A DNA stretch of 60,595 nucleotides, the filler included. It is 3 parts of 3 records of this genome, joined end to end, with 100 filler letters (N's around TTAATTAATTAA, not from the genome) between each part and the next. Parts side by side here need not be neighbours in the genome. Positions count along the whole stretch, not along the records: positions 29,351 to 60,595 come from SRR2962707_1611; 2 more parts are not named here. One strand, written 5' to 3'. Position 1 is the first letter of the stretch; every line of letters begins with the position of its first letter. A program made the translations under genes and the position numbers. The notes under the pieces are model-generated. The model was not told where the DNA came from, ran no database searches, and worked only from the letters and a program-made list of their open reading frames with translations. Positions 1 through 60,595 of the stretch are shown here, in pieces.

Positions 1-1
1 T

Positions 2-298
2 CATTCGGTCGAGGACCGGATGGTCAAACGTTTCCTGCAGGCGCGTGCCGGGCAGACCGGCAATGCCAACCGCTTTGCCCCAGTTCTGGATACAGAGCCG
101 CCGCAGTTTGACCTGCTGACCCGCAAGGCGGTGGGCCCGGATCCAGAAGAGCTTGATCAAAACCCGCGCGCGCGGTCGGCCAAGATGCGCGTCGCACGGC
201 GAACCGATGCGCCATCGGGCGAGATTGATGCCAAATCCGTTGCTATGCCGACGCTCACATCATCCGGTGGGGCGTCAAAGCCCAAGGGAAATCGCTGA
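2..298 (+). CDS. rsmH: 16S rRNA m4C1402 methyltransferase, 3' part (truncated by window start)
   Basis: [11 protein letters not shown] and [10 protein letters not shown] motifs of the RsmH C-terminus; first gene of the dcw cluster. Confidence 0.95.
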
Positions 299-645
299 TG
301 CGGTCGCTTTTGTATGTCGCCAGCTTTCTGGGCATGATCGGGCTGGCCTTTTGGGCCTATCACGAGAATTACAAAACCCAGGCGGCGATTGGCGTGGTCG
401 AGCAGTTGCAGCGCGATATTGGTGCTGCGCGCGAACGGCTGTCGGTGCTGCGGGCCGAATGGGCCTATCAGAACCGCCCCGACCGGCTGCGCGATCTGGC
501 AGACATCAACTTTGAACGGTTGGGCCTGTTACCGCTGCGCCCCAGTCATTTCGGCCGCGTTGACGAAGTTGCCTATCCCGCAGTGCCCGAGCTGCCCGAA
601 CTCACCCCAGAAGAAATGCTGAGCGCAGGAGCACAAGAGCCATGA
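298..645 (+). CDS. ftsL: Cell division protein FtsL
   Basis: Short protein with N-terminal TM helix, coiled coil and LRAEWAYQNRPDRL motif; lies between rsmH and ftsI. Confidence 0.9.
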   Translation: MRSLLYVASFLGMIGLAFWAYHENYKTQAAIGVVEQLQRDIGAARERLSVLRAEWAYQNRPDRLRDLADINFERLGLLPLRPSHFGRVDEVAYPAVPELPELTPEEMLSAGAQEP

Positions 646-2447
646 TCCGCACGCCGCTGCGCCCGCTGGCGCGCATTCTGGAGGCCCGTCAGAAGGGTGA
701 AAACCCGGATGCCATCGTCCGCGAGAATCTGCGCATTCGCCATGAACAGATGCGCGACCGTGCCCGTAACCGCGCCGAAGGGCGCCTGTTGGTGCTGGGG
801 GTGATGTTCTTTTGCGCCTTTTCGGTGATCGGTGTGCGCATGGGCGTTCTGGCCAATTCCGAACCATCCGAACCGCGTGCACAGGTGGCGGGCGCATCCA
901 TCATCGCGCAGCGCGCCGATATCGTCGACCGGCGCGGCCGTATCCTGGCCACGAACATGGACACCTACAGCCTTTATGCCCACCCGCAGCAGATGGTGGA
1001 CCGGGAAAAGGCGATCAAGGAACTGGTCCGCATTTTTCCCGAGTTGAAAGAGGACCGCCTGCGCAAGGATTTCAGCGGCCCGCGCAAATTTCTGTGGGTG
1101 CGCAAGAAGCTGTCGCCCGAGCAAAAGCAGGAAGTGCATGACATCGGCGAGCCCGGGCTGCTGTTCGGCCCGCGCGAGATGCGGCTTTATCCCAACGGGC
1201 ACCTTGCCGCGCATGTGTTGGGCGGGTCGGGTTTTGGCCGCGAAGGCGTGCATTCCGCCGAGGTTGTTGGCACTGCAGGGGTCGAGAAATACTTTGACGA
1301 AGAGTTGCGCAATCCCGCGCGCGAAGGCGCGCCGCTGGAGTTGTCCATTGACCTGACCGTTCAGGCCGCGCTTGAGCGGGTGCTGGACGGGGGTATGCGA
1401 CTGATGAACGCCAAGGGTGCGGCGGCCGTGCTGATGGATGTGCACACTGGCGAGTTGATCGCCATTGCCAGTATGCCGGATTTCGATCCCAACGACCGCC
1501 CGGCCAACCCAACCAAAGGCAACGCAAGCGACAGCCCGCTGTTCAACCACGCGGTGCAGGGGGTCTATGAACTCGGTTCGACCTTCAAGATCTTTGCCGC
1601 CGCCCAGGCGATGGAACTGGGGCTGGTGACGTCGCAGACGGTGATCGATACCTCGCCGCCATTCAAGATCGCGGGTTTCAGTATCGGCGAATTTAACGGC
1701 AAGAACTACGGCGATCAGACGGTCGAGGGGATCATCCTGCATTCTTCGAACCGGGGCACGGCCAAGCTCGCCCTGGCCATCGGGGCGCAACGCCAGCAGG
1801 AATTCCTGAAATCCCTGGGATTTTTCACCGCAACAGGACTCGAAATGGTTGAGGCTGCGGGTGGCAAGCCACTGCTGCCACCGAAATGGACGGATCTGAG
1901 CACGGTGACCGTTGGGTATGGCCATGGGATCAGCACATCGCCCCTGCATCTCGCGACTGGATATGCGGCTATCGCCAATGGCGGTCGTGTGGTGCAACCG
2001 ACGCTGCTCAAACAGAGCAAGCCGCGTTTGGGCGAGCGCGTGATGTCCGAAAGCACGGCAGCGGCGGCGCGGATCATGCTGCGCAAGGTCGTGACCGAAG
2101 GCACGGCCAGCTTTGGTGAGGTGCCAGGCTATTCTGTCGGCGGCAAGACCGGCAGCGCGGACAAGCCAAAGGAAAACGGCGGCGGCTATTACAAGGACAA
2201 GCTGATCGCGACATTTGCGTCCATGTTCCCGACGACGGACCCGAAATATGTTCTGATCCTGACGCTGGACGAACCATCCGAAAACAGCGGTGACAAACCG
2301 CGGCGCACGGCGGGGTGGACGGCTGTGCCGGTCGCCGCTGAGGTGATCGCACGGGTTGCGCCGCTTCTGGGCTTGCGTCCCCAGGTCGAACCGGGGCAAC
2401 AAGCGAACGTTGTTCAGGCCTCGGCAGCGGGACCGGAGTCCGATTAA
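642..2447 (+). CDS. ftsI: Penicillin-binding protein 3 (septal transpeptidase)
   Basis: RADIVDR dimerisation motif; GSTFK (SxxK), SSN (SxN) and KTG motifs. Confidence 0.95.
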   Translation: MIRTPLRPLARILEARQKGENPDAIVRENLRIRHEQMRDRARNRAEGRLLVLGVMFFCAFSVIGVRMGVLANSEPSEPRAQVAGASIIAQRADIVDRRGRILATNMDTYSLYAHPQQMVDREKAIKELVRIFPELKEDRLRKDFSGPRKFLWVRKKLSPEQKQEVHDIGEPGLLFGPREMRLYPNGHLAAHVLGGSGFGREGVHSAEVVGTAGVEKYFDEELRNPAREGAPLELSIDLTVQAALERVLDGGMRLMNAKGAAAVLMDVHTGELIAIASMPDFDPNDRPANPTKGNASDSPLFNHAVQGVYELGSTFKIFAAAQAMELGLVTSQTVIDTSPPFKIAGFSIGEFNGKNYGDQTVEGIILHSSNRGTAKLALAIGAQRQQEFLKSLGFFTATGLEMVEAAGGKPLLPPKWTDLSTVTVGYGHGISTSPLHLATGYAAIANGGRVVQPTLLKQSKPRLGERVMSESTAAAARIMLRKVVTEGTASFGEVPGYSVGGKTGSADKPKENGGGYYKDKLIATFASMFPTTDPKYVLILTLDEPSENSGDKPRRTAGWTAVPVAAEVIARVAPLLGLRPQVEPGQQANVVQASAAGPESD

Positions 2448-2469
2448 TCAGCAAAGGCCGGGGGCCGTC

Positions 2470-3954
2470 ATGGGCGAAACCATCAAGACACTTGGCCAAC
2501 TGGGCCTGACGGCCCGGGGCGGACGCGATGCAGAAATCTGCGGGCTGGCCGTGGACAGCCGTGATGTAAAGCCGGGATTTCTGTTTGCCGCACTGCCGGG
2601 CACCCGTATCCACGGCGCGACCTTTATCCATTATGCGCTGAGCCTGGGGGCGGTGGCCATTCTGACGGACCCGACGGGCGCGCGGATTGCCAGTGCGGAG
2701 CTTGCTGCATCCGATGCCGCGCTGATCATCGCCGCCGAGCCGCGCCAGACGCTGGCCTTTACTGCGGCCCTGTGGTTTGGCGCGCAGCCCGAGGTGATGG
2801 TCGCCGTGACCGGCACCAACGGCAAGACGTCTGTTGCGACCTTCGTGCGCAAGATCTGGCAAGAGCTTGAATTCCCGGCCGTCAACGTCGGCACCACGGG
2901 GGTCGAAGGCGACTGGCAGACGCCGCTGCGCCACACCACGCCAGAACCGATCACGCTGCATCGTATTCTGGCGGGGGCCGCAGAGGCGGGTATCGATCAT
3001 GCCGCGATGGAGGCGTCTTCCCATGGCCTGGCGCAGCGCCGTCTGGATGGGGTGCAGCTGCGTGCGGGGGGGTTCACCAATTTCACCCAGGACCATCTGG
3101 ATTACCACACAAGCTTTGAGGATTACTTTGACGCCAAGGCCGGGTTGTTTGCCCGGGTGCTGCCCGAGGATGCCGTGGCCGTCGTCAATATTGACGACGC
3201 ACGGGGCATTGATATGGCCGCGATCGCCCGCGCCCGGGGTCAGCGTCTGATCACGGTCGGCACGCAAGAGGGTGCGCATCTGTGCCTGATGGCGCAGCGG
3301 TATGATTCCACCGGGCAGGATGTGCGTATCCGCTGGGATGGCAAGGTGCGCCAGCTGCGGCTGGACCTGATCGGGGGGTTTCAGGCGGAAAATGTCCTGC
3401 TGGCCGCCGGGCTGGTCATCGCCTGTGGCGCTGATGTGGACCGGGTGTTCGACACGCTGCCCCACCTGAATACGGTGCGGGGGCGGATGCAGCTGGCGGC
3501 GACGCGTGAAAACGGCGCGGCTGTTTTTGTTGATTTCGCCCATACCCCGGATGCTGTGGAAAAGGCGATCCGCGCCCTGCGCCCCCACGTCATGGGCCGT
3601 CTTGTCGCCATCATTGGCGCCGGTGGGGACCGCGATCCGGGCAAGCGCCCGCTGATGGGCAGTGCTGCGCTGGCGGCGGCGGACATGGTGATTGTGACGG
3701 ACGATAATCCGCGATCCGAAGACCCCGCGCTGATCCGCGCCGCCGTGATGGAGGGCGCGCCCGGCGCGCTTGAGGTCGGTGACCGGGCCGAGGCGATCCT
3801 GCGCGGCGTTGATGCGATTGGCCCCGGGGATGCGCTGCTTATTTGCGGTAAGGGGCACGAGACAGGCCAGATCGTGGGGGAAACGGTGTTTCCCTTTGAC
3901 GACGCCGAACAGGCCAGCGTGGCGGTTGCAGCACTTGACGGGAAATTCGCATGA
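2470..3954 (+). CDS. murE: UDP-MurNAc-Ala-Glu:meso-DAP ligase
   Basis: TGTNGKTS, MEASSHG, DHLDYH, DNPR and GKGHE motifs; start placed at ATG 2470. Confidence 0.96.
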   Translation: MGETIKTLGQLGLTARGGRDAEICGLAVDSRDVKPGFLFAALPGTRIHGATFIHYALSLGAVAILTDPTGARIASAELAASDAALIIAAEPRQTLAFTAALWFGAQPEVMVAVTGTNGKTSVATFVRKIWQELEFPAVNVGTTGVEGDWQTPLRHTTPEPITLHRILAGAAEAGIDHAAMEASSHGLAQRRLDGVQLRAGGFTNFTQDHLDYHTSFEDYFDAKAGLFARVLPEDAVAVVNIDDARGIDMAAIARARGQRLITVGTQEGAHLCLMAQRYDSTGQDVRIRWDGKVRQLRLDLIGGFQAENVLLAAGLVIACGADVDRVFDTLPHLNTVRGRMQLAATRENGAAVFVDFAHTPDAVEKAIRALRPHVMGRLVAIIGAGGDRDPGKRPLMGSAALAAADMVIVTDDNPRSEDPALIRAAVMEGAPGALEVGDRAEAILRGVDAIGPGDALLICGKGHETGQIVGETVFPFDDAEQASVAVAALDGKFA

Positions 3955-5387
3955 CGTTGTGGACAGCTGCCGAGGCCGCCACCGCCACAGGAGGGTCGTC
4001 CGCCATCGACTGGCAGGCGTCGGGCGTATCCATCGATACGCGCACCTTGCAGCGTGGCGATCTGTTTGTGGCGCTGACGGCGGCGCGGGACGGGCATGAT
4101 TTTGTCGCACAGGCGCTAGAGGCCGGGGCCGCGGCGGCGCTGGTCGAACGGGTGCCCGAGGGGCTGGGCGCTGATGCGCCGCTGCTGATCGTGGATAATG
4201 TGCAGACGGCGCTCGAGGCGCTGGGGGTTACCGCACGCGCGCGCAGCCGTGCGAAAGTTGTAGCCGTCACCGGATCGGTCGGCAAGACATCGACCAAGGA
4301 AATGCTGCGCAAGGTGTTGGCCGGGCAGGGCAGGACCCATGCGGCAGAAGCGAGCTATAACAACCACTGGGGTGTGCCGCTGACACTTGCGCGGATGCCG
4401 CGGGATGCCGAATTGGCGGTGATCGAAATTGGCATGAACCACCCCGGAGAGATTGCGCCGCTGAGCCGCATGGCGCGCCCGCATGTGGCGGTGGTAACGA
4501 CCGTGGCCCCGGCGCATCTGGCAGCCTTTGACAGTCTTGCTGGGATCGCCCGCGAAAAGGCCGCGATCATGGAGGGGCTGGAACCCGGCGGCGTGGCCAT
4601 CGTCAACGGCGATCTGGATACGTCGGACATTCTGATCGGCGCGGCGCGCGACCGGGGGGCCAAGGTGGTGACCTTTGGCGAAAGTGCGAAATGCCACCAC
4701 CGGGTTGTTGATTTGCGCATCGGAGATCATGTCACCGTCGTGCAGGGACGGGCCTGGCGCACGCCCGTCCTATACAAGGTTTCCGTGCCGGGGCGGCACT
4801 TTGCCGTCAATGCCATGTCGGTCGTTGCGACCGCCTGGGTGCTGGGCCTTGATCGGGCCATGGCGCTGGCGGATCTGGGGCGCTGGACCCCGGGGGCCGG
4901 ACGCGGCATGCGCGAGGTGATCGCCATGGATGCGGTCGACACCCATATGACGTTCGAGTTGATCGACGACGCCTATAACGCCAACCCGGCGTCATTGGCG
5001 GCCGCGCTTGAGGTGCTGGCCCAGGCCGAGGTTCGCCATGACATCGGCCGGGTGAGCCGGGGTCGGCGCATCGCCTATCTGGGCGACATGAAAGAGTTGG
5101 GCGAAGCCGAAGTAGAGCTGCACGCGGACCTGGCCGAGGCAGAAGCGATGAAGCAGATCGACGTGGTTCACTGCGTTGGCCCGCTGATGCGCCACCTATA
5201 CGAGGCGCTGCCCCCTGCAAACCGTGGCCGCTGGACCCGGACAAGCGCCGGAATGGCCGAGGCCGTCCGCCATGATCTGGATGCCGGTGACGTGGTTCTG
5301 GTCAAGGCTAGTCTGAGCATGGGTCTGGGGCGCGTGGTTGACGCTATTCGTAAAATGCGCCAAGGCGCGGGACAGATCGACGCCTAA
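3951..5387 (+). CDS. murF: UDP-MurNAc-tripeptide:D-Ala-D-Ala ligase
   Basis: TGSVGKTSTKE, NNHWGVP, EIGMNHPGEI and DDAYNANP motifs; overlaps murE stop. Confidence 0.96.
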   Translation: MTLWTAAEAATATGGSSAIDWQASGVSIDTRTLQRGDLFVALTAARDGHDFVAQALEAGAAAALVERVPEGLGADAPLLIVDNVQTALEALGVTARARSRAKVVAVTGSVGKTSTKEMLRKVLAGQGRTHAAEASYNNHWGVPLTLARMPRDAELAVIEIGMNHPGEIAPLSRMARPHVAVVTTVAPAHLAAFDSLAGIAREKAAIMEGLEPGGVAIVNGDLDTSDILIGAARDRGAKVVTFGESAKCHHRVVDLRIGDHVTVVQGRAWRTPVLYKVSVPGRHFAVNAMSVVATAWVLGLDRAMALADLGRWTPGAGRGMREVIAMDAVDTHMTFELIDDAYNANPASLAAALEVLAQAEVRHDIGRVSRGRRIAYLGDMKELGEAEVELHADLAEAEAMKQIDVVHCVGPLMRHLYEALPPANRGRWTRTSAGMAEAVRHDLDAGDVVLVKASLSMGLGRVVDAIRKMRQGAGQIDA

Positions 5388-5442
5388 GGGCCAAACAAGT
5401 CCTGCAAGCGATGTGCAAGTGACGTGAAAAGGAAAGAATGAC

Positions 5443-6525
5443 ATGCTGTATTGGCTGACAGGGCTGTCGGATGGCGGTGATTTCTTTAATCTTTTCCGCT
5501 ATATCACCTTTCGCGCCGGGGGCGCATTCATGACTGCATTGGTGTTTGGGTTCCTGTTTGGCCCGCCGCTGATCAACGTGCTGCGCCGCACGCAGGGCAA
5601 GGGTCAGCCGATCCGCAGCGATGGCCCAGAGGGACATTTCATCAAGGCCGGCACACCGACCATGGGCGGTCTGCTGATTGTCGGTGCGCTGCTGACCTCG
5701 ACCCTGCTTTGGGCGCGGCTGGACAACCCATTCGTCTGGATGGTGCTGTTCGTGACCATGTCCTTTGCTGCAATCGGCTTTGCCGACGATTATGCCAAGG
5801 TACGCAAGCAAAGTTCGGCCGGGGTGTCGGGGCGGGTGCGGCTGCTGCTGGGCTTTTTCATCGCCGGGATCGCGGCCTACTGGGCGTCTGCCTATCATCC
5901 GGCGGATCTGACCCACCAGCTTGCCCTGCCGGTGTTCAAGAACACGCTGATCAATTTGGGCTGGTTCTTTATGCCTTTTGCGATGTTTGTCATCGTGGGG
6001 TCGGCCAATGCTGTTAATCTGACGGACGGTCTGGACGGTCTGGCCATCATGCCAGTGATGATCGCGGGCGGCACGCTGGGTGTGATTGCCTATGCGGTGG
6101 GGCGTGTCGATTTCACCGAATATCTGGATGTGCATTACGTGCCGGGAACGGGCGAGATCCTAATTTTTTCCGCTGCGCTTATCGGCGGGGGGCTGGGGTT
6201 CCTGTGGTATAATGCGCCGCCGGCGGCGGTGTTCATGGGCGATACCGGATCGCTGGCACTGGGTGGCGCGCTGGGGGCGATTGCCGTCGCGACCAAACAC
6301 GAGATCGTGCTGGGCATCGTCGGCGGATTGTTCGTGGTCGAGGCTCTGTCGGTGATTATTCAGGTGCTGTATTTCAAACGCACCGGAAAGCGCGTCTTTT
6401 TGATGGCTCCAATCCATCATCACTATGAAAAGAAGGGCTGGGCCGAGCCGACCATCGTGATCCGATTCTGGATCATATCGCTGATCCTGGCCATTATCGG
6501 CCTCGCGACACTAAAGGTTCGCTGA
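5443..6525 (+). CDS. mraY: Phospho-MurNAc-pentapeptide transferase
   Basis: [24 protein letters not shown] and MAPIHHHYE motifs; multi-TM. Confidence 0.97.
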
Positions 6526-6666
6526 TCCGCATCCTGCCTTGATCCAACGGAGCGCGCCTGTGGCGCGCGCCTTTTCCTCTCGGTGTCGTCGTGCCTCCTT
6601 CCACCTTGCTCCTGTGGCCGGTGTGACGCGTTTTAAAGACGTGCTGCCCTGTTGTCCGCGTGGTTT

Positions 6667-6726
6667 TGGGGTGTGGCCCCAGTTGCCTGCGGCGGCTCCC
6701 CCCTGAATATTTATGGACAGGGGAAA
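6667..6726. repeat. REP-like palindromic intergenic element
   Basis: TGGGG-n5-CCCCA hairpin, TGCCTGCGGCGG and CCCCCTGAATATTT...CAGGGGAA; related to the elements at 12193, 14078 and 29221. Confidence 0.55.
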
Positions 6727-6793
6727 TTGGGGTTGCTCTGGCAACGGCGGGTGGGATCGGATAGCGCTTGAGTAACTTTTTCGAGGGGGCGTC

Positions 6794-8200
6794 ATGATAC
6801 CGGTTCAGGGATTTGAAGGACAGAGCGTGGCCGTGCTGGGGCTGGGGCGGTCGGGATTGTCGGCGGCGCGGGCGTTGGTCGCGGGTGGTGCAGTGCCGGT
6901 GTGCTGGGATGACAGTCCAGAGGCGCGCGGGCGTGCCGCAGCCGAGGGGTTCGAGCTGCGTGATCTGACCGCAGCCGGTGCATTTGACGACATTGTTTGC
7001 CTGATTGTGAGCCCGGGCATCCCGCATCTGTACCCCACGCCCAATCCGGCGATCGTTGCCGCATGGGCGGCGGGGGTGCCGGTGGACAATGACATCGGGG
7101 TGTTTTTTCGGTCGCTGGGTTTGTCGGACTGGGATCAGTTGGACGTGACGCCACGGGTCGTGGCCATCACGGGATCGAATGGGAAATCCACCACCTCGGC
7201 GTTGATCCATCATATCCTAAGCGAGGCGGGCCGCGAGAGCCAGCTGGCAGGGAATATCGGGCGCGGGGTGCTAGATATTGCCCCCCCGGGAGAAGGCGGT
7301 GTTATCGTACTGGAGCTTAGTTCCTATCAGACCGACCTTGCCCGATCGTTGACGCCCGATGTGGCGGTGTTCACCAACCTGTCGCCCGATCATCTGGACC
7401 GGCATGCGGGATTGGGTGGATATTTTGCGGCCAAGCGGCGGCTGTTCGCCGAAGGTGGACCGGACCGGGCGGTGATCGGCGTGGACGAACCCGAAGGGCA
7501 ATACCTTGTCAATCAACTGAGCGAGGGGCCGGGCGATGACCGGGTGATCCGGGTATCGTCAGGGCAAAAGCTGGGCGGACCTGGCTGGGATGTCTTTGCG
7601 CGCAAGGGGTTTCTGACCGAATGGCGCAAGGGGCGGCAGATTGCCTCTGTCGATCTGCGTGGCGTCAAGGGGTTGCCGGGCGCGCACAACCATCAGAACG
7701 CCTGTGCGGCCTATGCCGTCTGCCGATCACTTGGCATGGGGCCAAAGCAGATCGAGGCAGCGCTGCACTGTTTTCAGGGCCTGCCGCACCGCAGTCAGAT
7801 CGTAGCCGAGTCTGGCGGTGTGACCTATGTCAACGATTCAAAGGCAACGAATGTCGATTCGGCGGTCAAGGCGCTGCTGGCCTTTGACAATATCCGCTGG
7901 ATCTGTGGCGGGCTGCAAAAGGACGGTGGGCTGGCGGGGCTGGTGCCGGGTCTGGGGAACGTGCGCAAGGCGTATGTCATCGGACGCGAAGCGGCGGGTT
8001 TTGCGCTGTCCCTTGGCCCGACTGCGACCGAGGTCAGTACCACGATGGAGATCGCCGTCAGCCGGGCCATGGCGGATGCCGAAGCGGGCGATGTGGTGCT
8101 GCTGGCTCCAGCCGCAGCAAGTTTCGATCAGTATGACAATTTTGAGCAACGCGGCGATGATTTTACGACGCTGGTGCACGCGGGGCTGGGTATCAACTGA
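6794..8200 (+). CDS. murD: UDP-MurNAc-L-Ala:D-Glu ligase
   Basis: [27 protein letters not shown] and ASFDQY motifs. Confidence 0.97.
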
Positions 8201-8900
8201 CGCCTCGGCCAGGGCGGTCGTGGATCGATTTGCGCAGCGGTGCGAGCAGGTTCATATAAAGCGCCTGTGGATGTACCACGCCCAATTGTGCAGGGATTTC
8301 CGGCAGGTCAAGCACCTTGGCTATCGCAAAGCGATGCATGCCGCCGCTGGCCCGCAGCAAGGTGCCATCGCGCCCCAAATGGAGCAGGATGCCACCATGC
8401 TCGCGGCGGAAATATTCCGGCATTTCCGCCTGGGTCAGCAACCGACCCAGCCGCTGGACGTCATCGAACATCCGGTCCAGTGCGGCGTAGCGCGCCAGAA
8501 TGGCTTCTCGACTGCCACAGCCATCGGGGGCGCGGCCTTGGGAAATGGCCCGCATCACACTTTCATACAGGGGTGTCTGTTCCCAAGGCACCCCATCAAC
8601 AAAGTGCATCCGGGTGCTTTCAATCTTTAGCTGGTTTTCGAGACTATAGCGCTGCAAATCCCAGTCGCCATCCACCACACGCCCACTTTCGTGGCGGCGC
8701 AGGGTGCGTTTACCTGTGTTGCCGTTAAAGCCATAGATCACGTCGCGGGGGCGCACATAGATGCATTCGTCCGACAGCGGCGCGTCGGGACCATATAGGA
8801 CACGGTTCCACCAGTCCCGCAACGCCTTGCGCGGCACATGCGCTTCGATGGTTCGCCCAAGATTCCAAGGGTGCAATGTGGGGTGGTCTGCAAAGGCCAT
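8193..8900 (-). CDS. Hypothetical protein with possible ParB/sulfiredoxin-like C-terminal motif
   Basis: 235-aa [25 protein letters not shown] resembles the ParB/Srx GxHR..A..L...IP motif. Confidence 0.6.
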
Positions 8901-9049
8901 AGAATTGCCATTCGTAAATATAAGATGACAAGTATATGAAGATTTTCTGACATTTCAAGATCTGGAACACCCTACTCACCTTCCCGGCAGAACCATTCGC
9001 CACACCGATATGGGGCTTACAGCGGTACGACCTGGGTTCGTTGGGGGTG

Positions 9050-10234
9050 TCAGTCGGCCGCTGCACGGATGGCAGTGCCCGCCGCAAACCCCGAAGACCA
9101 GGCCCATTGGAAATTGTACCCGCCAAGCCAGCCGGTCACATCCACAGATTCACCTATGAAATAAAGGCCAGGAACGGTTTTTGACATCATAGTGGTGGAT
9201 GAAAGCCCATTCGTGTCGACGCCGCCCAGGGTTACTTCGGCGGTGCGGTATCCTTCAGATCCGCCCGGGCAGAGCACCCAGCGGTTCAGCGAAGAGGCAA
9301 GCGCGTCAATGCGGGCATCGGAAAGATCGCCAAGATTGCCCTTCAAATCCAGCGTCTGACCCAGATAGTTGACCAACCGCCCAGGCAGGTGCCGGGCGAG
9401 TTCGGTGGTCAGGGCGCGCCGCCCTTCGATGGTGCGCTTGTCGCGCAGGATCTGGCCCAGCGGGATCGCGGGTGTCAGATCGATTTCAATGTTTTCGGAT
9501 TCGCGCCAGTAACTAGATATTTGCAGGATCGCGGGGCCGGACAGCCCACGGTGGGTGAACAACATCGCTTCGTCGAAATGAGTGGTGCCGTGGTGTACAC
9601 GGGCAGGCAGGGCGACACCGGCAAGGGGGGTAAACCGGTCTTCGGCAAAGGTGAGCGGGACCAGACCGGGGCGGGTTTCGGTGACGGCCATGTCGAATTG
9701 TCGGGCGACGTCATAGGCAAAACCGGTGGCGCCCATCTTGGGAATCGATTTGCCCCCGGTGGCGACCACAAGGTTGGACGCCGTCACATCGACCGATCTG
9801 CCGTCTTTTTCTATCACGGCGGCAAAGCCGGTTTCGGTCTTGTTTAGCGCCTTCAGGCTGGTCTGCAGCCACAGCTGCGCGCCTGCGGCCTCGGACTCGG
9901 CCAGTAGCATGGCGACGATGTCCTTTGCCGAACGGTCGCAGAACAACTGACCCAGCGTTTTTTCATGCCAGGGGATAGCGTGGCGCTGTACCAGATCCAG
10001 AAAATCCCATTGCGTATAGCGGCTGAGCGCGGATTTGTGGAAATGCTGGTTGGCGCCAAGAAAGTTGGAGAAATCGCAGTGCATGTTGGTGAAATTGCAC
10101 CGGCCCCCGCCGGATATGCGGATCTTTTCGCCCGGTGCGCGGGCGTGATCGATCATCAGCGTGCCAGGCCCGGCATGGGCCGCCGCCATCAGGCCGGCCG
10201 CACCGGCGCCCAGGATCAGGGTTGTCACCTTCAT
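9050..10234 (-). CDS. HI0933/BaiN/YhiN family flavoprotein
   Basis: GAGAAG, KIRISGGGRCNFTN, FTHRGLSGP, AEVTLGGV and GGYNFQWAWSSG motifs. Confidence 0.93.
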   Translation of the reverse strand: MKVTTLILGAGAAGLMAAAHAGPGTLMIDHARAPGEKIRISGGGRCNFTNMHCDFSNFLGANQHFHKSALSRYTQWDFLDLVQRHAIPWHEKTLGQLFCDRSAKDIVAMLLAESEAAGAQLWLQTSLKALNKTETGFAAVIEKDGRSVDVTASNLVVATGGKSIPKMGATGFAYDVARQFDMAVTETRPGLVPLTFAEDRFTPLAGVALPARVHHGTTHFDEAMLFTHRGLSGPAILQISSYWRESENIEIDLTPAIPLGQILRDKRTIEGRRALTTELARHLPGRLVNYLGQTLDLKGNLGDLSDARIDALASSLNRWVLCPGGSEGYRTAEVTLGGVDTNGLSSTTMMSKTVPGLYFIGESVDVTGWLGGYNFQWAWSSGFAAGTAIRAAAD

Positions 10235-10483
10235 GGGGCCGAATAGCCAGTTTGTAGCTGCGCGCGCAAGGGGAAGGCATCAAAGTCACCGCGAAACTGC
10301 CAGCCCGCGCCCGGATTCTTCTATTTTCAAATACGCCCGTCGACGGCGCTGTGCGACGGTGCCGAAAGCCGCGCACGGGCTTTGGGGGCGTGTCTTTCCG
10401 CTGGCCTGAGACTATCGAATTCGCTACACTTGGCCCTAGACCCGGAAAACCGGGCGTGTTGAGGCAGTTTTGGCGGTATTCCC

Positions 10484-11650
10484 ATGACCGAGATGGTTTA
10501 CGGCACGGTTTCCGTGCGTGACAGCGAACCTGTGTTGCCCAAATGGTGGCGTACAGTCGATAAGTGGTCGTTGTCCTGCATTCTGATGCTGTTCGGCATC
10601 GGGATCCTGCTGGGTCTGGCCGCGTCACCCCCGCTGGCCGAACGCAACAATCTTGACCCGTTCTATTACGTCCAGCGGCAGGCGTTTTTCGGCGGGCTTG
10701 CCATGACGGCGATGTTCCTGACCTCGCTCGCCTCACCTGTGATGGTGCGCCGTCTGGCTGTTATCGGGTTCCTGTTCGCCTTTATCGCGCTGGCGATGCT
10801 GCCGTTTCTGGGCACCGATTTTGGCAAGGGTGCCATCCGGTGGTATTCACTAGGGTTCGCCAGCGTACAGCCCAGTGAATTCCTCAAGCCCGGGTTTGTT
10901 GTCGTGGCGGCGTGGATGATGGCCGCAAGTCAGGAAATCAACGGCCCCCCGGGGCGGTTGTGGTCCTTTGCTCTGGCCATCGCCATCGTGCTGATGTTGG
11001 CGATGCAGCCCGATTTCGGCCAGGCCTGTCTGGTGCTGTTCGGTTGGGGTGTCATGTATTTTGTGGCAGGCGCGCCGATCCTGCTGCTGCTGGCCATGGC
11101 GGGGCTGGTCGTCTTTGCCGGTACAATCGCCTATGACAATTCGGAACACTTTGCCCGCCGCATCGACGGCTTTCTGTCACCTGATATCGACCCCAATACC
11201 CAGATGGGATATGCCACAAATGCGATCCAAGAGGGCGGATTTTTTGGCGTTGGCGTGGGCGAGGGGCAGGTAAAATGGTCACTACCGGACGCACATACCG
11301 ATTTCATCATCGCCGTCGCCGCCGAGGAATACGGCCTGGTTCTGGTTCTGTGCATTCTGGCGATCTATGCCGCGATCGTTGTGCGCAGCCTGATCCGGCT
11401 GATGCGGGAACGCGATCCGTTTATCCGTCTGGCAGGGACCGGTCTGGCCTGCATGTTCGGCGTTCAGGCTATGATCAACATGGGCGTCGCCGTGCGCCTG
11501 CTGCCAGCCAAGGGTATGACCCTGCCCTTTATCAGCTATGGCGGGTCTTCGCTCATCGCGGGGGGAATCGCCGTTGGAATGTTGCTGGCCTTTACACGGG
11601 TGCGCCCACAGGGTGAAATTGGCGACATTCTAAGAGGACGCAACCGATGA
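10484..11650 (+). CDS. ftsW: SEDS peptidoglycan polymerase FtsW
   Basis: QPSEFLK, QPDFG, LPDAHTDFI and PFISYGGSS motifs; directly upstream of murG. Confidence 0.96.
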   Translation: MTEMVYGTVSVRDSEPVLPKWWRTVDKWSLSCILMLFGIGILLGLAASPPLAERNNLDPFYYVQRQAFFGGLAMTAMFLTSLASPVMVRRLAVIGFLFAFIALAMLPFLGTDFGKGAIRWYSLGFASVQPSEFLKPGFVVVAAWMMAASQEINGPPGRLWSFALAIAIVLMLAMQPDFGQACLVLFGWGVMYFVAGAPILLLLAMAGLVVFAGTIAYDNSEHFARRIDGFLSPDIDPNTQMGYATNAIQEGGFFGVGVGEGQVKWSLPDAHTDFIIAVAAEEYGLVLVLCILAIYAAIVVRSLIRLMRERDPFIRLAGTGLACMFGVQAMINMGVAVRLLPAKGMTLPFISYGGSSLIAGGIAVGMLLAFTRVRPQGEIGDILRGRNR

Positions 11651-11695
11651 ACACTGTATTAAACAGGGCGCCGCACGGGGCCTTCCGGATGGGTC

Positions 11696-12092
11696 ATGGC
11701 TGAACAGACAAGACGACCGCTGCTGGTGATCGCAGCTGGCGGAACGGGCGGGCATATGTTTCCGGCGCAGGCTCTGGCAGAACTAATGCTGCGGCGCGGC
11801 TGGCGGGTCAAACTGTCGACTGACGCACGCGGTGCGCGCTATACTGGCGGATTTCCCCATTCCGTCGAGATTGAGCAGGTCGCATCGGCCACGTTTGCCC
11901 GTGGTGGCGTGCTGTCCAAACTGTTGGTGCCGTTCCGGGTGGTGCAGGGCATCCTGTCGATGGCGGTGCGGATGCTGCGCGACCGGCCTGCGGTCGTGGT
12001 CGGCTTTGGCGGCTATCCCAGCATTCCGGCGCTGGGGGCGGCGGTGTTGCTGCGCCTGCCGCGGATGATCCACGAACAGAACGGCGTGTTGG
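11696..12092 (+). CDS. murG: MurG glycosyltransferase, 5' part (cut by contig end)
   Basis: AGGTGGH, GFGGY and HEQN motifs. Confidence 0.96.
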
Positions 12093-12192
12093 NNNNNNNN
12101 NNNNNNNNNNNNNNNNNNNNNNNNNNNNNNNNNNNNTTAATTAATTAANNNNNNNNNNNNNNNNNNNNNNNNNNNNNNNNNNNNNNNNNNNN
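12093..12192. other. Artificial scaffold linker
   Basis: N-run with TTAATTAATTAA (stops in all six frames) at 12137-12148; same linker at 29251-29350. Confidence 0.98.
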
Positions 12193-12221
12193 CTCGGGGG
12201 TTTGGGGGCAGACAGCCCCCA
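12193..12221. repeat. REP-like element fragment at contig start
   Basis: CGGGGGTTTGGGGGCAGACAGCCCCCA matches the reverse complement of part of the 14078-14150 element (CGGGGGTATGGGGGCTGGCCCCCA). Confidence 0.65.
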
Positions 12222-12271
12222 TTCGGGCTGCTAGGGCTTGATCGAACACCTCCATTCAAGTGACCCATCCC

Positions 12272-14044
12272 ATGACCCAAGACCAGATTATCCTGTTCAC
12301 CCTTTTCGCCGCCGTCTTCGGCATGCTGCTCTGGGGGCGCTTTCGCTATGATCTGGTTGCCTTTTCCGCATTGATGATCGCGGTGGTGTTGGGGGTGGTC
12401 GACAGCAAGAACGCCTTTGACGGGTTCGGCCACCCCGCCACGCTGATCGTGGCGCTTGTGTTGGTTGTCTCGGCGGGGCTGGTGCGGTCAGGGGCGGTGT
12501 TGCTGATCACCCGGACCTTGGTCGACGCCTCGCGAAGCTTGGGCGCGCATATCACCTTGATGGGGTTGATCGGCGGTGTCTTATCCGCCTTCATGAACAA
12601 TGTCGCCGCTCTGGCGCTGCTGATGCCCGTCGACATCCAGACCGCGCGCAAGGCCGGGCGCAATCCGGGCCTCAGCCTGATGCCCCTCAGCTTTGCTACA
12701 ATTCTGGGCGGCATGGCCACGCTGATCGGGACGCCGCCCAACATCATTATCGCGTCCATCCGGCAGGAATCGCTGGGCGCGCCGTTTGGCATGTTTGATT
12801 TTGCGCCCGTGGGCGGGATCGCCGCGATTGCGGGGCTGGCGTTTGTGGCGCTGGTCGGCTGGCGCATGATCCCCGCGCGCGATGAAAGCGCCCTCAAACC
12901 CGAGGACCTGTCCCATTATATTGCCGAACTGACCGTACCTGCGGGCAGCAAACAGATCGGCAAACGTCTGGCCGAACTGCAAGACACCGCGGATAAATCC
13001 GACGTGGCGATGCTGGGCATGATCCGCGATGGGGCCCGCGTCTATGGGCAGGCCCGCAATGTGGCCTTGCAGGCCGGCGACGCTTTGGTGCTTGAGGCGA
13101 CGCCAGATGCGCTTGACGAATTTCGCAGCACCCTTGGCCTGCTGGTTGCAGACAGCACACGCCATGAATTGCTGCACGCAGACGGCGAAGGGGTCGAGAT
13201 CATCGAGGTCGTTGTCCCCAACGATTCCCGTCTGAACGGGCGGTCGGCCCAGACGGTTGGCTTGGCATGGCGGCAAAGGTCGGTGCTGCTGGGCATTTCA
13301 CGGCAAGGTAAAAAGATCACGGCGCAACTGCGCAAAACCGAATTGCGCGCAGGTGATATCCTGCTTTTGCTGGTGCCGCGCGATACGGCGGCCCATGTGG
13401 TGGAATGGCTCGGCGTGCTCCCCCTTGCCGACCGCGGTCTGGCTGTCACTGAGAACAGCAAGGTGTGGCTGGCCATCGGGTTGTTTGGCGGTGCCGTCGC
13501 CGCCGCCAGTTTCGGGCTGATCTACCTGCCCGTCGCCCTGGGGCTGGTGGTGGTGGCCTATGTGCTGGCCAAGATCGTCCCCCTGTCCGAGCTTTACACC
13601 CATATAGAATGGCCCGTTGTGGTGTTGCTGGGGTCCATGATCCCCTTGGGTGCCGCACTTGAGACATCAGGCGGGACAGAACTTATCGCCGGGGCTTTGG
13701 TCAGCTTAACCGGCGGGTTGCCCGCATGGGCAGTGCTGACCGTATTGATGATTGTGACCATGACCTTGTCAGATGTGCTGAACAACACGGCAACGACCAT
13801 CGTGGCCGCCCCGGTCGGCATTCAGATGGCCCAGACCTTGGATGTCTCGCCTGACCCTTTTTTGATGGCGGTCGCCGTGGCCGCATCAAGTGCGTTCCTG
13901 ACGCCCATTGGGCACAAGAATAACACGTTGATCCTTGGCCCCGGCGGCTATTCCTTTGGGGATTACTGGCGCATGGGGTTGCCGCTTGAGATCATCGTGG
14001 TTGCGGTGTCCATTCCTGCGATCTTGGTGTTCTGGCCGTTGTAA
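12272..14044 (+). CDS. SLC13/CitMHS-type permease with TrkA-C domains
   Basis: FMNN, IGTPPN, VLNN and FLTPIGHKNN motifs; central soluble TrkA-C region. Confidence 0.9.
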   Translation: MTQDQIILFTLFAAVFGMLLWGRFRYDLVAFSALMIAVVLGVVDSKNAFDGFGHPATLIVALVLVVSAGLVRSGAVLLITRTLVDASRSLGAHITLMGLIGGVLSAFMNNVAALALLMPVDIQTARKAGRNPGLSLMPLSFATILGGMATLIGTPPNIIIASIRQESLGAPFGMFDFAPVGGIAAIAGLAFVALVGWRMIPARDESALKPEDLSHYIAELTVPAGSKQIGKRLAELQDTADKSDVAMLGMIRDGARVYGQARNVALQAGDALVLEATPDALDEFRSTLGLLVADSTRHELLHADGEGVEIIEVVVPNDSRLNGRSAQTVGLAWRQRSVLLGISRQGKKITAQLRKTELRAGDILLLLVPRDTAAHVVEWLGVLPLADRGLAVTENSKVWLAIGLFGGAVAAASFGLIYLPVALGLVVVAYVLAKIVPLSELYTHIEWPVVVLLGSMIPLGAALETSGGTELIAGALVSLTGGLPAWAVLTVLMIVTMTLSDVLNNTATTIVAAPVGIQMAQTLDVSPDPFLMAVAVAASSAFLTPIGHKNNTLILGPGGYSFGDYWRMGLPLEIIVVAVSIPAILVFWPL

Positions 14045-14077
14045 ATATGTGTTGTGTGGTTTCCGCACATCGCAAAG

Positions 14078-14150
14078 TGAGGGCCAGCCCCCACTCAGCG
14101 CAAAATGGGGGCCAGCCCCCATACCCCCGGGATATTTTTGAGCCAGAGAA
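14078..14150. repeat. REP-like palindromic element between convergent genes
   Basis: Two GGGCCAGCCCCCA units followed by CCCCCGGGATATTTTTGAGCCAGAGAA. Confidence 0.7.
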
Positions 14151-14166
14151 CGGGCGGTGGGGCGTT

Positions 14167-15939
14167 TTACCAGAAGAGTGGGATGACCGAGGACACCAAC
14201 AAGGACATTGTCAGGTTCAGCGGGATGCCGATACGCATGAAGTCGGTAAAGCGGTAGCCGCCGGGGCCATAGACCAGCGTGTTGGTTTGATAGCCAATGG
14301 GGGTCGCAAAAGCGCAAGAGGCGGCGATCATCACCGCAACCACCAGAGGGCGCGGGTCCATGCCAAGGGCGGTGCCAAGGCTGATGGCGATGGGGGTCAT
14401 AATGACAGCCACGGCGTTGTTCGAGACGATCTCGGTCAAGATGGTTGTCAGCAGGAAGACCGAGAAAATCACATAGAACGGCGACAGCGTGCCAAGGAAC
14501 GGCGCGATATTGTCGACGATCAGGCTGATCGCGCCTGAGTTCTGAAGCCCTGCCCCGATGGCAAGCATGGAAAAGATCAGCGCAAGCAGCCGCCCGTCGA
14601 TAAAGGTAAATGCCTCGTCTGCATCAATGCAGCCTGTGACCAGCACAAGCGCCACGGCGATCACCGCCAGCAGCAGGATCGGAGCCACGTTAAGGGCCGC
14701 GAGGATGACAATGCCTGCGAGGGCGATAATTGCGATGGGCGCGTGCCCACGGCGGAAGGCGCGTGCGGACGGTTGCGAGACGTCGACCATATCCATGTCG
14801 GACGCGAGGCGCTGAATATCGGCCATCGCCCCTTCGAGCAGCAGGGTATCGCCGACTTTGACGATCAGATCATCCAGCTGACGCCCGATATTCTGGTTCC
14901 GGCGGTGCACGGCCAGTGGATAGACCCCGTAGCGGCGGCGCAGGCGCAGCGCGCCCAGCGAACGGCCGACCATTTTGCAGCCCGGTGTGATCAGCACCTC
15001 GACGGTTGATGTTTCAACCGCCGACACCTGATCAACACGTTTGAGTTCTTTGTTCGCTTGCAGGCTGAGCAGTTCTGTCATCTGTGTGCGCAAGACCACA
15101 CGGTCGCCGACCTGAAGCTGAACCGCCGCGAGATCACGGCGCAAGGACTGGTCGCCGCGCACGACGTCGATCAGCCGCACGCCTTCGCGTTTGAACAATT
15201 GCACATCCAGCACGTCACGGCCCAAGAGGTTGGAGTCAGGGGGGATCACGGCCTCGGTAAAGAACTTCATCTTTGAGCGGTCCGACAACATATTCGCCAT
15301 GCTATCGCGTGCGGGCAAAAGCCGGGGCGCGAAAATCGCCATATAGATCAGACCCCATGCGCAGACGACCAGACCGATGGGAAGGATTTCAAAAATGCCA
15401 AAGGGTTCAAGGCCCTGACTGCGGGCCACACCATCCACCAGCAGGTTGGTCGAGGTCCCGATCAGGGTCAGCGAGCCGCCCATAATCGCGGCATAGCTGA
15501 GCGGTATCAGCAGCTTGGATGCTTTGGTGCCCAAGGTCTGGCTAAGCTGTACCACCACTGGGATCATCACAACCACCACAGGCGTGTTGTTCATAATCGC
15601 CGAGGCCGCCATGACGGCAATGATCACGCCCACGACAGCCGTTTTCGGATGGGTTTTTGCATAGCGTTCGGCCAGCCGCGTCAACACGTCCAGCGCGCCG
15701 GTACGCACCAGTGCGCCCATCACAATAAACATCGCCGCAATCGTCCACGGGGCCGAGTTCTGCAACACCGCCTGCGCATCATCGTAGGGCAGAATGCCAA
15801 GGGCCAACATCAGAGCCGCGCCAGTCAGGGCGACCACCTCGGTCGGGAAGGTTTCACGCAGGAACATGATGAACATGACCACAACGATCGTCAGCGCAAG
15901 GGTCGCAGAGGTGCTTTGCGACAGGTTCAGAAGGTCCAT
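14167..15939 (-). CDS. SLC13/CitMHS-type permease with TrkA-C domains
   Basis: IMNNTP, IGTSTN, VSNNA and FATPIGYQTN motifs; paralog of the convergent gene. Confidence 0.9.
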   Translation of the reverse strand: MDLLNLSQSTSATLALTIVVVMFIMFLRETFPTEVVALTGAALMLALGILPYDDAQAVLQNSAPWTIAAMFIVMGALVRTGALDVLTRLAERYAKTHPKTAVVGVIIAVMAASAIMNNTPVVVVMIPVVVQLSQTLGTKASKLLIPLSYAAIMGGSLTLIGTSTNLLVDGVARSQGLEPFGIFEILPIGLVVCAWGLIYMAIFAPRLLPARDSMANMLSDRSKMKFFTEAVIPPDSNLLGRDVLDVQLFKREGVRLIDVVRGDQSLRRDLAAVQLQVGDRVVLRTQMTELLSLQANKELKRVDQVSAVETSTVEVLITPGCKMVGRSLGALRLRRRYGVYPLAVHRRNQNIGRQLDDLIVKVGDTLLLEGAMADIQRLASDMDMVDVSQPSARAFRRGHAPIAIIALAGIVILAALNVAPILLLAVIAVALVLVTGCIDADEAFTFIDGRLLALIFSMLAIGAGLQNSGAISLIVDNIAPFLGTLSPFYVIFSVFLLTTILTEIVSNNAVAVIMTPIAISLGTALGMDPRPLVVAVMIAASCAFATPIGYQTNTLVYGPGGYRFTDFMRIGIPLNLTMSLLVSSVIPLFW

Positions 15940-15971
15940 TCGGGGTTTATCCAGCCTATCAGGGGTACGAG

Positions 15972-16901
15972 CTAGCCGTCAGTTTCGCCGATTGCAGCGG
16001 TTTGAGCAAGCGCGGCTTTGGGTCGCGGCTGTACCAGATACAGTCCTGCGAACATGATCCCAAGTGCTGCCCACAGCGTCGGCGCATAGGTTTCGGACAA
16101 AATGACCTTGGCCCAGAGCAGTCCAAAACCCGTTACAAGATAGCTGACCTGAACCGCAAAAATCGGCCCTGCCCGCCCGACCAACCACACATAGCCCGCA
16201 TAAACCGCGATATGGACCAGCGATGACACCACAAGGGCCCATTGCGGGATGTCCCAAGGCGGGGTCGGATCGATAAACTGGCCCGTCATCAGGGCCACCG
16301 GCAAGGTCAGAACAGCACCAACAATAGAGGCACCTTGCAACACCTGAAAGGCACCCAGATCAAGGGTGCCCCATTTGGCGATGATATTCCCCTCGAGCGC
16401 GTAGCACAGGCCGGCGATCAGCCCGACCGCGATCCAGAACGCAGGCAGGTTCATGGATACATCAGCGCCCGGTGCCACCAGCAACAGCACCCCCGTCAGC
16501 CCGCATGCCAATCCGGCCAGGCGGCGATAGCTGAAATGATCCAGCCCCATGGCCAGCGCGATGGGAAAGGCAAAAATCGGCACAAGACTAAGCAGCAGGG
16601 ATAGCACCCCCGACGGCAGCCAGACCGCCGCCTGATACGATGCTGAATTCGGCAGCACGGTGCCGATAATCGCAAGGATCAGATAAAGCCGCAGATAGCG
16701 CGGACCAAGAGGCAAGCGTTGACGGCGTATGGTGCTGATCACCGTCATAAACACGGCACCGATCACCATCTGCCAGAACACCAACCCGAAATGCTGATAC
16801 CCGGTGCTGACCGAAATCTTGGTCAATGGTTGGGTAAAGCCCCAGCCCGCCCCCAGCACCGCCAAGAAAGCAGTGTAAAAGGCGACCTGACCCCGTGTCA
16901 C
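15972..16901 (-). CDS. DMT/EamA family transporter
   Basis: 309 aa, about ten hydrophobic segments in two repeats. Confidence 0.8.
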   Translation of the reverse strand: MTRGQVAFYTAFLAVLGAGWGFTQPLTKISVSTGYQHFGLVFWQMVIGAVFMTVISTIRRQRLPLGPRYLRLYLILAIIGTVLPNSASYQAAVWLPSGVLSLLLSLVPIFAFPIALAMGLDHFSYRRLAGLACGLTGVLLLVAPGADVSMNLPAFWIAVGLIAGLCYALEGNIIAKWGTLDLGAFQVLQGASIVGAVLTLPVALMTGQFIDPTPPWDIPQWALVVSSLVHIAVYAGYVWLVGRAGPIFAVQVSYLVTGFGLLWAKVILSETYAPTLWAALGIMFAGLYLVQPRPKAALAQTAAIGETDG

Positions 16902-17710
16902 GGGGCGCTTTGTTGCAGCTTACCGCCTTGGCGTACCGGAACGATACGGGTTGCCTTGCCGGTACGATCATCGGTTTCGATGTAGACGCCTGACAGGGTT
17001 GCCTCGTCATTGGCGGGGGTAAAGCGGTCTTTGGGCATGCCAGTGATAAAGCGGCGCAGGGGTTCGGTTTTCTCCATCCCAATGACGGAATGGTAATCGC
17101 CGCACATACCCGCATCGGACAAATAAGCCGTCCCGCCGGGCAGGATCATCGCATCGGATGTGGGCACATGGGTGTGGGTGCCGACAACAAGGCTGGCCCG
17201 CCCGTCGCACCAATGGCCCATGGCCATTTTTTCCGATGTGGCTTCGCAATGGATGTCGACGATCACGGCAGAGGCCAAGCCACCCAAGGGGTGGGTTTTC
17301 AACACCGGTTCCAGCGCCGAAAACGGATCGTCAAAGGGGCGCTTCATGAACACCTGACCAAGCGCCTGAACGACCAGTACCTTGCGACCGTTCTGCGCCG
17401 TGAACAGGCGCGCGCCCTTGCCCGGTGCATTCTTCGAGAAATTCAAAGGGCGGATAATGCGCTGTTCCTGCTCGATAAAGCTAAGCATGTCTTTTTGATC
17501 GAACGCATGATCACCAAGGGTCAGACAGTCGGCCCCTGCGTCAAGCAGGGTTTTGGCATGCAGGCCAGACAGCCCCATCCCCGAGGTGGCATTTTCGCCA
17601 TTCACCACGACGAAATCCAGCTTCCAGTCCTTGCGCAGACGGGGCAGGTTTTCGCTAATTGCACGGCGGCCGGAACGGCCCATGACATCGCCAAGAAAGA
17701 GTATTTTCAT
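16898..17710 (-). CDS. YmdB-like (TIGR00282) metallophosphoesterase
   Basis: FLGDVMG, VNGEN, HCEATSEK and GTHTH motifs. Confidence 0.93.
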   Translation of the reverse strand: MKILFLGDVMGRSGRRAISENLPRLRKDWKLDFVVVNGENATSGMGLSGLHAKTLLDAGADCLTLGDHAFDQKDMLSFIEQEQRIIRPLNFSKNAPGKGARLFTAQNGRKVLVVQALGQVFMKRPFDDPFSALEPVLKTHPLGGLASAVIVDIHCEATSEKMAMGHWCDGRASLVVGTHTHVPTSDAMILPGGTAYLSDAGMCGDYHSVIGMEKTEPLRRFITGMPKDRFTPANDEATLSGVYIETDDRTGKATRIVPVRQGGKLQQSAP

Positions 17711-17844
17711 GCCCCCAGCGTTAGGCCGCGACGCGGCCAAGGGCAAGGGGCAGCGCGTCGGAATTTTACCCGCAGTGCCGAAACGCGGCGTTGTTGTCGT
17801 TTAGCCGCGTAACGAGACACCGCAATAAACGCACCGGACGTCCG

Positions 17845-18408
17845 TCATCGTGTGATGTCTATCACGCCCGCTTCGGTCACGATCAGATCAAGCGGTTCAT
17901 CTGTGGGTTCCAACGGCAGGTCATCGACCTCTTGCCCCGCAAATGCAAAGCCAATCGCCAGCGTCGCCCGCCGCGCCCGCAGCTGCGCCAAGGTACGATC
18001 GTAAAACCCGCCGCCATAGCCCAATCTGTCGCCGTTTCTGGTAAAGGCCAACAAGGGCACGATCAGGATTTCCGGTTCGAAAAAATCTTCGACGACAGGT
18101 ACTTGCGCGCCAAACGGGCCGCTTGTCATCACCGCTTGCGGTGTCCAGCGCGAAAACTGCAAAGGCTGACCAGCGCCCATGATAACGGGCACACCCACCA
18201 CCCCATGGGCAGAGGCCTCTGCCATGGCGGGGCGCGGGTCGATTTCGGTGCGGATCGGCATAAAGCCGGACAGCGCCACACCGCGGTAGCCCGCCAGAAC
18301 CTCGCTCAGGTAACCGGCTTGCGCATCATTGGCAGCATCAAACAGCGGTTTGCGCCGGGCAAAACCCGCCTTGCGCGCCGCGTCTTTGATGGCTGCCAGA
18401 TCGGTCAC
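17845..18408 (-). CDS. 5-formyltetrahydrofolate cyclo-ligase (canonical YgfA type)
   Basis: VPLLAF...RLGYGGGFYDR motif, 187 aa. Confidence 0.93.
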   Translation of the reverse strand: MTDLAAIKDAARKAGFARRKPLFDAANDAQAGYLSEVLAGYRGVALSGFMPIRTEIDPRPAMAEASAHGVVGVPVIMGAGQPLQFSRWTPQAVMTSGPFGAQVPVVEDFFEPEILIVPLLAFTRNGDRLGYGGGFYDRTLAQLRARRATLAIGFAFAGQEVDDLPLEPTDEPLDLIVTEAGVIDITR

Positions 18409-19808
18409 AGCAACACAGCCGCCGCAAGGCCCAGAAAGGCGAAAAAGCCGACCACATCGGTCACGGTGGTCACGAAAGCCCCGGAGGCAAGCGCCGGATC
18501 AACGCCGATCCGTTCCAGCACAATCGGAATACCGGTCCCGGCCAAGCCGGCCACGACCATATTGATCACCATCGCTATCGCAATCACATAGCCCAGCGCG
18601 GGCGAGCCGAACCAGATCACGCCAACAATTCCCATGATCACCGCAAAGATCACACCGTTGATCAGCCCCACCAGACATTCGCGCCGGATCACCCGCCATA
18701 CGTTCGATCCGGTCAAATCGCGCGTTGCAATCGCGCGCACCGCCACGGTCAGGCTTTGCGTGCCCGCATTGCCGCCCATCGACGCAACGATCGGCATCAG
18801 CACGGCCAGCGCCACAATCTGCGCAATCGCGACCTCGAACTGGGAAATCACCATGGATGCGGCAATCGCCGTCAGCAGGTTGACCGCCAGCCACGGCAGC
18901 CGTTGCTTGGTTGTCTCGATCACACGGTCAGACAAGGACCCCTCGCCCACACCCGCCAGACGCAGGATATCTTCCTCGTGTTCCTCGTCCAGCACGGCCA
19001 TGGCGTCATCAATGGTAATCACACCAATCAACCGCCCCTCGTCGTCAACGACAGGCGCAGAAATCAGGTGGTACTGGTTGAATGCATAGGCAACATCGCC
19101 CTCGGGCTGCATGGCGGGGATGACCTGAAACGTGTCTTCCAGAATATCGCTAAGCATCGTTGCGCGCTTTGAACGCATCAGTTTGCCCAAGGTCACATTG
19201 CCCACCGGATGCATGCGCGGATCAACCATCACGATGTGATAAAACTGATCCGGCAAATCCTCTTCGGGCGTTTTGCGCAGATGATCAATCGCCTCGCCCA
19301 CTGTCCAATGTTCGGGGGCCATCACGACCTCGCGCTGCATCAAACGACCAGCGGAATATTCAGGATAGGTCAGCGCCTGTTCAACCGCCGCGCGGTCGAC
19401 ATCTTCCAGCGCGCCCAAAATCGCTTCGGCCTGCGCGTCTTCAAGGTCCTCGATCAGGTCAACAACATCATCGCTGTCCATGTCGCGCACAGCATCAGAC
19501 AAGACCTGCGGCGTCAGGATCGCGATAACTTCCTCGCGGATGGATTCATCAAGTTCAGACAGGATTTCCCCGTCGAATTCGCGATCATACAGCCGGATCA
19601 GCTTGGTCCGCTCGAAACTGCTGATTTGTTCCAAAAGGTCGGCGATGTCCGCCGCGTGCAACGGCTCCATCAGCTCGGTCAGCCGCTCAGCATCGTCAAT
19701 CTCGACCGCATAAAGGATCGAGGCCACGGCCTTCTTGTTCAGCTTGTAAGCCTCGGAATCGTCTTCTGCTTCGGGTGCCAGTTCCAATTCTTGCGTTTCA
19801 TCAGACAT
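18405..19808 (-). CDS. mgtE: Magnesium transporter MgtE
   Basis: Acidic N-domain and CBS pair; RLPWL, GGNAGTQ and DPALASG..VTT.TD motifs. Confidence 0.96.
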   Translation of the reverse strand: MSDETQELELAPEAEDDSEAYKLNKKAVASILYAVEIDDAERLTELMEPLHAADIADLLEQISSFERTKLIRLYDREFDGEILSELDESIREEVIAILTPQVLSDAVRDMDSDDVVDLIEDLEDAQAEAILGALEDVDRAAVEQALTYPEYSAGRLMQREVVMAPEHWTVGEAIDHLRKTPEEDLPDQFYHIVMVDPRMHPVGNVTLGKLMRSKRATMLSDILEDTFQVIPAMQPEGDVAYAFNQYHLISAPVVDDEGRLIGVITIDDAMAVLDEEHEEDILRLAGVGEGSLSDRVIETTKQRLPWLAVNLLTAIAASMVISQFEVAIAQIVALAVLMPIVASMGGNAGTQSLTVAVRAIATRDLTGSNVWRVIRRECLVGLINGVIFAVIMGIVGVIWFGSPALGYVIAIAMVINMVVAGLAGTGIPIVLERIGVDPALASGAFVTTVTDVVGFFAFLGLAAAVLL

Positions 19809-19925
19809 AGCGCACCCTCATAAAGATTTGCGCTAACAATAAGCGCCGCCAAGCAGGGATACAATGGTGCGAAAAGCCCAATCCGACCGATTGTCCCTCT
19901 CCTCACAAGGGCCTAAGATGGCGCA

Positions 19926-21218
19926 ATGACACAGCACACTCTCCTCCTTGGCCACACCCTGCAGTTTTCGGGAAATCCCCTCTCCCAAGCTTGGGAGGAT
20001 GCGGTTTCAATCGACAGTGCGGGCGGCGTCCTGATCAAGGACGGGCATATCGTTGCAGTCGGGTCGGCAGATACATTGCGCAAGGCCCATCCACACGCAC
20101 AGATCACCGATTACGGGGATGCGCTGATCTGCCCCGGCTTTGTCGACGCCCATGCCCATTACCCACAGACGGCGATCATCGCGAGCTGGGGCAAGCGGCT
20201 GATCGACTGGCTGAACCGCTATACCTTCCCCGAGGAAATGCGCCTGTCCGATCCGGATTACGCCACCCACATTGCCGGGCGGTATCTGGACGTGACCCTT
20301 GCCCATGGCACAACAACCGTCTGTAGTTATACAACAATTGCACCACACAGCGTCGATGCGATCTTTGACGCGGCCGCAATGCGGGGCCAGCGGATCGTGG
20401 CGGGCAAAACCTGTATGGACCGCAACGCGCCGGACGGGCTGCGCGATACGGCGCAATCGGCCTATGACGACAGCAAAGCCCTCATCGACCGCTGGCATGG
20501 CAAAGGCCGCGCCAGCTATGCGATCACCCCGCGCTTTACCCCGACCTCAACCCCCGATCAGTTGGCAGCCCTCGGCGCACTTTGGGCCGAGCGACCCGAT
20601 TGCCTGATGCAAACACATCTCAGCGAACAGGTCGATGAAATCGCATGGGTCCGCGATCTGGCCCCCCACGCCCGTGATTATCTTGATACCTATCAAGAAC
20701 ATGGCCTTGTCGGCGAACGTGCGGTGTTCGGCCATGCGATCCACCTTGAACCGCGCGAAATTGACCAAATTGCGCACAGCGGGGCCGCGATTGTCCATTG
20801 CCCGACATCAAACACCTTCATCGGCTCTGGCCTGTTTGACATGGCCGGGCTTGCTGCCCGCGATATTCCCATTGGCCTGGCAACCGACACCGGCGGCGGC
20901 TCGTCTTTCTCGATGCTGCGCACCATGGCTGCCGCCTACGAGATCGGCCAATTGCGTGGCACGCCACTGCACGCCGCACAATTGATCTGGCTCGCCACCG
21001 CCGGTTCCGCCCGCAGCCTACACCTGCAGGACAAAATCGGCCGCCTGTCCCCGGGGTTCGAGGCCGACATTACTGTGCTCGACCTGTCATCCACCCCTGC
21101 CATTGCACAGCGGGCAGACAACGCCGAAACCATCTGGGACCAACTCTTTGCCACCATCATGATGGGCGACGATCGTGCTATCCAAGACGTCTGGGTCGGC
21201 GGCAAAAAACGCGCCTAG
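19926..21218 (+). CDS. guaD: Guanine deaminase
   Basis: DAHAHYPQ, WLNRYTFPEE, ITPRF, QTHLSE and TDTGGG motifs. Confidence 0.93.
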   Translation: MTQHTLLLGHTLQFSGNPLSQAWEDAVSIDSAGGVLIKDGHIVAVGSADTLRKAHPHAQITDYGDALICPGFVDAHAHYPQTAIIASWGKRLIDWLNRYTFPEEMRLSDPDYATHIAGRYLDVTLAHGTTTVCSYTTIAPHSVDAIFDAAAMRGQRIVAGKTCMDRNAPDGLRDTAQSAYDDSKALIDRWHGKGRASYAITPRFTPTSTPDQLAALGALWAERPDCLMQTHLSEQVDEIAWVRDLAPHARDYLDTYQEHGLVGERAVFGHAIHLEPREIDQIAHSGAAIVHCPTSNTFIGSGLFDMAGLAARDIPIGLATDTGGGSSFSMLRTMAAAYEIGQLRGTPLHAAQLIWLATAGSARSLHLQDKIGRLSPGFEADITVLDLSSTPAIAQRADNAETIWDQLFATIMMGDDRAIQDVWVGGKKRA

Positions 21219-21374
21219 CAGATACCATGTGGGCCTAATTCATTTTGCAAAACAAACTCCCTGCGGAGCATCCAACGCCTCACCGCCCGCGTCGCTCATT
21301 CAGGCAGGCTCACGGTTCAGCGGGCGCAAAAAACATAATGTGGCGCAGCCACGCCTTTTGATCGGGCAACAGGT

Positions 21375-22715
21375 TTACAACTGCGCCTGCAGGCCCTGCA
21401 CCAAGGTCTTTTGCCGCGCAACCTGCGCTTGCAGGTCGATGGTTTGCACCTGCCCGTCTGCGACAATCCTGCGCCCCTCAACCAACAGATCCCGCACGGT
21501 CTGCGGCCCCGCCATCAGCAAGGCTGCTGGGTCCCAGCTGCCCGCGCTCTCGATCCCGCTGACATCCCAAATGGCAATGTCCGCCCGCGCGCCCACTGCG
21601 ATCCGCCCGCATTCCGGGCGTCCCAGTACATCAGCGCCGCCACGGGTGGCGATTTCCAGCGCCTCGCGCGCGCTCATGGCGTCAGCGCCCAGCATCACGC
21701 GTTGCAATAACATGGCCTGTCGCGCTTCGCCGATCAGGTTGCTGGCGTCGTTGCTGGCCGATCCATCCACCCCCAGCCCCACGCGCACGCCCGCATCGCG
21801 CAACCTGCGCACAGGTGCGATGCCAGACCCCAAGCGGCAGTTGGAACACGGGCAATGCGCAACGCCTGTGCCGGTCCGGGCAAACAGGTCAATCTCGCTT
21901 TGGTCCAGCTTGACGCAATGGGCATGCCACACATCAGGGCCGACCCAGCCCAGATCTTGCGCATATTGCCCGGGCCTGCAGCCGAATTTCTCTAGGGAAT
22001 AGGCGATGTCCTGATCGTTTTCGGCCAGATGGGTGTGCAGCATCACCCCTTTGTCCCGCGCAAGCACCGCGGTGTCGCGCATCAAATCACAGCTGACAGA
22101 AAACGGCGAACAGGGGGCGACCGCCACACGGCACATCGATGACGGGCTGGCATCATGAAAGGCATCAATCACGCGAATACAATCGTTCAAAATCGCGGCC
22201 TCGTCCTCGACCAAGGCATCGGGCGGCAGTCCCCCTTGGCTTTCGCCAATGCTCATCGCGCCACGGGTCGGCTGAAAACGCATACCAATTTCACGGGCGG
22301 CGTGAATGGTGTCTTCCAGCCGTGATCCGTTGGGATAAAGATACAAGTGGTCCGAGCTGAGGGTACAGCCAGACAGGGCAAGTTCTGCCAGCCCGATCTG
22401 CGCCGAGGTGAACATATGATCCGGTGTGAACCGCGCCCAAATCGGATAGAGCGTGCGCAGCCAGCCGAATAACAGCGCATCCTGCCCACCCGGCACCGCG
22501 CGGGTTAATGTCTGGTACAAATGGTGATGCGTATTCACAAGGCCGGGCGTCACGACGCATCCGGCCGCGTCAATCACCTCTCCTTCGCAAGGCAACCCCT
22601 GCCCGACCTCGGCAATGGCCCCGCCGCGGATCAGGATATCGGCACCCGCCAATTCCCGGCGCGTGTCGTCCATAGTCAGGATGTGGTCGGCGTTCCGAAG
22701 AAGTGTCTCTTTCAC
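21375..22715 (-). CDS. 8-oxoguanine deaminase (amidohydrolase)
   Basis: NTHHHLYQTL, PCSPFS, HTHLAE and GVDGSASND motifs; GTG start overlaps the upstream stop. Confidence 0.85.
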   Translation of the reverse strand: MKETLLRNADHILTMDDTRRELAGADILIRGGAIAEVGQGLPCEGEVIDAAGCVVTPGLVNTHHHLYQTLTRAVPGGQDALLFGWLRTLYPIWARFTPDHMFTSAQIGLAELALSGCTLSSDHLYLYPNGSRLEDTIHAAREIGMRFQPTRGAMSIGESQGGLPPDALVEDEAAILNDCIRVIDAFHDASPSSMCRVAVAPCSPFSVSCDLMRDTAVLARDKGVMLHTHLAENDQDIAYSLEKFGCRPGQYAQDLGWVGPDVWHAHCVKLDQSEIDLFARTGTGVAHCPCSNCRLGSGIAPVRRLRDAGVRVGLGVDGSASNDASNLIGEARQAMLLQRVMLGADAMSAREALEIATRGGADVLGRPECGRIAVGARADIAIWDVSGIESAGSWDPAALLMAGPQTVRDLLVEGRRIVADGQVQTIDLQAQVARQKTLVQGLQAQL

Positions 22716-23518
22716 GCGGGGCAATTCCGAAGGATATCAAGCGCCTGCGCGTGTATTTCCGCGTTTGCAGCGGCAATGATCCGCCCGCCGTCATGGGCCG
22801 GGGCACCTTGCCAGTTGGTGACGACACCGCCTGCGGCTTGGATCACCGCAATCGGGGCTTGAACGTCATAGGATTGCAGGCCCGCCTCGATCACCAAATC
22901 AATCTGGCCCGAGGCGACCAACGCATAGGCATAGCAATCCATGCCATAGCGCGTCAGCCGTGCCTGCTGCGCGACCTGCTGAAAGGCTGCGCCCTCGGTA
23001 CTACTGCCAACTTCTGGGAAAGTGGTGAAAACGGTCGCTTCGGACAGGCCGCGCGCAGCGCGGGTTTTCAGCGCATGTGTGCCACTTGGCCCCGTAACCG
23101 TCGCCAGCCCCGGACCGCCAATGAAACGTTCGCGAATATAGGGTTGGTCAATGATCCCGAAAAACGGACCGTCGCTGCCACCTACGGCAATCAACACGCC
23201 CCAAGTTGGCGTCCCAGAGACGAACCCCCGTGTGCCATCAATCGGATCCAATACCCATGTCAGCCCGGACGTGCCCGCGACAGCGCCATATTCCTCGCCC
23301 AGAACGGCATCATCGGGCCGTTCGCGCGCCAGAATATCCACCATGGCACGTTCCGCTGCGCGGTCCGCGATGGTGACAGGATCATAGCCTTGCAAAAGTT
23401 TGTTATCAGCAGACAAATCCGGCGCTCGAAAATGCGCCAGTGTCTCTACTCGGGCGGCATCGGCCAATAAATGGCCGACACGAAGGATGTCGGGATCAAG
23501 GTCATCATGAATTTTCAT
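22712..23518 (-). CDS. hisN: Inositol monophosphatase family, probable histidinol-phosphatase
   Basis: PVTIAD, GEE, WVLDPIDGT and GMDCYAY motifs. Confidence 0.75.
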   Translation of the reverse strand: MKIHDDLDPDILRVGHLLADAARVETLAHFRAPDLSADNKLLQGYDPVTIADRAAERAMVDILARERPDDAVLGEEYGAVAGTSGLTWVLDPIDGTRGFVSGTPTWGVLIAVGGSDGPFFGIIDQPYIRERFIGGPGLATVTGPSGTHALKTRAARGLSEATVFTTFPEVGSSTEGAAFQQVAQQARLTRYGMDCYAYALVASGQIDLVIEAGLQSYDVQAPIAVIQAAGGVVTNWQGAPAHDGGRIIAAANAEIHAQALDILRNCPA

Positions 23519-23595
23519 GACCCTTTCAGTGACATCAACTTATTACTGTTGCAATAACCTTGACGACCTTCCCTATGGGGCTAGGTCGATTAGTA

Positions 23596-23970
23596 TCAGG
23601 CTACATCACTCAAAACGCGCGCCAGTTCAAAAAGGCGGCGGCGTTGGTGTTCCGGGATCGAATAATACGAACGCACCAGATCCATGGCTTCCTTGTCGCC
23701 AATCAGGTCGGCGGGAATGTTTCTTAGCGGCGTATCAGACTGGCCTTTTTCAGCCTCGAGCCCTTCAAAGAAATGCGCGACCTCTACACCTAGTGCATCC
23801 GCAATATCCCACAAACGCGACGCGCTGACGCGGTTCGCACCCGTTTCGTATTTTTGGATCTGTTGGAATTTTATTCCCACCAGTTCTGCAAGCTTTTGTT
23901 GCGTCATTCCGGCCAACCAGCGGCGTTGACGGATACGCTGTCCTACATGAACATCTACTTTGTGCGGCAT
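23596..23970 (-). CDS. XRE-family HTH regulator
   Basis: VDVHVGQRIR...FQQIQKYETGANRVSASRL. Confidence 0.92.
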   Translation of the reverse strand: MPHKVDVHVGQRIRQRRWLAGMTQQKLAELVGIKFQQIQKYETGANRVSASRLWDIADALGVEVAHFFEGLEAEKGQSDTPLRNIPADLIGDKEAMDLVRSYYSIPEHQRRRLFELARVLSDVA

Positions 23971-24435
23971 CGCTATACTCTTTCCAGTTGCATGCACACG
24001 GACATGTGCAGTACGTTTTACATCTAACGGAAATGGTTAAAAATCGCCATCTCCGCAGCCTTATGGCCTCATTTACTCTTTAAACGCTCACAAATAAAGT
24101 CCGAATGCATATAAACCCTAATAAGTTCGGGGTTCTATTTCTCACTTAAACATTTGCAGGTGCATATTCTCTAAAAATAAAACACACCCTATACGTGCAT
24201 TTGAGTCCACGGCGATACCTAAATGTGAAAAAAGGCATTTATGTGTCGCCAGCAAACTTCTCCTACCCATTGCGGGAGTGCAAAGATCATATTCCTGCCC
24301 TGATTGAGAAAATACCTGACAGACGTCAGCGTTTCAAAACGCCGGCCAAAGGACGTATGGTCAACCTGCGCTGGCGATGACAGTGCAATTCCGTGTATCT
24401 GCAGGGCGCAATCGGGGTACCATCTATCCTTTTGG

Positions 24436-25284
24436 TTATTTTCGAAACATATCGCGGATCATGCCCGCCAACGAATCGTGCACTGTATTGCGCGTTGCCA
24501 AAGCACCGTAGAGATTGATGTTCTGCGTCGGCAGAACCGGCAGCGCGCCGTGGTGATGTATCCGCTCAAGATGAGGCGGCTCGGTGCCGTCGATCATCGC
24601 ATGCACAGCAAGATCGGCGCTCACCGTCGCCTCGATGGTGCGGTCGCTTTCTGTCTCGACAATCAAATCCCATTTCACCTTATGCTGGTCCAGCGCCTCG
24701 ACCACCTTGGGGCGGAACGTACAGAAACGACCAAGGGCCAGTTTCAGCGGCCGTTGACGCCACGCCGCCCCACCCGGCGCACCGATCCAGATCAGGGGCT
24801 TTGCGCATAACGTTTCACCGCCGGTATCAAGACCGCTTTCCGTGGTCATGATCAAATCGCAGGCCCCCTTGGCAAAGCTTTCCTTGAGCGTACGGGTGTA
24901 AGAGGATTCCAATTGCACCCGAACCCGCGGGAAAACCGCATGAAACTGCTTTAGCACTTGGGGGATCGCCGGATAGACGATGTCATGGGGCACGCCCAAG
25001 CTGATCACCCCCTCGTGCGATTGATCCGTCAGTCTACCAATCATTTCATCGTTCAACGCAATCATGCGGCGGGCATAGGCCAGCACCTGTTCGCCGCTTG
25101 CCGTCAATGCGATGGTGCGGCCCGACCGATCCAGCAATTCGAGGCCCAATAGGTCTTCGAGACGTTTCAACTGCATTGAGACGGCGGATTGGGTCAGATG
25201 CAGAAAACCCGCGGCACGTGTCACCCCACCGGAATCCGCCACGGCAACAAAGGACCGAAGCGTGGTGATATCAAGGTTTCTCAT
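24436..25284 (-). CDS. LysR-family regulator
   Basis: N-terminal HTH with TQSAVSMQLKRLE; 282 aa. Confidence 0.95.
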   Translation of the reverse strand: MRNLDITTLRSFVAVADSGGVTRAAGFLHLTQSAVSMQLKRLEDLLGLELLDRSGRTIALTASGEQVLAYARRMIALNDEMIGRLTDQSHEGVISLGVPHDIVYPAIPQVLKQFHAVFPRVRVQLESSYTRTLKESFAKGACDLIMTTESGLDTGGETLCAKPLIWIGAPGGAAWRQRPLKLALGRFCTFRPKVVEALDQHKVKWDLIVETESDRTIEATVSADLAVHAMIDGTEPPHLERIHHHGALPVLPTQNINLYGALATRNTVHDSLAGMIRDMFRK

Positions 25285-25315
25285 CCATATTCTTTCGTGA
25301 TTAAATCATATAAAG

Positions 25316-25332
25316 CATCAGATATTGTGATG
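25316..25332. promoter_or_regulatory. Probable LysR box
   Basis: CATCA-N7-TGATG dyad (T-N11-A) about 30 bp upstream of the LysR start. Confidence 0.55.
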
Positions 25333-25622
25333 GTATGCGCAAGGTTTTTGTCGCCGCGGCAGATTTACCAACAGGTTTGCGGTCAAAATCGCCTATCTAT
25401 AACCCACGTTTCCGGTCTCCTCCGGTCAGAGGATCTGATCCGCCGCCCGCTGGCCGCGAAACCCGTGCCCGCTTGGGATAGGTAAAGCATTATCATTATT
25501 GAAACCACTTACCGATAATCAGCGGAAAAGCCTTGAAAAACTGCGCCAGTCACCCGATATTCCATGCAATACCGGGGTAGGAAAACCAATCCCGCAACTC
25601 TTTTACCAATTGGAGGACTTTC

Positions 25623-26399
25623 ATGGCCGACGTGAATACAATCCGGTCCGCTGCCGGATCCCGCGCCGCCGCTATCGACGAGGGGCTGCGCACCCATATG
25701 AACAAGGTGTATGGCACCATGTCGATTGGCATGTTGATCACCTTTGCCGCTGCTTGGGCCATTTCCGGTCTTGCAGTCACAACAGACCCTGCCGCCGCCG
25801 TGGCGCAGATCGGTACTGACAAGTATCTGACCTCGTTCGGGTCAGCCTTGTACATGTCGCCGCTCAAGTGGGTTGTCATGTTTGCGCCGCTCGCCTTTGT
25901 CTTTGGCCTTGGTGCCGCCATGAATAAAATCTCGGCTGCGACCGCGCAGACGCTGTTTTACGCATTTGCCGCTGTCATGGGTATTTCCATCAGCTCGATC
26001 TTCCTGGTCTTCACAGGCTACTCGATCATTCAGATTTTCTTGATCACATCGATCGCCTTTGCGGGCCTGTCGCTGTGGGGCTACACCACCAAGAAAGACA
26101 TCTCTGGCTGGGGTAGCTTCTTGATCATGGGTGTGATCGGTCTGATCGTTGCATCTGTCGTCAACATCTTCCTGGGCTCGCCTGCCTTGGTTTTCGCGAT
26201 CTCTGCCATCGGCGTACTGATCTTTGCGGGTCTGACAGCCTATGACACGCAAAACATCAAGGCCACATACCTTGCGCACGCCCAACACGGCGACCAAGAG
26301 TGGCTAGCAAAGTCGGGTATCATGGGCGCGCTTAGCCTGTACCTGAACTTTATCAACATGTTCATGATGTTGCTGCAACTGTTCGGCAACCGCGAATAA
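25623..26399 (+). CDS. Bax inhibitor-1/YccA family membrane protein
   Basis: DEGLRTHM.KVY, YTTKKD, AYDTQ and ALSLYLNFIN motifs. Confidence 0.93.
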   Translation: MADVNTIRSAAGSRAAAIDEGLRTHMNKVYGTMSIGMLITFAAAWAISGLAVTTDPAAAVAQIGTDKYLTSFGSALYMSPLKWVVMFAPLAFVFGLGAAMNKISAATAQTLFYAFAAVMGISISSIFLVFTGYSIIQIFLITSIAFAGLSLWGYTTKKDISGWGSFLIMGVIGLIVASVVNIFLGSPALVFAISAIGVLIFAGLTAYDTQNIKATYLAHAQHGDQEWLAKSGIMGALSLYLNFINMFMMLLQLFGNRE

Positions 26400-26421
26400 A
26401 CGACGACACACTTACGAATAC

Positions 26422-26456
26422 AAAGGCCCGTCAGAGAAATCTGGCGGGCCTTTTTT
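26422..26456 (+). terminator. Rho-independent terminator
   Basis: AAAGGCCCGTCAGA-GAAA-TCTGGCGGGCC followed by T6. Confidence 0.85.
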
Positions 26457-26532
26457 CATGCCCTGCCCCCTTGCATACCCTCCAGCTGTCGCGTTTGTTT
26501 GCCCCATGCCCACCCGCAGAAAGGACCGCACC

Positions 26533-26841
26533 ATGCTGGAACTCCGCCCGAATTGCGAGATGTGTGACAAAGACCTGCCGCCAAACGCCACTGACGCGCG
26601 GATATGCAGTTACGAATGCACCTTTTGCGCCAGCTGCGTCGAGGATGTGCTGCAAAACGTCTGCCCCAATTGTGCCAGTGGTTTTGCCCCACGCCCGATC
26701 CGCCCCGCGCAGGACCGCCGCGCCAAGGTCAGCCTTGCGTATCAACCCGCCTCGACCACGCGGCGCGGCCTGAAGTACGACTTAGACGACATCGCCCGAC
26801 AAACCGCTCAGACCAAGCATATCGCCCCTCAGGACCGGTAA
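26533..26841 (+). CDS. DUF1272 family Cys-rich protein
   Basis: MLELRPNCE.CDKDLP...ICSYECTFC..C...CPNC. Confidence 0.9.
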   Translation: MLELRPNCEMCDKDLPPNATDARICSYECTFCASCVEDVLQNVCPNCASGFAPRPIRPAQDRRAKVSLAYQPASTTRRGLKYDLDDIARQTAQTKHIAPQDR

Positions 26842-26891
26842 CAGCGACGGTTTCCCGACGGTCCCTGCAATGAATGAAAGGTCCATATCCC

Positions 26892-27587
26892 ATGCCAAGA
26901 ACTGTCCTTGTCACCGGAGGTGCCATCGGCATCGGCCGCGCCATTGCTGATGATCTGGCCCAAGATCACAACGTGGCGATTGTCTGGCACAGGTCACCGC
27001 CGCAGGGGCTGCCTGACAGTATCCTCGCGATCCAAGCAGACCTGACCCAAGACGGTGCCTGCGCAGACGTGGTGCAAAAGCTGATGGCGCATTTTGGTCA
27101 GCTGGATCTGATCGTCAACAACGCTGGCGCTGTCCGCTCAACCCCGTTGGACAGCTTTGACGCAGCCGATCAACATGCGTTGCTGGCCGTGAACGTGCTG
27201 GCCCCTGCCGACCTGCTGGCCGCAGCCCTGCCGCATCTGCACAGTGGCGCTGCGGTTGTGAATATATCATCGGTGAATGCGGTGCTGCCACCCAAGGGGG
27301 CCGCGCTTTACGGGGCCAGCAAAGCCGCGTTAAACCTGTGGACGCGCGCCATGGCCAAAGAACTGGGGCCACGGGGCATTCGCGTTAATGCCGTCGCACC
27401 GGGGGCCATCAACATCGCTGAGAATCCGCGCCCTGATGCGCTGACAGAGCTGTTTGTGAAAGACACCGCATTGGGCCGGATCGGGACGCCCCAAGATATC
27501 GCGCGCGCCGTACGGTTTCTGGCCAGTGCCGATGCAAGTTTCATTACAGGTGAGGTTCTGACGGTTTCAGGGGGATACCGCCTTTAG
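26892..27587 (+). CDS. Short-chain dehydrogenase/reductase
   Basis: TGGAIGIG, NNAG, YGASK and NAVAPG motifs. Confidence 0.93.
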   Translation: MPRTVLVTGGAIGIGRAIADDLAQDHNVAIVWHRSPPQGLPDSILAIQADLTQDGACADVVQKLMAHFGQLDLIVNNAGAVRSTPLDSFDAADQHALLAVNVLAPADLLAAALPHLHSGAAVVNISSVNAVLPPKGAALYGASKAALNLWTRAMAKELGPRGIRVNAVAPGAINIAENPRPDALTELFVKDTALGRIGTPQDIARAVRFLASADASFITGEVLTVSGGYRL

Positions 27588-27599
27588 GGCAGCGAGTTA

Positions 27600-28289
27600 C
27601 TAGACAACACTATCGAAAAGCTGCCCGACCCCGGCGGTGAACAGCATCGCCACGACGCCCCAAATGACGGCACGTATGATCCCTGGCCGCAACGGCGCGC
27701 CGCCCAGTTTTGCGCCACCACCGCCCAGCAGAACCAGCGCCAGAACAGCGACCGCTGCAATTGCGCCAATGTCTGCCGCACGCGGGGCTAAAAGCGCGGC
27801 TGCCAAAGGAAATGCACCGCCGATGCCAAAGGCCAGCGCAGAGGCCCCAGCCGCCTGCAACGGGTTCGCCTGACCGGCTAGGCCAAACATGCCCAATTCT
27901 TCACGGGCATGGGCACCAAGGGCGTCATGGTCGGTCATCTGGGCCGCTACCTTGACGGCCAATACGGCATCGACACCACGGCTTTCGAGGCCTTCTGCCA
28001 GTTCCTCAAGCTCGTAATCGGGGTCTTCTTCCAATGCGATGCGTTCGCGTTCAAGATCGGCCGCTTCGACATCAGCCTGAGCGGACACCGAAACATATTC
28101 CCCCGCCGCCATCGACAGCGCCCCAGCGGTAAGCCCCGCAAAGCCCGTCAGCATCACATTCCCGGACGCCATGCCAGCCGATGTGACACCGACCAGCAAA
28201 CTGGACATGGACACAATGCCATCGTTGGCCCCCAGCACGGCTGCACGCAACCAGTTGCTCCGGTTTATAAAGTGGCCTTCTTTGGGCAT
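27600..28289 (-). CDS. VIT1/CCC1 family Fe/Mn transporter
   Basis: WLRAAVLGANDGIVS and SMAAGEYVSV motifs. Confidence 0.93.
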   Translation of the reverse strand: MPKEGHFINRSNWLRAAVLGANDGIVSMSSLLVGVTSAGMASGNVMLTGFAGLTAGALSMAAGEYVSVSAQADVEAADLERERIALEEDPDYELEELAEGLESRGVDAVLAVKVAAQMTDHDALGAHAREELGMFGLAGQANPLQAAGASALAFGIGGAFPLAAALLAPRAADIGAIAAVAVLALVLLGGGGAKLGGAPLRPGIIRAVIWGVVAMLFTAGVGQLFDSVV

Positions 28290-28400
28290 GGGATCGCCTT
28301 TGGATGCGGGTGCGCGGGGTGCACCTGTAAAGCACAGTGGTAGAAACGCAAAAGACCGCACACAAGGGTGCGGTCCTGCAATCCGTTCAAAGGGCAGATC

Positions 28401-28568
28401 TTACTTGATCTTGCCTTCTTTGTATTCGACGTGCTTCCGAATAACGGGGTCGTACTTTTTGATGACCATCTTCTCGGTCATGGTACGCGCGTTTTTCTTT
28501 GTTACGTAGAAATGGCCTGTGCCCGCGGACGAGTTCAGACGGATCTTGATCGTGGTTGGCTTCGCCAT
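28401..28568 (-). CDS. rpmG: 50S ribosomal protein L33
   Basis: [26 protein letters not shown]...KYDP...YKEGKIK. Confidence 0.98.
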
Positions 28569-28753
28569 AGTCGTTCTCCTGCAAGTACGAGAAGGCCGCT
28601 CTTCGACCAAGCCTCGTGAAATCCTGAGATTTGGGTTCTAGTCACGCCAGCCCCCGAGTCAACCGCTATTTCCTCACCAATGCGGAAAGGAGCCGGAAAA
28701 TTCGAATTTTCCGTACCGGAATTTCAAAAAATTCCGATCGGGACCGTAAAAGA

Positions 28754-29167
<414 letters not shown>

Positions 29168-29220
29168 CTGCACGCCTAGCGTTTTACGTTGTGCGACGTC
29201 AATCTGTTTCGCGGGTCGGA

Positions 29221-29250
29221 TGCCTCCGGCGGGGATTTATTTCCATTTGG
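29221..29250. repeat. Probable REP-like element fragment at contig end
   Basis: TGCCTCCGGCGGGGATTTATTT resembles TGCCTGCGGCGG...AATATTT at 6684-6712. Confidence 0.4.
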
Positions 29251-29350
29251 NNNNNNNNNNNNNNNNNNNNNNNNNNNNNNNNNNNNNNNNNNNNTTAATT
29301 AATTAANNNNNNNNNNNNNNNNNNNNNNNNNNNNNNNNNNNNNNNNNNNN
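29251..29350. other. Artificial scaffold linker
   Basis: N-run with TTAATTAATTAA at 29295-29306. Confidence 0.98.
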
Positions 29351-29905
29351 ACGAATGCCCAGTGTATCGGCGTTGTAGATGGTCGGGATCAGCGTCATCC
29401 AGCCGGTGACGTCCTTGGAAAAGGTCTTGCTGCCTTGGCCATCAACGAAACCAACCGTGCTTGGTGCCGTTCCTTGCGCAACGGTGCTTTCAGGTGTGAG
29501 CTTGCCAGTGGTGAAGATCGGCGAAATCTTGTCGAAATTTTTGATCTTGGAGGTGTCCATCGCCTGCAGATTGCCAGTTGGCCAGATCTTCTTGCAGATC
29601 CAGTATTCGATATCGGCGATATCGAAGCTCTTGGGCTGGGTGGCGGCACGCTGGGTTACGCTGTCGGAATCAAGCGCTGTCATTTCAAGGTTGAAACCCA
29701 GATCTTCTTTCACCTTGATGCCAACATCATTGAGGTTGGACACGCCGGTGCCGAACTGGCGCAGGGTCACGTCCTTGATGTTCTGGGCCCAGATGGTCGG
29801 AAACCCGGTCACGGCGCCCGAGCCGATGGCAGCGCCCGCAACTGCGGCCGTGCCCTTGAGCAGCGAGCGGCGGCTGACGGAGCTGGATTTTGGTGTATCA
29901 GTCAT
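29351..29905 (-). CDS. ABC substrate-binding protein (PotD/PotF-like), Tat-exported, 3' truncated
   Basis: SRRSLLK twin-arginine signal; GAAGGAG RBS; follows a PotA-like ATPase. Confidence 0.8.
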
Positions 29906-29954
29906 GTGCATTCTCCTTCGTGGTGATTGGCATAGTGGTGATTGTCGGTGCGGA

Positions 29955-30959
29955 TCAGCTTGCCAGACGGTGTGCGTCATCCGGCTTCCAGTCGAGAAAG
30001 ACCGCCTGGCCAATCTCCAAAGGTGTTTGAGAAAACAGCGCGTCGGGAATACTGACGCTGATCGGGTCTGGGTTTGCCGTATCTCCGGCTGCGTTGAGCG
30101 CGACCGAAAAGCTGGTTCCGAGATATTCAATTTCACGCACAACGGCTTGAAACCCGGCACTGCCCTCCGGCCTGGTCTTGGCGACTGTGATCTTGTCCGA
30201 ACGGATTGCCAGGTGGGATTGACCATCGCTCATGACATTGTGCCCACCCATGAACTGGGCGACGAATTGCGTCTGCGGCCGGTTGAAGACATCCTGGGCG
30301 CTGCCGACCTGTTCGATGCGGCCATTGTTCATGACGATAATCTGGTCAGCCAGAGACAGCGCTTCATCCTGGGAGTGGGTGACGTGAATGAAGGAAATCC
30401 CCAATTCGCGCTGCAACCGCTTGAGTTCCGAGCGCATGCGCAGACGCAGGAACGGGTCGAGCGCGGACAAAGGCTCGTCGAGCAACAGGATCGACGGATT
30501 GGTAATGAGGGCACGGGCAAGGGCGACACGCTGCTGCTGGCCGCCTGACAATTGCGCGGGCAGACGCGCGGCAAAGTTTGCCATGTCCACGAGCTCAAGC
30601 AGTTTCATCGCCTCTGACAGGCGCGCCTGCTTCTCAGCGCCCTTCATTTTCAGGCTGAAGGCCACGTTTTCGGCAACGCTGAGATGCGGGAAAAGCGCAT
30701 AACTCTGAAACATCATCGCTGTACCGCGTTCAGCCGGCGGCAAATCGGTGATGTTCTTGGCGCCGAGCAGGATATCGCCCCGCGAGACCGTTTCATGCCC
30801 GGCGATCATCCGCAGTGTGGATGATTTTCCGCATCCCGACGGACCAAGCAGGCAGGTGTAGGAATTGCCGGGAATTTTCAGCGAGATGCCGTCAACGGCA
30901 ATCGATTGCCCGTAGGATTTTGTGACTGCAATCAGTTCTGCCGCGGATTTGTCCGTCAT
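29955..30959 (-). CDS. ABC ATP-binding protein (PotA-like)
   Basis: GPSGCGKS, FQSYALFPH, LSGGQQQR and LLLDEP motifs; TOBE-like tail. Confidence 0.93.
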   Translation of the reverse strand: MTDKSAAELIAVTKSYGQSIAVDGISLKIPGNSYTCLLGPSGCGKSSTLRMIAGHETVSRGDILLGAKNITDLPPAERGTAMMFQSYALFPHLSVAENVAFSLKMKGAEKQARLSEAMKLLELVDMANFAARLPAQLSGGQQQRVALARALITNPSILLLDEPLSALDPFLRLRMRSELKRLQRELGISFIHVTHSQDEALSLADQIIVMNNGRIEQVGSAQDVFNRPQTQFVAQFMGGHNVMSDGQSHLAIRSDKITVAKTRPEGSAGFQAVVREIEYLGTSFSVALNAAGDTANPDPISVSIPDALFSQTPLEIGQAVFLDWKPDDAHRLAS

Positions 30960-30989
30960 GGAATGGCTCCTTGTCTCTCCCATCAGGTG

Positions 30990-31005
30990 AGCAAGAGCCG
31001 TGCCA
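30990..31005 (-). promoter_or_regulatory. Sigma-54 (-24/-12) promoter
   Basis: TGGCAC-GGCTC-TTGCT about 30 bp upstream of the ATPase start. Confidence 0.85.
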
Positions 31006-31020
31006 GAATTCCAGAACATA

Positions 31021-31033
31021 TAACATACTGATT
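31021..31033 (-). promoter_or_regulatory. Possible IHF site
   Basis: AATCAGTATGTTA fits WATCARN4TTR; AT-rich flank; just upstream of the sigma-54 promoter. Confidence 0.5.
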
Positions 31034-31114
31034 TTATTAAATTAAAATTTGAGGCGCGATCCCGACTGTGATCCCTGCCTAAATTGGAGCCATTATTTTA
31101 TACGATATGCACAA

Positions 31115-31130
31115 AAATCGTATACAATTT
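31115..31130. promoter_or_regulatory. GTATAC palindromic GntR-type operator
   Basis: AAATCGTATACAATTT, one mismatch from a perfect palindrome; upstream of gntR. Confidence 0.65.
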
Positions 31131-31241
31131 TCATTGCAAAAACAGGATGCAAATTCTAAGACAGCCTATCAGAAACTTGTGGTTTCCAGGCATGCAACAG
31201 TGAACAAAGCGCTTCGCCCTCCCAAAGACGCGCAGCCTGCA

Positions 31242-31919
31242 ATGTCAGGCTCGACAAGCCGGTCGGACCGGGTCGTTGCCGGACTTCAGCGCGCAATTTT
31301 TGAACACAAGATAGCGCCGGGGACTAAACTATCAGAGGATGAAGTCGGCGATATCTTCGGCGTCAGCCGCACCATCGTCCGCTCTGCACTTCAAGCGCTG
31401 GCCCATTCCCAGCTTGTCACCATCGAGAAAAACCGCGGCGCATTCATAGCCAGTCCGACACCTGAGGAAGCGCACGAAGTTTTTGAAGCGCGCGGACTGA
31501 TCGAACCCCGGGTTGCGGCGATGGCTGCCAAGCGTATGACCGAGCAATCGCTTGAAGTCCTGCATGCCCATATTGAAGACGAGCACAGGGCCATGCATGC
31601 GGGCGACAAGGGGCAAGCCCTGTCGCTGTCAGGCGGGTTCCACCTCAAGATCGCCGATATTGCCGGCCACGATGTCTTCACCGGCTTCATCAACGCATTG
31701 ATTTCACGATCCTCCCTGATCATCGCGCTGTATTGGCGCCGAGCGGATACGACCTGCGAAAGCCATTCCCATCACGCCTTGATGAAAGCCTTTGAAAGCC
31801 GTGATGCGGCTGCCGCAGAGGAGATCATGCGCAGCCATATTGTTGATCTGCATTCCGGGCTCGACTTGAGCAATCCGAAGAATGCACCGTTGTCGTTGTC
31901 GGATGCCCTTAGACCGTAG
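31242..31919 (+). CDS. GntR/FCD family regulator
   Basis: PGTKLSEDEVGDIFGVSRTIVRSAL HTH; FH...H...H FCD pattern; start uncertain (GTG 31200 or ATG 31242). Confidence 0.92.
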   Translation: MSGSTSRSDRVVAGLQRAIFEHKIAPGTKLSEDEVGDIFGVSRTIVRSALQALAHSQLVTIEKNRGAFIASPTPEEAHEVFEARGLIEPRVAAMAAKRMTEQSLEVLHAHIEDEHRAMHAGDKGQALSLSGGFHLKIADIAGHDVFTGFINALISRSSLIIALYWRRADTTCESHSHHALMKAFESRDAAAAEEIMRSHIVDLHSGLDLSNPKNAPLSLSDALRP

Positions 31920-32287
31920 TCATTGATGGACCGTAGAACCGGTCGCCGTGTTTGAACCAACCCAATATCCTCATATGTTCGCATGGCGGTCGGTCTATTG
32001 CCCAGGGCGACCAATCATCACTCAAAGCGCGATTTTTCGCCTAGAATAAAGGCAATCGCCCACACAACCGGGTTCTTCATCGAACGGCAAGCAGGCGTAA
32101 GACCTTTGGGCCCTGAAACTCTTTTCGGGATTGGTCGTATCCAAACCCAGCATTGCGCCAAACACCCCAGTTTATCGGGGCTCAAGTTGCATTTTAACGC
32201 CCCTTGCTCGGTAGTGACATTTGAGCGCTGGACATCTCCGTCGGACCGGTACTCATGCCAGCAATTTCCGGTCAAAACCTAGCCATC

Positions 32288-32303
32288 TGGCGCATGTCTT
32301 GCT
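32288..32303 (+). promoter_or_regulatory. Sigma-54 promoter of atzF
   Basis: TGGCGC-ATGTC-TTGCT about 70 bp upstream of the ORF. Confidence 0.7.
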
Positions 32304-32375
32304 TGTTTCCGGTTGGGCATTGCCGGTTTTGCCGGCACCATGCATCAATGAAACAGCACATAAGGCAGACACAGC

Positions 32376-34127
32376 ATGTACAGTCAGAAAACCGCAAAGA
32401 GCTTCGAATTCTGGCAAGCGATGTCGCCGCGCGAAGCAATCGCGCATGCCTTTCGTGCCCACAAGGCCTATGACGATCCGGCCATGTTCATCACATTGCG
32501 CGAAGAGGCTGACTGCATGGCCATGGCCGAGCGGCTCGAAGCCGAAGGTCCGGAGGGAAAACCGCTCTACGGCCTGCCCTTCGCGGTCAAGGACAACATT
32601 GACGTGGCCGGCCTGCCAACCACCGCGGCCTGTCCGGAAGCTGAATATGTGGCCGAGGTTTCGGCCTTTGCGGTGGCTAGGCTCGAACAGGCCGGCGCCA
32701 TCTGCATCGGCAAGACCAATCTTGATCAGTTCGCCACCGGCCTCGTCGGCGTGCGCTCGCCCTATGGCGTCCCGCGCAACAGCCTCCGGGCGGATCTCAT
32801 TCCCGGCGGTTCCAGCTCCGGCTCGGCGGTGGCAGTCGGTGCGGGTATTGCTGCCTTTTCGCTCGGCACCGACACTGCGGGCTCCGGCAGAATTCCCGCC
32901 GGGCTCAATGGTATCGTCGGGCTGAAGCCCAGCCTCGGCCTGCTGTCGGCCACCGGTATGATGCCGGCCTGCCGCACGCTGGACACCATCTCCATTTTCG
33001 CCGCAGAGACTACCGACGCGGCACTGGCCACCTCGGTGGCCCAGGCCTATGACGCATCCGATTTCATGTCACGCCCGCTTCCAATGGCCGGCATTGCTCC
33101 GGTTGGCAAAACCTTCACCGTCGGGGTTCCGCTACCGGATCAAAGACTGTTTTTCGGCGATGCCGCCGCGCAGGAAGCCTATGAGGCCGATCTGGCAACG
33201 CTGGCTGAACTCGGCGGACAGATCGAGGAGATCGATTTCGAGCCTTTTCATGCCGTGGCGCGGCTGCTTTATGAAGGCCCCTGGGTGGCCGAGCGCTATC
33301 ACGCCGTCCGGGCCCTGATCGAGAGCACCCCGGAGGCGCTGCACCCCGTCACCCACAAGATCATCAGCGGTGCATCCCGGTTTTCCGCCGTGGACACCTT
33401 TGATGCGATCTACAAGCTGGCGGAGATGAAGCGGAAGATCGCGCCGGTGATCGAAGGGCTGGACTGTTTCGCTGTGCCGACGCTTCCCGCGGCCTACACC
33501 GTTGCCGAGGTCGAGGCCAATCCGGTTGAACTCAATTCCAATCTCGGCACCTACACCAATTTCGTCAATCTGCTCGACATGGCGGCGATCTCGGTGCCTG
33601 TCGGCGAGCGGTCTGACGGCCTGCCCTCGTCCCTCACCCTGATCGGACCCGCCGGATCCGACGCATTTCTCGCCGGCATTGCCCTCAGGCTCGAAACCGG
33701 TGAGAGCGCGACCACCGGGATTGCCGCCCGCCCCGGTGAAATCCTGATCTGTGTCGTCGGTGCGCATTTGAGCGGAATGCCGCTCAACCACCAACTGACA
33801 GATCGCAACGCGCGGCTTGTGGCGGCCACACTCACCGCGCCCGATTATGCGCTCTATGCGCTGTCCGGTACCGTGCCGCCAAAACCCGGTCTTGCCCGGA
33901 TGGGCGCCGGCGAAGGCGTGTCGATAGAGGTGGAAGTCTGGGCGCTGGATGCCGCCGGCTTCGGCAGTTTCGTCGATGGTGTGCCTGCCCCGCTCGGCAT
34001 CGGCACTGTCCGGCTTGAGGATGGATCACAAGTGAACGGCTTCATTGCCGAAGGCATTGCCATCGAACAGGCAACCGACATCTCGAGCTTCAAATCCTGG
34101 CGGAGCTATATCGCAAGCTGTTCCTGA
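32376..34127 (+). CDS. atzF: Allophanate hydrolase
   Basis: Amidase signature (AVKDNID, KTNLDQFATGLVG.RSPYG, GGSSSGS, GTDTAGSGR) plus C-terminal VVGAHLSGMPLN domain. Confidence 0.93.
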   Translation: MYSQKTAKSFEFWQAMSPREAIAHAFRAHKAYDDPAMFITLREEADCMAMAERLEAEGPEGKPLYGLPFAVKDNIDVAGLPTTAACPEAEYVAEVSAFAVARLEQAGAICIGKTNLDQFATGLVGVRSPYGVPRNSLRADLIPGGSSSGSAVAVGAGIAAFSLGTDTAGSGRIPAGLNGIVGLKPSLGLLSATGMMPACRTLDTISIFAAETTDAALATSVAQAYDASDFMSRPLPMAGIAPVGKTFTVGVPLPDQRLFFGDAAAQEAYEADLATLAELGGQIEEIDFEPFHAVARLLYEGPWVAERYHAVRALIESTPEALHPVTHKIISGASRFSAVDTFDAIYKLAEMKRKIAPVIEGLDCFAVPTLPAAYTVAEVEANPVELNSNLGTYTNFVNLLDMAAISVPVGERSDGLPSSLTLIGPAGSDAFLAGIALRLETGESATTGIAARPGEILICVVGAHLSGMPLNHQLTDRNARLVAATLTAPDYALYALSGTVPPKPGLARMGAGEGVSIEVEVWALDAAGFGSFVDGVPAPLGIGTVRLEDGSQVNGFIAEGIAIEQATDISSFKSWRSYIASCS

Positions 34128-34762
34128 ATGCGGGTTGAAAAGCGCTTCCAGGCACCCTCGACATAGCCGATATGGGCCTGCATGGCCCGTTCGGCCGTGT
34201 CGCGGTCAGCCCGGATGATGGCTTCGACCACGGCGGAATGCTCTGCATGCGAGGCCGCAAGCCTGCCCGGCGTTCCAAACTGCGCGCGGCGGAACGGCTG
34301 CAGTCTCAGCCGCGTGTTGAACGTCAACTCCGCCAGATAGGCATTGCCGGTTCCCTCGTAGATGGCCGAATGAAACGTTTCATTGGCAAGTGCGTAGTCA
34401 TCCCCCGCGCCCGCCCGGACGAGCGACGCCATCTCATCGTGCAATGTCTGAAAATCATGGCGCTGCCTGGCGCTCATCTGAAGCGCACTCTGCCCGGCGC
34501 ACATGGTCTCGAGCTGCGCCATAACGAAGAAGATATTGGCAAGCTCCTGATCATCCGGCTTGGCGACAATCGTTCGCCGGTGCGATGATTGCACCACCAG
34601 CCCGGTCACGCCAAGCTTGCGCAATGCCTCCCGGACCGGTGTGCGCGAGACATTGAATTCGGCGGCCAGCCGGGTTTCATCGAGCACGGTTCCGGGCTCG
34701 AGATCGCCGCTCACAATCCGCCGGGCAAGCTCATGTCGTATGGTCTCGGCACTGGTTCGCAT
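34106..34762 (-). CDS. GntR/FCD family regulator
   Basis: LDETRLAAEFNVSRTPVREAL HTH; last gene of the minus-strand operon. Confidence 0.92.
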   Translation of the reverse strand: MRTSAETIRHELARRIVSGDLEPGTVLDETRLAAEFNVSRTPVREALRKLGVTGLVVQSSHRRTIVAKPDDQELANIFFVMAQLETMCAGQSALQMSARQRHDFQTLHDEMASLVRAGAGDDYALANETFHSAIYEGTGNAYLAELTFNTRLRLQPFRRAQFGTPGRLAASHAEHSAVVEAIIRADRDTAERAMQAHIGYVEGAWKRFSTRIQEQLAI

Positions 34763-34792
34763 TGCGCGGCGTTTCCCCAAGGCACAGAAGGA

Positions 34793-35176
34793 TCAGGGCG
34801 TGTCTATAACACTCACATGCGCCGCCACAACCCGCCAGCCGTCTGCCATCCTCACCCAAGTCTGCATTTGGCGTCCGGTTTTACCCGGAGCAGATACGCG
34901 GGAAAACAGCGTCGATGCCGTAGCGAAATCATTGCCGTAGGTGGTGATGACAGTGCGCGACAGTGCGCGCTCCAGGCCCGCAGAGGGTCTTGCGTTTCTG
35001 AACGCCAAGATCTCGGCCGCGCCGTAGAGGTTTTCGCCGCCGCCATAGCGGATCGTGTGCTCGCTTTGCCAGAACAGCTCGTCGAGCACCGCCACGTCAT
35101 TGCTGACCAGCGCCTGCTCATAGCGTGCGAACGCGGCGGTCATCTCTTCATGCACATGCGGGTCATTGATCATCAT
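34793..35176 (-). CDS. atzH: AtzH/HpxZ (DUF3225) family protein
   Basis: [35 protein letters not shown] and WRVVAAHVS; context with atzE and atzG. Confidence 0.88.
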
Positions 35177-35949
35177 TGCCGGGATGATCCTTGCTGGGTC
35201 ATCCGGTCACGCAAATCGCGCAGGAAGGGAATGGTATCGAACTGGTCATCCTGAACGAAATCCCAGGCCACGCCCCTGGGCCGGGGCGCGGTGTTGCCGG
35301 TCACGATCAGCTCTTTTTCGGTGGCGATGAAATCCAACGGGGAATCATGGGCCATCATGAAAACCTTGCTCTCGGGCACCAGTTGCGAAGAATGAATCGT
35401 AGTCGCCATCGGCGTGTCCCGTCCGATGATGCCGAGCTCGCGGAAAATGCCGGTTTCCAGATCGGCAAATCCGGCACCCTTGCCTGTGCGACCGCCCTCG
35501 CGGCTCACGGCCACCGAACCGACAATGCAGAAATCAAGCGGCTCGACCTCTTCAAAGCCGATCCGCTCGCCATGCATCATGTAGCCTTCCGATGTGGCGG
35601 CGAGTTCGAACGAGACGCCCTTTTCGATGAGCACCTTCGGATCAATCCTGAGATAGGGGAACTCCCGGGTCAGATAGGGCACCGGCGCATAGAGCATCTT
35701 GCCTTCGTACAGCGCTCGAAGCCGCAACGGAATTTGCGGCGGGTCGGGATTGCACTTGACTGTTTTGGCCCGTTTCCATTCTTCCGTCTGCGCCAGATGC
35801 CAGGCAGCCTGATCCGCGCCGATGAAATTCGGGATGTGGCTCCAGGTTGGCCCCATCGCATGGCCGCCGGCGTCGAGAAGATCCCAGATCTCGCCGCGCA
35901 CCGCATCCTTGTTCTGGTCACGGCCGGACCATTTGCCCTGTTTGGTCAT
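35173..35949 (-). CDS. 5-formyl-THF cyclo-ligase paralog (COG0212/MTHFSD type)
   Basis: [40 protein letters not shown] and [12 protein letters not shown] overlaps on both sides. Confidence 0.82.
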
Positions 35950-37358
35950 GCTGCTGCTCCTTCCAGTTTGGCGACGGGGGCGGATGCATGGCCGTTTTCC
36001 TCGAGCCAGGCGGCAACCCGCAATGCAATGTCCTCGCGCCAGGGCGCCGCAATGATCTGAACGCCGATTGGCAGCTTGCTGCCTTCAAGCCATACCGGCA
36101 CTGTCACCACCGGCAGACCGATGAACGATATAGGTTGGGTGAAAACACCGAGATTGGGCCGGACCGGGAGTTCCTTACCGCCCAGCACGAAAGTCTTCTG
36201 GCCGATCAGTGGCGCCACACAGGGAGTCGCGGGTGCAATCAGCACATCCACCTCTTCGAACAGCGCCCGCATTTGCGTGCGAAACAGCGCGCGGAATTTC
36301 TGCGCCTTGGCGACCCAGGCGCCGGAGATCATGGCACCGGCCAATAGGCGATCGCGTACATCCGGATCAAAATCCGCGTGCCTGGTCTTCAACCGGTCAA
36401 GATGCAGCGACGCACCCTCGGCCATAGTGATCAGATAGGCGCTGGCCCGAGCCAGTGCCGCATTCTCCACATCACGTGTCTCGCTCACCTTGAGCGCCGC
36501 GCAAATCCTGGTCACCGCGTCAAAGGCTTCCGCGTGACCGCCTTCCTCGAAATAGCCGCCGGCCTTGGCGATGCGCAAACCGTCAAGGTCGGCTGGAGGA
36601 TTGAGGGCCACCGGCGGATCGATGCGGTCCGTGCAGACAGGGTCGGCGGGATCTGCCCCAGTCATCGCATTGTAGGACAGGGCAAGATCGCTGACCGACC
36701 GGGCGAGCGGCCCGAGATGATCAAGGCTTGCAACAAATGGGAAAGAGCCGCTGCGCGAAAGACGGCCATAGGTCGGCTTCAAGCCGAACAGCCCGCACAA
36801 GGACGCAGGCACCCGGATCGAACCGTTGGTATCAGAGCCCAGCGTCAGCGGCACAAATCCCGCCGCGGCAGCCGCGCCCGATCCGCCCGAGGATCCGCCG
36901 GTCATGTGTTCGCGCGCATGCGGGTTGCGCGAGGGACCATCATGGTAATTCTCGCCGGTGAAATCATAGGCGTATTCGCCCATGTTGAGCGCACCCACCA
37001 GTATGGCGCCGTTTGCCTCGAGCCGCTCAATCAGCACAGCATCCTTTGAAGCCGGCGCCGTGTCACGGTTGATCTTGGAGCCCGCCAATGTGGCGATGCC
37101 TTTGACGTCAAAGAGGTTCTTGACCGCAAAGGGGACACCGGCCACCGGTCCGGGATCTTCGCCGCGCTTGATACGCGCGTCGATGTCTGCGGCCCTCGCG
37201 CGCGCCCGCTCTTGGGCAACACAGGTGAACGCGCCAATGGCGGTATCGTGCGCGCCGATCTTGTCGAGGCATGCATCGATCACGGCGCTCGCTGAAACCG
37301 TCCCGCCGCGCACCGCCTCGGCGATTTCAGCTGCTGTTGCGACTGTCCAATCGGTCAT
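35946..37358 (-). CDS. atzE: AtzE-family amidase (1-carboxybiuret hydrolase-like)
   Basis: AVKNLFD, NMGEYAYDFTGEN, GGSSGGS, GSDTNGSIR and FTQPISFIGLP; preceded by a small atzG-like gene. Confidence 0.88.
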   Translation of the reverse strand: MTDWTVATAAEIAEAVRGGTVSASAVIDACLDKIGAHDTAIGAFTCVAQERARARAADIDARIKRGEDPGPVAGVPFAVKNLFDVKGIATLAGSKINRDTAPASKDAVLIERLEANGAILVGALNMGEYAYDFTGENYHDGPSRNPHAREHMTGGSSGGSGAAAAAGFVPLTLGSDTNGSIRVPASLCGLFGLKPTYGRLSRSGSFPFVASLDHLGPLARSVSDLALSYNAMTGADPADPVCTDRIDPPVALNPPADLDGLRIAKAGGYFEEGGHAEAFDAVTRICAALKVSETRDVENAALARASAYLITMAEGASLHLDRLKTRHADFDPDVRDRLLAGAMISGAWVAKAQKFRALFRTQMRALFEEVDVLIAPATPCVAPLIGQKTFVLGGKELPVRPNLGVFTQPISFIGLPVVTVPVWLEGSKLPIGVQIIAAPWREDIALRVAAWLEENGHASAPVAKLEGAAA

Positions 37359-37543
37359 GGCTTGAACACCGGAGCAGGTTCCACGTCATCTTCCATCGGC
37401 AAGGCCAGAAGCCCGGCAGCAATGCCGCGTGCGGAAGTTAGGTGGAAGGTGATACCGGGCCGATAGGCCGGTTCATCGGGCAGGCCGAGATAGGCGAGCA
37501 TGCTTTCGGCAATCGCATCTGCGTCGAATTCGTCCTGGCTCAT
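37355..37543 (-). CDS. atzG: AtzG/HpxX-like (DUF4089, GatC-like) small subunit
   Basis: 62 aa ending EPAPVFKP; translationally coupled to atzE. Confidence 0.8.
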
Positions 37544-38220
37544 GCATGCACCTCCTTTGGCTCAAAAGCCGCGGCAAGCGCGCTCAAAGGCGTTGCCCAG
37601 CCGACAATTCCACCTTGCGCGGTGATCATCTCGATGGTGCCGGTCTTGAAGTGTTCAAAATAGCTTTCCGTCGCATCGGTGACCAGCAGGCATTCATAGC
37701 CCCGGTCATTGGCCTCGCGCATCGAAGTCTGCACGCAGACTTCCGTGGTCACCCCGGCAAAGACCAGATGGGTGATGCCTGCAGCCTGCAAACGTTCATG
37801 CACTCCGGTGTTCCAAAACATCCCCTTGCCCGGTTTGTCGATCACCCACTCGCCTTCCACCGGCGCCAGCGCCTCGACAATCTGATTGCCTGCCTCGCCG
37901 CGCACCAGGAGCCGACCCATCGGGCCTTCCTCGCCGATCCGCACCGAGGCACTGCCGCGGGCCACCTTGCTCGGCGGGCAATCCGACAGGTCCGGCAGAT
38001 GCGCTTCGCGGGTATGGATCACCGTCAGGCCACGATCCCGGAACAGCGCCAGCAGACCGGCAACCGTCGGGATGATCGCAGAAAGCCGCGAGACATCGTT
38101 TCCGAGTGCTGCACCGAAGCCACCGGGCTCGATGAAGTCGCGTTGCATGTCGATGACCACCAGAGCGGTTCCAGCCACCGGCAGCTGGTAATCATATGGG
38201 TCCGCTTTCACGCTCAGCAT
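37540..38220 (-). CDS. trtA: Triuret hydrolase-like cysteine hydrolase
   Basis: D-K-C triad (IDMQRDF, DKPGKG, TTEVCV); GGFG..LGND, EVCVQT, TESY and QGGIVG match the residues I recall distinguishing TrtA from BiuH. Confidence 0.8.
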
Positions 38221-38224
38221 TGTC

Positions 38225-39790
38225 TCAGTGTCCCGCCATGTATTTCCCGATGGTGTTGCGGTCGGTCTCGTCAATCGCTGCCTGATAGGTGATCTGTCCA
38301 CCGGACATCACCGCCACCCGGTCGGAAAGCTCGAGGATTTCGTCGAGATCTTCTGACACCAACAGGATCGCGGCCCCTTTGTTACGCTGATCGATCAGCT
38401 GCGCCCGGATTTCGGCCACGGAGGCGAAATCCAGCCCGAAACAGGGATTGGCGACAATCAGCACATTGACGTCACCCGAAAGCTCGCGGGCGAGAATGGT
38501 TCTCTGCACATTGCCGCCGGACAGGTTTTCGATCGGCGTCTCCGCCGACGGCGTTTTGACGTGGTATTGTTCAATGAGCCTTACAGCGTTGTCGCGTATG
38601 GCGGCCGGCTTGAGCCACCAGCCGATGCTGGCCATCGGCGGCTTGTCAAAGCTGCGGAAGGCGATATTTTCCGCCACGCTCATGCGTTTGACAGCTGCAT
38701 TTTTCAAAGGCTCCTCGGGCAGGCCGAAAACCTTCAGTTCGGCAAAATCCTTGCGGGTGGCATCAAAGTGCTGACCGTTGACGATAACAGCACCACCGGC
38801 AAGGCTGCGCTGACCGGCGAGCGCCTCCACCAGTTCAGACTGGCCGTTTCCGGAGACGCCCGCAATGCCGACAATCTCGCCGCCCTTGGTCTTCAAATTG
38901 ACGGTGTCGACCGCCCGCATGCCCTCATTGTTATCAACGATCAGGCCAGCGATCTCCAGCGTGCTCTTGGGTTCGACCTTGGCCAAACGCGGCGCTTTTT
39001 CGCGCATCTGCGCTTCGCCGATCATCATCTTCGACATGTCATCAGTGCTCAGATCCTGAACCGAACCACTGCCTGCGAGCTTGCCACGCCGGAGCACGGT
39101 CACGCGGTCGGCAAACGCTGTCACCTCACGAAACTTGTGCGTGATCATCAACACGGTGATGTCGCCTGCACGCGCCATATCATGCAGCAGGCCGAGGATT
39201 TCGTCAGCCTCACCCGGCGTGAGAACCGATGTCGGTTCATCAAGGATCAGGAAACGCTGGTTGAGGTATAGCTGCTTGAGGATCTCGAGCTTTTGCTTCT
39301 CGCCTGCCGACATGTCGGCGGCAACCGTATCGAGCGGAACCCGGAAAGGCATCCGATCCATAAAGGCTTGAAGCTGTTCCTTCTCCCTGGTCCAGTTGAT
39401 TACCGCCGGCGCATCGGCGCGCGATATCACCATGTTCTCTGCAGCCGTCAGGCAGGGAACAAGGGTGAAATGCTGATAGACCATGCCGATACCGGCGGCC
39501 TGGGCATCGGCCGGAGCCTTGATCTGGACTTCGCGATTGCCAACCAGCAACTGCCCCTTGGTCGGCTGGTAAAAACCCATGATGCATTTGACCAGTGTCG
39601 ACTTGCCGGCGCCGTTCTCGCCCAGAAGCGCGTGGAACTCGCCCGCGCCAACCTTGATCGAGACATCATCGAGCGCCACCAGCGAACCGAAGACCTTGGT
39701 CATCGAAACGGTCTCCAATGAAAACGCGCCGGTTCTGCCTCCCGTCAGCGGGTAGGCCGAAAGATCTTCCGGAAGAGCCAGCGCGGTCAT
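38225..39790 (-). CDS. ABC ATP-binding protein, two-domain (CUT2/nucleoside type)
   Basis: [24 protein letters not shown] and SEDLDE motifs. Confidence 0.93.
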
Positions 39791-40503
39791 GATATCTGCT
39801 CCAGAGCGTCGAGCACTTTCTCGCTTGATGCCACAGCGCCAAATACGCCACCCTGCATCTTGATCATATCGATGGCGGCCAGATGGTTTTCGAGTTTGGT
39901 CGCACCGCAGCCGTCCTCGACCATGAGGCATTCAAAGCCCCGGTCATTGGCTTCGCGCATGGTGGTGTGGACGCAGACATCGGTGGTGATGCCGGTCAGG
40001 ATGATGTTGCGGATGCCTTTGACATGCAGCAGCATTTCCAGATCGGTGGCGCAGAACGATCCCTTGCCGGGCTTGTCGATGATGGGCTCGCCCGGAAGCG
40101 GTGCCAGTTCGTCGATAATTTCCCAGCCTGGTTCGCCTCGCACCAGTATACGCCCGCACGGTCCCGGATCGCCAATGCCTGCGCCGATGCGCTGCGAACG
40201 CCAGCGCTTGTTGGCCGGCAGATCCGACAGATCGGGCCTGTGGCCTTCGCGGGTGTGAATAACCAGCATTTCCATGGCACGCGCCGCATCGAGCAGAGAT
40301 CTGATCGGTCCGATCGGGGCGCGGGTGAGAGACAGGTCGTAGCCCATCTTGTCGACATAACCGCCCGAACCGCAGAAATCGGTCTGCATGTCGATGATGA
40401 TCAGCGCCGTGTTGGCAGCCGTGAGATTGCCGTCATAGGGCCAGGGGTAAGGATCGGCTTTGACCGGCCCTTCAGCCAGGAGATCTGCGGAGATGGCATT
40501 CAT
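39787..40503 (-). CDS. biuH: Biuret hydrolase
   Basis: [44 protein letters not shown] and MQGGVFG (Gln, not the Glu I recall for guanylurea hydrolase). Confidence 0.87.
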
Positions 40504-41519
40504 TCAGCCGCCTCCCCGAGCTTGCTTTCGCCATAACGGCGCGTCGGGCGCTCAAAGCCGCAAGAGGTACCGTCGGTGTGAACCACCTCGTTTTCCCATG
40601 GCAGTTTATAGGTTCCCGCCACCATGTCCTGCATGAATGTGTAGGGACAATCCTGCGCGCCGCCGAGCACGGCGGTGTAACCACGATGGCCAAGTTGGTA
40701 GATGTTGTTTTCAACCGACCAGTGCTTGCGCGCCTCGCGCACAAGATCGGGCCGCACTTCTGCGGTGATGATCTCGTCGACCCGGCCGGATGTGCCATGG
40801 GCCAGCACCGCGCCATCAAAATTGACGATCATGCCCTCGCCCATGGAATCGAAGGTGCCGTCCGAGCCACACATGCAGACATTGGCCGTCACCATCAGAT
40901 TGCTGAACGAGTTGGACAGGTTGGTGAAACGCCAGCTGTCGCGGATCGGCGCGGTGTAGCCGGCCGTCCGGAGCATGATTTCCGCGCCCTTGTAGGCGCA
41001 TTCCCGCGCCATCTCCGGAAACATGCCGTCATGGCAGATGATCAGCGCCAGCTTGCAGCCCTTGGGCCCGTCGATCACCGGTATGCCGAGGTCACCGGGC
41101 TCCCAGGGCTCGACCGGAACCCAGGGGTGGAGCTTGCGGTAGTAGAGCTTCACCTCGCCCTGGTCATCGATCACGATGCCGGTGTTGTAGGGATTGCCGT
41201 CCGGATTGTACTCCATGATCGAGAAACAGCCCCAGATCGAATTGTCGATGCAGGCCTGCTTGAAAGCCGCGACTTCGGGGCCGTCCATTGACACCATGAT
41301 CTCCGGACTGGTGTCCATCGACAGGCCGTGCAGTGCGTATTCGGGAAACACCACAAGATCCATGGTTGCCATGTTGCGCCGTGCCTTGCCGACCATGGAA
41401 ACAATCTTCTCGGTCTGGCGGGCAAGATCGTGCCGGGTCTTGACCAAAGGCAATTGCAGTTGCACGACCCCGATGACGACGCCGTTTGGAGTCTTGTTCA
41501 AACCGCCGAGTGCGCTCAT
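40500..41519 (-). CDS. amiF: Formamidase (AmiF type, nitrilase superfamily)
   Basis: E-K-C triad in [19 protein letters not shown] and ICHDG (CHD as in AmiF rather than CDD of AmiE); start at ATG 41519. Confidence 0.85.
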
Positions 41520-41530
41520 GATTTCGTCTC

Positions 41531-42448
41531 CTATTTCGCGATTGAAAGTTCGCCCGGCGCCGCGCGGGCCGAGTTGCGACCGCTGGCAGCGACCATGATG
41601 AAAAGCGTCAGGATGTAAGGCGCCGCATTGAAGAAATAGTAGCCCTGACTGATGCCCACCGATTGAAGTGCCGGACCAAGGGCGCCGGCCGCACCGAAGA
41701 GAAGGGCCGCGATGATGCAGCGCAGCGGGTTCCACCGCGCGAAGATCACCAAGGCGACCGCCATCAGCCCCTGCCCCGAAGACAGGCCCTCGTTCCAGCT
41801 CCCCGGATAGGACAGCGACAGGAACGCGCCGCCGATGCCGGCAAGAAAACCGCCCGCCGCAGTCGCTAGAATGCGAACCTTGACCGGGTTGATGCCCATG
41901 GCGCGGGCCGCAGGCTCTGAATCGCCGGTCATGCGGACCACCAGGCCCACCCGCGTGTTGGCGAGCGCCCACCACATAACGAAAGCGATGACGATTCCGA
42001 CGATGAACAGCGGATTGATTTCGAGCGCCTGCTCAAGCGCTGGGTTGGAAGCCCAACCGCCAAGCGGCAGGCTTTCAAGCCGCGGTGCAGAAGGTTGGAT
42101 GTAAGGCTTGCCAAAGAAGAAGGCGACCCCGGTGCCGAACGACATCATGGCAATGCCAACCGCAATGTCGTTGACCTTTTTCAGGCTGCAGATGACGCCA
42201 TGCATCAGGCCGAGAAACACGCCTGAAAACCCGGCAGCCAGCACGCCGAGCCAGGGCGATCCGGTATGAAACGAGATGGCATAGGCGACCATGGCGCCCA
42301 GCACCAGATTGCCTTCCAGCCCGAGATTGATGCGGCCCGATTTCTCGGTCAACGTCTCGCCCAGCGCCACGAAAATGAACGGCGTGGACACCCGGATGGC
42401 TCCACCCAGCATGGCGATAAGAATGGTTGTTAGCGCTTCTGCCGTCAT
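41531..42448 (-). CDS. ABC permease (nucleoside/BMP type)
   Basis: EKSGRINLGLEG, G.G..AVALVIF..WNP and PYILT motifs. Confidence 0.9.
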   Translation of the reverse strand: MTAEALTTILIAMLGGAIRVSTPFIFVALGETLTEKSGRINLGLEGNLVLGAMVAYAISFHTGSPWLGVLAAGFSGVFLGLMHGVICSLKKVNDIAVGIAMMSFGTGVAFFFGKPYIQPSAPRLESLPLGGWASNPALEQALEINPLFIVGIVIAFVMWWALANTRVGLVVRMTGDSEPAARAMGINPVKVRILATAAGGFLAGIGGAFLSLSYPGSWNEGLSSGQGLMAVALVIFARWNPLRCIIAALLFGAAGALGPALQSVGISQGYYFFNAAPYILTLFIMVAASGRNSARAAPGELSIAK

Positions 42449-43554
42449 GTCCGCTCCGTGCTGAGTTTGGGCTGGAAGATTGCAAAGCGTCCGTAGAGAC
42501 TGTCGCTGGCGAGCAGCACCACGAAGATGATGCCCTGCAGCACAAGCGCCGTTGCATCAGGCATATCCATGCGGCGCTGAATGAGACCGCCCGAGGCTTC
42601 GATGGCGCCGAACATGATCGCCACTGGCACAATCATCAGCGGATTGTGCCGTGCCAGGAACGCCACCAGAATGCCTGTGAATCCGTAGCCTGCGACCAGA
42701 GATGCATTGGCCTGACCGTGAATGGCTGCCACCTCGAAATAGCCGGCAAGACCGGCACAGGCACCGGCAATTGCCGAGCACGCCAGAATGAGGCCGCCAA
42801 CCGGCAAACCTTGGGCAAGAGCTGCGCGTGGATTGCCGCCGGTGACGCGGGCAGCGAAACCGAACGTGGTTCGCGACATCAGGATTTGCAGCGCCACGAC
42901 GAGCACGAGACCGAAGACCAGACCCCAATGCACATCGGTGCCAGGGATGTTGCCGATCATGTAGTCCTTGCCGATCGGCATGGTGGAGGGTTTGTTCTGT
43001 GACGCCGGGTCGCGCAGTGCGCCCTCGACGAAGAAATTCATGATGGCGATTGCGATATAGGTCAGCAGCAGTGTCGAGATGGTTTCATTGACGCCGCGGC
43101 TGTGCTTGAGCCAGCCGGCAATGGCGTTCCAGGCGCCGCCGGCAAGCATGGCAATTAGGATCATCAGTGCCATTGTCAGATAGGTCGGCGCTTCGGCCGA
43201 GACCAGCGGGATCGCCAGCGCCGCCGCTGCAAAGCCGCCCATCACCAGCGCGCCCTCGGCCCCGATCATCACCAGACCGATGCGAGCCGGAATGGCAAAG
43301 GCTAGCCCGGTCAGGATCAGCGGCGCCGCCCGCTGTAGCGTGTTCTGGAACGAAAACGAGGACCCGAAGCCGCCGCGCCAGACCAGCTCGAAAAACTGGG
43401 CCGGGCTTTTGCCCAGGATCATCAAAAACACCGAAAAGATGGTTGCCGACGCAATCAGAGCTCCCAGCGGGATCGCAACAGCTTCGAAAGAGGCACGAAG
43501 CCGCGCTGTATCAAAGGCCGGTGCTTTGACAAATGTCGTTTCTGCTTGTGCCAT
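42445..43554 (-). CDS. ABC permease (nucleoside/BMP type)
   Basis: APLILTGL, IGAEG, VNETISTLL and GYGFTGILVAFLAR.NP motifs. Confidence 0.9.
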   Translation of the reverse strand: MAQAETTFVKAPAFDTARLRASFEAVAIPLGALIASATIFSVFLMILGKSPAQFFELVWRGGFGSSFSFQNTLQRAAPLILTGLAFAIPARIGLVMIGAEGALVMGGFAAAALAIPLVSAEAPTYLTMALMILIAMLAGGAWNAIAGWLKHSRGVNETISTLLLTYIAIAIMNFFVEGALRDPASQNKPSTMPIGKDYMIGNIPGTDVHWGLVFGLVLVVALQILMSRTTFGFAARVTGGNPRAALAQGLPVGGLILACSAIAGACAGLAGYFEVAAIHGQANASLVAGYGFTGILVAFLARHNPLMIVPVAIMFGAIEASGGLIQRRMDMPDATALVLQGIIFVVLLASDSLYGRFAIFQPKLSTERT

Positions 43555-43591
43555 ACCCGATCACGATCACTCTCAAGAGGCAAACAAAACA

Positions 43592-43617
43592 GGCTGCGCG
43601 CGCAATGGCGCGCAGCC
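43592..43617. other. Stem-loop after the substrate-binding gene (likely mRNA stabiliser)
   Basis: GGCTGCGCGC-N6-GCGCGCAGCC, no U-tract. Confidence 0.55.
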
Positions 43618-43628
43618 CGGCAATAGGA

Positions 43629-44744
43629 TCAGGTGGTGGAACCAATGACGCCTTCGAGCAGGAAGCTCATGCCATCAAGCACCGGATCGTAATTGTCGAA
43701 GGTCTTGTCGAGAACCACATTGCCTTCATTGTCCTTGAGCGGGCCGACATAGATCGGCTTGCCTTCCTTCAGACCGGCAATCGCAGCATCGGCGGCCGCG
43801 ATGGCTTCGGGCGTGGCGCCAGCGCCATAGGCGGTGTTCCTGACCATGTCGTTGTGATAACCGCCGACCACCACGTTGGGCAGAGCCTCGCCCTTGCCCA
43901 GCATGTCGGCATACATGGTGTAGATGGTTTCCCATTTGTATTCCGCGCCGGTGATGAAGCCCTTGGGTGCAAGCGGCGCCTGCGAGGCGTTGTGGCCGCA
44001 GCTCTTGACGCCACGGCTTTCGGCTGTTTCGATCACAACTTTCGGGCCGTCAACGTGGCAGGTCAGGACGTCGCATCCCGCATCAACCAGCGCATTTGCA
44101 GCTTCAGCCTCACGCACAGGCAACGACCAATCGCCAGTGAAGATGACCTGAACCTCGGCGTCGGGATTGACCGAGCGCGCGCCCAGAAGAACCGAGTTGA
44201 TGTTGGACAACACTGTCGGGATCGGTTTTGCCGCGACAAATCCGATTTTGTTGGATGTGGTGCTTAGGCCTGCTGCAACGCCGTTCACATAATGCGCCTG
44301 GTTGAGGTAGCAGAAATAGCTGCCCAGATTGGCGGGGTGCTTGTCCTTGTTCCACAGCGGCGCTGCGTGACGAAACTGAACGTCGGGATACTTGCTGGCG
44401 AGATCGATCATGAACGGCTCGAAATACCCAAACGACGTTCCCAGAATGAGGTTCGCACCATCCAGGTTGATCATCGATTCCATCGACTTCGAAACAGAGT
44501 CAGTTTCCGGAACGTTTTCTTCCTCGATAACGGTGACGTTTTCGACCTTCTTGAGGATTTCCATGGCGACCGAATGCGCCTGGTTCCAGCCGAAATCGTC
44601 GCGCGGTCCGACATAAACCGCACCAAGCACGACGTCTTCAGCCGCTGAAGCGCTGTTGATGAACGGCATCGGCAGCGCCATCGCCGCGATACCTGCAGCG
44701 CCTGTCTTCAATATCGAGCGCCGTGAAATGTGTTTTGTAGCCAT
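43629..44744 (-). CDS. BMP-family ABC substrate-binding protein, Tat-exported
   Basis: SRRSILK signal; YVGPRDDFGWNQAH and GTSFGY motifs. Confidence 0.92.
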   Translation of the reverse strand: MATKHISRRSILKTGAAGIAAMALPMPFINSASAAEDVVLGAVYVGPRDDFGWNQAHSVAMEILKKVENVTVIEEENVPETDSVSKSMESMINLDGANLILGTSFGYFEPFMIDLASKYPDVQFRHAAPLWNKDKHPANLGSYFCYLNQAHYVNGVAAGLSTTSNKIGFVAAKPIPTVLSNINSVLLGARSVNPDAEVQVIFTGDWSLPVREAEAANALVDAGCDVLTCHVDGPKVVIETAESRGVKSCGHNASQAPLAPKGFITGAEYKWETIYTMYADMLGKGEALPNVVVGGYHNDMVRNTAYGAGATPEAIAAADAAIAGLKEGKPIYVGPLKDNEGNVVLDKTFDNYDPVLDGMSFLLEGVIGSTT

Positions 44745-44818
44745 GTCCGGTTCCTTTGCTGGCTTTGCAGATCCCTGCTGTCGCCGGATTTTGAAAGACC
44801 ACCGGCTACAAACAGTTT

Positions 44819-44834
44819 TGCAAGACACGTGCCA
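44819..44834 (-). promoter_or_regulatory. Sigma-54 promoter of the 12-gene operon
   Basis: TGGCAC-GTGTC-TTGCA, consensus match, 75 bp upstream of the BMP start. Confidence 0.87.
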
Positions 44835-44985
44835 GTTCAGATTATTTATTTTTATCTTTAAATTTCAGAAGCTTGCCGAATTACATCGACATTGCAATCT
44901 TCTTCGGAAGGCTGAATCAGAGCAGACGGAGACCAATAAATGTACAAAGATTTAGTGATGCATAATTATTTCGCATTATTGATAT

Positions 44986-44999
44986 AATTGTATACAATT
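44986..44999. promoter_or_regulatory. GTATAC palindromic GntR-type operator
   Basis: Perfect 14-bp palindrome AATTGTATACAATT. Confidence 0.75.
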
Positions 45000-45050
45000 G
45001 AGCGGTGTGTGCATTTTCGCTCTTGTCGTACGCACACTCACCCGCTTCCG

Positions 45051-46013
45051 TCAGGCAAGGCCGCTGGCTTGATAGGTCGGGCTCAACCTGCTCTCCAGAT
45101 AATCATCGACACGAATGGATGCATAGCGTGGCGGGTTTTCCGGTCCGCTGCAGGTCGGCAGACATTCGATGATCGCGTCCGGATTGGGATCCAGGAAAAA
45201 CGCAATCGAATAGCGCTCGCGCCCTGCAGGACTGACCACCCGGTGCGGGGTCGAGACATAGGTGTCGTTGGTCCATCGCATCAGGCAGTCGCCAATGTTG
45301 CAGACGAACGCACCCGGGATGTAGGGCGCCTTGATCCATTCACCGGTTCTTGTTTGAACCTCAAGACCACCGACCTCATCGGTCAGAAGCAGCGTTACAC
45401 ACCCATAGTCGGTGTGCGCGCCCGCGCCCATCTGGCCGTCCTCCACCGCACCCGGCTGCGGCGGATAGTGCAACAGCCGGAGCGTGGCGAGCGGCCGGTC
45501 GAGCTTGTCTTCGAAGTGATCGGAATCCAATCCGAGATCACTGGCGAACGCCATGTGCAGCCGGCGGCCAATGTCGAGCGCAGCATCGAAATACGCAAGC
45601 ATGGCCTGGCGGAATCCTGGTTGCTCCGGCCAGAGATTGAGAGCGCGGAAGCGCGCTCCCGCCAGCAATTCCGGATCATCAGCGGCAAGCTCAAGCCCGA
45701 TATTGAAGGCCTCTTTCAGATCCGCCGGCTTGGACGGATCGAGCGCCTCGCCACGCATCGGAACATATCCACGATTGCCGGTTTTGGGCGAAATCTCGAC
45801 CTGCTTCTTCACCGTTTCCGGATGCACGAAGAAATCGTGAGACGTTGCAAACAGGGCGGCAATATCGTCAAGCGAAAGCGCGTGGCCCTTGATGTAGAAG
45901 AAACCGACCCCGCGGCAGGCCTCACCGATCAGCTTTGCCGTCTTGTCTATTGCAGCCTGATCGGTGCCGTAGAGGCTTTTGATATCGATAACCGGAATAT
46001 CTTGCTCTGACAT
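45051..46013 (-). CDS. 2-oxoglutarate/Fe(II) dioxygenase (isopenicillin N synthase-like)
   Basis: IPVIDI, GFFYIKGH, HTD...H (AHTDYG, PHRV) and RYS 2OG-binding motif. Confidence 0.92.
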   Translation of the reverse strand: MSEQDIPVIDIKSLYGTDQAAIDKTAKLIGEACRGVGFFYIKGHALSLDDIAALFATSHDFFVHPETVKKQVEISPKTGNRGYVPMRGEALDPSKPADLKEAFNIGLELAADDPELLAGARFRALNLWPEQPGFRQAMLAYFDAALDIGRRLHMAFASDLGLDSDHFEDKLDRPLATLRLLHYPPQPGAVEDGQMGAGAHTDYGCVTLLLTDEVGGLEVQTRTGEWIKAPYIPGAFVCNIGDCLMRWTNDTYVSTPHRVVSPAGRERYSIAFFLDPNPDAIIECLPTCSGPENPPRYASIRVDDYLESRLSPTYQASGLA

Positions 46014-46022
46014 GGGAATTCC

Positions 46023-47372
46023 TCAGCTGAACCGTTTGGCGGCGGCGGAATGGTCTGCGATCAGTTTGGCCACATCAAGCCCGATGATGTGTCCGTCCAT
46101 GACCCGCCACTCGCCAGCGACCATCACCCGGTCGGCGCGGTTGGCGCCGCAGTGAACCAGGGCTGCGATTGGATCATGATTTCCTGAAAACCGCATCTCG
46201 TCGAGCGTGAACATCGCCAGATCGGCCTGCTTGCCAACCGCGATTTCGCCGATATCACTGCGGCCCAAGCATTTTGCCGATCCGGTCGTCGCCCAGCGCA
46301 AGGCGTCGCGGTGGGTAATCCGCTCAGCGGAGTTGTAACCCAGCCGGTTGACCATCAACGCATGCCGCACCTCTTCCATCAGGTTCGAGCTGTCATTGGA
46401 GGCCGAGCCATCGACGCCAAGACCAACCGGGCTGCCTGCCGCTTCGAGATCAAGCGTCTTGCAAAAGCCAGAGGCCAGAACGGCATTGGATGTCGGGCAG
46501 TGGCAGACGCCGACGCCGTGCTTGCCGAGCTTCTCGCAATCCTCGCAGGTAAAATGGATCCCATGCGCCAGCCACACCCTGGGCTGCAGCCAGTTGCAAT
46601 CCTCAAGCCAGTCGATCGGCCGGTAGCCGAAGGTCTCGATGCAGAACGCCTCTTCATCCACGGTCTCGGCCAGATGCGTGTGCAGCCGACAATCATAGGT
46701 CTCGGCGAGAGTCGCGCTTTCGCGCATGACATTTCTCGAGACATTGAACGGCGCGCACGGGGCAAGCGCAATCTGGATCATCGCGCCATCGGAAGTGTCG
46801 TGATAGCGCTTGAGCACCCGCTCGCTGTCGGCCAGAATCGTGTCATCGTCCTGGACGATGTGATCATCAGGAATGGCGCCGTCCTTCTTGGACAGCGACA
46901 GCGATCCGCGCGTCACCGTGGCGCGAATGCCGAGCGCCTTCGCTTCCTGCACCTCGATGTCCGTTGCATCCTCGAGACCATCATAGACCATGTAATTGTG
47001 GTCCATCGCCGTGGTGCAGCCCGACAGCAGCAGTTCGGCATAAGCCAGCCGGGCGCCGACGCGAAACATGTCGCGGTCGAGCTTGCTCCAGATCGGATAC
47101 AACGCCTGCAGCCAGGGGAATAGCTCTTTGTCCCGCGCCGCCGGATGCGCCCGGCACAGGGTCTGGAAAAAATGGTGGTGCGTGTTGATCAGGCCAGGGA
47201 TGATCGCGTGGTTCGACGCATCGAAGATCTCATCCACATCGGTGACCGGCGCCCTGCCCGCAGGCACAAGCTCAACGATACGGCTGCCGGATATGACAAT
47301 GCCGCCACCTGCGTTGTCCGCCAGGATCGCCAGCGGGTTCTTGATCCAGATTTTCATGCGTTGCCTATCCAT
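46023..47372 (-). CDS. Amidohydrolase, 8-oxoguanine deaminase-like
   Basis: NTHHHFFQTL, PCAPF, HTHLAE and GVDGSASND; paralog of 21375-22715; start at 47372 or 47357. Confidence 0.85.
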   Translation of the reverse strand: MDRQRMKIWIKNPLAILADNAGGGIVISGSRIVELVPAGRAPVTDVDEIFDASNHAIIPGLINTHHHFFQTLCRAHPAARDKELFPWLQALYPIWSKLDRDMFRVGARLAYAELLLSGCTTAMDHNYMVYDGLEDATDIEVQEAKALGIRATVTRGSLSLSKKDGAIPDDHIVQDDDTILADSERVLKRYHDTSDGAMIQIALAPCAPFNVSRNVMRESATLAETYDCRLHTHLAETVDEEAFCIETFGYRPIDWLEDCNWLQPRVWLAHGIHFTCEDCEKLGKHGVGVCHCPTSNAVLASGFCKTLDLEAAGSPVGLGVDGSASNDSSNLMEEVRHALMVNRLGYNSAERITHRDALRWATTGSAKCLGRSDIGEIAVGKQADLAMFTLDEMRFSGNHDPIAALVHCGANRADRVMVAGEWRVMDGHIIGLDVAKLIADHSAAAKRFS

Positions 47373-47415
47373 ACTGCCTGTTTCTTGCGCACGCGAGCGC
47401 ACCAGATTGAAACCA

Positions 47416-47431
47416 AGCAACACCCATGCCA
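47416..47431 (-). promoter_or_regulatory. Sigma-54 promoter
   Basis: TGGCAT-GGGTG-TTGCT about 45 bp upstream of the deaminase-like gene. Confidence 0.75.
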
Positions 47432-47476
47432 GATAGGGTGCGACAAATGTCCCGGGTCTGAATTGAAAGCTCTGCC

Positions 47477-48712
47477 ATGAAAGTCGATCTTGTTCTTCGC
47501 AATGCCCGGGTGCAGGGTTTTGATGCCCTCATCGACATCGCGGTCACCGACGGGATCGTGACCGCGCTTGAGCCGAAGATTGTTTGCGAGGCCGTTTTGG
47601 AAGAGGATCTGGGTGGCAAGGTTGCGTTCGCGGGCTTTGTCGACAGCCATGTGCATCTCGACAAGGCCTGCATTCTCGACCGTTGCAGCGTTTGCGAAGG
47701 TACATTGCAGGAAGCCGTGCGCGAGACCGCCGTTGCCAAGGCAGGCTTTACCGAGGACGACGTCTATGCCCGCGCGGCCTCAGTGGTCGAGAAGGCAATC
47801 CTTCATGGCACAACACGCATGCGGACATTTGTCGAGGTTGATCCGCGCGCCGGACTGCAGTCTTTCAACGCCATTCGCCGGATCAAGGCCGATTACGCCT
47901 TCGCGCTCGACATCCAGATTTGCGCTTTCGCCCAGGACGGGCTGACCCAGGAGCCTGAAACACTCGCTCTGCTTGACCGTGCCCTTTCCGATGGCGCCGA
48001 TCTGGTCGCAGGCTGCCCTTACACCGACCCGGATCCGGTCCGGCATATTGGCCTGATTTTCGACATGGCCGAAAAGCACGGCGTCGATGTTGATTTCCAT
48101 CTGGATTTCGATCTGGATCCCACAGCGTCCAATCTGCCCGCGGTGATTTCCGAGACGGTAGCGCGCGGCTATCAGGGCCGGGTTGCCGTCGGCCACATGA
48201 CCAAGCTCTCCGCCATGCCTCGCGACCAGCTTCAGCAACTCATCAGCGATCTGCACGCGGCCGGAATTGCGCTTGTGACGCTGCCTTCAACCGACTTGTT
48301 CCTGATGGGACGGGAGCATGATCACAATGTGCCCCGCGGCGTTGCGCCTGCACATCTTTTCGCCCAAGCCGGTGTGAACGCCGCTATCGCCACCAACAAT
48401 GTGCTCAACCCATTCACGCCCTACGGCGACGCTTCGCTGTCCCGCATGGCCAATCTCTACGCCAATGTGATGCAGCTCTCCCGCAACGATGAGCTGGGTA
48501 CAGTCTTCTCGATGGTCAGCGACGCTCCGGCGCACATTCTGCAAACGCCCTACGGCCTCACGCTCGGCGGTCCGGCCGACATCGTGGTGCTGGATGCGAC
48601 CGACCCGGTCTCCGCGATCCGGGAAATCGCGCCAGCGCTGTGCGGATGGAAAAATGGCCGCAAGAGCTTCTCCCGGCCAGCGCCGCTTTTGCATCGGCCG
48701 GCTGATGGTTGA
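47477..48712 (+). CDS. Amidohydrolase, cytosine deaminase (CodA)/AtzC-like
   Basis: GFVDSHVHLDKA, HGTTRMRT, FHLDF, VGHMT and ATNNVLNPFTPYG motifs. Confidence 0.85.
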   Translation: MKVDLVLRNARVQGFDALIDIAVTDGIVTALEPKIVCEAVLEEDLGGKVAFAGFVDSHVHLDKACILDRCSVCEGTLQEAVRETAVAKAGFTEDDVYARAASVVEKAILHGTTRMRTFVEVDPRAGLQSFNAIRRIKADYAFALDIQICAFAQDGLTQEPETLALLDRALSDGADLVAGCPYTDPDPVRHIGLIFDMAEKHGVDVDFHLDFDLDPTASNLPAVISETVARGYQGRVAVGHMTKLSAMPRDQLQQLISDLHAAGIALVTLPSTDLFLMGREHDHNVPRGVAPAHLFAQAGVNAAIATNNVLNPFTPYGDASLSRMANLYANVMQLSRNDELGTVFSMVSDAPAHILQTPYGLTLGGPADIVVLDATDPVSAIREIAPALCGWKNGRKSFSRPAPLLHRPADG

Positions 48713-48733
48713 TACAAAAGCATTCGGCGGATG

Positions 48734-49681
48734 CTATTGCTTTTCCGTGTTTGAAATCCGCGGCGCCCCGCTGGCCGAGTTGAGGTAGCGGTTCTCCCAC
48801 CAGGAAAACACGATATCGCGCAGCGCTGAATCATCGTCATCGCCATAGATGGCCCGCCGCGCCAGCGCCTCGAACTTGGCTGCTTCTTCCGCATCAAGGG
48901 TTATCTCCACCGCCGTCTCCGGCAGCGGCGTGTTGGCGAATTGCGGTACATAGGCTGCATCGGGCACGAGCTCGCGCGTCGCCTTGATTTGCGAATTGAC
49001 AAAATCCTTTGGCGTCCGCTGGCTCCTGAGTGTTGGCGTTTCCGGGACGGAAGCCATCTCCTCGTCAGTTGCGTCGAGGATCTGCAGCCTTATCGGCTTG
49101 AGGCCAAAATTGCTGGTACGCATCACGTCCGCTCCGCAGACATTGGGGACCGCCAGCACATCCATCAGTGCTATCAGATCGATGTGATCGCCTTTCTGGG
49201 ACTGCTGCCGGGTGATGGTGGCGCTGCCTTCGAGAGTCACCTCCGTGCACATGAACATGTTGAAACTGTCATGCACATCGTCAGGGGTCAGCCCGTACTC
49301 ACGCTGCGCTTCGGACTGGATATCGTGGCAGTTGGTATGCGTGTGAAAGCCATAGGCGCTTTCGTAGAGATATGCGCTGCAGCGGGGAAACAGGACATCG
49401 TTGCGGCCGTAGGTGTCCTCGGCGATGTACATCATTGCCCGTTCGCGCGGCGGCGCCGACCAGAGATAGGTTCCCTTGCCGGGATTGAAGCCATGCACCG
49501 TGCGGGTGCGCCCGCAATGCATGAATTCCTTGTAGTCATGCAGATTGAAGCAATTGAAATCAACACATTGGGCGCCGAATACCTGCTCGATCCTGAGGAT
49601 CTGGCCCTTGCGGACCTCGAGCGCCTTGCCGGTTCCCGGCTGCATGGTCCATTCAAATACCGGTTGACGCTCTGACATCAT
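48734..49681 (-). CDS. DUF1989 (urea carboxylase-associated/CgdAB-like) protein with C-terminal extension
   Basis: GQILRI....GAQCVDFN, DTYGRNDVLFPRC, HTNCHD, DVHDSFNMFM and AVPNVC motifs. Confidence 0.8.
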   Translation of the reverse strand: MMSERQPVFEWTMQPGTGKALEVRKGQILRIEQVFGAQCVDFNCFNLHDYKEFMHCGRTRTVHGFNPGKGTYLWSAPPRERAMMYIAEDTYGRNDVLFPRCSAYLYESAYGFHTHTNCHDIQSEAQREYGLTPDDVHDSFNMFMCTEVTLEGSATITRQQSQKGDHIDLIALMDVLAVPNVCGADVMRTSNFGLKPIRLQILDATDEEMASVPETPTLRSQRTPKDFVNSQIKATRELVPDAAYVPQFANTPLPETAVEITLDAEEAAKFEALARRAIYGDDDDSALRDIVFSWWENRYLNSASGAPRISNTEKQ

Positions 49682-49836
49682 TTGACCTCCGGCTGACCAG
49701 CGGGCACCGGCTCGCTTTCGGAGATGGCGCGCCTGACCAGAGCTTCGAGCGACGGCGCTGCGCCATCCTCCACAGCCCGCTCAAGCAGCGCTCGCTGCTG
49801 GTGATTGAGCCATAGCTTGAGTGTCTTTTCTGTCAT
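49678..49836 (-). CDS. Small protein, ribbon-helix-helix-like
   Basis: 52 aa, GGAG RBS, ATGA overlap with the DUF1989 gene; beta-helix-G..S-helix pattern. Confidence 0.6.
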   Translation of the reverse strand: MTEKTLKLWLNHQQRALLERAVEDGAAPSLEALVRRAISESEPVPAGQPEVK

Positions 49837-49871
49837 CTCGCTTCTCCGTCGTATGCCTGAACTCAATTTCA

Positions 49872-49879
49872 TGTATACA
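49872..49879. promoter_or_regulatory. GTATAC operator copy
   Basis: TGTATACA about 35 bp upstream of the small ORF. Confidence 0.5.
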
Positions 49880-50046
49880 CGATTTTGTTTTCTTGCTACC
49901 ACTGATTTCGGGCTGAAACACAGTTTGGAACGGCCCTAAACGGGAATGAAAGGCAGTAGAAGTATTCATATTGGTCAATCCGCCTCGTCTTTAGGCAACA
50001 ACCGCCCAATAAATGGACATTTGATCGATACAATAAATACGCAATT

Positions 50047-50056
50047 TTGTATACAA
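50047..50056. promoter_or_regulatory. GTATAC operator copy
   Basis: TTGTATACAA about 25 bp upstream of gntR. Confidence 0.7.
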
Positions 50057-50080
50057 TAGCGCACTTAACGCGAGCACGAC

Positions 50081-50842
50081 ATGACCAACAAGCCGAATAG
50101 AATTGATCAGGCCTACACGGCGCTCAAAAGCGCCATCATCGAGCAGGCGCTGCGTCCGGGTGACAAGCTTCCCGAGGACGAAGTCGGGCAATTGTTCTCG
50201 ATGAGCCGCACTCTGGTCAGGCAGGTCTTCAGCCGGCTGAATGCCGAGGGGCTGATTGAGATCGGCGGCAAGCGGCCCGCCACAGTTTCCATTCCCAGCC
50301 TCGACGATGCCGTGGCCGCTTTCGAGGTCCGCCAGGCGCTGGAGCGGGAAGTTGTGTCCCTGGTCATCAAGCGCTGGACGCCCGAGCATGCCGCAAGGCT
50401 CGAGGCGCACCTTGCCAAGGAAATCGCGGCTGCGAAAGCGGGCAACGCCCCAACTTCCATCCGGCTTGCCGGAGAGTTCCACACGCTTCTGGCCGAAATG
50501 ACCGGCAATCCATTGCTGTCGCGCTTCGTCTCCGACGTTGTCTCTCGCTGCTCGGTGATCCTGGCCGTTTTCGGCCGGCCCCATTCGGCCGATTGCGGCG
50601 TCCATGAACATCGTGAAATCATAAACGCCATAGCTGCGGGAGACGCCGCCAAAGCCTGGGATCTTATGCATCACCATCTGGGTGAGGTTGAAGCCCGCGC
50701 CTTGATCACTTCCCCTGAAACCTCCCCCAGAACCCTTGCCGACATGCTCTCGCCCTATGTCGATGGTGGAGGCATCCCGGCCCCCAAACCCGCACAAGGC
50801 CGGGGCCGGCCGAAGCTGCAAGTTATCAAGGAAAACAGATGA
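50081..50842 (+). CDS. GntR/FCD family regulator
   Basis: PGDKLPEDEVGQLFSMSRTLVR HTH; paralog of 31242-31919. Confidence 0.92.
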   Translation: MTNKPNRIDQAYTALKSAIIEQALRPGDKLPEDEVGQLFSMSRTLVRQVFSRLNAEGLIEIGGKRPATVSIPSLDDAVAAFEVRQALEREVVSLVIKRWTPEHAARLEAHLAKEIAAAKAGNAPTSIRLAGEFHTLLAEMTGNPLLSRFVSDVVSRCSVILAVFGRPHSADCGVHEHREIINAIAAGDAAKAWDLMHHHLGEVEARALITSPETSPRTLADMLSPYVDGGGIPAPKPAQGRGRPKLQVIKENR

Positions 50843-51543
50843 ACTTTGAAACACCGGTCGGCCATACACATTTTGATTTCTCCGGGCTTAGCGGTCGTGA
50901 CAAATACAAGCTGATCACCGGCACGGTGATCCCGCGCCCCATCGCGCTTGTTACGACGGTCGATGAAAACGGCGTGGTCAATGCCGCGCCCTTCAGCTTT
51001 TTCAATGCGCTGTCCGGCGATCCTGCAATTGTGGCAATCGGCGTTGAAAACAAGGCAGACATGAGTTTCAAGGACACCGGACACAACGTCCGGATGACCG
51101 AGCAGTTCACGGTCAACATTGTCGATCAGGCGATGATCGACGCGATGAACATTTGCGCGGTGCCGTTTCCCTCGGAAGTGGATGAACTCGATATCGCTGG
51201 ACTGACGCAGGTACCCGGCGTTCACGTGAACTGCCCGCGCATTCTGGAGGCTCCTGCCGCGCTTGAATGCAAGCGTTACATCACCCTCGAGATCGGCAAG
51301 TCGCGCGAAATCATCCTTGGCGAAGTCGTGGGCGTCTTCATCCGAAAGGATTGCGTCAATCCGCTCAACAAGCATGTCGACCAGAAACGCATGGATGCCG
51401 TTGGCCGCCTGGGCGGCCACGACTATTCGACCATCCGCGACCAGTTCACGCTTGCGACCATGTCGGTGGCTGACTGGGAAAAGAACACCAAGAATCTCGA
51501 CGACTCCGCAGAACCGGAAAATCCGGCAGGGGAACAACCATAA
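50839..51543 (+). CDS. Flavin reductase-like FMN-binding protein
   Basis: PRPIALVTT, NAAPFSFFN, KDT..N and VGRLGG..Y motifs. Confidence 0.9.
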   Translation: MNFETPVGHTHFDFSGLSGRDKYKLITGTVIPRPIALVTTVDENGVVNAAPFSFFNALSGDPAIVAIGVENKADMSFKDTGHNVRMTEQFTVNIVDQAMIDAMNICAVPFPSEVDELDIAGLTQVPGVHVNCPRILEAPAALECKRYITLEIGKSREIILGEVVGVFIRKDCVNPLNKHVDQKRMDAVGRLGGHDYSTIRDQFTLATMSVADWEKNTKNLDDSAEPENPAGEQP

Positions 51544-51623
51544 CAAGACACACCGTTGAGCAATTGCCGACCGGAGGAAAGCGCCTGAAGGCGTAGTGAA
51601 CACACAAAACACGGAGACGAGAG

Positions 51624-52733
51624 ATGACTTCTTCCTACATGATTGACCGCCGTCGCTTCCTGGGCACCTCGGTTGCTGCAGGCGCGATGGTTCTGGGTGG
51701 CGGCCTGATGTCCGCCCGCGCGGCCGACACCACCATCGGCATGATCTATGTCGGCCCGAAAGACGATTTCGGATGGAACCAGGCCCACGCCGTGGGCGCG
51801 CAGGCACTTCGCGAATTGCCGGGCATCACGGTGGTTGAGGAAGAGAACGTGCCCGAAACAGTGGCGGTGTCGAAATCGATGGAATCGATGATCAATCTCG
51901 ATGGCGTCAATTTGCTGTTCCCGACCTCGTTCGGATATTTCGACCCCTTCATGATCGATATGGCTGGCAAGTATACCGATGTGCAATTCCGTCACCCGAC
52001 CGGTCTGTGGAGCGCCGACAAGCATCCGATGAACCTTGGCGGCTATTTCTGCTACCTCGATCAGGCTCATTATGTGAACGGAATCGCGGCCGGTCTGTCG
52101 ACCACATCCAACAAGATCGGCTTCATCGCCGCCAAGCCCATCTCCCTGGTTCTGCGCAACATCAATGCGTTCACCCTCGGGGTGAAAAAGGTCAATCCGG
52201 ATGCGGAAGTTCGCCTGATCATGACCGGCGAGTGGTCGCTGCCGGTCCGTGAAGCCGAAGCCACCAATGCGCTCATCGATGTTGGCTGCGATATCATCGC
52301 CTGCCATGTCGACAGTCCGAAAGTGATTGTCGAAGCCTCCGAAGCCCGTGGCGTCAAGACCTGCGGTCACAATGCTGATCAGTCGCCGCTCGCACCGAAC
52401 GGCTTCATCACCGGCGCCGAGCTGAAATGGGGCACGGTCTACACCGAATATGCCGGATTGATCACCAAGGGCGAGGCAATCCCGAACGTCAATGAAGGCG
52501 GATACGACCGCAACATGGTTGCATCCTCGCCGTTTGGCGCTGGTTGCAGCGAAGCCGGGAAATCGGCGGCGCTCGGCGCCATCGAAGAACTCAAGACCGG
52601 CGCACCGATCTTTGTCGGACCGCTCAAGGACAACAAGGGCAACGTCGTGGTCGAGGGCACGCTCGGACTTTATGACGGGGCGCTGTGGGGCACGGACTAT
52701 CTCATCGAAGGCGTGGTCGGCTCGATCACATAG
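51624..52733 (+). CDS. BMP-family ABC substrate-binding protein, Tat-exported
   Basis: DRRRFL signal; YVGPKDDFGWNQAH; close paralog of 43629-44744. Confidence 0.92.
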   Translation: MTSSYMIDRRRFLGTSVAAGAMVLGGGLMSARAADTTIGMIYVGPKDDFGWNQAHAVGAQALRELPGITVVEEENVPETVAVSKSMESMINLDGVNLLFPTSFGYFDPFMIDMAGKYTDVQFRHPTGLWSADKHPMNLGGYFCYLDQAHYVNGIAAGLSTTSNKIGFIAAKPISLVLRNINAFTLGVKKVNPDAEVRLIMTGEWSLPVREAEATNALIDVGCDIIACHVDSPKVIVEASEARGVKTCGHNADQSPLAPNGFITGAELKWGTVYTEYAGLITKGEAIPNVNEGGYDRNMVASSPFGAGCSEAGKSAALGAIEELKTGAPIFVGPLKDNKGNVVVEGTLGLYDGALWGTDYLIEGVVGSIT

Positions 52734-52752
52734 CCTTGCCCGGATGAGATAC

Positions 52753-52794
52753 GCGCCGGGGACCACCCTTGGGGGCTGAGGAGGTCCCCGGCGC
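52753..52794. other. Stem-loop after the substrate-binding gene
   Basis: GCGCCGGGGACC...GGTCCCCGGCGC 12-bp stem. Confidence 0.6.
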
Positions 52795-52838
52795 AATTTC
52801 GTTCAATGCAATGCAAACATGTCACCAGAGGGTTTCCA

Positions 52839-54419
52839 ATGGCATTTGCAGACACTCCTTGCCCGGACTTCATCCTTTCGGCGGCCCATATCCTGACCGG
52901 AGCCGATGCATCCGGCGCGATGCAGGTGGTTGATGACGGTGCTATGCTGGTTCAGGACGGGATCATTGCCGCGATCGGCACGCTTGCGGATCTGGCACGG
53001 GACAATCCCGATATCGAGGTCAGAGGTGGCAGGGACATGGTGGCCATGCCGGGTTTTGCAAATTCGCATCACCACTTCGGCCTGACACCGCTGATGATGG
53101 GAGTGCCCTTCGCGCCGCTGGAACTCTGGCTGCCGCAATTCCGCAAGATGCGGCAGGTGAACCTGCGGCTCGACACGCTGTATTCGGCGATCGAGATGCT
53201 TGAAAGCGGCACCACCACGGTCCAGCACATCAGTTCCGGCCTATCCGGTCCGGAAGAGAACTGGGATCGCGCCACCGACGAGATCATCTCCGCCAATGGC
53301 GAAATCGGTATGCGCAGCGGCTATTGCTTCATGATCCGCGATCAGAACATCTTGTCTTATGAGGATGACGCCAAAGTGCTGGCGGCCTTGCCCGAAGAAG
53401 TCCGAGAATGGCTTGCGCCTTCCTTGCAGGCGGCCAAAACACCGACCAGCGCCTACATGGATTTTTTCAGCCGGCAGCATCGAAAATGGTCCGAGCGCAG
53501 CCCGGACATGGTACGGATGAACCTCGCGCCGGCCAATCTTCACTGGTGCAGCGACGACAGCCTGCAGATGATTTTCGCGACAGCACGGTCTCATGGCGCC
53601 AGCATACACATGCATCTGCTGGAGACCGAGCGTCAGGCCCGCTATGCGACTGCGCGCTTCAAATGCTCTGCCGTCGAGCATCTCGATCGTCTGGGATGCC
53701 TGGGGCCGGAACTGACGCTGGGCCACGGCAACTGGATGACCCGCGAAGATCTGGATCGGTTGTCCGATTGCGGCTGCATGGTGTGCCACAACGCAAGCTC
53801 CGGTCTGCGGCTCGGCAGCGGCATCGCGCCGGTCAATGAAATGCAAAGGCGCAATATTCCAGTGGCGCTCGGCGTCGACCAGTCCAACATCTGCGATGAC
53901 CGGGATATGACCATCGAGATGAAACTGGTGTGGGCGCTGCACCGCGAAACCGGCATGTGGAATGACCGGCTGGAGGCTTCCCGCGTGCTGACCATGGCGT
54001 CCGAGCATGGCGCAAAGTCAGTAGGTTTCGGCAAGATCACCGGGCGTCTTGAGGTCGGCCGGCAGGCCGATATCGTTCTGATGAGCAAAACTGAAATCGG
54101 CCGCCCGGTGCTCGATCCCCGCACCCCGATTGCCGATGCGGTGCTCCATCGCGGCAGCAAGTCCGCCATCCGCCAGGTCTATGTCGGCGGTCGTCTGGTC
54201 GTCGACAACGGCCGCGTTACCACAATCGACCGCGATGCCGTCATCGCCGAAATCTCCGACATCATGTCCGCGCCAATGACCGAAACCGAGCACAAGGCCG
54301 ACAAGATGGTGGCCGCCATGATGCCCGCCCTCGAGGCTTTCCACCGCGCCCATTCGCCTGACGCCGGATATGCCCCTTACCGGTACAACGCGATGAATGA
54401 TTCTGGGCAGCCTAGATAG
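52839..54419 (+). CDS. Metal-dependent amidohydrolase (SsnA/TrzA/AtzA-like), substrate unknown
   Basis: PGFANSHHH, ESGTTT, HMHLLE, LGHG, LGVD and G.LEVG.QAD motifs. Confidence 0.85.
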   Translation: MAFADTPCPDFILSAAHILTGADASGAMQVVDDGAMLVQDGIIAAIGTLADLARDNPDIEVRGGRDMVAMPGFANSHHHFGLTPLMMGVPFAPLELWLPQFRKMRQVNLRLDTLYSAIEMLESGTTTVQHISSGLSGPEENWDRATDEIISANGEIGMRSGYCFMIRDQNILSYEDDAKVLAALPEEVREWLAPSLQAAKTPTSAYMDFFSRQHRKWSERSPDMVRMNLAPANLHWCSDDSLQMIFATARSHGASIHMHLLETERQARYATARFKCSAVEHLDRLGCLGPELTLGHGNWMTREDLDRLSDCGCMVCHNASSGLRLGSGIAPVNEMQRRNIPVALGVDQSNICDDRDMTIEMKLVWALHRETGMWNDRLEASRVLTMASEHGAKSVGFGKITGRLEVGRQADIVLMSKTEIGRPVLDPRTPIADAVLHRGSKSAIRQVYVGGRLVVDNGRVTTIDRDAVIAEISDIMSAPMTETEHKADKMVAAMMPALEAFHRAHSPDAGYAPYRYNAMNDSGQPR

Positions 54420-54465
54420 ATAAAACCAGTCTGAGCCGAGCAGACTGGTCCCCTAACTTCGCGGT

Positions 54466-54582
54466 ATGGCCACAAGCAACCCCCTTCGCTGTTTCAAGTC
54501 GGGCCCCAAGATCATTCGCCCAACCACTACGCACTACGTCCGGCTCCCGCTTTCGCTTCGGTCTGTGGAAGACCTTTTGCAT
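54466..54582 (+). mobile_element. IS6-family transposase N-terminal remnant
   Basis: NPLRCFKSGPKIIR....YVRLPLSLRSVEDLLH resembles the IS6/IS240 N-terminus (PF.YFK.SPEIIR....YVRFPLSLRNVEDLLH). Confidence 0.75.
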
Positions 54583-54957
54583 GCGCCCTTGATAGAAATC
54601 TTGGAAACATTGCCCCATTTGGGCCGCTCCGTCATCGCCTCCGAAAGCGCAGGCTCTGAAAACGAACAGCCACGTTCTGACATCAAAAAACCGTGGCGCT
54701 TGGTGACGCGTCGCGCCGAGCTCGAAGGTTTGTGTCTTCATGATCTTCGTCACTCGTTTGCGTCTGTTGGCGCTGGTGGTGGTCTCGGTCTACCTTTAAT
54801 TGGAGGTCTGCTAGGGCACGCTGACCCGAAAACGACCGCCCGATATGCTCACCTTGCCGTTGACCCGCTGCGCCAGGGTGCAGATATGATTGCTGCATCG
54901 CTGGCAAATTCCTTCAATGGCCGAACCAATGTCGTTCCCTTCCGCAAAGGAGCTTAA
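54583..54957 (+). pseudogene. Tyrosine recombinase/integrase, C-terminal fragment
   Basis: LHDLRHSFAS, LLGH and TTARYAH catalytic motifs; N-terminal part missing. Confidence 0.88.
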
Positions 54958-54960
54958 CCA

Positions 54961-55650
54961 TTGCAAAGAGAAAACGGAGGCCTCAATTCCGAATGCGACG
55001 CCCTAAGTATCGAACAGCCTACACATCCAAAGCAGGAATATAAGCAGCGCTTGCTGCGAGGTTGGTTGAAGCAACCCAGCTGGGATCCGCAGGAGTCACG
55101 TTTATTGCTCGTAGGCTTGGATCCAGAATCGGACACCACCGACCGAAAAAGTCGTCGATGGTTACCGTCGCTATCCGCTGGACATTTCGACTTAGAAGAT
55201 GTGCTGGAGGAAGACGAAATCCAGGATCGTTTCCGTAGAGTAGATGGACTCCGGCTCACTACAGGTAAGCCAGGTGATATTATAATAAGAGCCTTTTATG
55301 CTGGCATCATTATCCCTTGGTTATATGTCGACATACATGACGAAAAATGTGAACTGCCCCACGACTTTCGCGAAGAGAGAAAACGTGAAGAGCGGGCAGA
55401 GGCAGACAAAAGAGCCAGCTTTGATAGTCGCAACGCGGCAATGAGTGCTCTGAACGCCGTCAAGCGTGCCCCAGCAATTTCTGCAGCCCAAAATACAATC
55501 AACGGCCTGGACCTCAAAGATTTTCTGAAAAAAAATGGAAAGGTAAATTTCGCCAAGGTCATCGAAAAAATTCAGGATTCCCATCCAGAGTTGGAAAAGT
55601 CAGACAAAACAATCAGGAACTGGCTCAAGGAGCGCAAGCTTACTTTGTGA
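54961..55650 (+). CDS. Hypothetical protein of the integrative element
   Basis: 229-aa lower-GC ORF between int and alpA; ends in HTH-like SDKTIRNWL; start uncertain. Confidence 0.6.
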   Translation: MQRENGGLNSECDALSIEQPTHPKQEYKQRLLRGWLKQPSWDPQESRLLLVGLDPESDTTDRKSRRWLPSLSAGHFDLEDVLEEDEIQDRFRRVDGLRLTTGKPGDIIIRAFYAGIIIPWLYVDIHDEKCELPHDFREERKREERAEADKRASFDSRNAAMSALNAVKRAPAISAAQNTINGLDLKDFLKKNGKVNFAKVIEKIQDSHPELEKSDKTIRNWLKERKLTL

Positions 55651-55751
55651 AAGTGCAAATTGTTCATTTTTGAAGGTCATTTGCACGGGCCTATACCCCC
55701 GTCCAAGTCGGTGCAAGATGGTGTCTTTCAATGATTGGAGACACATCAAAA

Positions 55752-55955
55752 ATGTCCGAAAGCACCAGAACTGAGCCGATTCTAGTCGGCACTAAAGAAG
55801 CCGCGCGCCTGCTCGGCCTTAGTTCATCGACGCTTGAAAAATGGCGATTCTTCCGCGTGGCTGGCACCCCGCCGGTCGTACGGATTGGCAGGGCCTGCCG
55901 TTACCGGTTGGACGACCTGAGAACCTGGGTAGACCAGGCGAGCAATCCTGAATAG
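55752..55955 (+). CDS. AlpA/excisionase-like HTH protein
   Basis: TKEAARLLGLSSSTLEKWR...P.VRIGR..RYRLDDLRTWV. Confidence 0.88.
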   Translation: MSESTRTEPILVGTKEAARLLGLSSSTLEKWRFFRVAGTPPVVRIGRACRYRLDDLRTWVDQASNPE

Positions 55956-56108
55956 CAAATAGGCGCTCGACCAAGGGACCACATAGGGCGTCCCCCTTAC
56001 AGCATCGAGCACTCAACGCCTGCCACCCACACGATCTGAACGGCTTGAATTATCGCCCGGCATAGCCTGCTGGCACGGTCAAGCTGTGCGCAATGAAAGA
56101 CTCTCTGA

Positions 56109-58892
56109 ATGGCGAACAACGATGAGGAAATAGTCCTATTCGCGGATGGAAAATCACGAAATTTCGCCAAGGCAGACAACCGGGCACTCGGTTGGGGGCA
56201 ATTCCGCAAGCGCTTCGAGAAGCCCTACGTCACCCCGGAGAAGCGCAAAGAGTTCAACCGGATGGGGAAGGACGAGCAGGACAACCTCAAGTCCATTTCA
56301 GGCTGGTTCTCAGGCGCGCAGTGCGAAGGCGGCTACCGAAATCTCCGGAACATCCAGCCCCGAAATCTTATCACAATCGACATGGACTACCTGCCGGATT
56401 TCGTCCCCGATCTGATTCGCACGGGCAACTTCGGCGTCTCTGAATTTGAGTTCGCAGCGCACTCTTCGAGGCGGCATACCGAGGACGAACCGCGTATCCG
56501 GGTAATTATCCCCATAAATCGACGCGTGACCCGCGACGAGTACACGGCCCTCGTCCGCATCGTCTCCCAGATGATCCACCCGGGCATGACGTGGGTCGAT
56601 CCGGTGTCTTTCCGCCCGGCGCAGATGATGTTCTATCCGACGTGCTCGAAGGACGACGAGAAGAACTACTTCTACTTCCACAACAAGGGAGACCTGCTCG
56701 ACGCTGACGCGATCCTCGAAGCGTTCGAAGAGAAGGTCGGCAACTGGAACGACCTGTCGCTCCTGCCGCATCACCCAGATGAAGACAACCTGCGCAAGCC
56801 GGCCGACCGGGCCGAAGACCCGACCGAGAAGGAAGGCGTGATCGGCGACTTCTGCCGGGCCTATACGATCTTCGATGTCATGGACGAGTTCCTGCCGGGC
56901 GTCTATCTGGCGGGCGACGAGAAGAGCGGGCACCCGCGCTTTACCTACTCCAACTCGACTTCCTCGAACGGCGCTGTCGTCTATGACGACGGCAAGTTCA
57001 TCTACTCGCACCACGGGCATGACCCGGGCTGCGACATGAACCTCAACGCCTTCGACTTCCTGCGCATCCACAAGTTCGGGAAACTGGACGAGGACCAGAA
57101 GTCGGACAAGAAGATCACGGAGCTGCCGTCGTTCAAGGCGATGGCCGATTTCGCCGATGGCCTGCCGCCGGTCAAGAAGCAGCGGGTCAAGCGGAACTAC
57201 GACATGTCCGCGATGTTCGAAGACGCTGGTGTCGAGGCGCTCGAAGCGCCCGAGAGCGACCCCATAGCCGACCTAATCGGCGACGGCCCGAGTGCGCCCA
57301 AGCCAAAGAAGGCGAAGCCCGCGCCGCGCTCGACCGAGGACGACGAGGCCGAAATGCTGGCGGCAATCCAAGCCCCCGTGGCCGACGACGCCGAGCTGCC
57401 GCCGCTGAGTACCCGGCTGCGCCACCAACCGCGTGAGCTGCCGCCTCAAGACGAGGATTGGCTGACGGAAGAGGTCGAAATGACCCGGCAAGGCGAGATC
57501 ATATCAAACCTGCCGAACGTGGCTGCGATCATCTATAACGACCCGCGCCTGCGTGGCGTCGCCGGGTTCAACGAGTTCACCAACCAGCTCGTGATCACCC
57601 GCAGCGTGAAGACCAACATCAAGGCCGTGCCGACGATCAACTGCGACGACCGCTACAACGGCTCGCGCTGGCAGGACTTCAACGACACGGCCTTCCGGGC
57701 GTTGCTGGAGTACCCGGCGGGCAAGGGCAAGGCCGGGTACGGAATGAAGGTCACGGACCGTGATCTGGCTGGTGGCATTCTGCTCGCCGCCAAGAAGAAC
57801 AGCTTCCACCCGATCCGCGACTACCTGCAAACCTGCAAGGCCGGGACGTGGGAAGCGGTCGAGACGCTCTTCATCCGGTACTTCGAGATCGAAGACAACG
57901 CCTACCACCGCGAGGTCGCGGCCAACGTCATGCTTGCCTCGGTCGCCCGCATATTCAACCCGGGGTGCAAGTTCGACTTCGCGCCGGTCATCGGCGGCAA
58001 GCAGGGGATCGGCAAGTCGTCCTTCATCAAGGTTCTCTACTCCGACAAGTGGTTCGGCGAGATCGCCTGCAAGCTGGACGACAAGCAAGACATCGCGGAA
58101 GAGATCGCGGGCAAGTGGGGCTGCGAGCTGCCGGAAATGTCGGCCTTCCACAAGTCCGACCACAACGCGGCCAAGATGTTCCTGCGGCGGACCCGGGACG
58201 ACGTTCGCATGGCCTACGGGCGGCATGTGGCTGAACTGCCCCGGCAGGCCATCTTCTGGGGCACCACGAACGACAACAAGTTCCTCAAGGACCCGACAGG
58301 CAACCGGTCGTACTGGTTGATCCTCGTGGAAATGGAAACCTTCTTCGACCTGCACGGCCTCGCTCAAGAACGTGAGGCGCTTTGGGGCGCTGCCTATGCT
58401 GAGTACGTCCGGCGGACCGGTGGTGACTTCTCCATGGAGCTGGACCTGTCACTCAAGGACTCCGAGTCGAAGCGCATCGCCAACGAATTGCAGGAAGGCG
58501 CTCGCACCGAGGAAGTCTACGAGCAGTACCGCGAGGACATCGACATGTGGCTCGCTGACCCGGTGCCGTTAAAAGAGTTCATGGCCGAACTAGGCCAGTC
58601 AATGGTGGACTTTCCGGACGACGACGATCAAGACGGCATGCGCGGCGACCAGCTCGTGCTTCGGATGGTTTTCACCAATAAGACGGCGCAAGTGGCTATC
58701 AACCTGCCGGAAAAGCTGACAAATGCCCAAGCTTCGCAGGCTGTCCAGAAGGCTATCTCCCACATGGAAGGGTGGACTTTTGAGAAGGCGCCAAGGCGCA
58801 TCCAAGGCAAATTAGGGCGCTGGAGACACCGAAACGACGCCACCCCCGAAGAGCGGGATTGCGGCTATAGGCTGTACGAAGAGGGGACCTAG
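56109..58892 (+). CDS. Primase-helicase (AEP-type primase N-domain plus VapE/VirE P-loop domain)
   Basis: TIDMD and HSSRRH...PRIRVIIP primase-like motifs; PGCKFD, GKQGIGKS (Walker A), ELPEM and GTTN...LKDPTGNR VapE motifs. Confidence 0.85.
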   Translation: MANNDEEIVLFADGKSRNFAKADNRALGWGQFRKRFEKPYVTPEKRKEFNRMGKDEQDNLKSISGWFSGAQCEGGYRNLRNIQPRNLITIDMDYLPDFVPDLIRTGNFGVSEFEFAAHSSRRHTEDEPRIRVIIPINRRVTRDEYTALVRIVSQMIHPGMTWVDPVSFRPAQMMFYPTCSKDDEKNYFYFHNKGDLLDADAILEAFEEKVGNWNDLSLLPHHPDEDNLRKPADRAEDPTEKEGVIGDFCRAYTIFDVMDEFLPGVYLAGDEKSGHPRFTYSNSTSSNGAVVYDDGKFIYSHHGHDPGCDMNLNAFDFLRIHKFGKLDEDQKSDKKITELPSFKAMADFADGLPPVKKQRVKRNYDMSAMFEDAGVEALEAPESDPIADLIGDGPSAPKPKKAKPAPRSTEDDEAEMLAAIQAPVADDAELPPLSTRLRHQPRELPPQDEDWLTEEVEMTRQGEIISNLPNVAAIIYNDPRLRGVAGFNEFTNQLVITRSVKTNIKAVPTINCDDRYNGSRWQDFNDTAFRALLEYPAGKGKAGYGMKVTDRDLAGGILLAAKKNSFHPIRDYLQTCKAGTWEAVETLFIRYFEIEDNAYHREVAANVMLASVARIFNPGCKFDFAPVIGGKQGIGKSSFIKVLYSDKWFGEIACKLDDKQDIAEEIAGKWGCELPEMSAFHKSDHNAAKMFLRRTRDDVRMAYGRHVAELPRQAIFWGTTNDNKFLKDPTGNRSYWLILVEMETFFDLHGLAQEREALWGAAYAEYVRRTGGDFSMELDLSLKDSESKRIANELQEGARTEEVYEQYREDIDMWLADPVPLKEFMAELGQSMVDFPDDDDQDGMRGDQLVLRMVFTNKTAQVAINLPEKLTNAQASQAVQKAISHMEGWTFEKAPRRIQGKLGRWRHRNDATPEERDCGYRLYEEGT

Positions 58893-58904
58893 CGGCCCCT
58901 TTTT
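58882..58904 (+). terminator. Possible terminator
   Basis: AGGGGACC-TAGC-GGCCCCT followed by a T-run, overlapping the stop codon. Confidence 0.5.
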
Positions 58905-58968
58905 CTTACCGCGCCATGGGCGCTCCATTTCGTGATTCGGAAAAATGTATAATCTACTGCACATTTGG

Positions 58969-59314
58969 CCTGTTACAGGGGCTTAGGGTGTAACAGCAAA
59001 TAGCGGACCCCGTAACGAGCAAATTATTCAATATTTTCAAGTGATTACGCTCTTGCTGTTACAGGTGTACAGCATGTTGCAGCTTTTCCCTCGTAGACAA
59101 CCAGAGACACCCACCCTCACCCTGAAATAAATCCGGTCGGCCCCTCAACTAACCGCTGCTTGCAGCTTTTGGCCCCCTTTTTGGTCATTCTCTTCGATTA
59201 CTTGTCTATATAAGCTCTTAGCTGTAACACCTGTAACACCTGCAACACCCTCTGAAATCATTGAGGAATTTCTGTTACAGGGTCGTGTTACAGCTTCTCC
59301 GTACTTGTAACAGC
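58969..59314. repeat. Iteron-like TGTWACA array forming a degenerate inverted repeat; putative origin
   Basis: About 12 exact or near copies at 58971, 58989, 59011, 59057, 59066, 59075, 59223, 59232, 59241, 59273, 59286 and 59306. Confidence 0.75.
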
Positions 59315-60134
59315 ATAAGATTACCCACACACGGACACCCGTACACATGGTGGTACCTGAGAGCCGGGGAAACCGGAGACGCCCGAGTACCCGCACAACC
59401 GACAGGTTGCATTGAGAGGGGTTTTGCTCAAAGTGCGCATGATGAGCGTCTCCGAGCGTGCAAAGTCGGCATATCCGCACATATGTAATAACATTACGGT
59501 ATCAAGATAGAAAAGGAATACCAAAAAGTGTGTAGCCCCGGGGCCTCCACGCACCCCGCAGCGGCGCTCAACCGGCCGAAGGACCCAAGCCGATACGCGC
59601 AAGGCCGGACACACGTTGACTCGGCGCTGCACATCCTTCGAGGACTGAACGGTAACAGATCACGCCAAGCTTCGCACGCGGTGGTCAAGCAAAGCCACCA
59701 AGTGCATGGGATAGGTTACCCGCATTCTTCCTTCTTAGCCTTAAGCTCCTTCGCAATCCGCGGGTCCTCAGTGCAGTAGTAAGGCCCGCTATCGCATGCG
59801 GCCTGATCGGATGAACCAAAAAGGGTCACCAACGCCGTGAACGATGCAAGTCCCTTAATCGAGTAATTGTATTCACCACAATGTCCGTCCTCATACTGAA
59901 TTATTTTCTAGGTGTTGAAACCCGGCTGATCGGACGTCGACGACCTTCACGGTAAAATTCTGCCTGTCCTTCAGCGAGATGTCGTTCCACATATCCAACA
60001 TTTTCGTACGATCCAAAAGGATGCAACCGTCCGACCAACTCGGGTCCTTGCCCTCGTGGATGAAAGATAGAGTGAATGTCTGTGCCGGGAACTATCGCAT
60101 ACGGGAGAAAGATCGTGGTCAGCGACTGCCCCAA

Positions 60135-60375
60135 GTCGAAGGGAGCGACATGCTGCCCGTTAACCACTATCTGGTCGGCGACGATGCCGCGCTCCTGCCA
60201 TTGATCAAGATGCGCCGTCATGAACCACGGGGCTGCTGCCACCAGACGAAAACTCGCATGCCGATGAGGTCGAAATGCCCCCAGGGGAGAGATCATATCG
60301 AACCTGCCGAACTGCGTCACCATCATCTATAGCCATCAGCGTCTGCGTGGCGTGGCGGGCTTTAACGAGTTCACT
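60135..60375 (+). pseudogene. Degenerate fragment homologous to the middle of the primase-helicase gene
   Basis: GAGGTCGAAATG..GAGATCATATC.AACCTGCCGAAC..ATCATCTATA..CTGCGTGGCGT.GC.GG.TT.AACGAGTTCAC shared with about 57340-57580; frameshifted. Confidence 0.85.
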
Positions 60376-60492
60376 GGCTAATTGGTCTGCACCCGGAGAA
60401 TTTCGACCACCGTCACGGCAGGTCCGAGGATGGCCTGCATTGCCCCCTACAACGGCTCGATTGATAAGCCCTACGGAACATTGAAATCCCCG

Positions 60493-60595
60493 TCAACGCT
60501 CCTTCAGCGCATGGGCGATCTGGTCGCGCACCGGTTTGACCAGGTAGGACAGAACGGTGCGGTCATCGGTCTTGAGGAAGGCCTCGACGGGCATG
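60493..60595 (-). CDS. HlyD-family type I secretion adaptor, 3' end (cut by window end)
   Basis: MPVEAFLKTDDRTVLSYLVKPVRDQIAHALKER* is typical of the AprE/PrsE C-terminus; not in the supplied ORF track. Confidence 0.85.
   Translation of the reverse strand, partial: MPVEAFLKTDDRTVLSYLVKPVRDQIAHALKER

Follow-up and report, generated by a model that had tools for sequence, protein, structure and literature searches.

The closest described systems to the locus studied here are the operon of Herbaspirillum sp. BH-1 and Rhizobium leguminosarum 3841, which encodes TrtA, TrtB, BiuH and AtzF (PMC7948467, available portion), and the atzDGEHF operon of Pseudomonas sp. ADP together with atzG-atzE-atzH clusters (PMC6219798). 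Linkage of trtA/biuH-type genes to a bmpA-nupABC importer has been published for nitrifiers (PMC12625717), and the available portion of PMC7948467 leaves the source of triuret in nature unresolved. The window analyzed here is a stretch of 60,595 nucleotides, made of three contigs joined by N44-TTAATTAATTAA-N44 linkers at 12093-12192 and 29251-29350, and the locus occupies positions 29351-54419. With the BH-1/3841 operon it shares trtA, biuH, atzF, a DUF3225 gene and the diagnostic residues, and it adds atzG-atzE, a formamidase, a COG0212 protein, a 2OG oxygenase and a DUF1989 module; the last four are not named for that operon in the available portion of PMC7948467. With the Pseudomonas system it shares the atzG-atzE-atzH order, atzF and the AtzH Tyr/Arg spacing, but it lacks atzD, carries COG0212 inserted between atzE and atzH, and has BiuH as a second route. 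We read the locus, with a probability of about one in two, as a nitrogen-starvation (sigma-54-type) scavenging mosaic of a Hoeflea-like bacterium, in which three tiers of accessory genes surround the core and would serve as side branches feeding formyl- and amidino-ureides into it. Through the accessory enzymes, the cell can probably also draw on relatives of triuret and biuret that bear formyl or amidine groups.

Judged from sequence, the core consists of the triuret/biuret pathway as published, extended by AtzG/E/H and set behind sigma-54-type promoters; family cut-offs, diagnostic residues and gene order all fit the lower pathway (trtA, biuH, atzG/atzE, atzH and atzF) proposed in an earlier note on this DNA. 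The TrtA triuret hydrolase (37540-38220, minus strand) matches PDB 6XIX at 5e-94 and keeps the D24/K129/C162 triad along with F35, N41, E160, Y187, Q202 and I205, the residues given in the available portion of PMC7948467; position 134 is M rather than A, and A134S is neutral in TrtA according to the same source. BiuH (39787-40503, minus) scores 416 against a cut-off of 370 for NF050097 and carries the Y35/Y41/D160/T187/V205 pattern (TrtA numbering). The AtzE amidase (35946-37358, minus; NF006631, 700 against 461) is accompanied by the AtzG small subunit (37355-37543, minus), which is AtzG-like by Pfam. The DUF3225 protein of the AtzH/TrtB/HpxZ family (34793-35176, minus; HpxZ/AtzH, 200 against 135) has Tyr19/Arg43 spaced as Tyr22/Arg46 of AtzH, and its identity ranges to the AtzH and TrtB subtypes overlap. 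AtzF, the allophanate hydrolase (32376-34127, plus), scores 744 against 511 for TIGR02713, and no AtzD ring-opening hydrolase was found among the cluster's proteins. The BMP/Nup ABC system would import triuret and biuret; TrtA would convert triuret to carboxybiuret, which would reach allophanate either via AtzEG and AtzH or via decarboxylation and BiuH, and AtzF would complete the breakdown. TrtA-like proteins at 54% were considered as a third subfamily, a candidate rejected because the TrtA residue pattern is present in them.

All genes named earlier at 29351-54419 are present as intact open reading frames, and the two ABC systems and three GntR/FCD regulators were recovered alongside a third, orphan BMP-type binding protein. 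Since the window joins three contigs, position 29351, where the span called an island in the earlier note begins, is not an island boundary but the end of a contig, and the first binding-protein gene is truncated there. Integration of an island at rnpB was rejected, as rnpB lies on another contig. The truncated gene encodes a TAT-exported ABC substrate-binding protein (29351-29905, minus; full-length relative in locus L095) and is followed by a PotA-like ATPase of ABC system 1 (29955-30959, minus) and GntR/FCD regulator 1 (31242-31919, plus), with a GTATAC box at 31120. The trtA operon begins with the BMP-family binding protein BMP1 (43629-44744, minus) and ends with GntR/FCD regulator 2 (34106-34762, minus); two permeases (42445-43554 and 41531-42448, both minus) and the NupA-type ATPase of ABC system 2 (38225-39790, minus) lie between them.

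Promoter motifs common to the cluster genes, another claim of that note, are borne out by two elements that both exceed shuffled expectation. The sigma-54 consensus has five matches in the window against a chance mean of 1.2 (five being reached in 1 of 100 shuffles), and four of the five lie upstream of cluster genes: ABC system 1 (30990-31005, minus; found in 3/5 related loci), atzF (32288-32303, plus; a consensus match), the trtA operon (44819-44834, minus; 40/60 related loci versus a 0.9% background), and the deaminase and 2OG oxygenase pair (47416-47431, minus; a consensus match). The TGTATACA box occurs three times against 0.10 by chance (0/100 shuffles), always in the cluster's intergenic DNA: once at 44989-44996, unstranded and replaced by a TGTATGCA variant in relatives, and twice between DUF1989 and GntR3 (49872-50055, unstranded; found in 3/5 related loci). 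Sigma-54-type promoters on four separate units are what one would expect if regulation alone had assembled the locus, with common nitrogen control and an importer gathering independent nitrogen-scavenging enzymes for unrelated substrates such as free formamide, formylated thiamine pyrimidine and various nucleobases. The independent gain and loss of accessory genes and the presence of at least four amidohydrolase clades near trtA fit such gathering as well, and were the links only regulatory, the locus would amount to a known pathway in an ordinary version that happens to be rich in genes. We consider this account rather unlikely, given the operon structure and binding-protein evidence below.

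The earlier note had also assigned eight extra enzymes to one upper pathway, which would deaminate, oxidize, open and deformylate damaged purines or s-triazines to yield triuret or biuret. For comparison we used an order-level sample of 200 Rhizobiales genomes besides genome G001, 55 of them with a trtA/biuH-type gene. Such genes are common in the order. Across this sample the extra genes fall into three tiers rather than one linear upper pathway. The prediction of co-conservation with trtA/biuH held for the formamidase, the COG0212 clade and the 2OG oxygenase, which recur inside or beside the operons, and failed for two deaminases that are mostly unlinked (an 8-oxoguanine-deaminase-like gene near trtA/biuH in 4/60 genomes, a cytosine-deaminase-like gene in 2/32). 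In favor of a single pathway, PMC7948467 (available portion) leaves the source of triuret unresolved, and each of the seven gene sets that we tested shows enrichment in trtA/biuH genomes, with p-values that ignore kinship and genome size. The whole block is kept in several Hoeflea genomes (L236, L239), and another genus has genes of the module interspersed among trtA, biuH, amiF and 2OG, yet Hoeflea was the one genus in which all eight enzymes were seen together, G001 carries a deletion of COG0212, and the window lacks the atzD ring-opener carried by 10/69 related operons. Moreover, the product of 8-oxoguanine deaminase is urate, which has its own pathway. With genes that come and go independently across operons, the claim of one upper pathway was not supported, and we regard it as improbable.

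The first tier of the mosaic comprises the formamidase, COG0212 and the 2OG oxygenase. The AmiF-type formamidase (40500-41519, minus; NF009803, 571 against 406) overlaps biuH by 4 bases. Like the AmiF formamidases of PDB 2DYU and 5G3O it has the E-K-C triad and CHD motif, but here it is embedded between a permease and biuH. In the order sample all 25 formamidases at least 77% identical to it occur in trtA/biuH genomes, 22 of the 25 within 12 kb, although most trtA/biuH genomes lack the gene (present in 25/55). Among the best 80 trtA loci, formamidase is found at 31, COG0212 at 31 and the 2OG oxygenase at 20, with formamidase near trtA also in Pseudomonas, Variovorax and Alloalcanivorax. Within operons, formamidase and COG0212 are uncorrelated (Fisher p 0.23, 69 loci; kinship and genome size ignored). 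Formamidase lies away from biuH in 18 of 42 informative metagenome loci, in some beside uracil-catabolism-like genes, and adjoins nitrile hydratase in two genomes; these settings favor gathering by regulation, against which stands the placement of formamidase and COG0212 inside the operon with 4-base overlaps (22/25 and 14/15). Literature searches pairing biuret hydrolase with formamidase, and formamidase or amiF with cyanuric acid, biuret or nitrogen source, returned no relevant paper, and a search on formylbiuret found nothing on topic; Robinson 2018, Aukema 2020, Cameron 2011 or their supplements could already show the neighborhood.

The COG0212 protein (35173-35949, minus), a 5-formyl-THF cyclo-ligase paralog of a trtA-linked clade, has 4-base overlaps with both atzE and atzH. 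Its structure model shows a cyclo-ligase fold (pLDDT 96; 2JCB match, E 9e-10) with R154, the GKGxG loop, D163 and D202 kept, and it carries the IPNF, NPDxPQ, RxGKGxG and HD motifs, which we take to be those of COG0212/MTHFSD paralogs. It is not a canonical 5-formyl-THF cyclo-ligase by our searches, with no NCBIfam match and a best phmmer E of 0.45; identity to solved cyclo-ligases is 15-20% by structure, and the folate-binding region aligns only with gaps. All 15 homologs at least 50% identical occur in trtA/biuH genomes, 14 within 12 kb, although most such genomes lack the gene (15/55). Another clade, at 29-36% identity, was near trtA in none of the five loci examined; its neighbors are NMT1-like ABC genes. 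COG0212 proteins at 53-56% occur with a BMP ABC system and without biuH on three plasmids, two of which adjoin thiamine-type genes, whereas thiamine-gene clustering is absent for 14/15 members of the trtA-linked clade. A link of the family to thiamine (Pribat 2011, as cited in PMC4120688, available portion), together with the thiamine-adjoining units, again favors a regulatory grouping. Fold and ATP/Mg motifs are shared with the paralog of that source, and identity to the wider family is 30-40%; unlike that family, the present clade is distinct (N-terminal W7, G9 and R10; T155) and tied to ureide operons rather than NMT1/thiamine ABC genes. Among the papers that a literature search listed for COG0212, none appeared to concern ureides, and Pribat 2011 or supplements could already show the neighborhood. 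One Hoeflea genome with the whole block has COG0212 reduced to 36 residues.

In a damaged-base repair role, COG0212 would use ATP to re-form purines from the ring-opened formamidopyrimidines Fapy-guanine and Fapy-adenine, in parallel with 8-oxoguanine deamination, and would supply ordinary purine salvage. Such closure mirrors 5-formyl-THF cyclization, and COG0212 is the sole enzyme in a LysR-COG0212-BMP unit. The formation of Fapy lesions competes with that of 8-oxopurines (PMC12135143, available portion). COG0212 and a deaminase also occur together in operons (9/10, p 0.014; kinship and genome size ignored), but mostly within one marine clade, and the gapped alignment of the folate-binding region gives a pterin-like pocket no support. 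The BMP importer is present at 63 of the 80 trtA loci against 31 for COG0212, and because most loci without COG0212 keep the importer, its ligand is more likely a ureide. We consider repair very improbable. A scheme in which COG0212 and 2OG feed AtzD (formylbiuret to 5-azauracil to cyanurate) was rejected, as atzD correlates with neither (p 0.74 and 0.15).

For the first tier we tentatively favor a formyl branch, at somewhat less than even odds. TrtA/BiuH-type hydrolysis of N-formylbiuret or N-formylurea would leave formamide, which AmiF would cleave to formate and ammonia. Members of the COG0212 clade would use ATP to activate an N-formyl group on an imported ureide, acting as a deformylase or cyclo-dehydratase, and the 2OG oxygenase would oxidize a related small heterocycle. 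After triuret, TrtA works best on formylurea (0.07 U/mg versus 0.0004 U/mg for biuret; Table 2 of PMC7948467, available portion), at 0.3% of the triuret activity; activity of BiuH on formylurea was not found in the available literature on the enzyme. The 2OG-Fe(II) oxygenase (DIOX_N; 45051-46013, minus) has the HxD, H and RxS motifs, and 11 of 13 homologs at least 54% identical are in trtA/biuH genomes, 8 of the 13 within 12 kb. Genes co-inherited with trtA/biuH point to the real substrate range, and because one COG0212 clade is so tightly linked, the candidate substrates for this family, which also occurs in plants, are few and cheap to try. Hoeflea alexandrii DSM 16655 carries this first tier but has no DUF1989 module at the site.

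The second tier is the module of a DUF1989 metalloprotein with a C-terminal ribbon-helix-helix-like extension (48734-49681, minus, a correction of its earlier orientation), a conserved 52-aa partner missed in the earlier gene list (49678-49836, minus), GntR/FCD regulator 3 (GntR3; 50081-50842, plus), a flavin-reductase-like protein (PF01613; 50839-51543, plus) and the orphan BMP2 (51624-52733, plus), 62.6% identical to BMP1. The 52-aa ORF precedes DUF1989 in 22/23 loci, and complex prediction scored the pair at 0.74 versus 0.00 for the best control, with a partner pLDDT of at least 78 and runs agreeing on at least 77% of contacts; the score mark is reached by 51/78 solved and 2/108 mismatched pairs. 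Strand-to-strand pairing is predicted between extension and partner, with variable outward strand residues. There is no ribbon-helix-helix Pfam match, and that label is our own tentative reading. The DUF1989 fold is shared with CgdAB (UAAP1/2) and the TMAO demethylase Tdm, and D41, C101, H115, C118, C182 and D185 correspond to Tdm metal residues D198, C263, H276, C279, C343 and D346. CgdAB is carboxyguanidine deiminase, a pair of paralogs that goes with urea carboxylase. Unlike UAAP and Tdm, the protein falls far below the cut-offs of both (for UAAP, TIGR03424/03425, 70 against 285 and 69 against 206 bits), is a single gene with no paired paralog, lacks a GcvT domain, and has an extension predicted to pair with the 52-aa protein. 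ESM Atlas searches gave family names only; a plasmid search with DUF1989 gave no match and a literature search on it no relevant paper.

Co-location of the DUF1989-flavin reductase module with trtA/biuH holds in two lineages, but the module is unlinked in 4/4 genomes of the order sample and in 5/8 of the genus of genome G041. In that genus BMP2, GntR3, DUF1989 and flavin reductase occur in all eight genomes with a DUF1989 protein at least 66% identical; three have the module with trtA on one side and the biuH operon on the other, one has it beside a 59% 2OG and one beside ABC system 1. The 8/8 genome co-occurrence is weak because biuH is common there (29/46), and the three linked cases may represent one event. 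Among 31 Hoeflea genomes the module is beside a deaminase in 4/4 carriers and adjoins the trtA/biuH cluster, and DUF1989 is near formamidase in L157, L160, L189, L212 and L226. At 19/19 loci no permease gene was found within 3 kb of BMP2. As a paralog (63%) of the binding protein encoded in the operon, and never accompanied by a permease of its own, BMP2 argues against gathering by regulation alone. This add-on module, sometimes with an amidohydrolase pair, would borrow the trtA-operon permease and make a core substrate from a compound resembling triuret or biuret, most likely an amidino- or formimino-ureide, a possible but doubtful role. For ligand screening, the module supplies a defined enzyme together with its partner and a binding protein.

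On a bolder reading, which we think unlikely, the accessory genes encode a network of enzymes, not described before, that supplies the triuret/biuret pathway. Proteins of the COG0212 clade would then act on N-formyl-ureides at the expense of ATP. DUF1989, the 52-aa subunit and flavin reductase would form a two-subunit metalloenzyme of a new kind and, together with the 2OG oxygenase, would produce triuret, biuret or formylbiuret out of oxidized nucleobase debris. If so, no member of the widespread orphan COG0212 family would have been given a substrate before this clade.

The third tier of the mosaic, as part of the same overall reading, would consist of two general nucleobase-type deaminases recruited locally. 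The 8-oxoguanine-deaminase-family amidohydrolase (46023-47357, minus; NF006055, 635 against 532) has PCA in place of PCS, where we take Q, Y, PCS and SN to be the motifs of 8-oxoguanine deaminase, and is 43% identical to a PCS-type copy on another contig. The cytosine-deaminase/AtzC-like amidohydrolase (47477-48712, plus) has altered motifs (HLDF and TNNV, where CodA has HxxE and a metal Asp motif) and scores below the family cut-offs, and is not assigned to cytosine deaminase CodA. BguH was rejected as an amidohydrolase model, being a nucleoside-deaminase relative (PMC11647477, available portion). One conserved upstream amidohydrolase at trtA loci was likewise rejected: those adjoining trtA fall into at least four clades in a quick tree with long-branch warnings. 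A further deaminase-type amidohydrolase (52839-54419, plus) keeps HxH, HxxE and D, and its plasmid relatives sit in another operon.

By sequence, the core genes of the cluster (29351-54419) fall within the triuret/biuret system known from the literature, to which the AtzG/E/H route (accessible text of PMC6219798) is added. Every gene named in the earlier note proved to be an open frame with the family match claimed for it. TrtA (37540-38220) matches PDB 6XIX and retains D24, F29, F35, N41, E72, K129, K132, E160, C162, Y187, Q202 and I205, while BiuH carries the alternative residue pattern (reference residues from the accessible part of PMC7948467). AtzE, AtzF and AtzH/HpxZ pass curated cut-offs. 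Linkage of the bmpA-nupABC importer has already been published (PMC12625717, accessible part). The gene order BMP-permeases-biuH-ATPase-trtA-atzH recurs in most of the best 80 of 587 trtA loci (49 full length), a choice that biases the set to close relatives. In 40 of 60 loci (background 0.9%) a sigma-54 consensus lies ahead of the BMP gene, and TGTATACA is presumably a FadR-type box. Ten of 69 related operons also carry atzD, in most cases placed between biuH and the gene for the ATPase.

The eight additional enzymes had been proposed to form one upper pathway, co-conserved with trtA/biuH. Each protein was searched in the same 200 order-level genomes plus comparison genome G001, and gene distances were then measured (by eye for the deaminases); identity thresholds were chosen after gaps in the match lists were seen. 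A trtA/biuH-type gene occurs in 55 of the 200 genomes. Co-conservation holds for formamidase (at least 77% identity), found in 25 genomes that all belong to the 55 and lying within 12 kb in 22 of them; for COG0212 (at least 50%), found in 15 genomes that likewise all belong to the 55, with 14 copies within 12 kb; and for the 2OG oxygenase (at least 54%; 13 genomes, 11 among the 55, 8 near). The 8-oxoguanine-deaminase-like protein (60 genomes, 29 among the 55, 4 near) and the cytosine-deaminase-like protein (32, 20 and 2) are mostly unlinked to trtA/biuH, and no near copies were found for DUF1989 (4 genomes), flavin reductase (at least 71%; 4 genomes) or the last amidohydrolase (at least 55%; 5 genomes), whose carriers all fall among the 55. 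Enrichment p-values leave kinship out of account. Across the 69 operons the accessory genes for the most part show no correlation with one another (formamidase versus COG0212, p 0.23), so the eight do not constitute one unit; the 2OG oxygenase and the deaminase are correlated (p 0.0001). The accessory genes of the pathway are real, and a single upper pathway leading to triuret is unlikely, with a chance of roughly one in eight. The texts consulted make no mention of formamidase, COG0212 or DUF1989 in a triuret/biuret context.

Beyond gene identity, co-inheritance, fold and catalytic-motif retention, which are direct observations, we infer a chemistry for the accessory enzymes. By family, two of the three genes in tight linkage act on formyl groups, and among alternative substrates TrtA works best on formylurea (accessible part of PMC7948467). 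TrtA would take the terminal nitrogen off formylurea and decarboxylation would then give formamide, the substrate expected for the formamidase AmiF; formylbiuret would enter one step before formylurea. Formylurea and formylbiuret presumably arise from 5-azauracil and oxidised nucleobases, an origin for which literature searches returned no confirmation. Among 80 metagenomic formamidase loci, 42 have sufficient flank and 24 of these have biuH, trtA or the importer nearby, a count slightly too low because TrtA matches at 54% fell below threshold; four formamidase loci adjoin DUF1989, and one locus (L189) unites trtA, the DUF1989 module, formamidase and a deaminase. In seven loci formamidase is accompanied by GTP-cyclohydrolase-like, DUF1688, UPRTase and aspartate-dehydrogenase-like genes, a neighbourhood we take to be URC-like (uracil catabolism), and in two it stands in divergent orientation to genes for nitrile hydratase alpha/beta and for an NMT1-like binding protein.

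In COG0212 the cyclo-ligase fold is preserved, as are the Arg/Gly-loop/Asp residues, which presumably bind ATP and Mg, and this retention makes ATP-dependent activation of an N-formyl oxygen its likely step. Three Rhodobacterales plasmids (L119-L121, about 14000-20000) carry LysR-COG0212-BMP ABC units without biuH, which would fit one-step release of urea or biuret; in two of the three the BMP is 70-73% like BMP1, the binding protein of the trtA operon. Two of the three also adjoin thiamine-type genes, which favours the alternative that accessory genes cluster only through common nitrogen control and a shared importer, with unrelated substrates. A second, distant COG0212 unit lies alongside in L121, and a thiamine operon in L120. 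The 29-36% COG0212 clade was near trtA in none of five loci examined, of 22 such matches. Five loci (L114-L118) combine, by eye, an RpiR-like regulator, a distant COG0212 (sometimes two copies) and an NMT1/THI5-like ABC unit. In G001, the COG0212 gene (12272-12451 of its locus L001) has been cut down by an internal deletion to the first 36 residues, in an otherwise complete Hoeflea cluster. A gene of the polysaccharide-deacetylase family is paired with an amidohydrolase gene in or near three trtA or ABC-1 clusters (one, L095, by Pfam, the rest by eye).

The genes on the right of the cluster form a second module. The orphan binding protein BMP2, DUF1989 and GntR3 occur together in all four order-sample loci, joined by flavin reductase in three; the G168 module locus holds both amidohydrolases as well. 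H. alexandrii and three further close loci lack the module at this position. Within the genus of comparison genome G041, DUF1989 matches occur in 9 of 96 genomes, eight with the four-gene unit. In three of the eight this unit separates trtA from the BMP-biuH operon, and it adjoins a 59% 2OG oxygenase in one and ABC system 1 in one; the five carriers outside those three have biuH elsewhere in the genome (base rate 29/46). Among 31 Hoeflea genomes four carry the module, adjoining the deaminase every time. BMP2 shares 62.6% identity with BMP1, and in 19 of 19 loci (two from one genome) it lacks a permease within 3 kb, which suggests that BMP2 relies on the permease of the trtA operon. The same small partner ORF accompanies three weaker DUF1989 paralogs (55-57%), which lie among sugar-type ABC genes with no trtA.

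That partner is a 52-aa ORF, missed in the earlier note, that overlaps the start of DUF1989; it is present in 22 of 23 DUF1989 loci and has no Pfam match. In predictions made without the analyst's own alignments, it contacts DUF1989 residues 252-299 and loops 110-116 and 185-194, scoring 0.74 (best control 0.00) against a mark that 51 of 78 solved pairs and 2 of 108 mismatched pairs reach; at least 77% of contacts are shared between runs, with partner pLDDT at least 78. The models support a putative binding, and the pass may stem from resemblance to ribbon-helix-helix dimers of solved structure. All six residues that correspond to the metal site of TMAO demethylase are conserved in DUF1989 (accessible part of PMC12560246). 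DUF1989 falls below the cut-offs of both the CgdA/B and Tdm families. By analogy with CgdAB, presumably a deiminase, we would guess at a metal-dependent deiminase; alternatively, DUF1989 could act oxidatively together with the flavin protein.

The window joins three contigs through artificial 100-base linkers (12093-12192 and 29251-29350), so genes flanking a linker are not neighbours; the cluster's left edge is a contig end, and rnpB and everything leftward lie on other contigs. Most cluster proteins share 81-98% identity with their counterparts in Hoeflea loci, whereas for MraY, encoded on the first contig (1-12092), the figures are 81-87% to two Rhodobacterales MAGs and 61-63% to Hoeflea. 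This difference between the first and the cluster contig (29351-60595) points to an assembly that is either mixed or carrying acquired DNA. After the cluster, 54466-58892 holds an integrase C-terminal fragment, a helix-turn-helix-like small ORF (55674-55955) and a VapE-like protein, and reads as a mobile-element remnant, which was not seen at the corresponding G001 site. On the middle contig, 19926-22724 encodes a guanine-deaminase-like protein and a PCS-type 8-oxoguanine deaminase, the latter just 43% like the clade of the cluster's deaminase, and a short ORF at 17845-18408 resembles, by eye, the canonical 5-formyl-THF cyclo-ligase.
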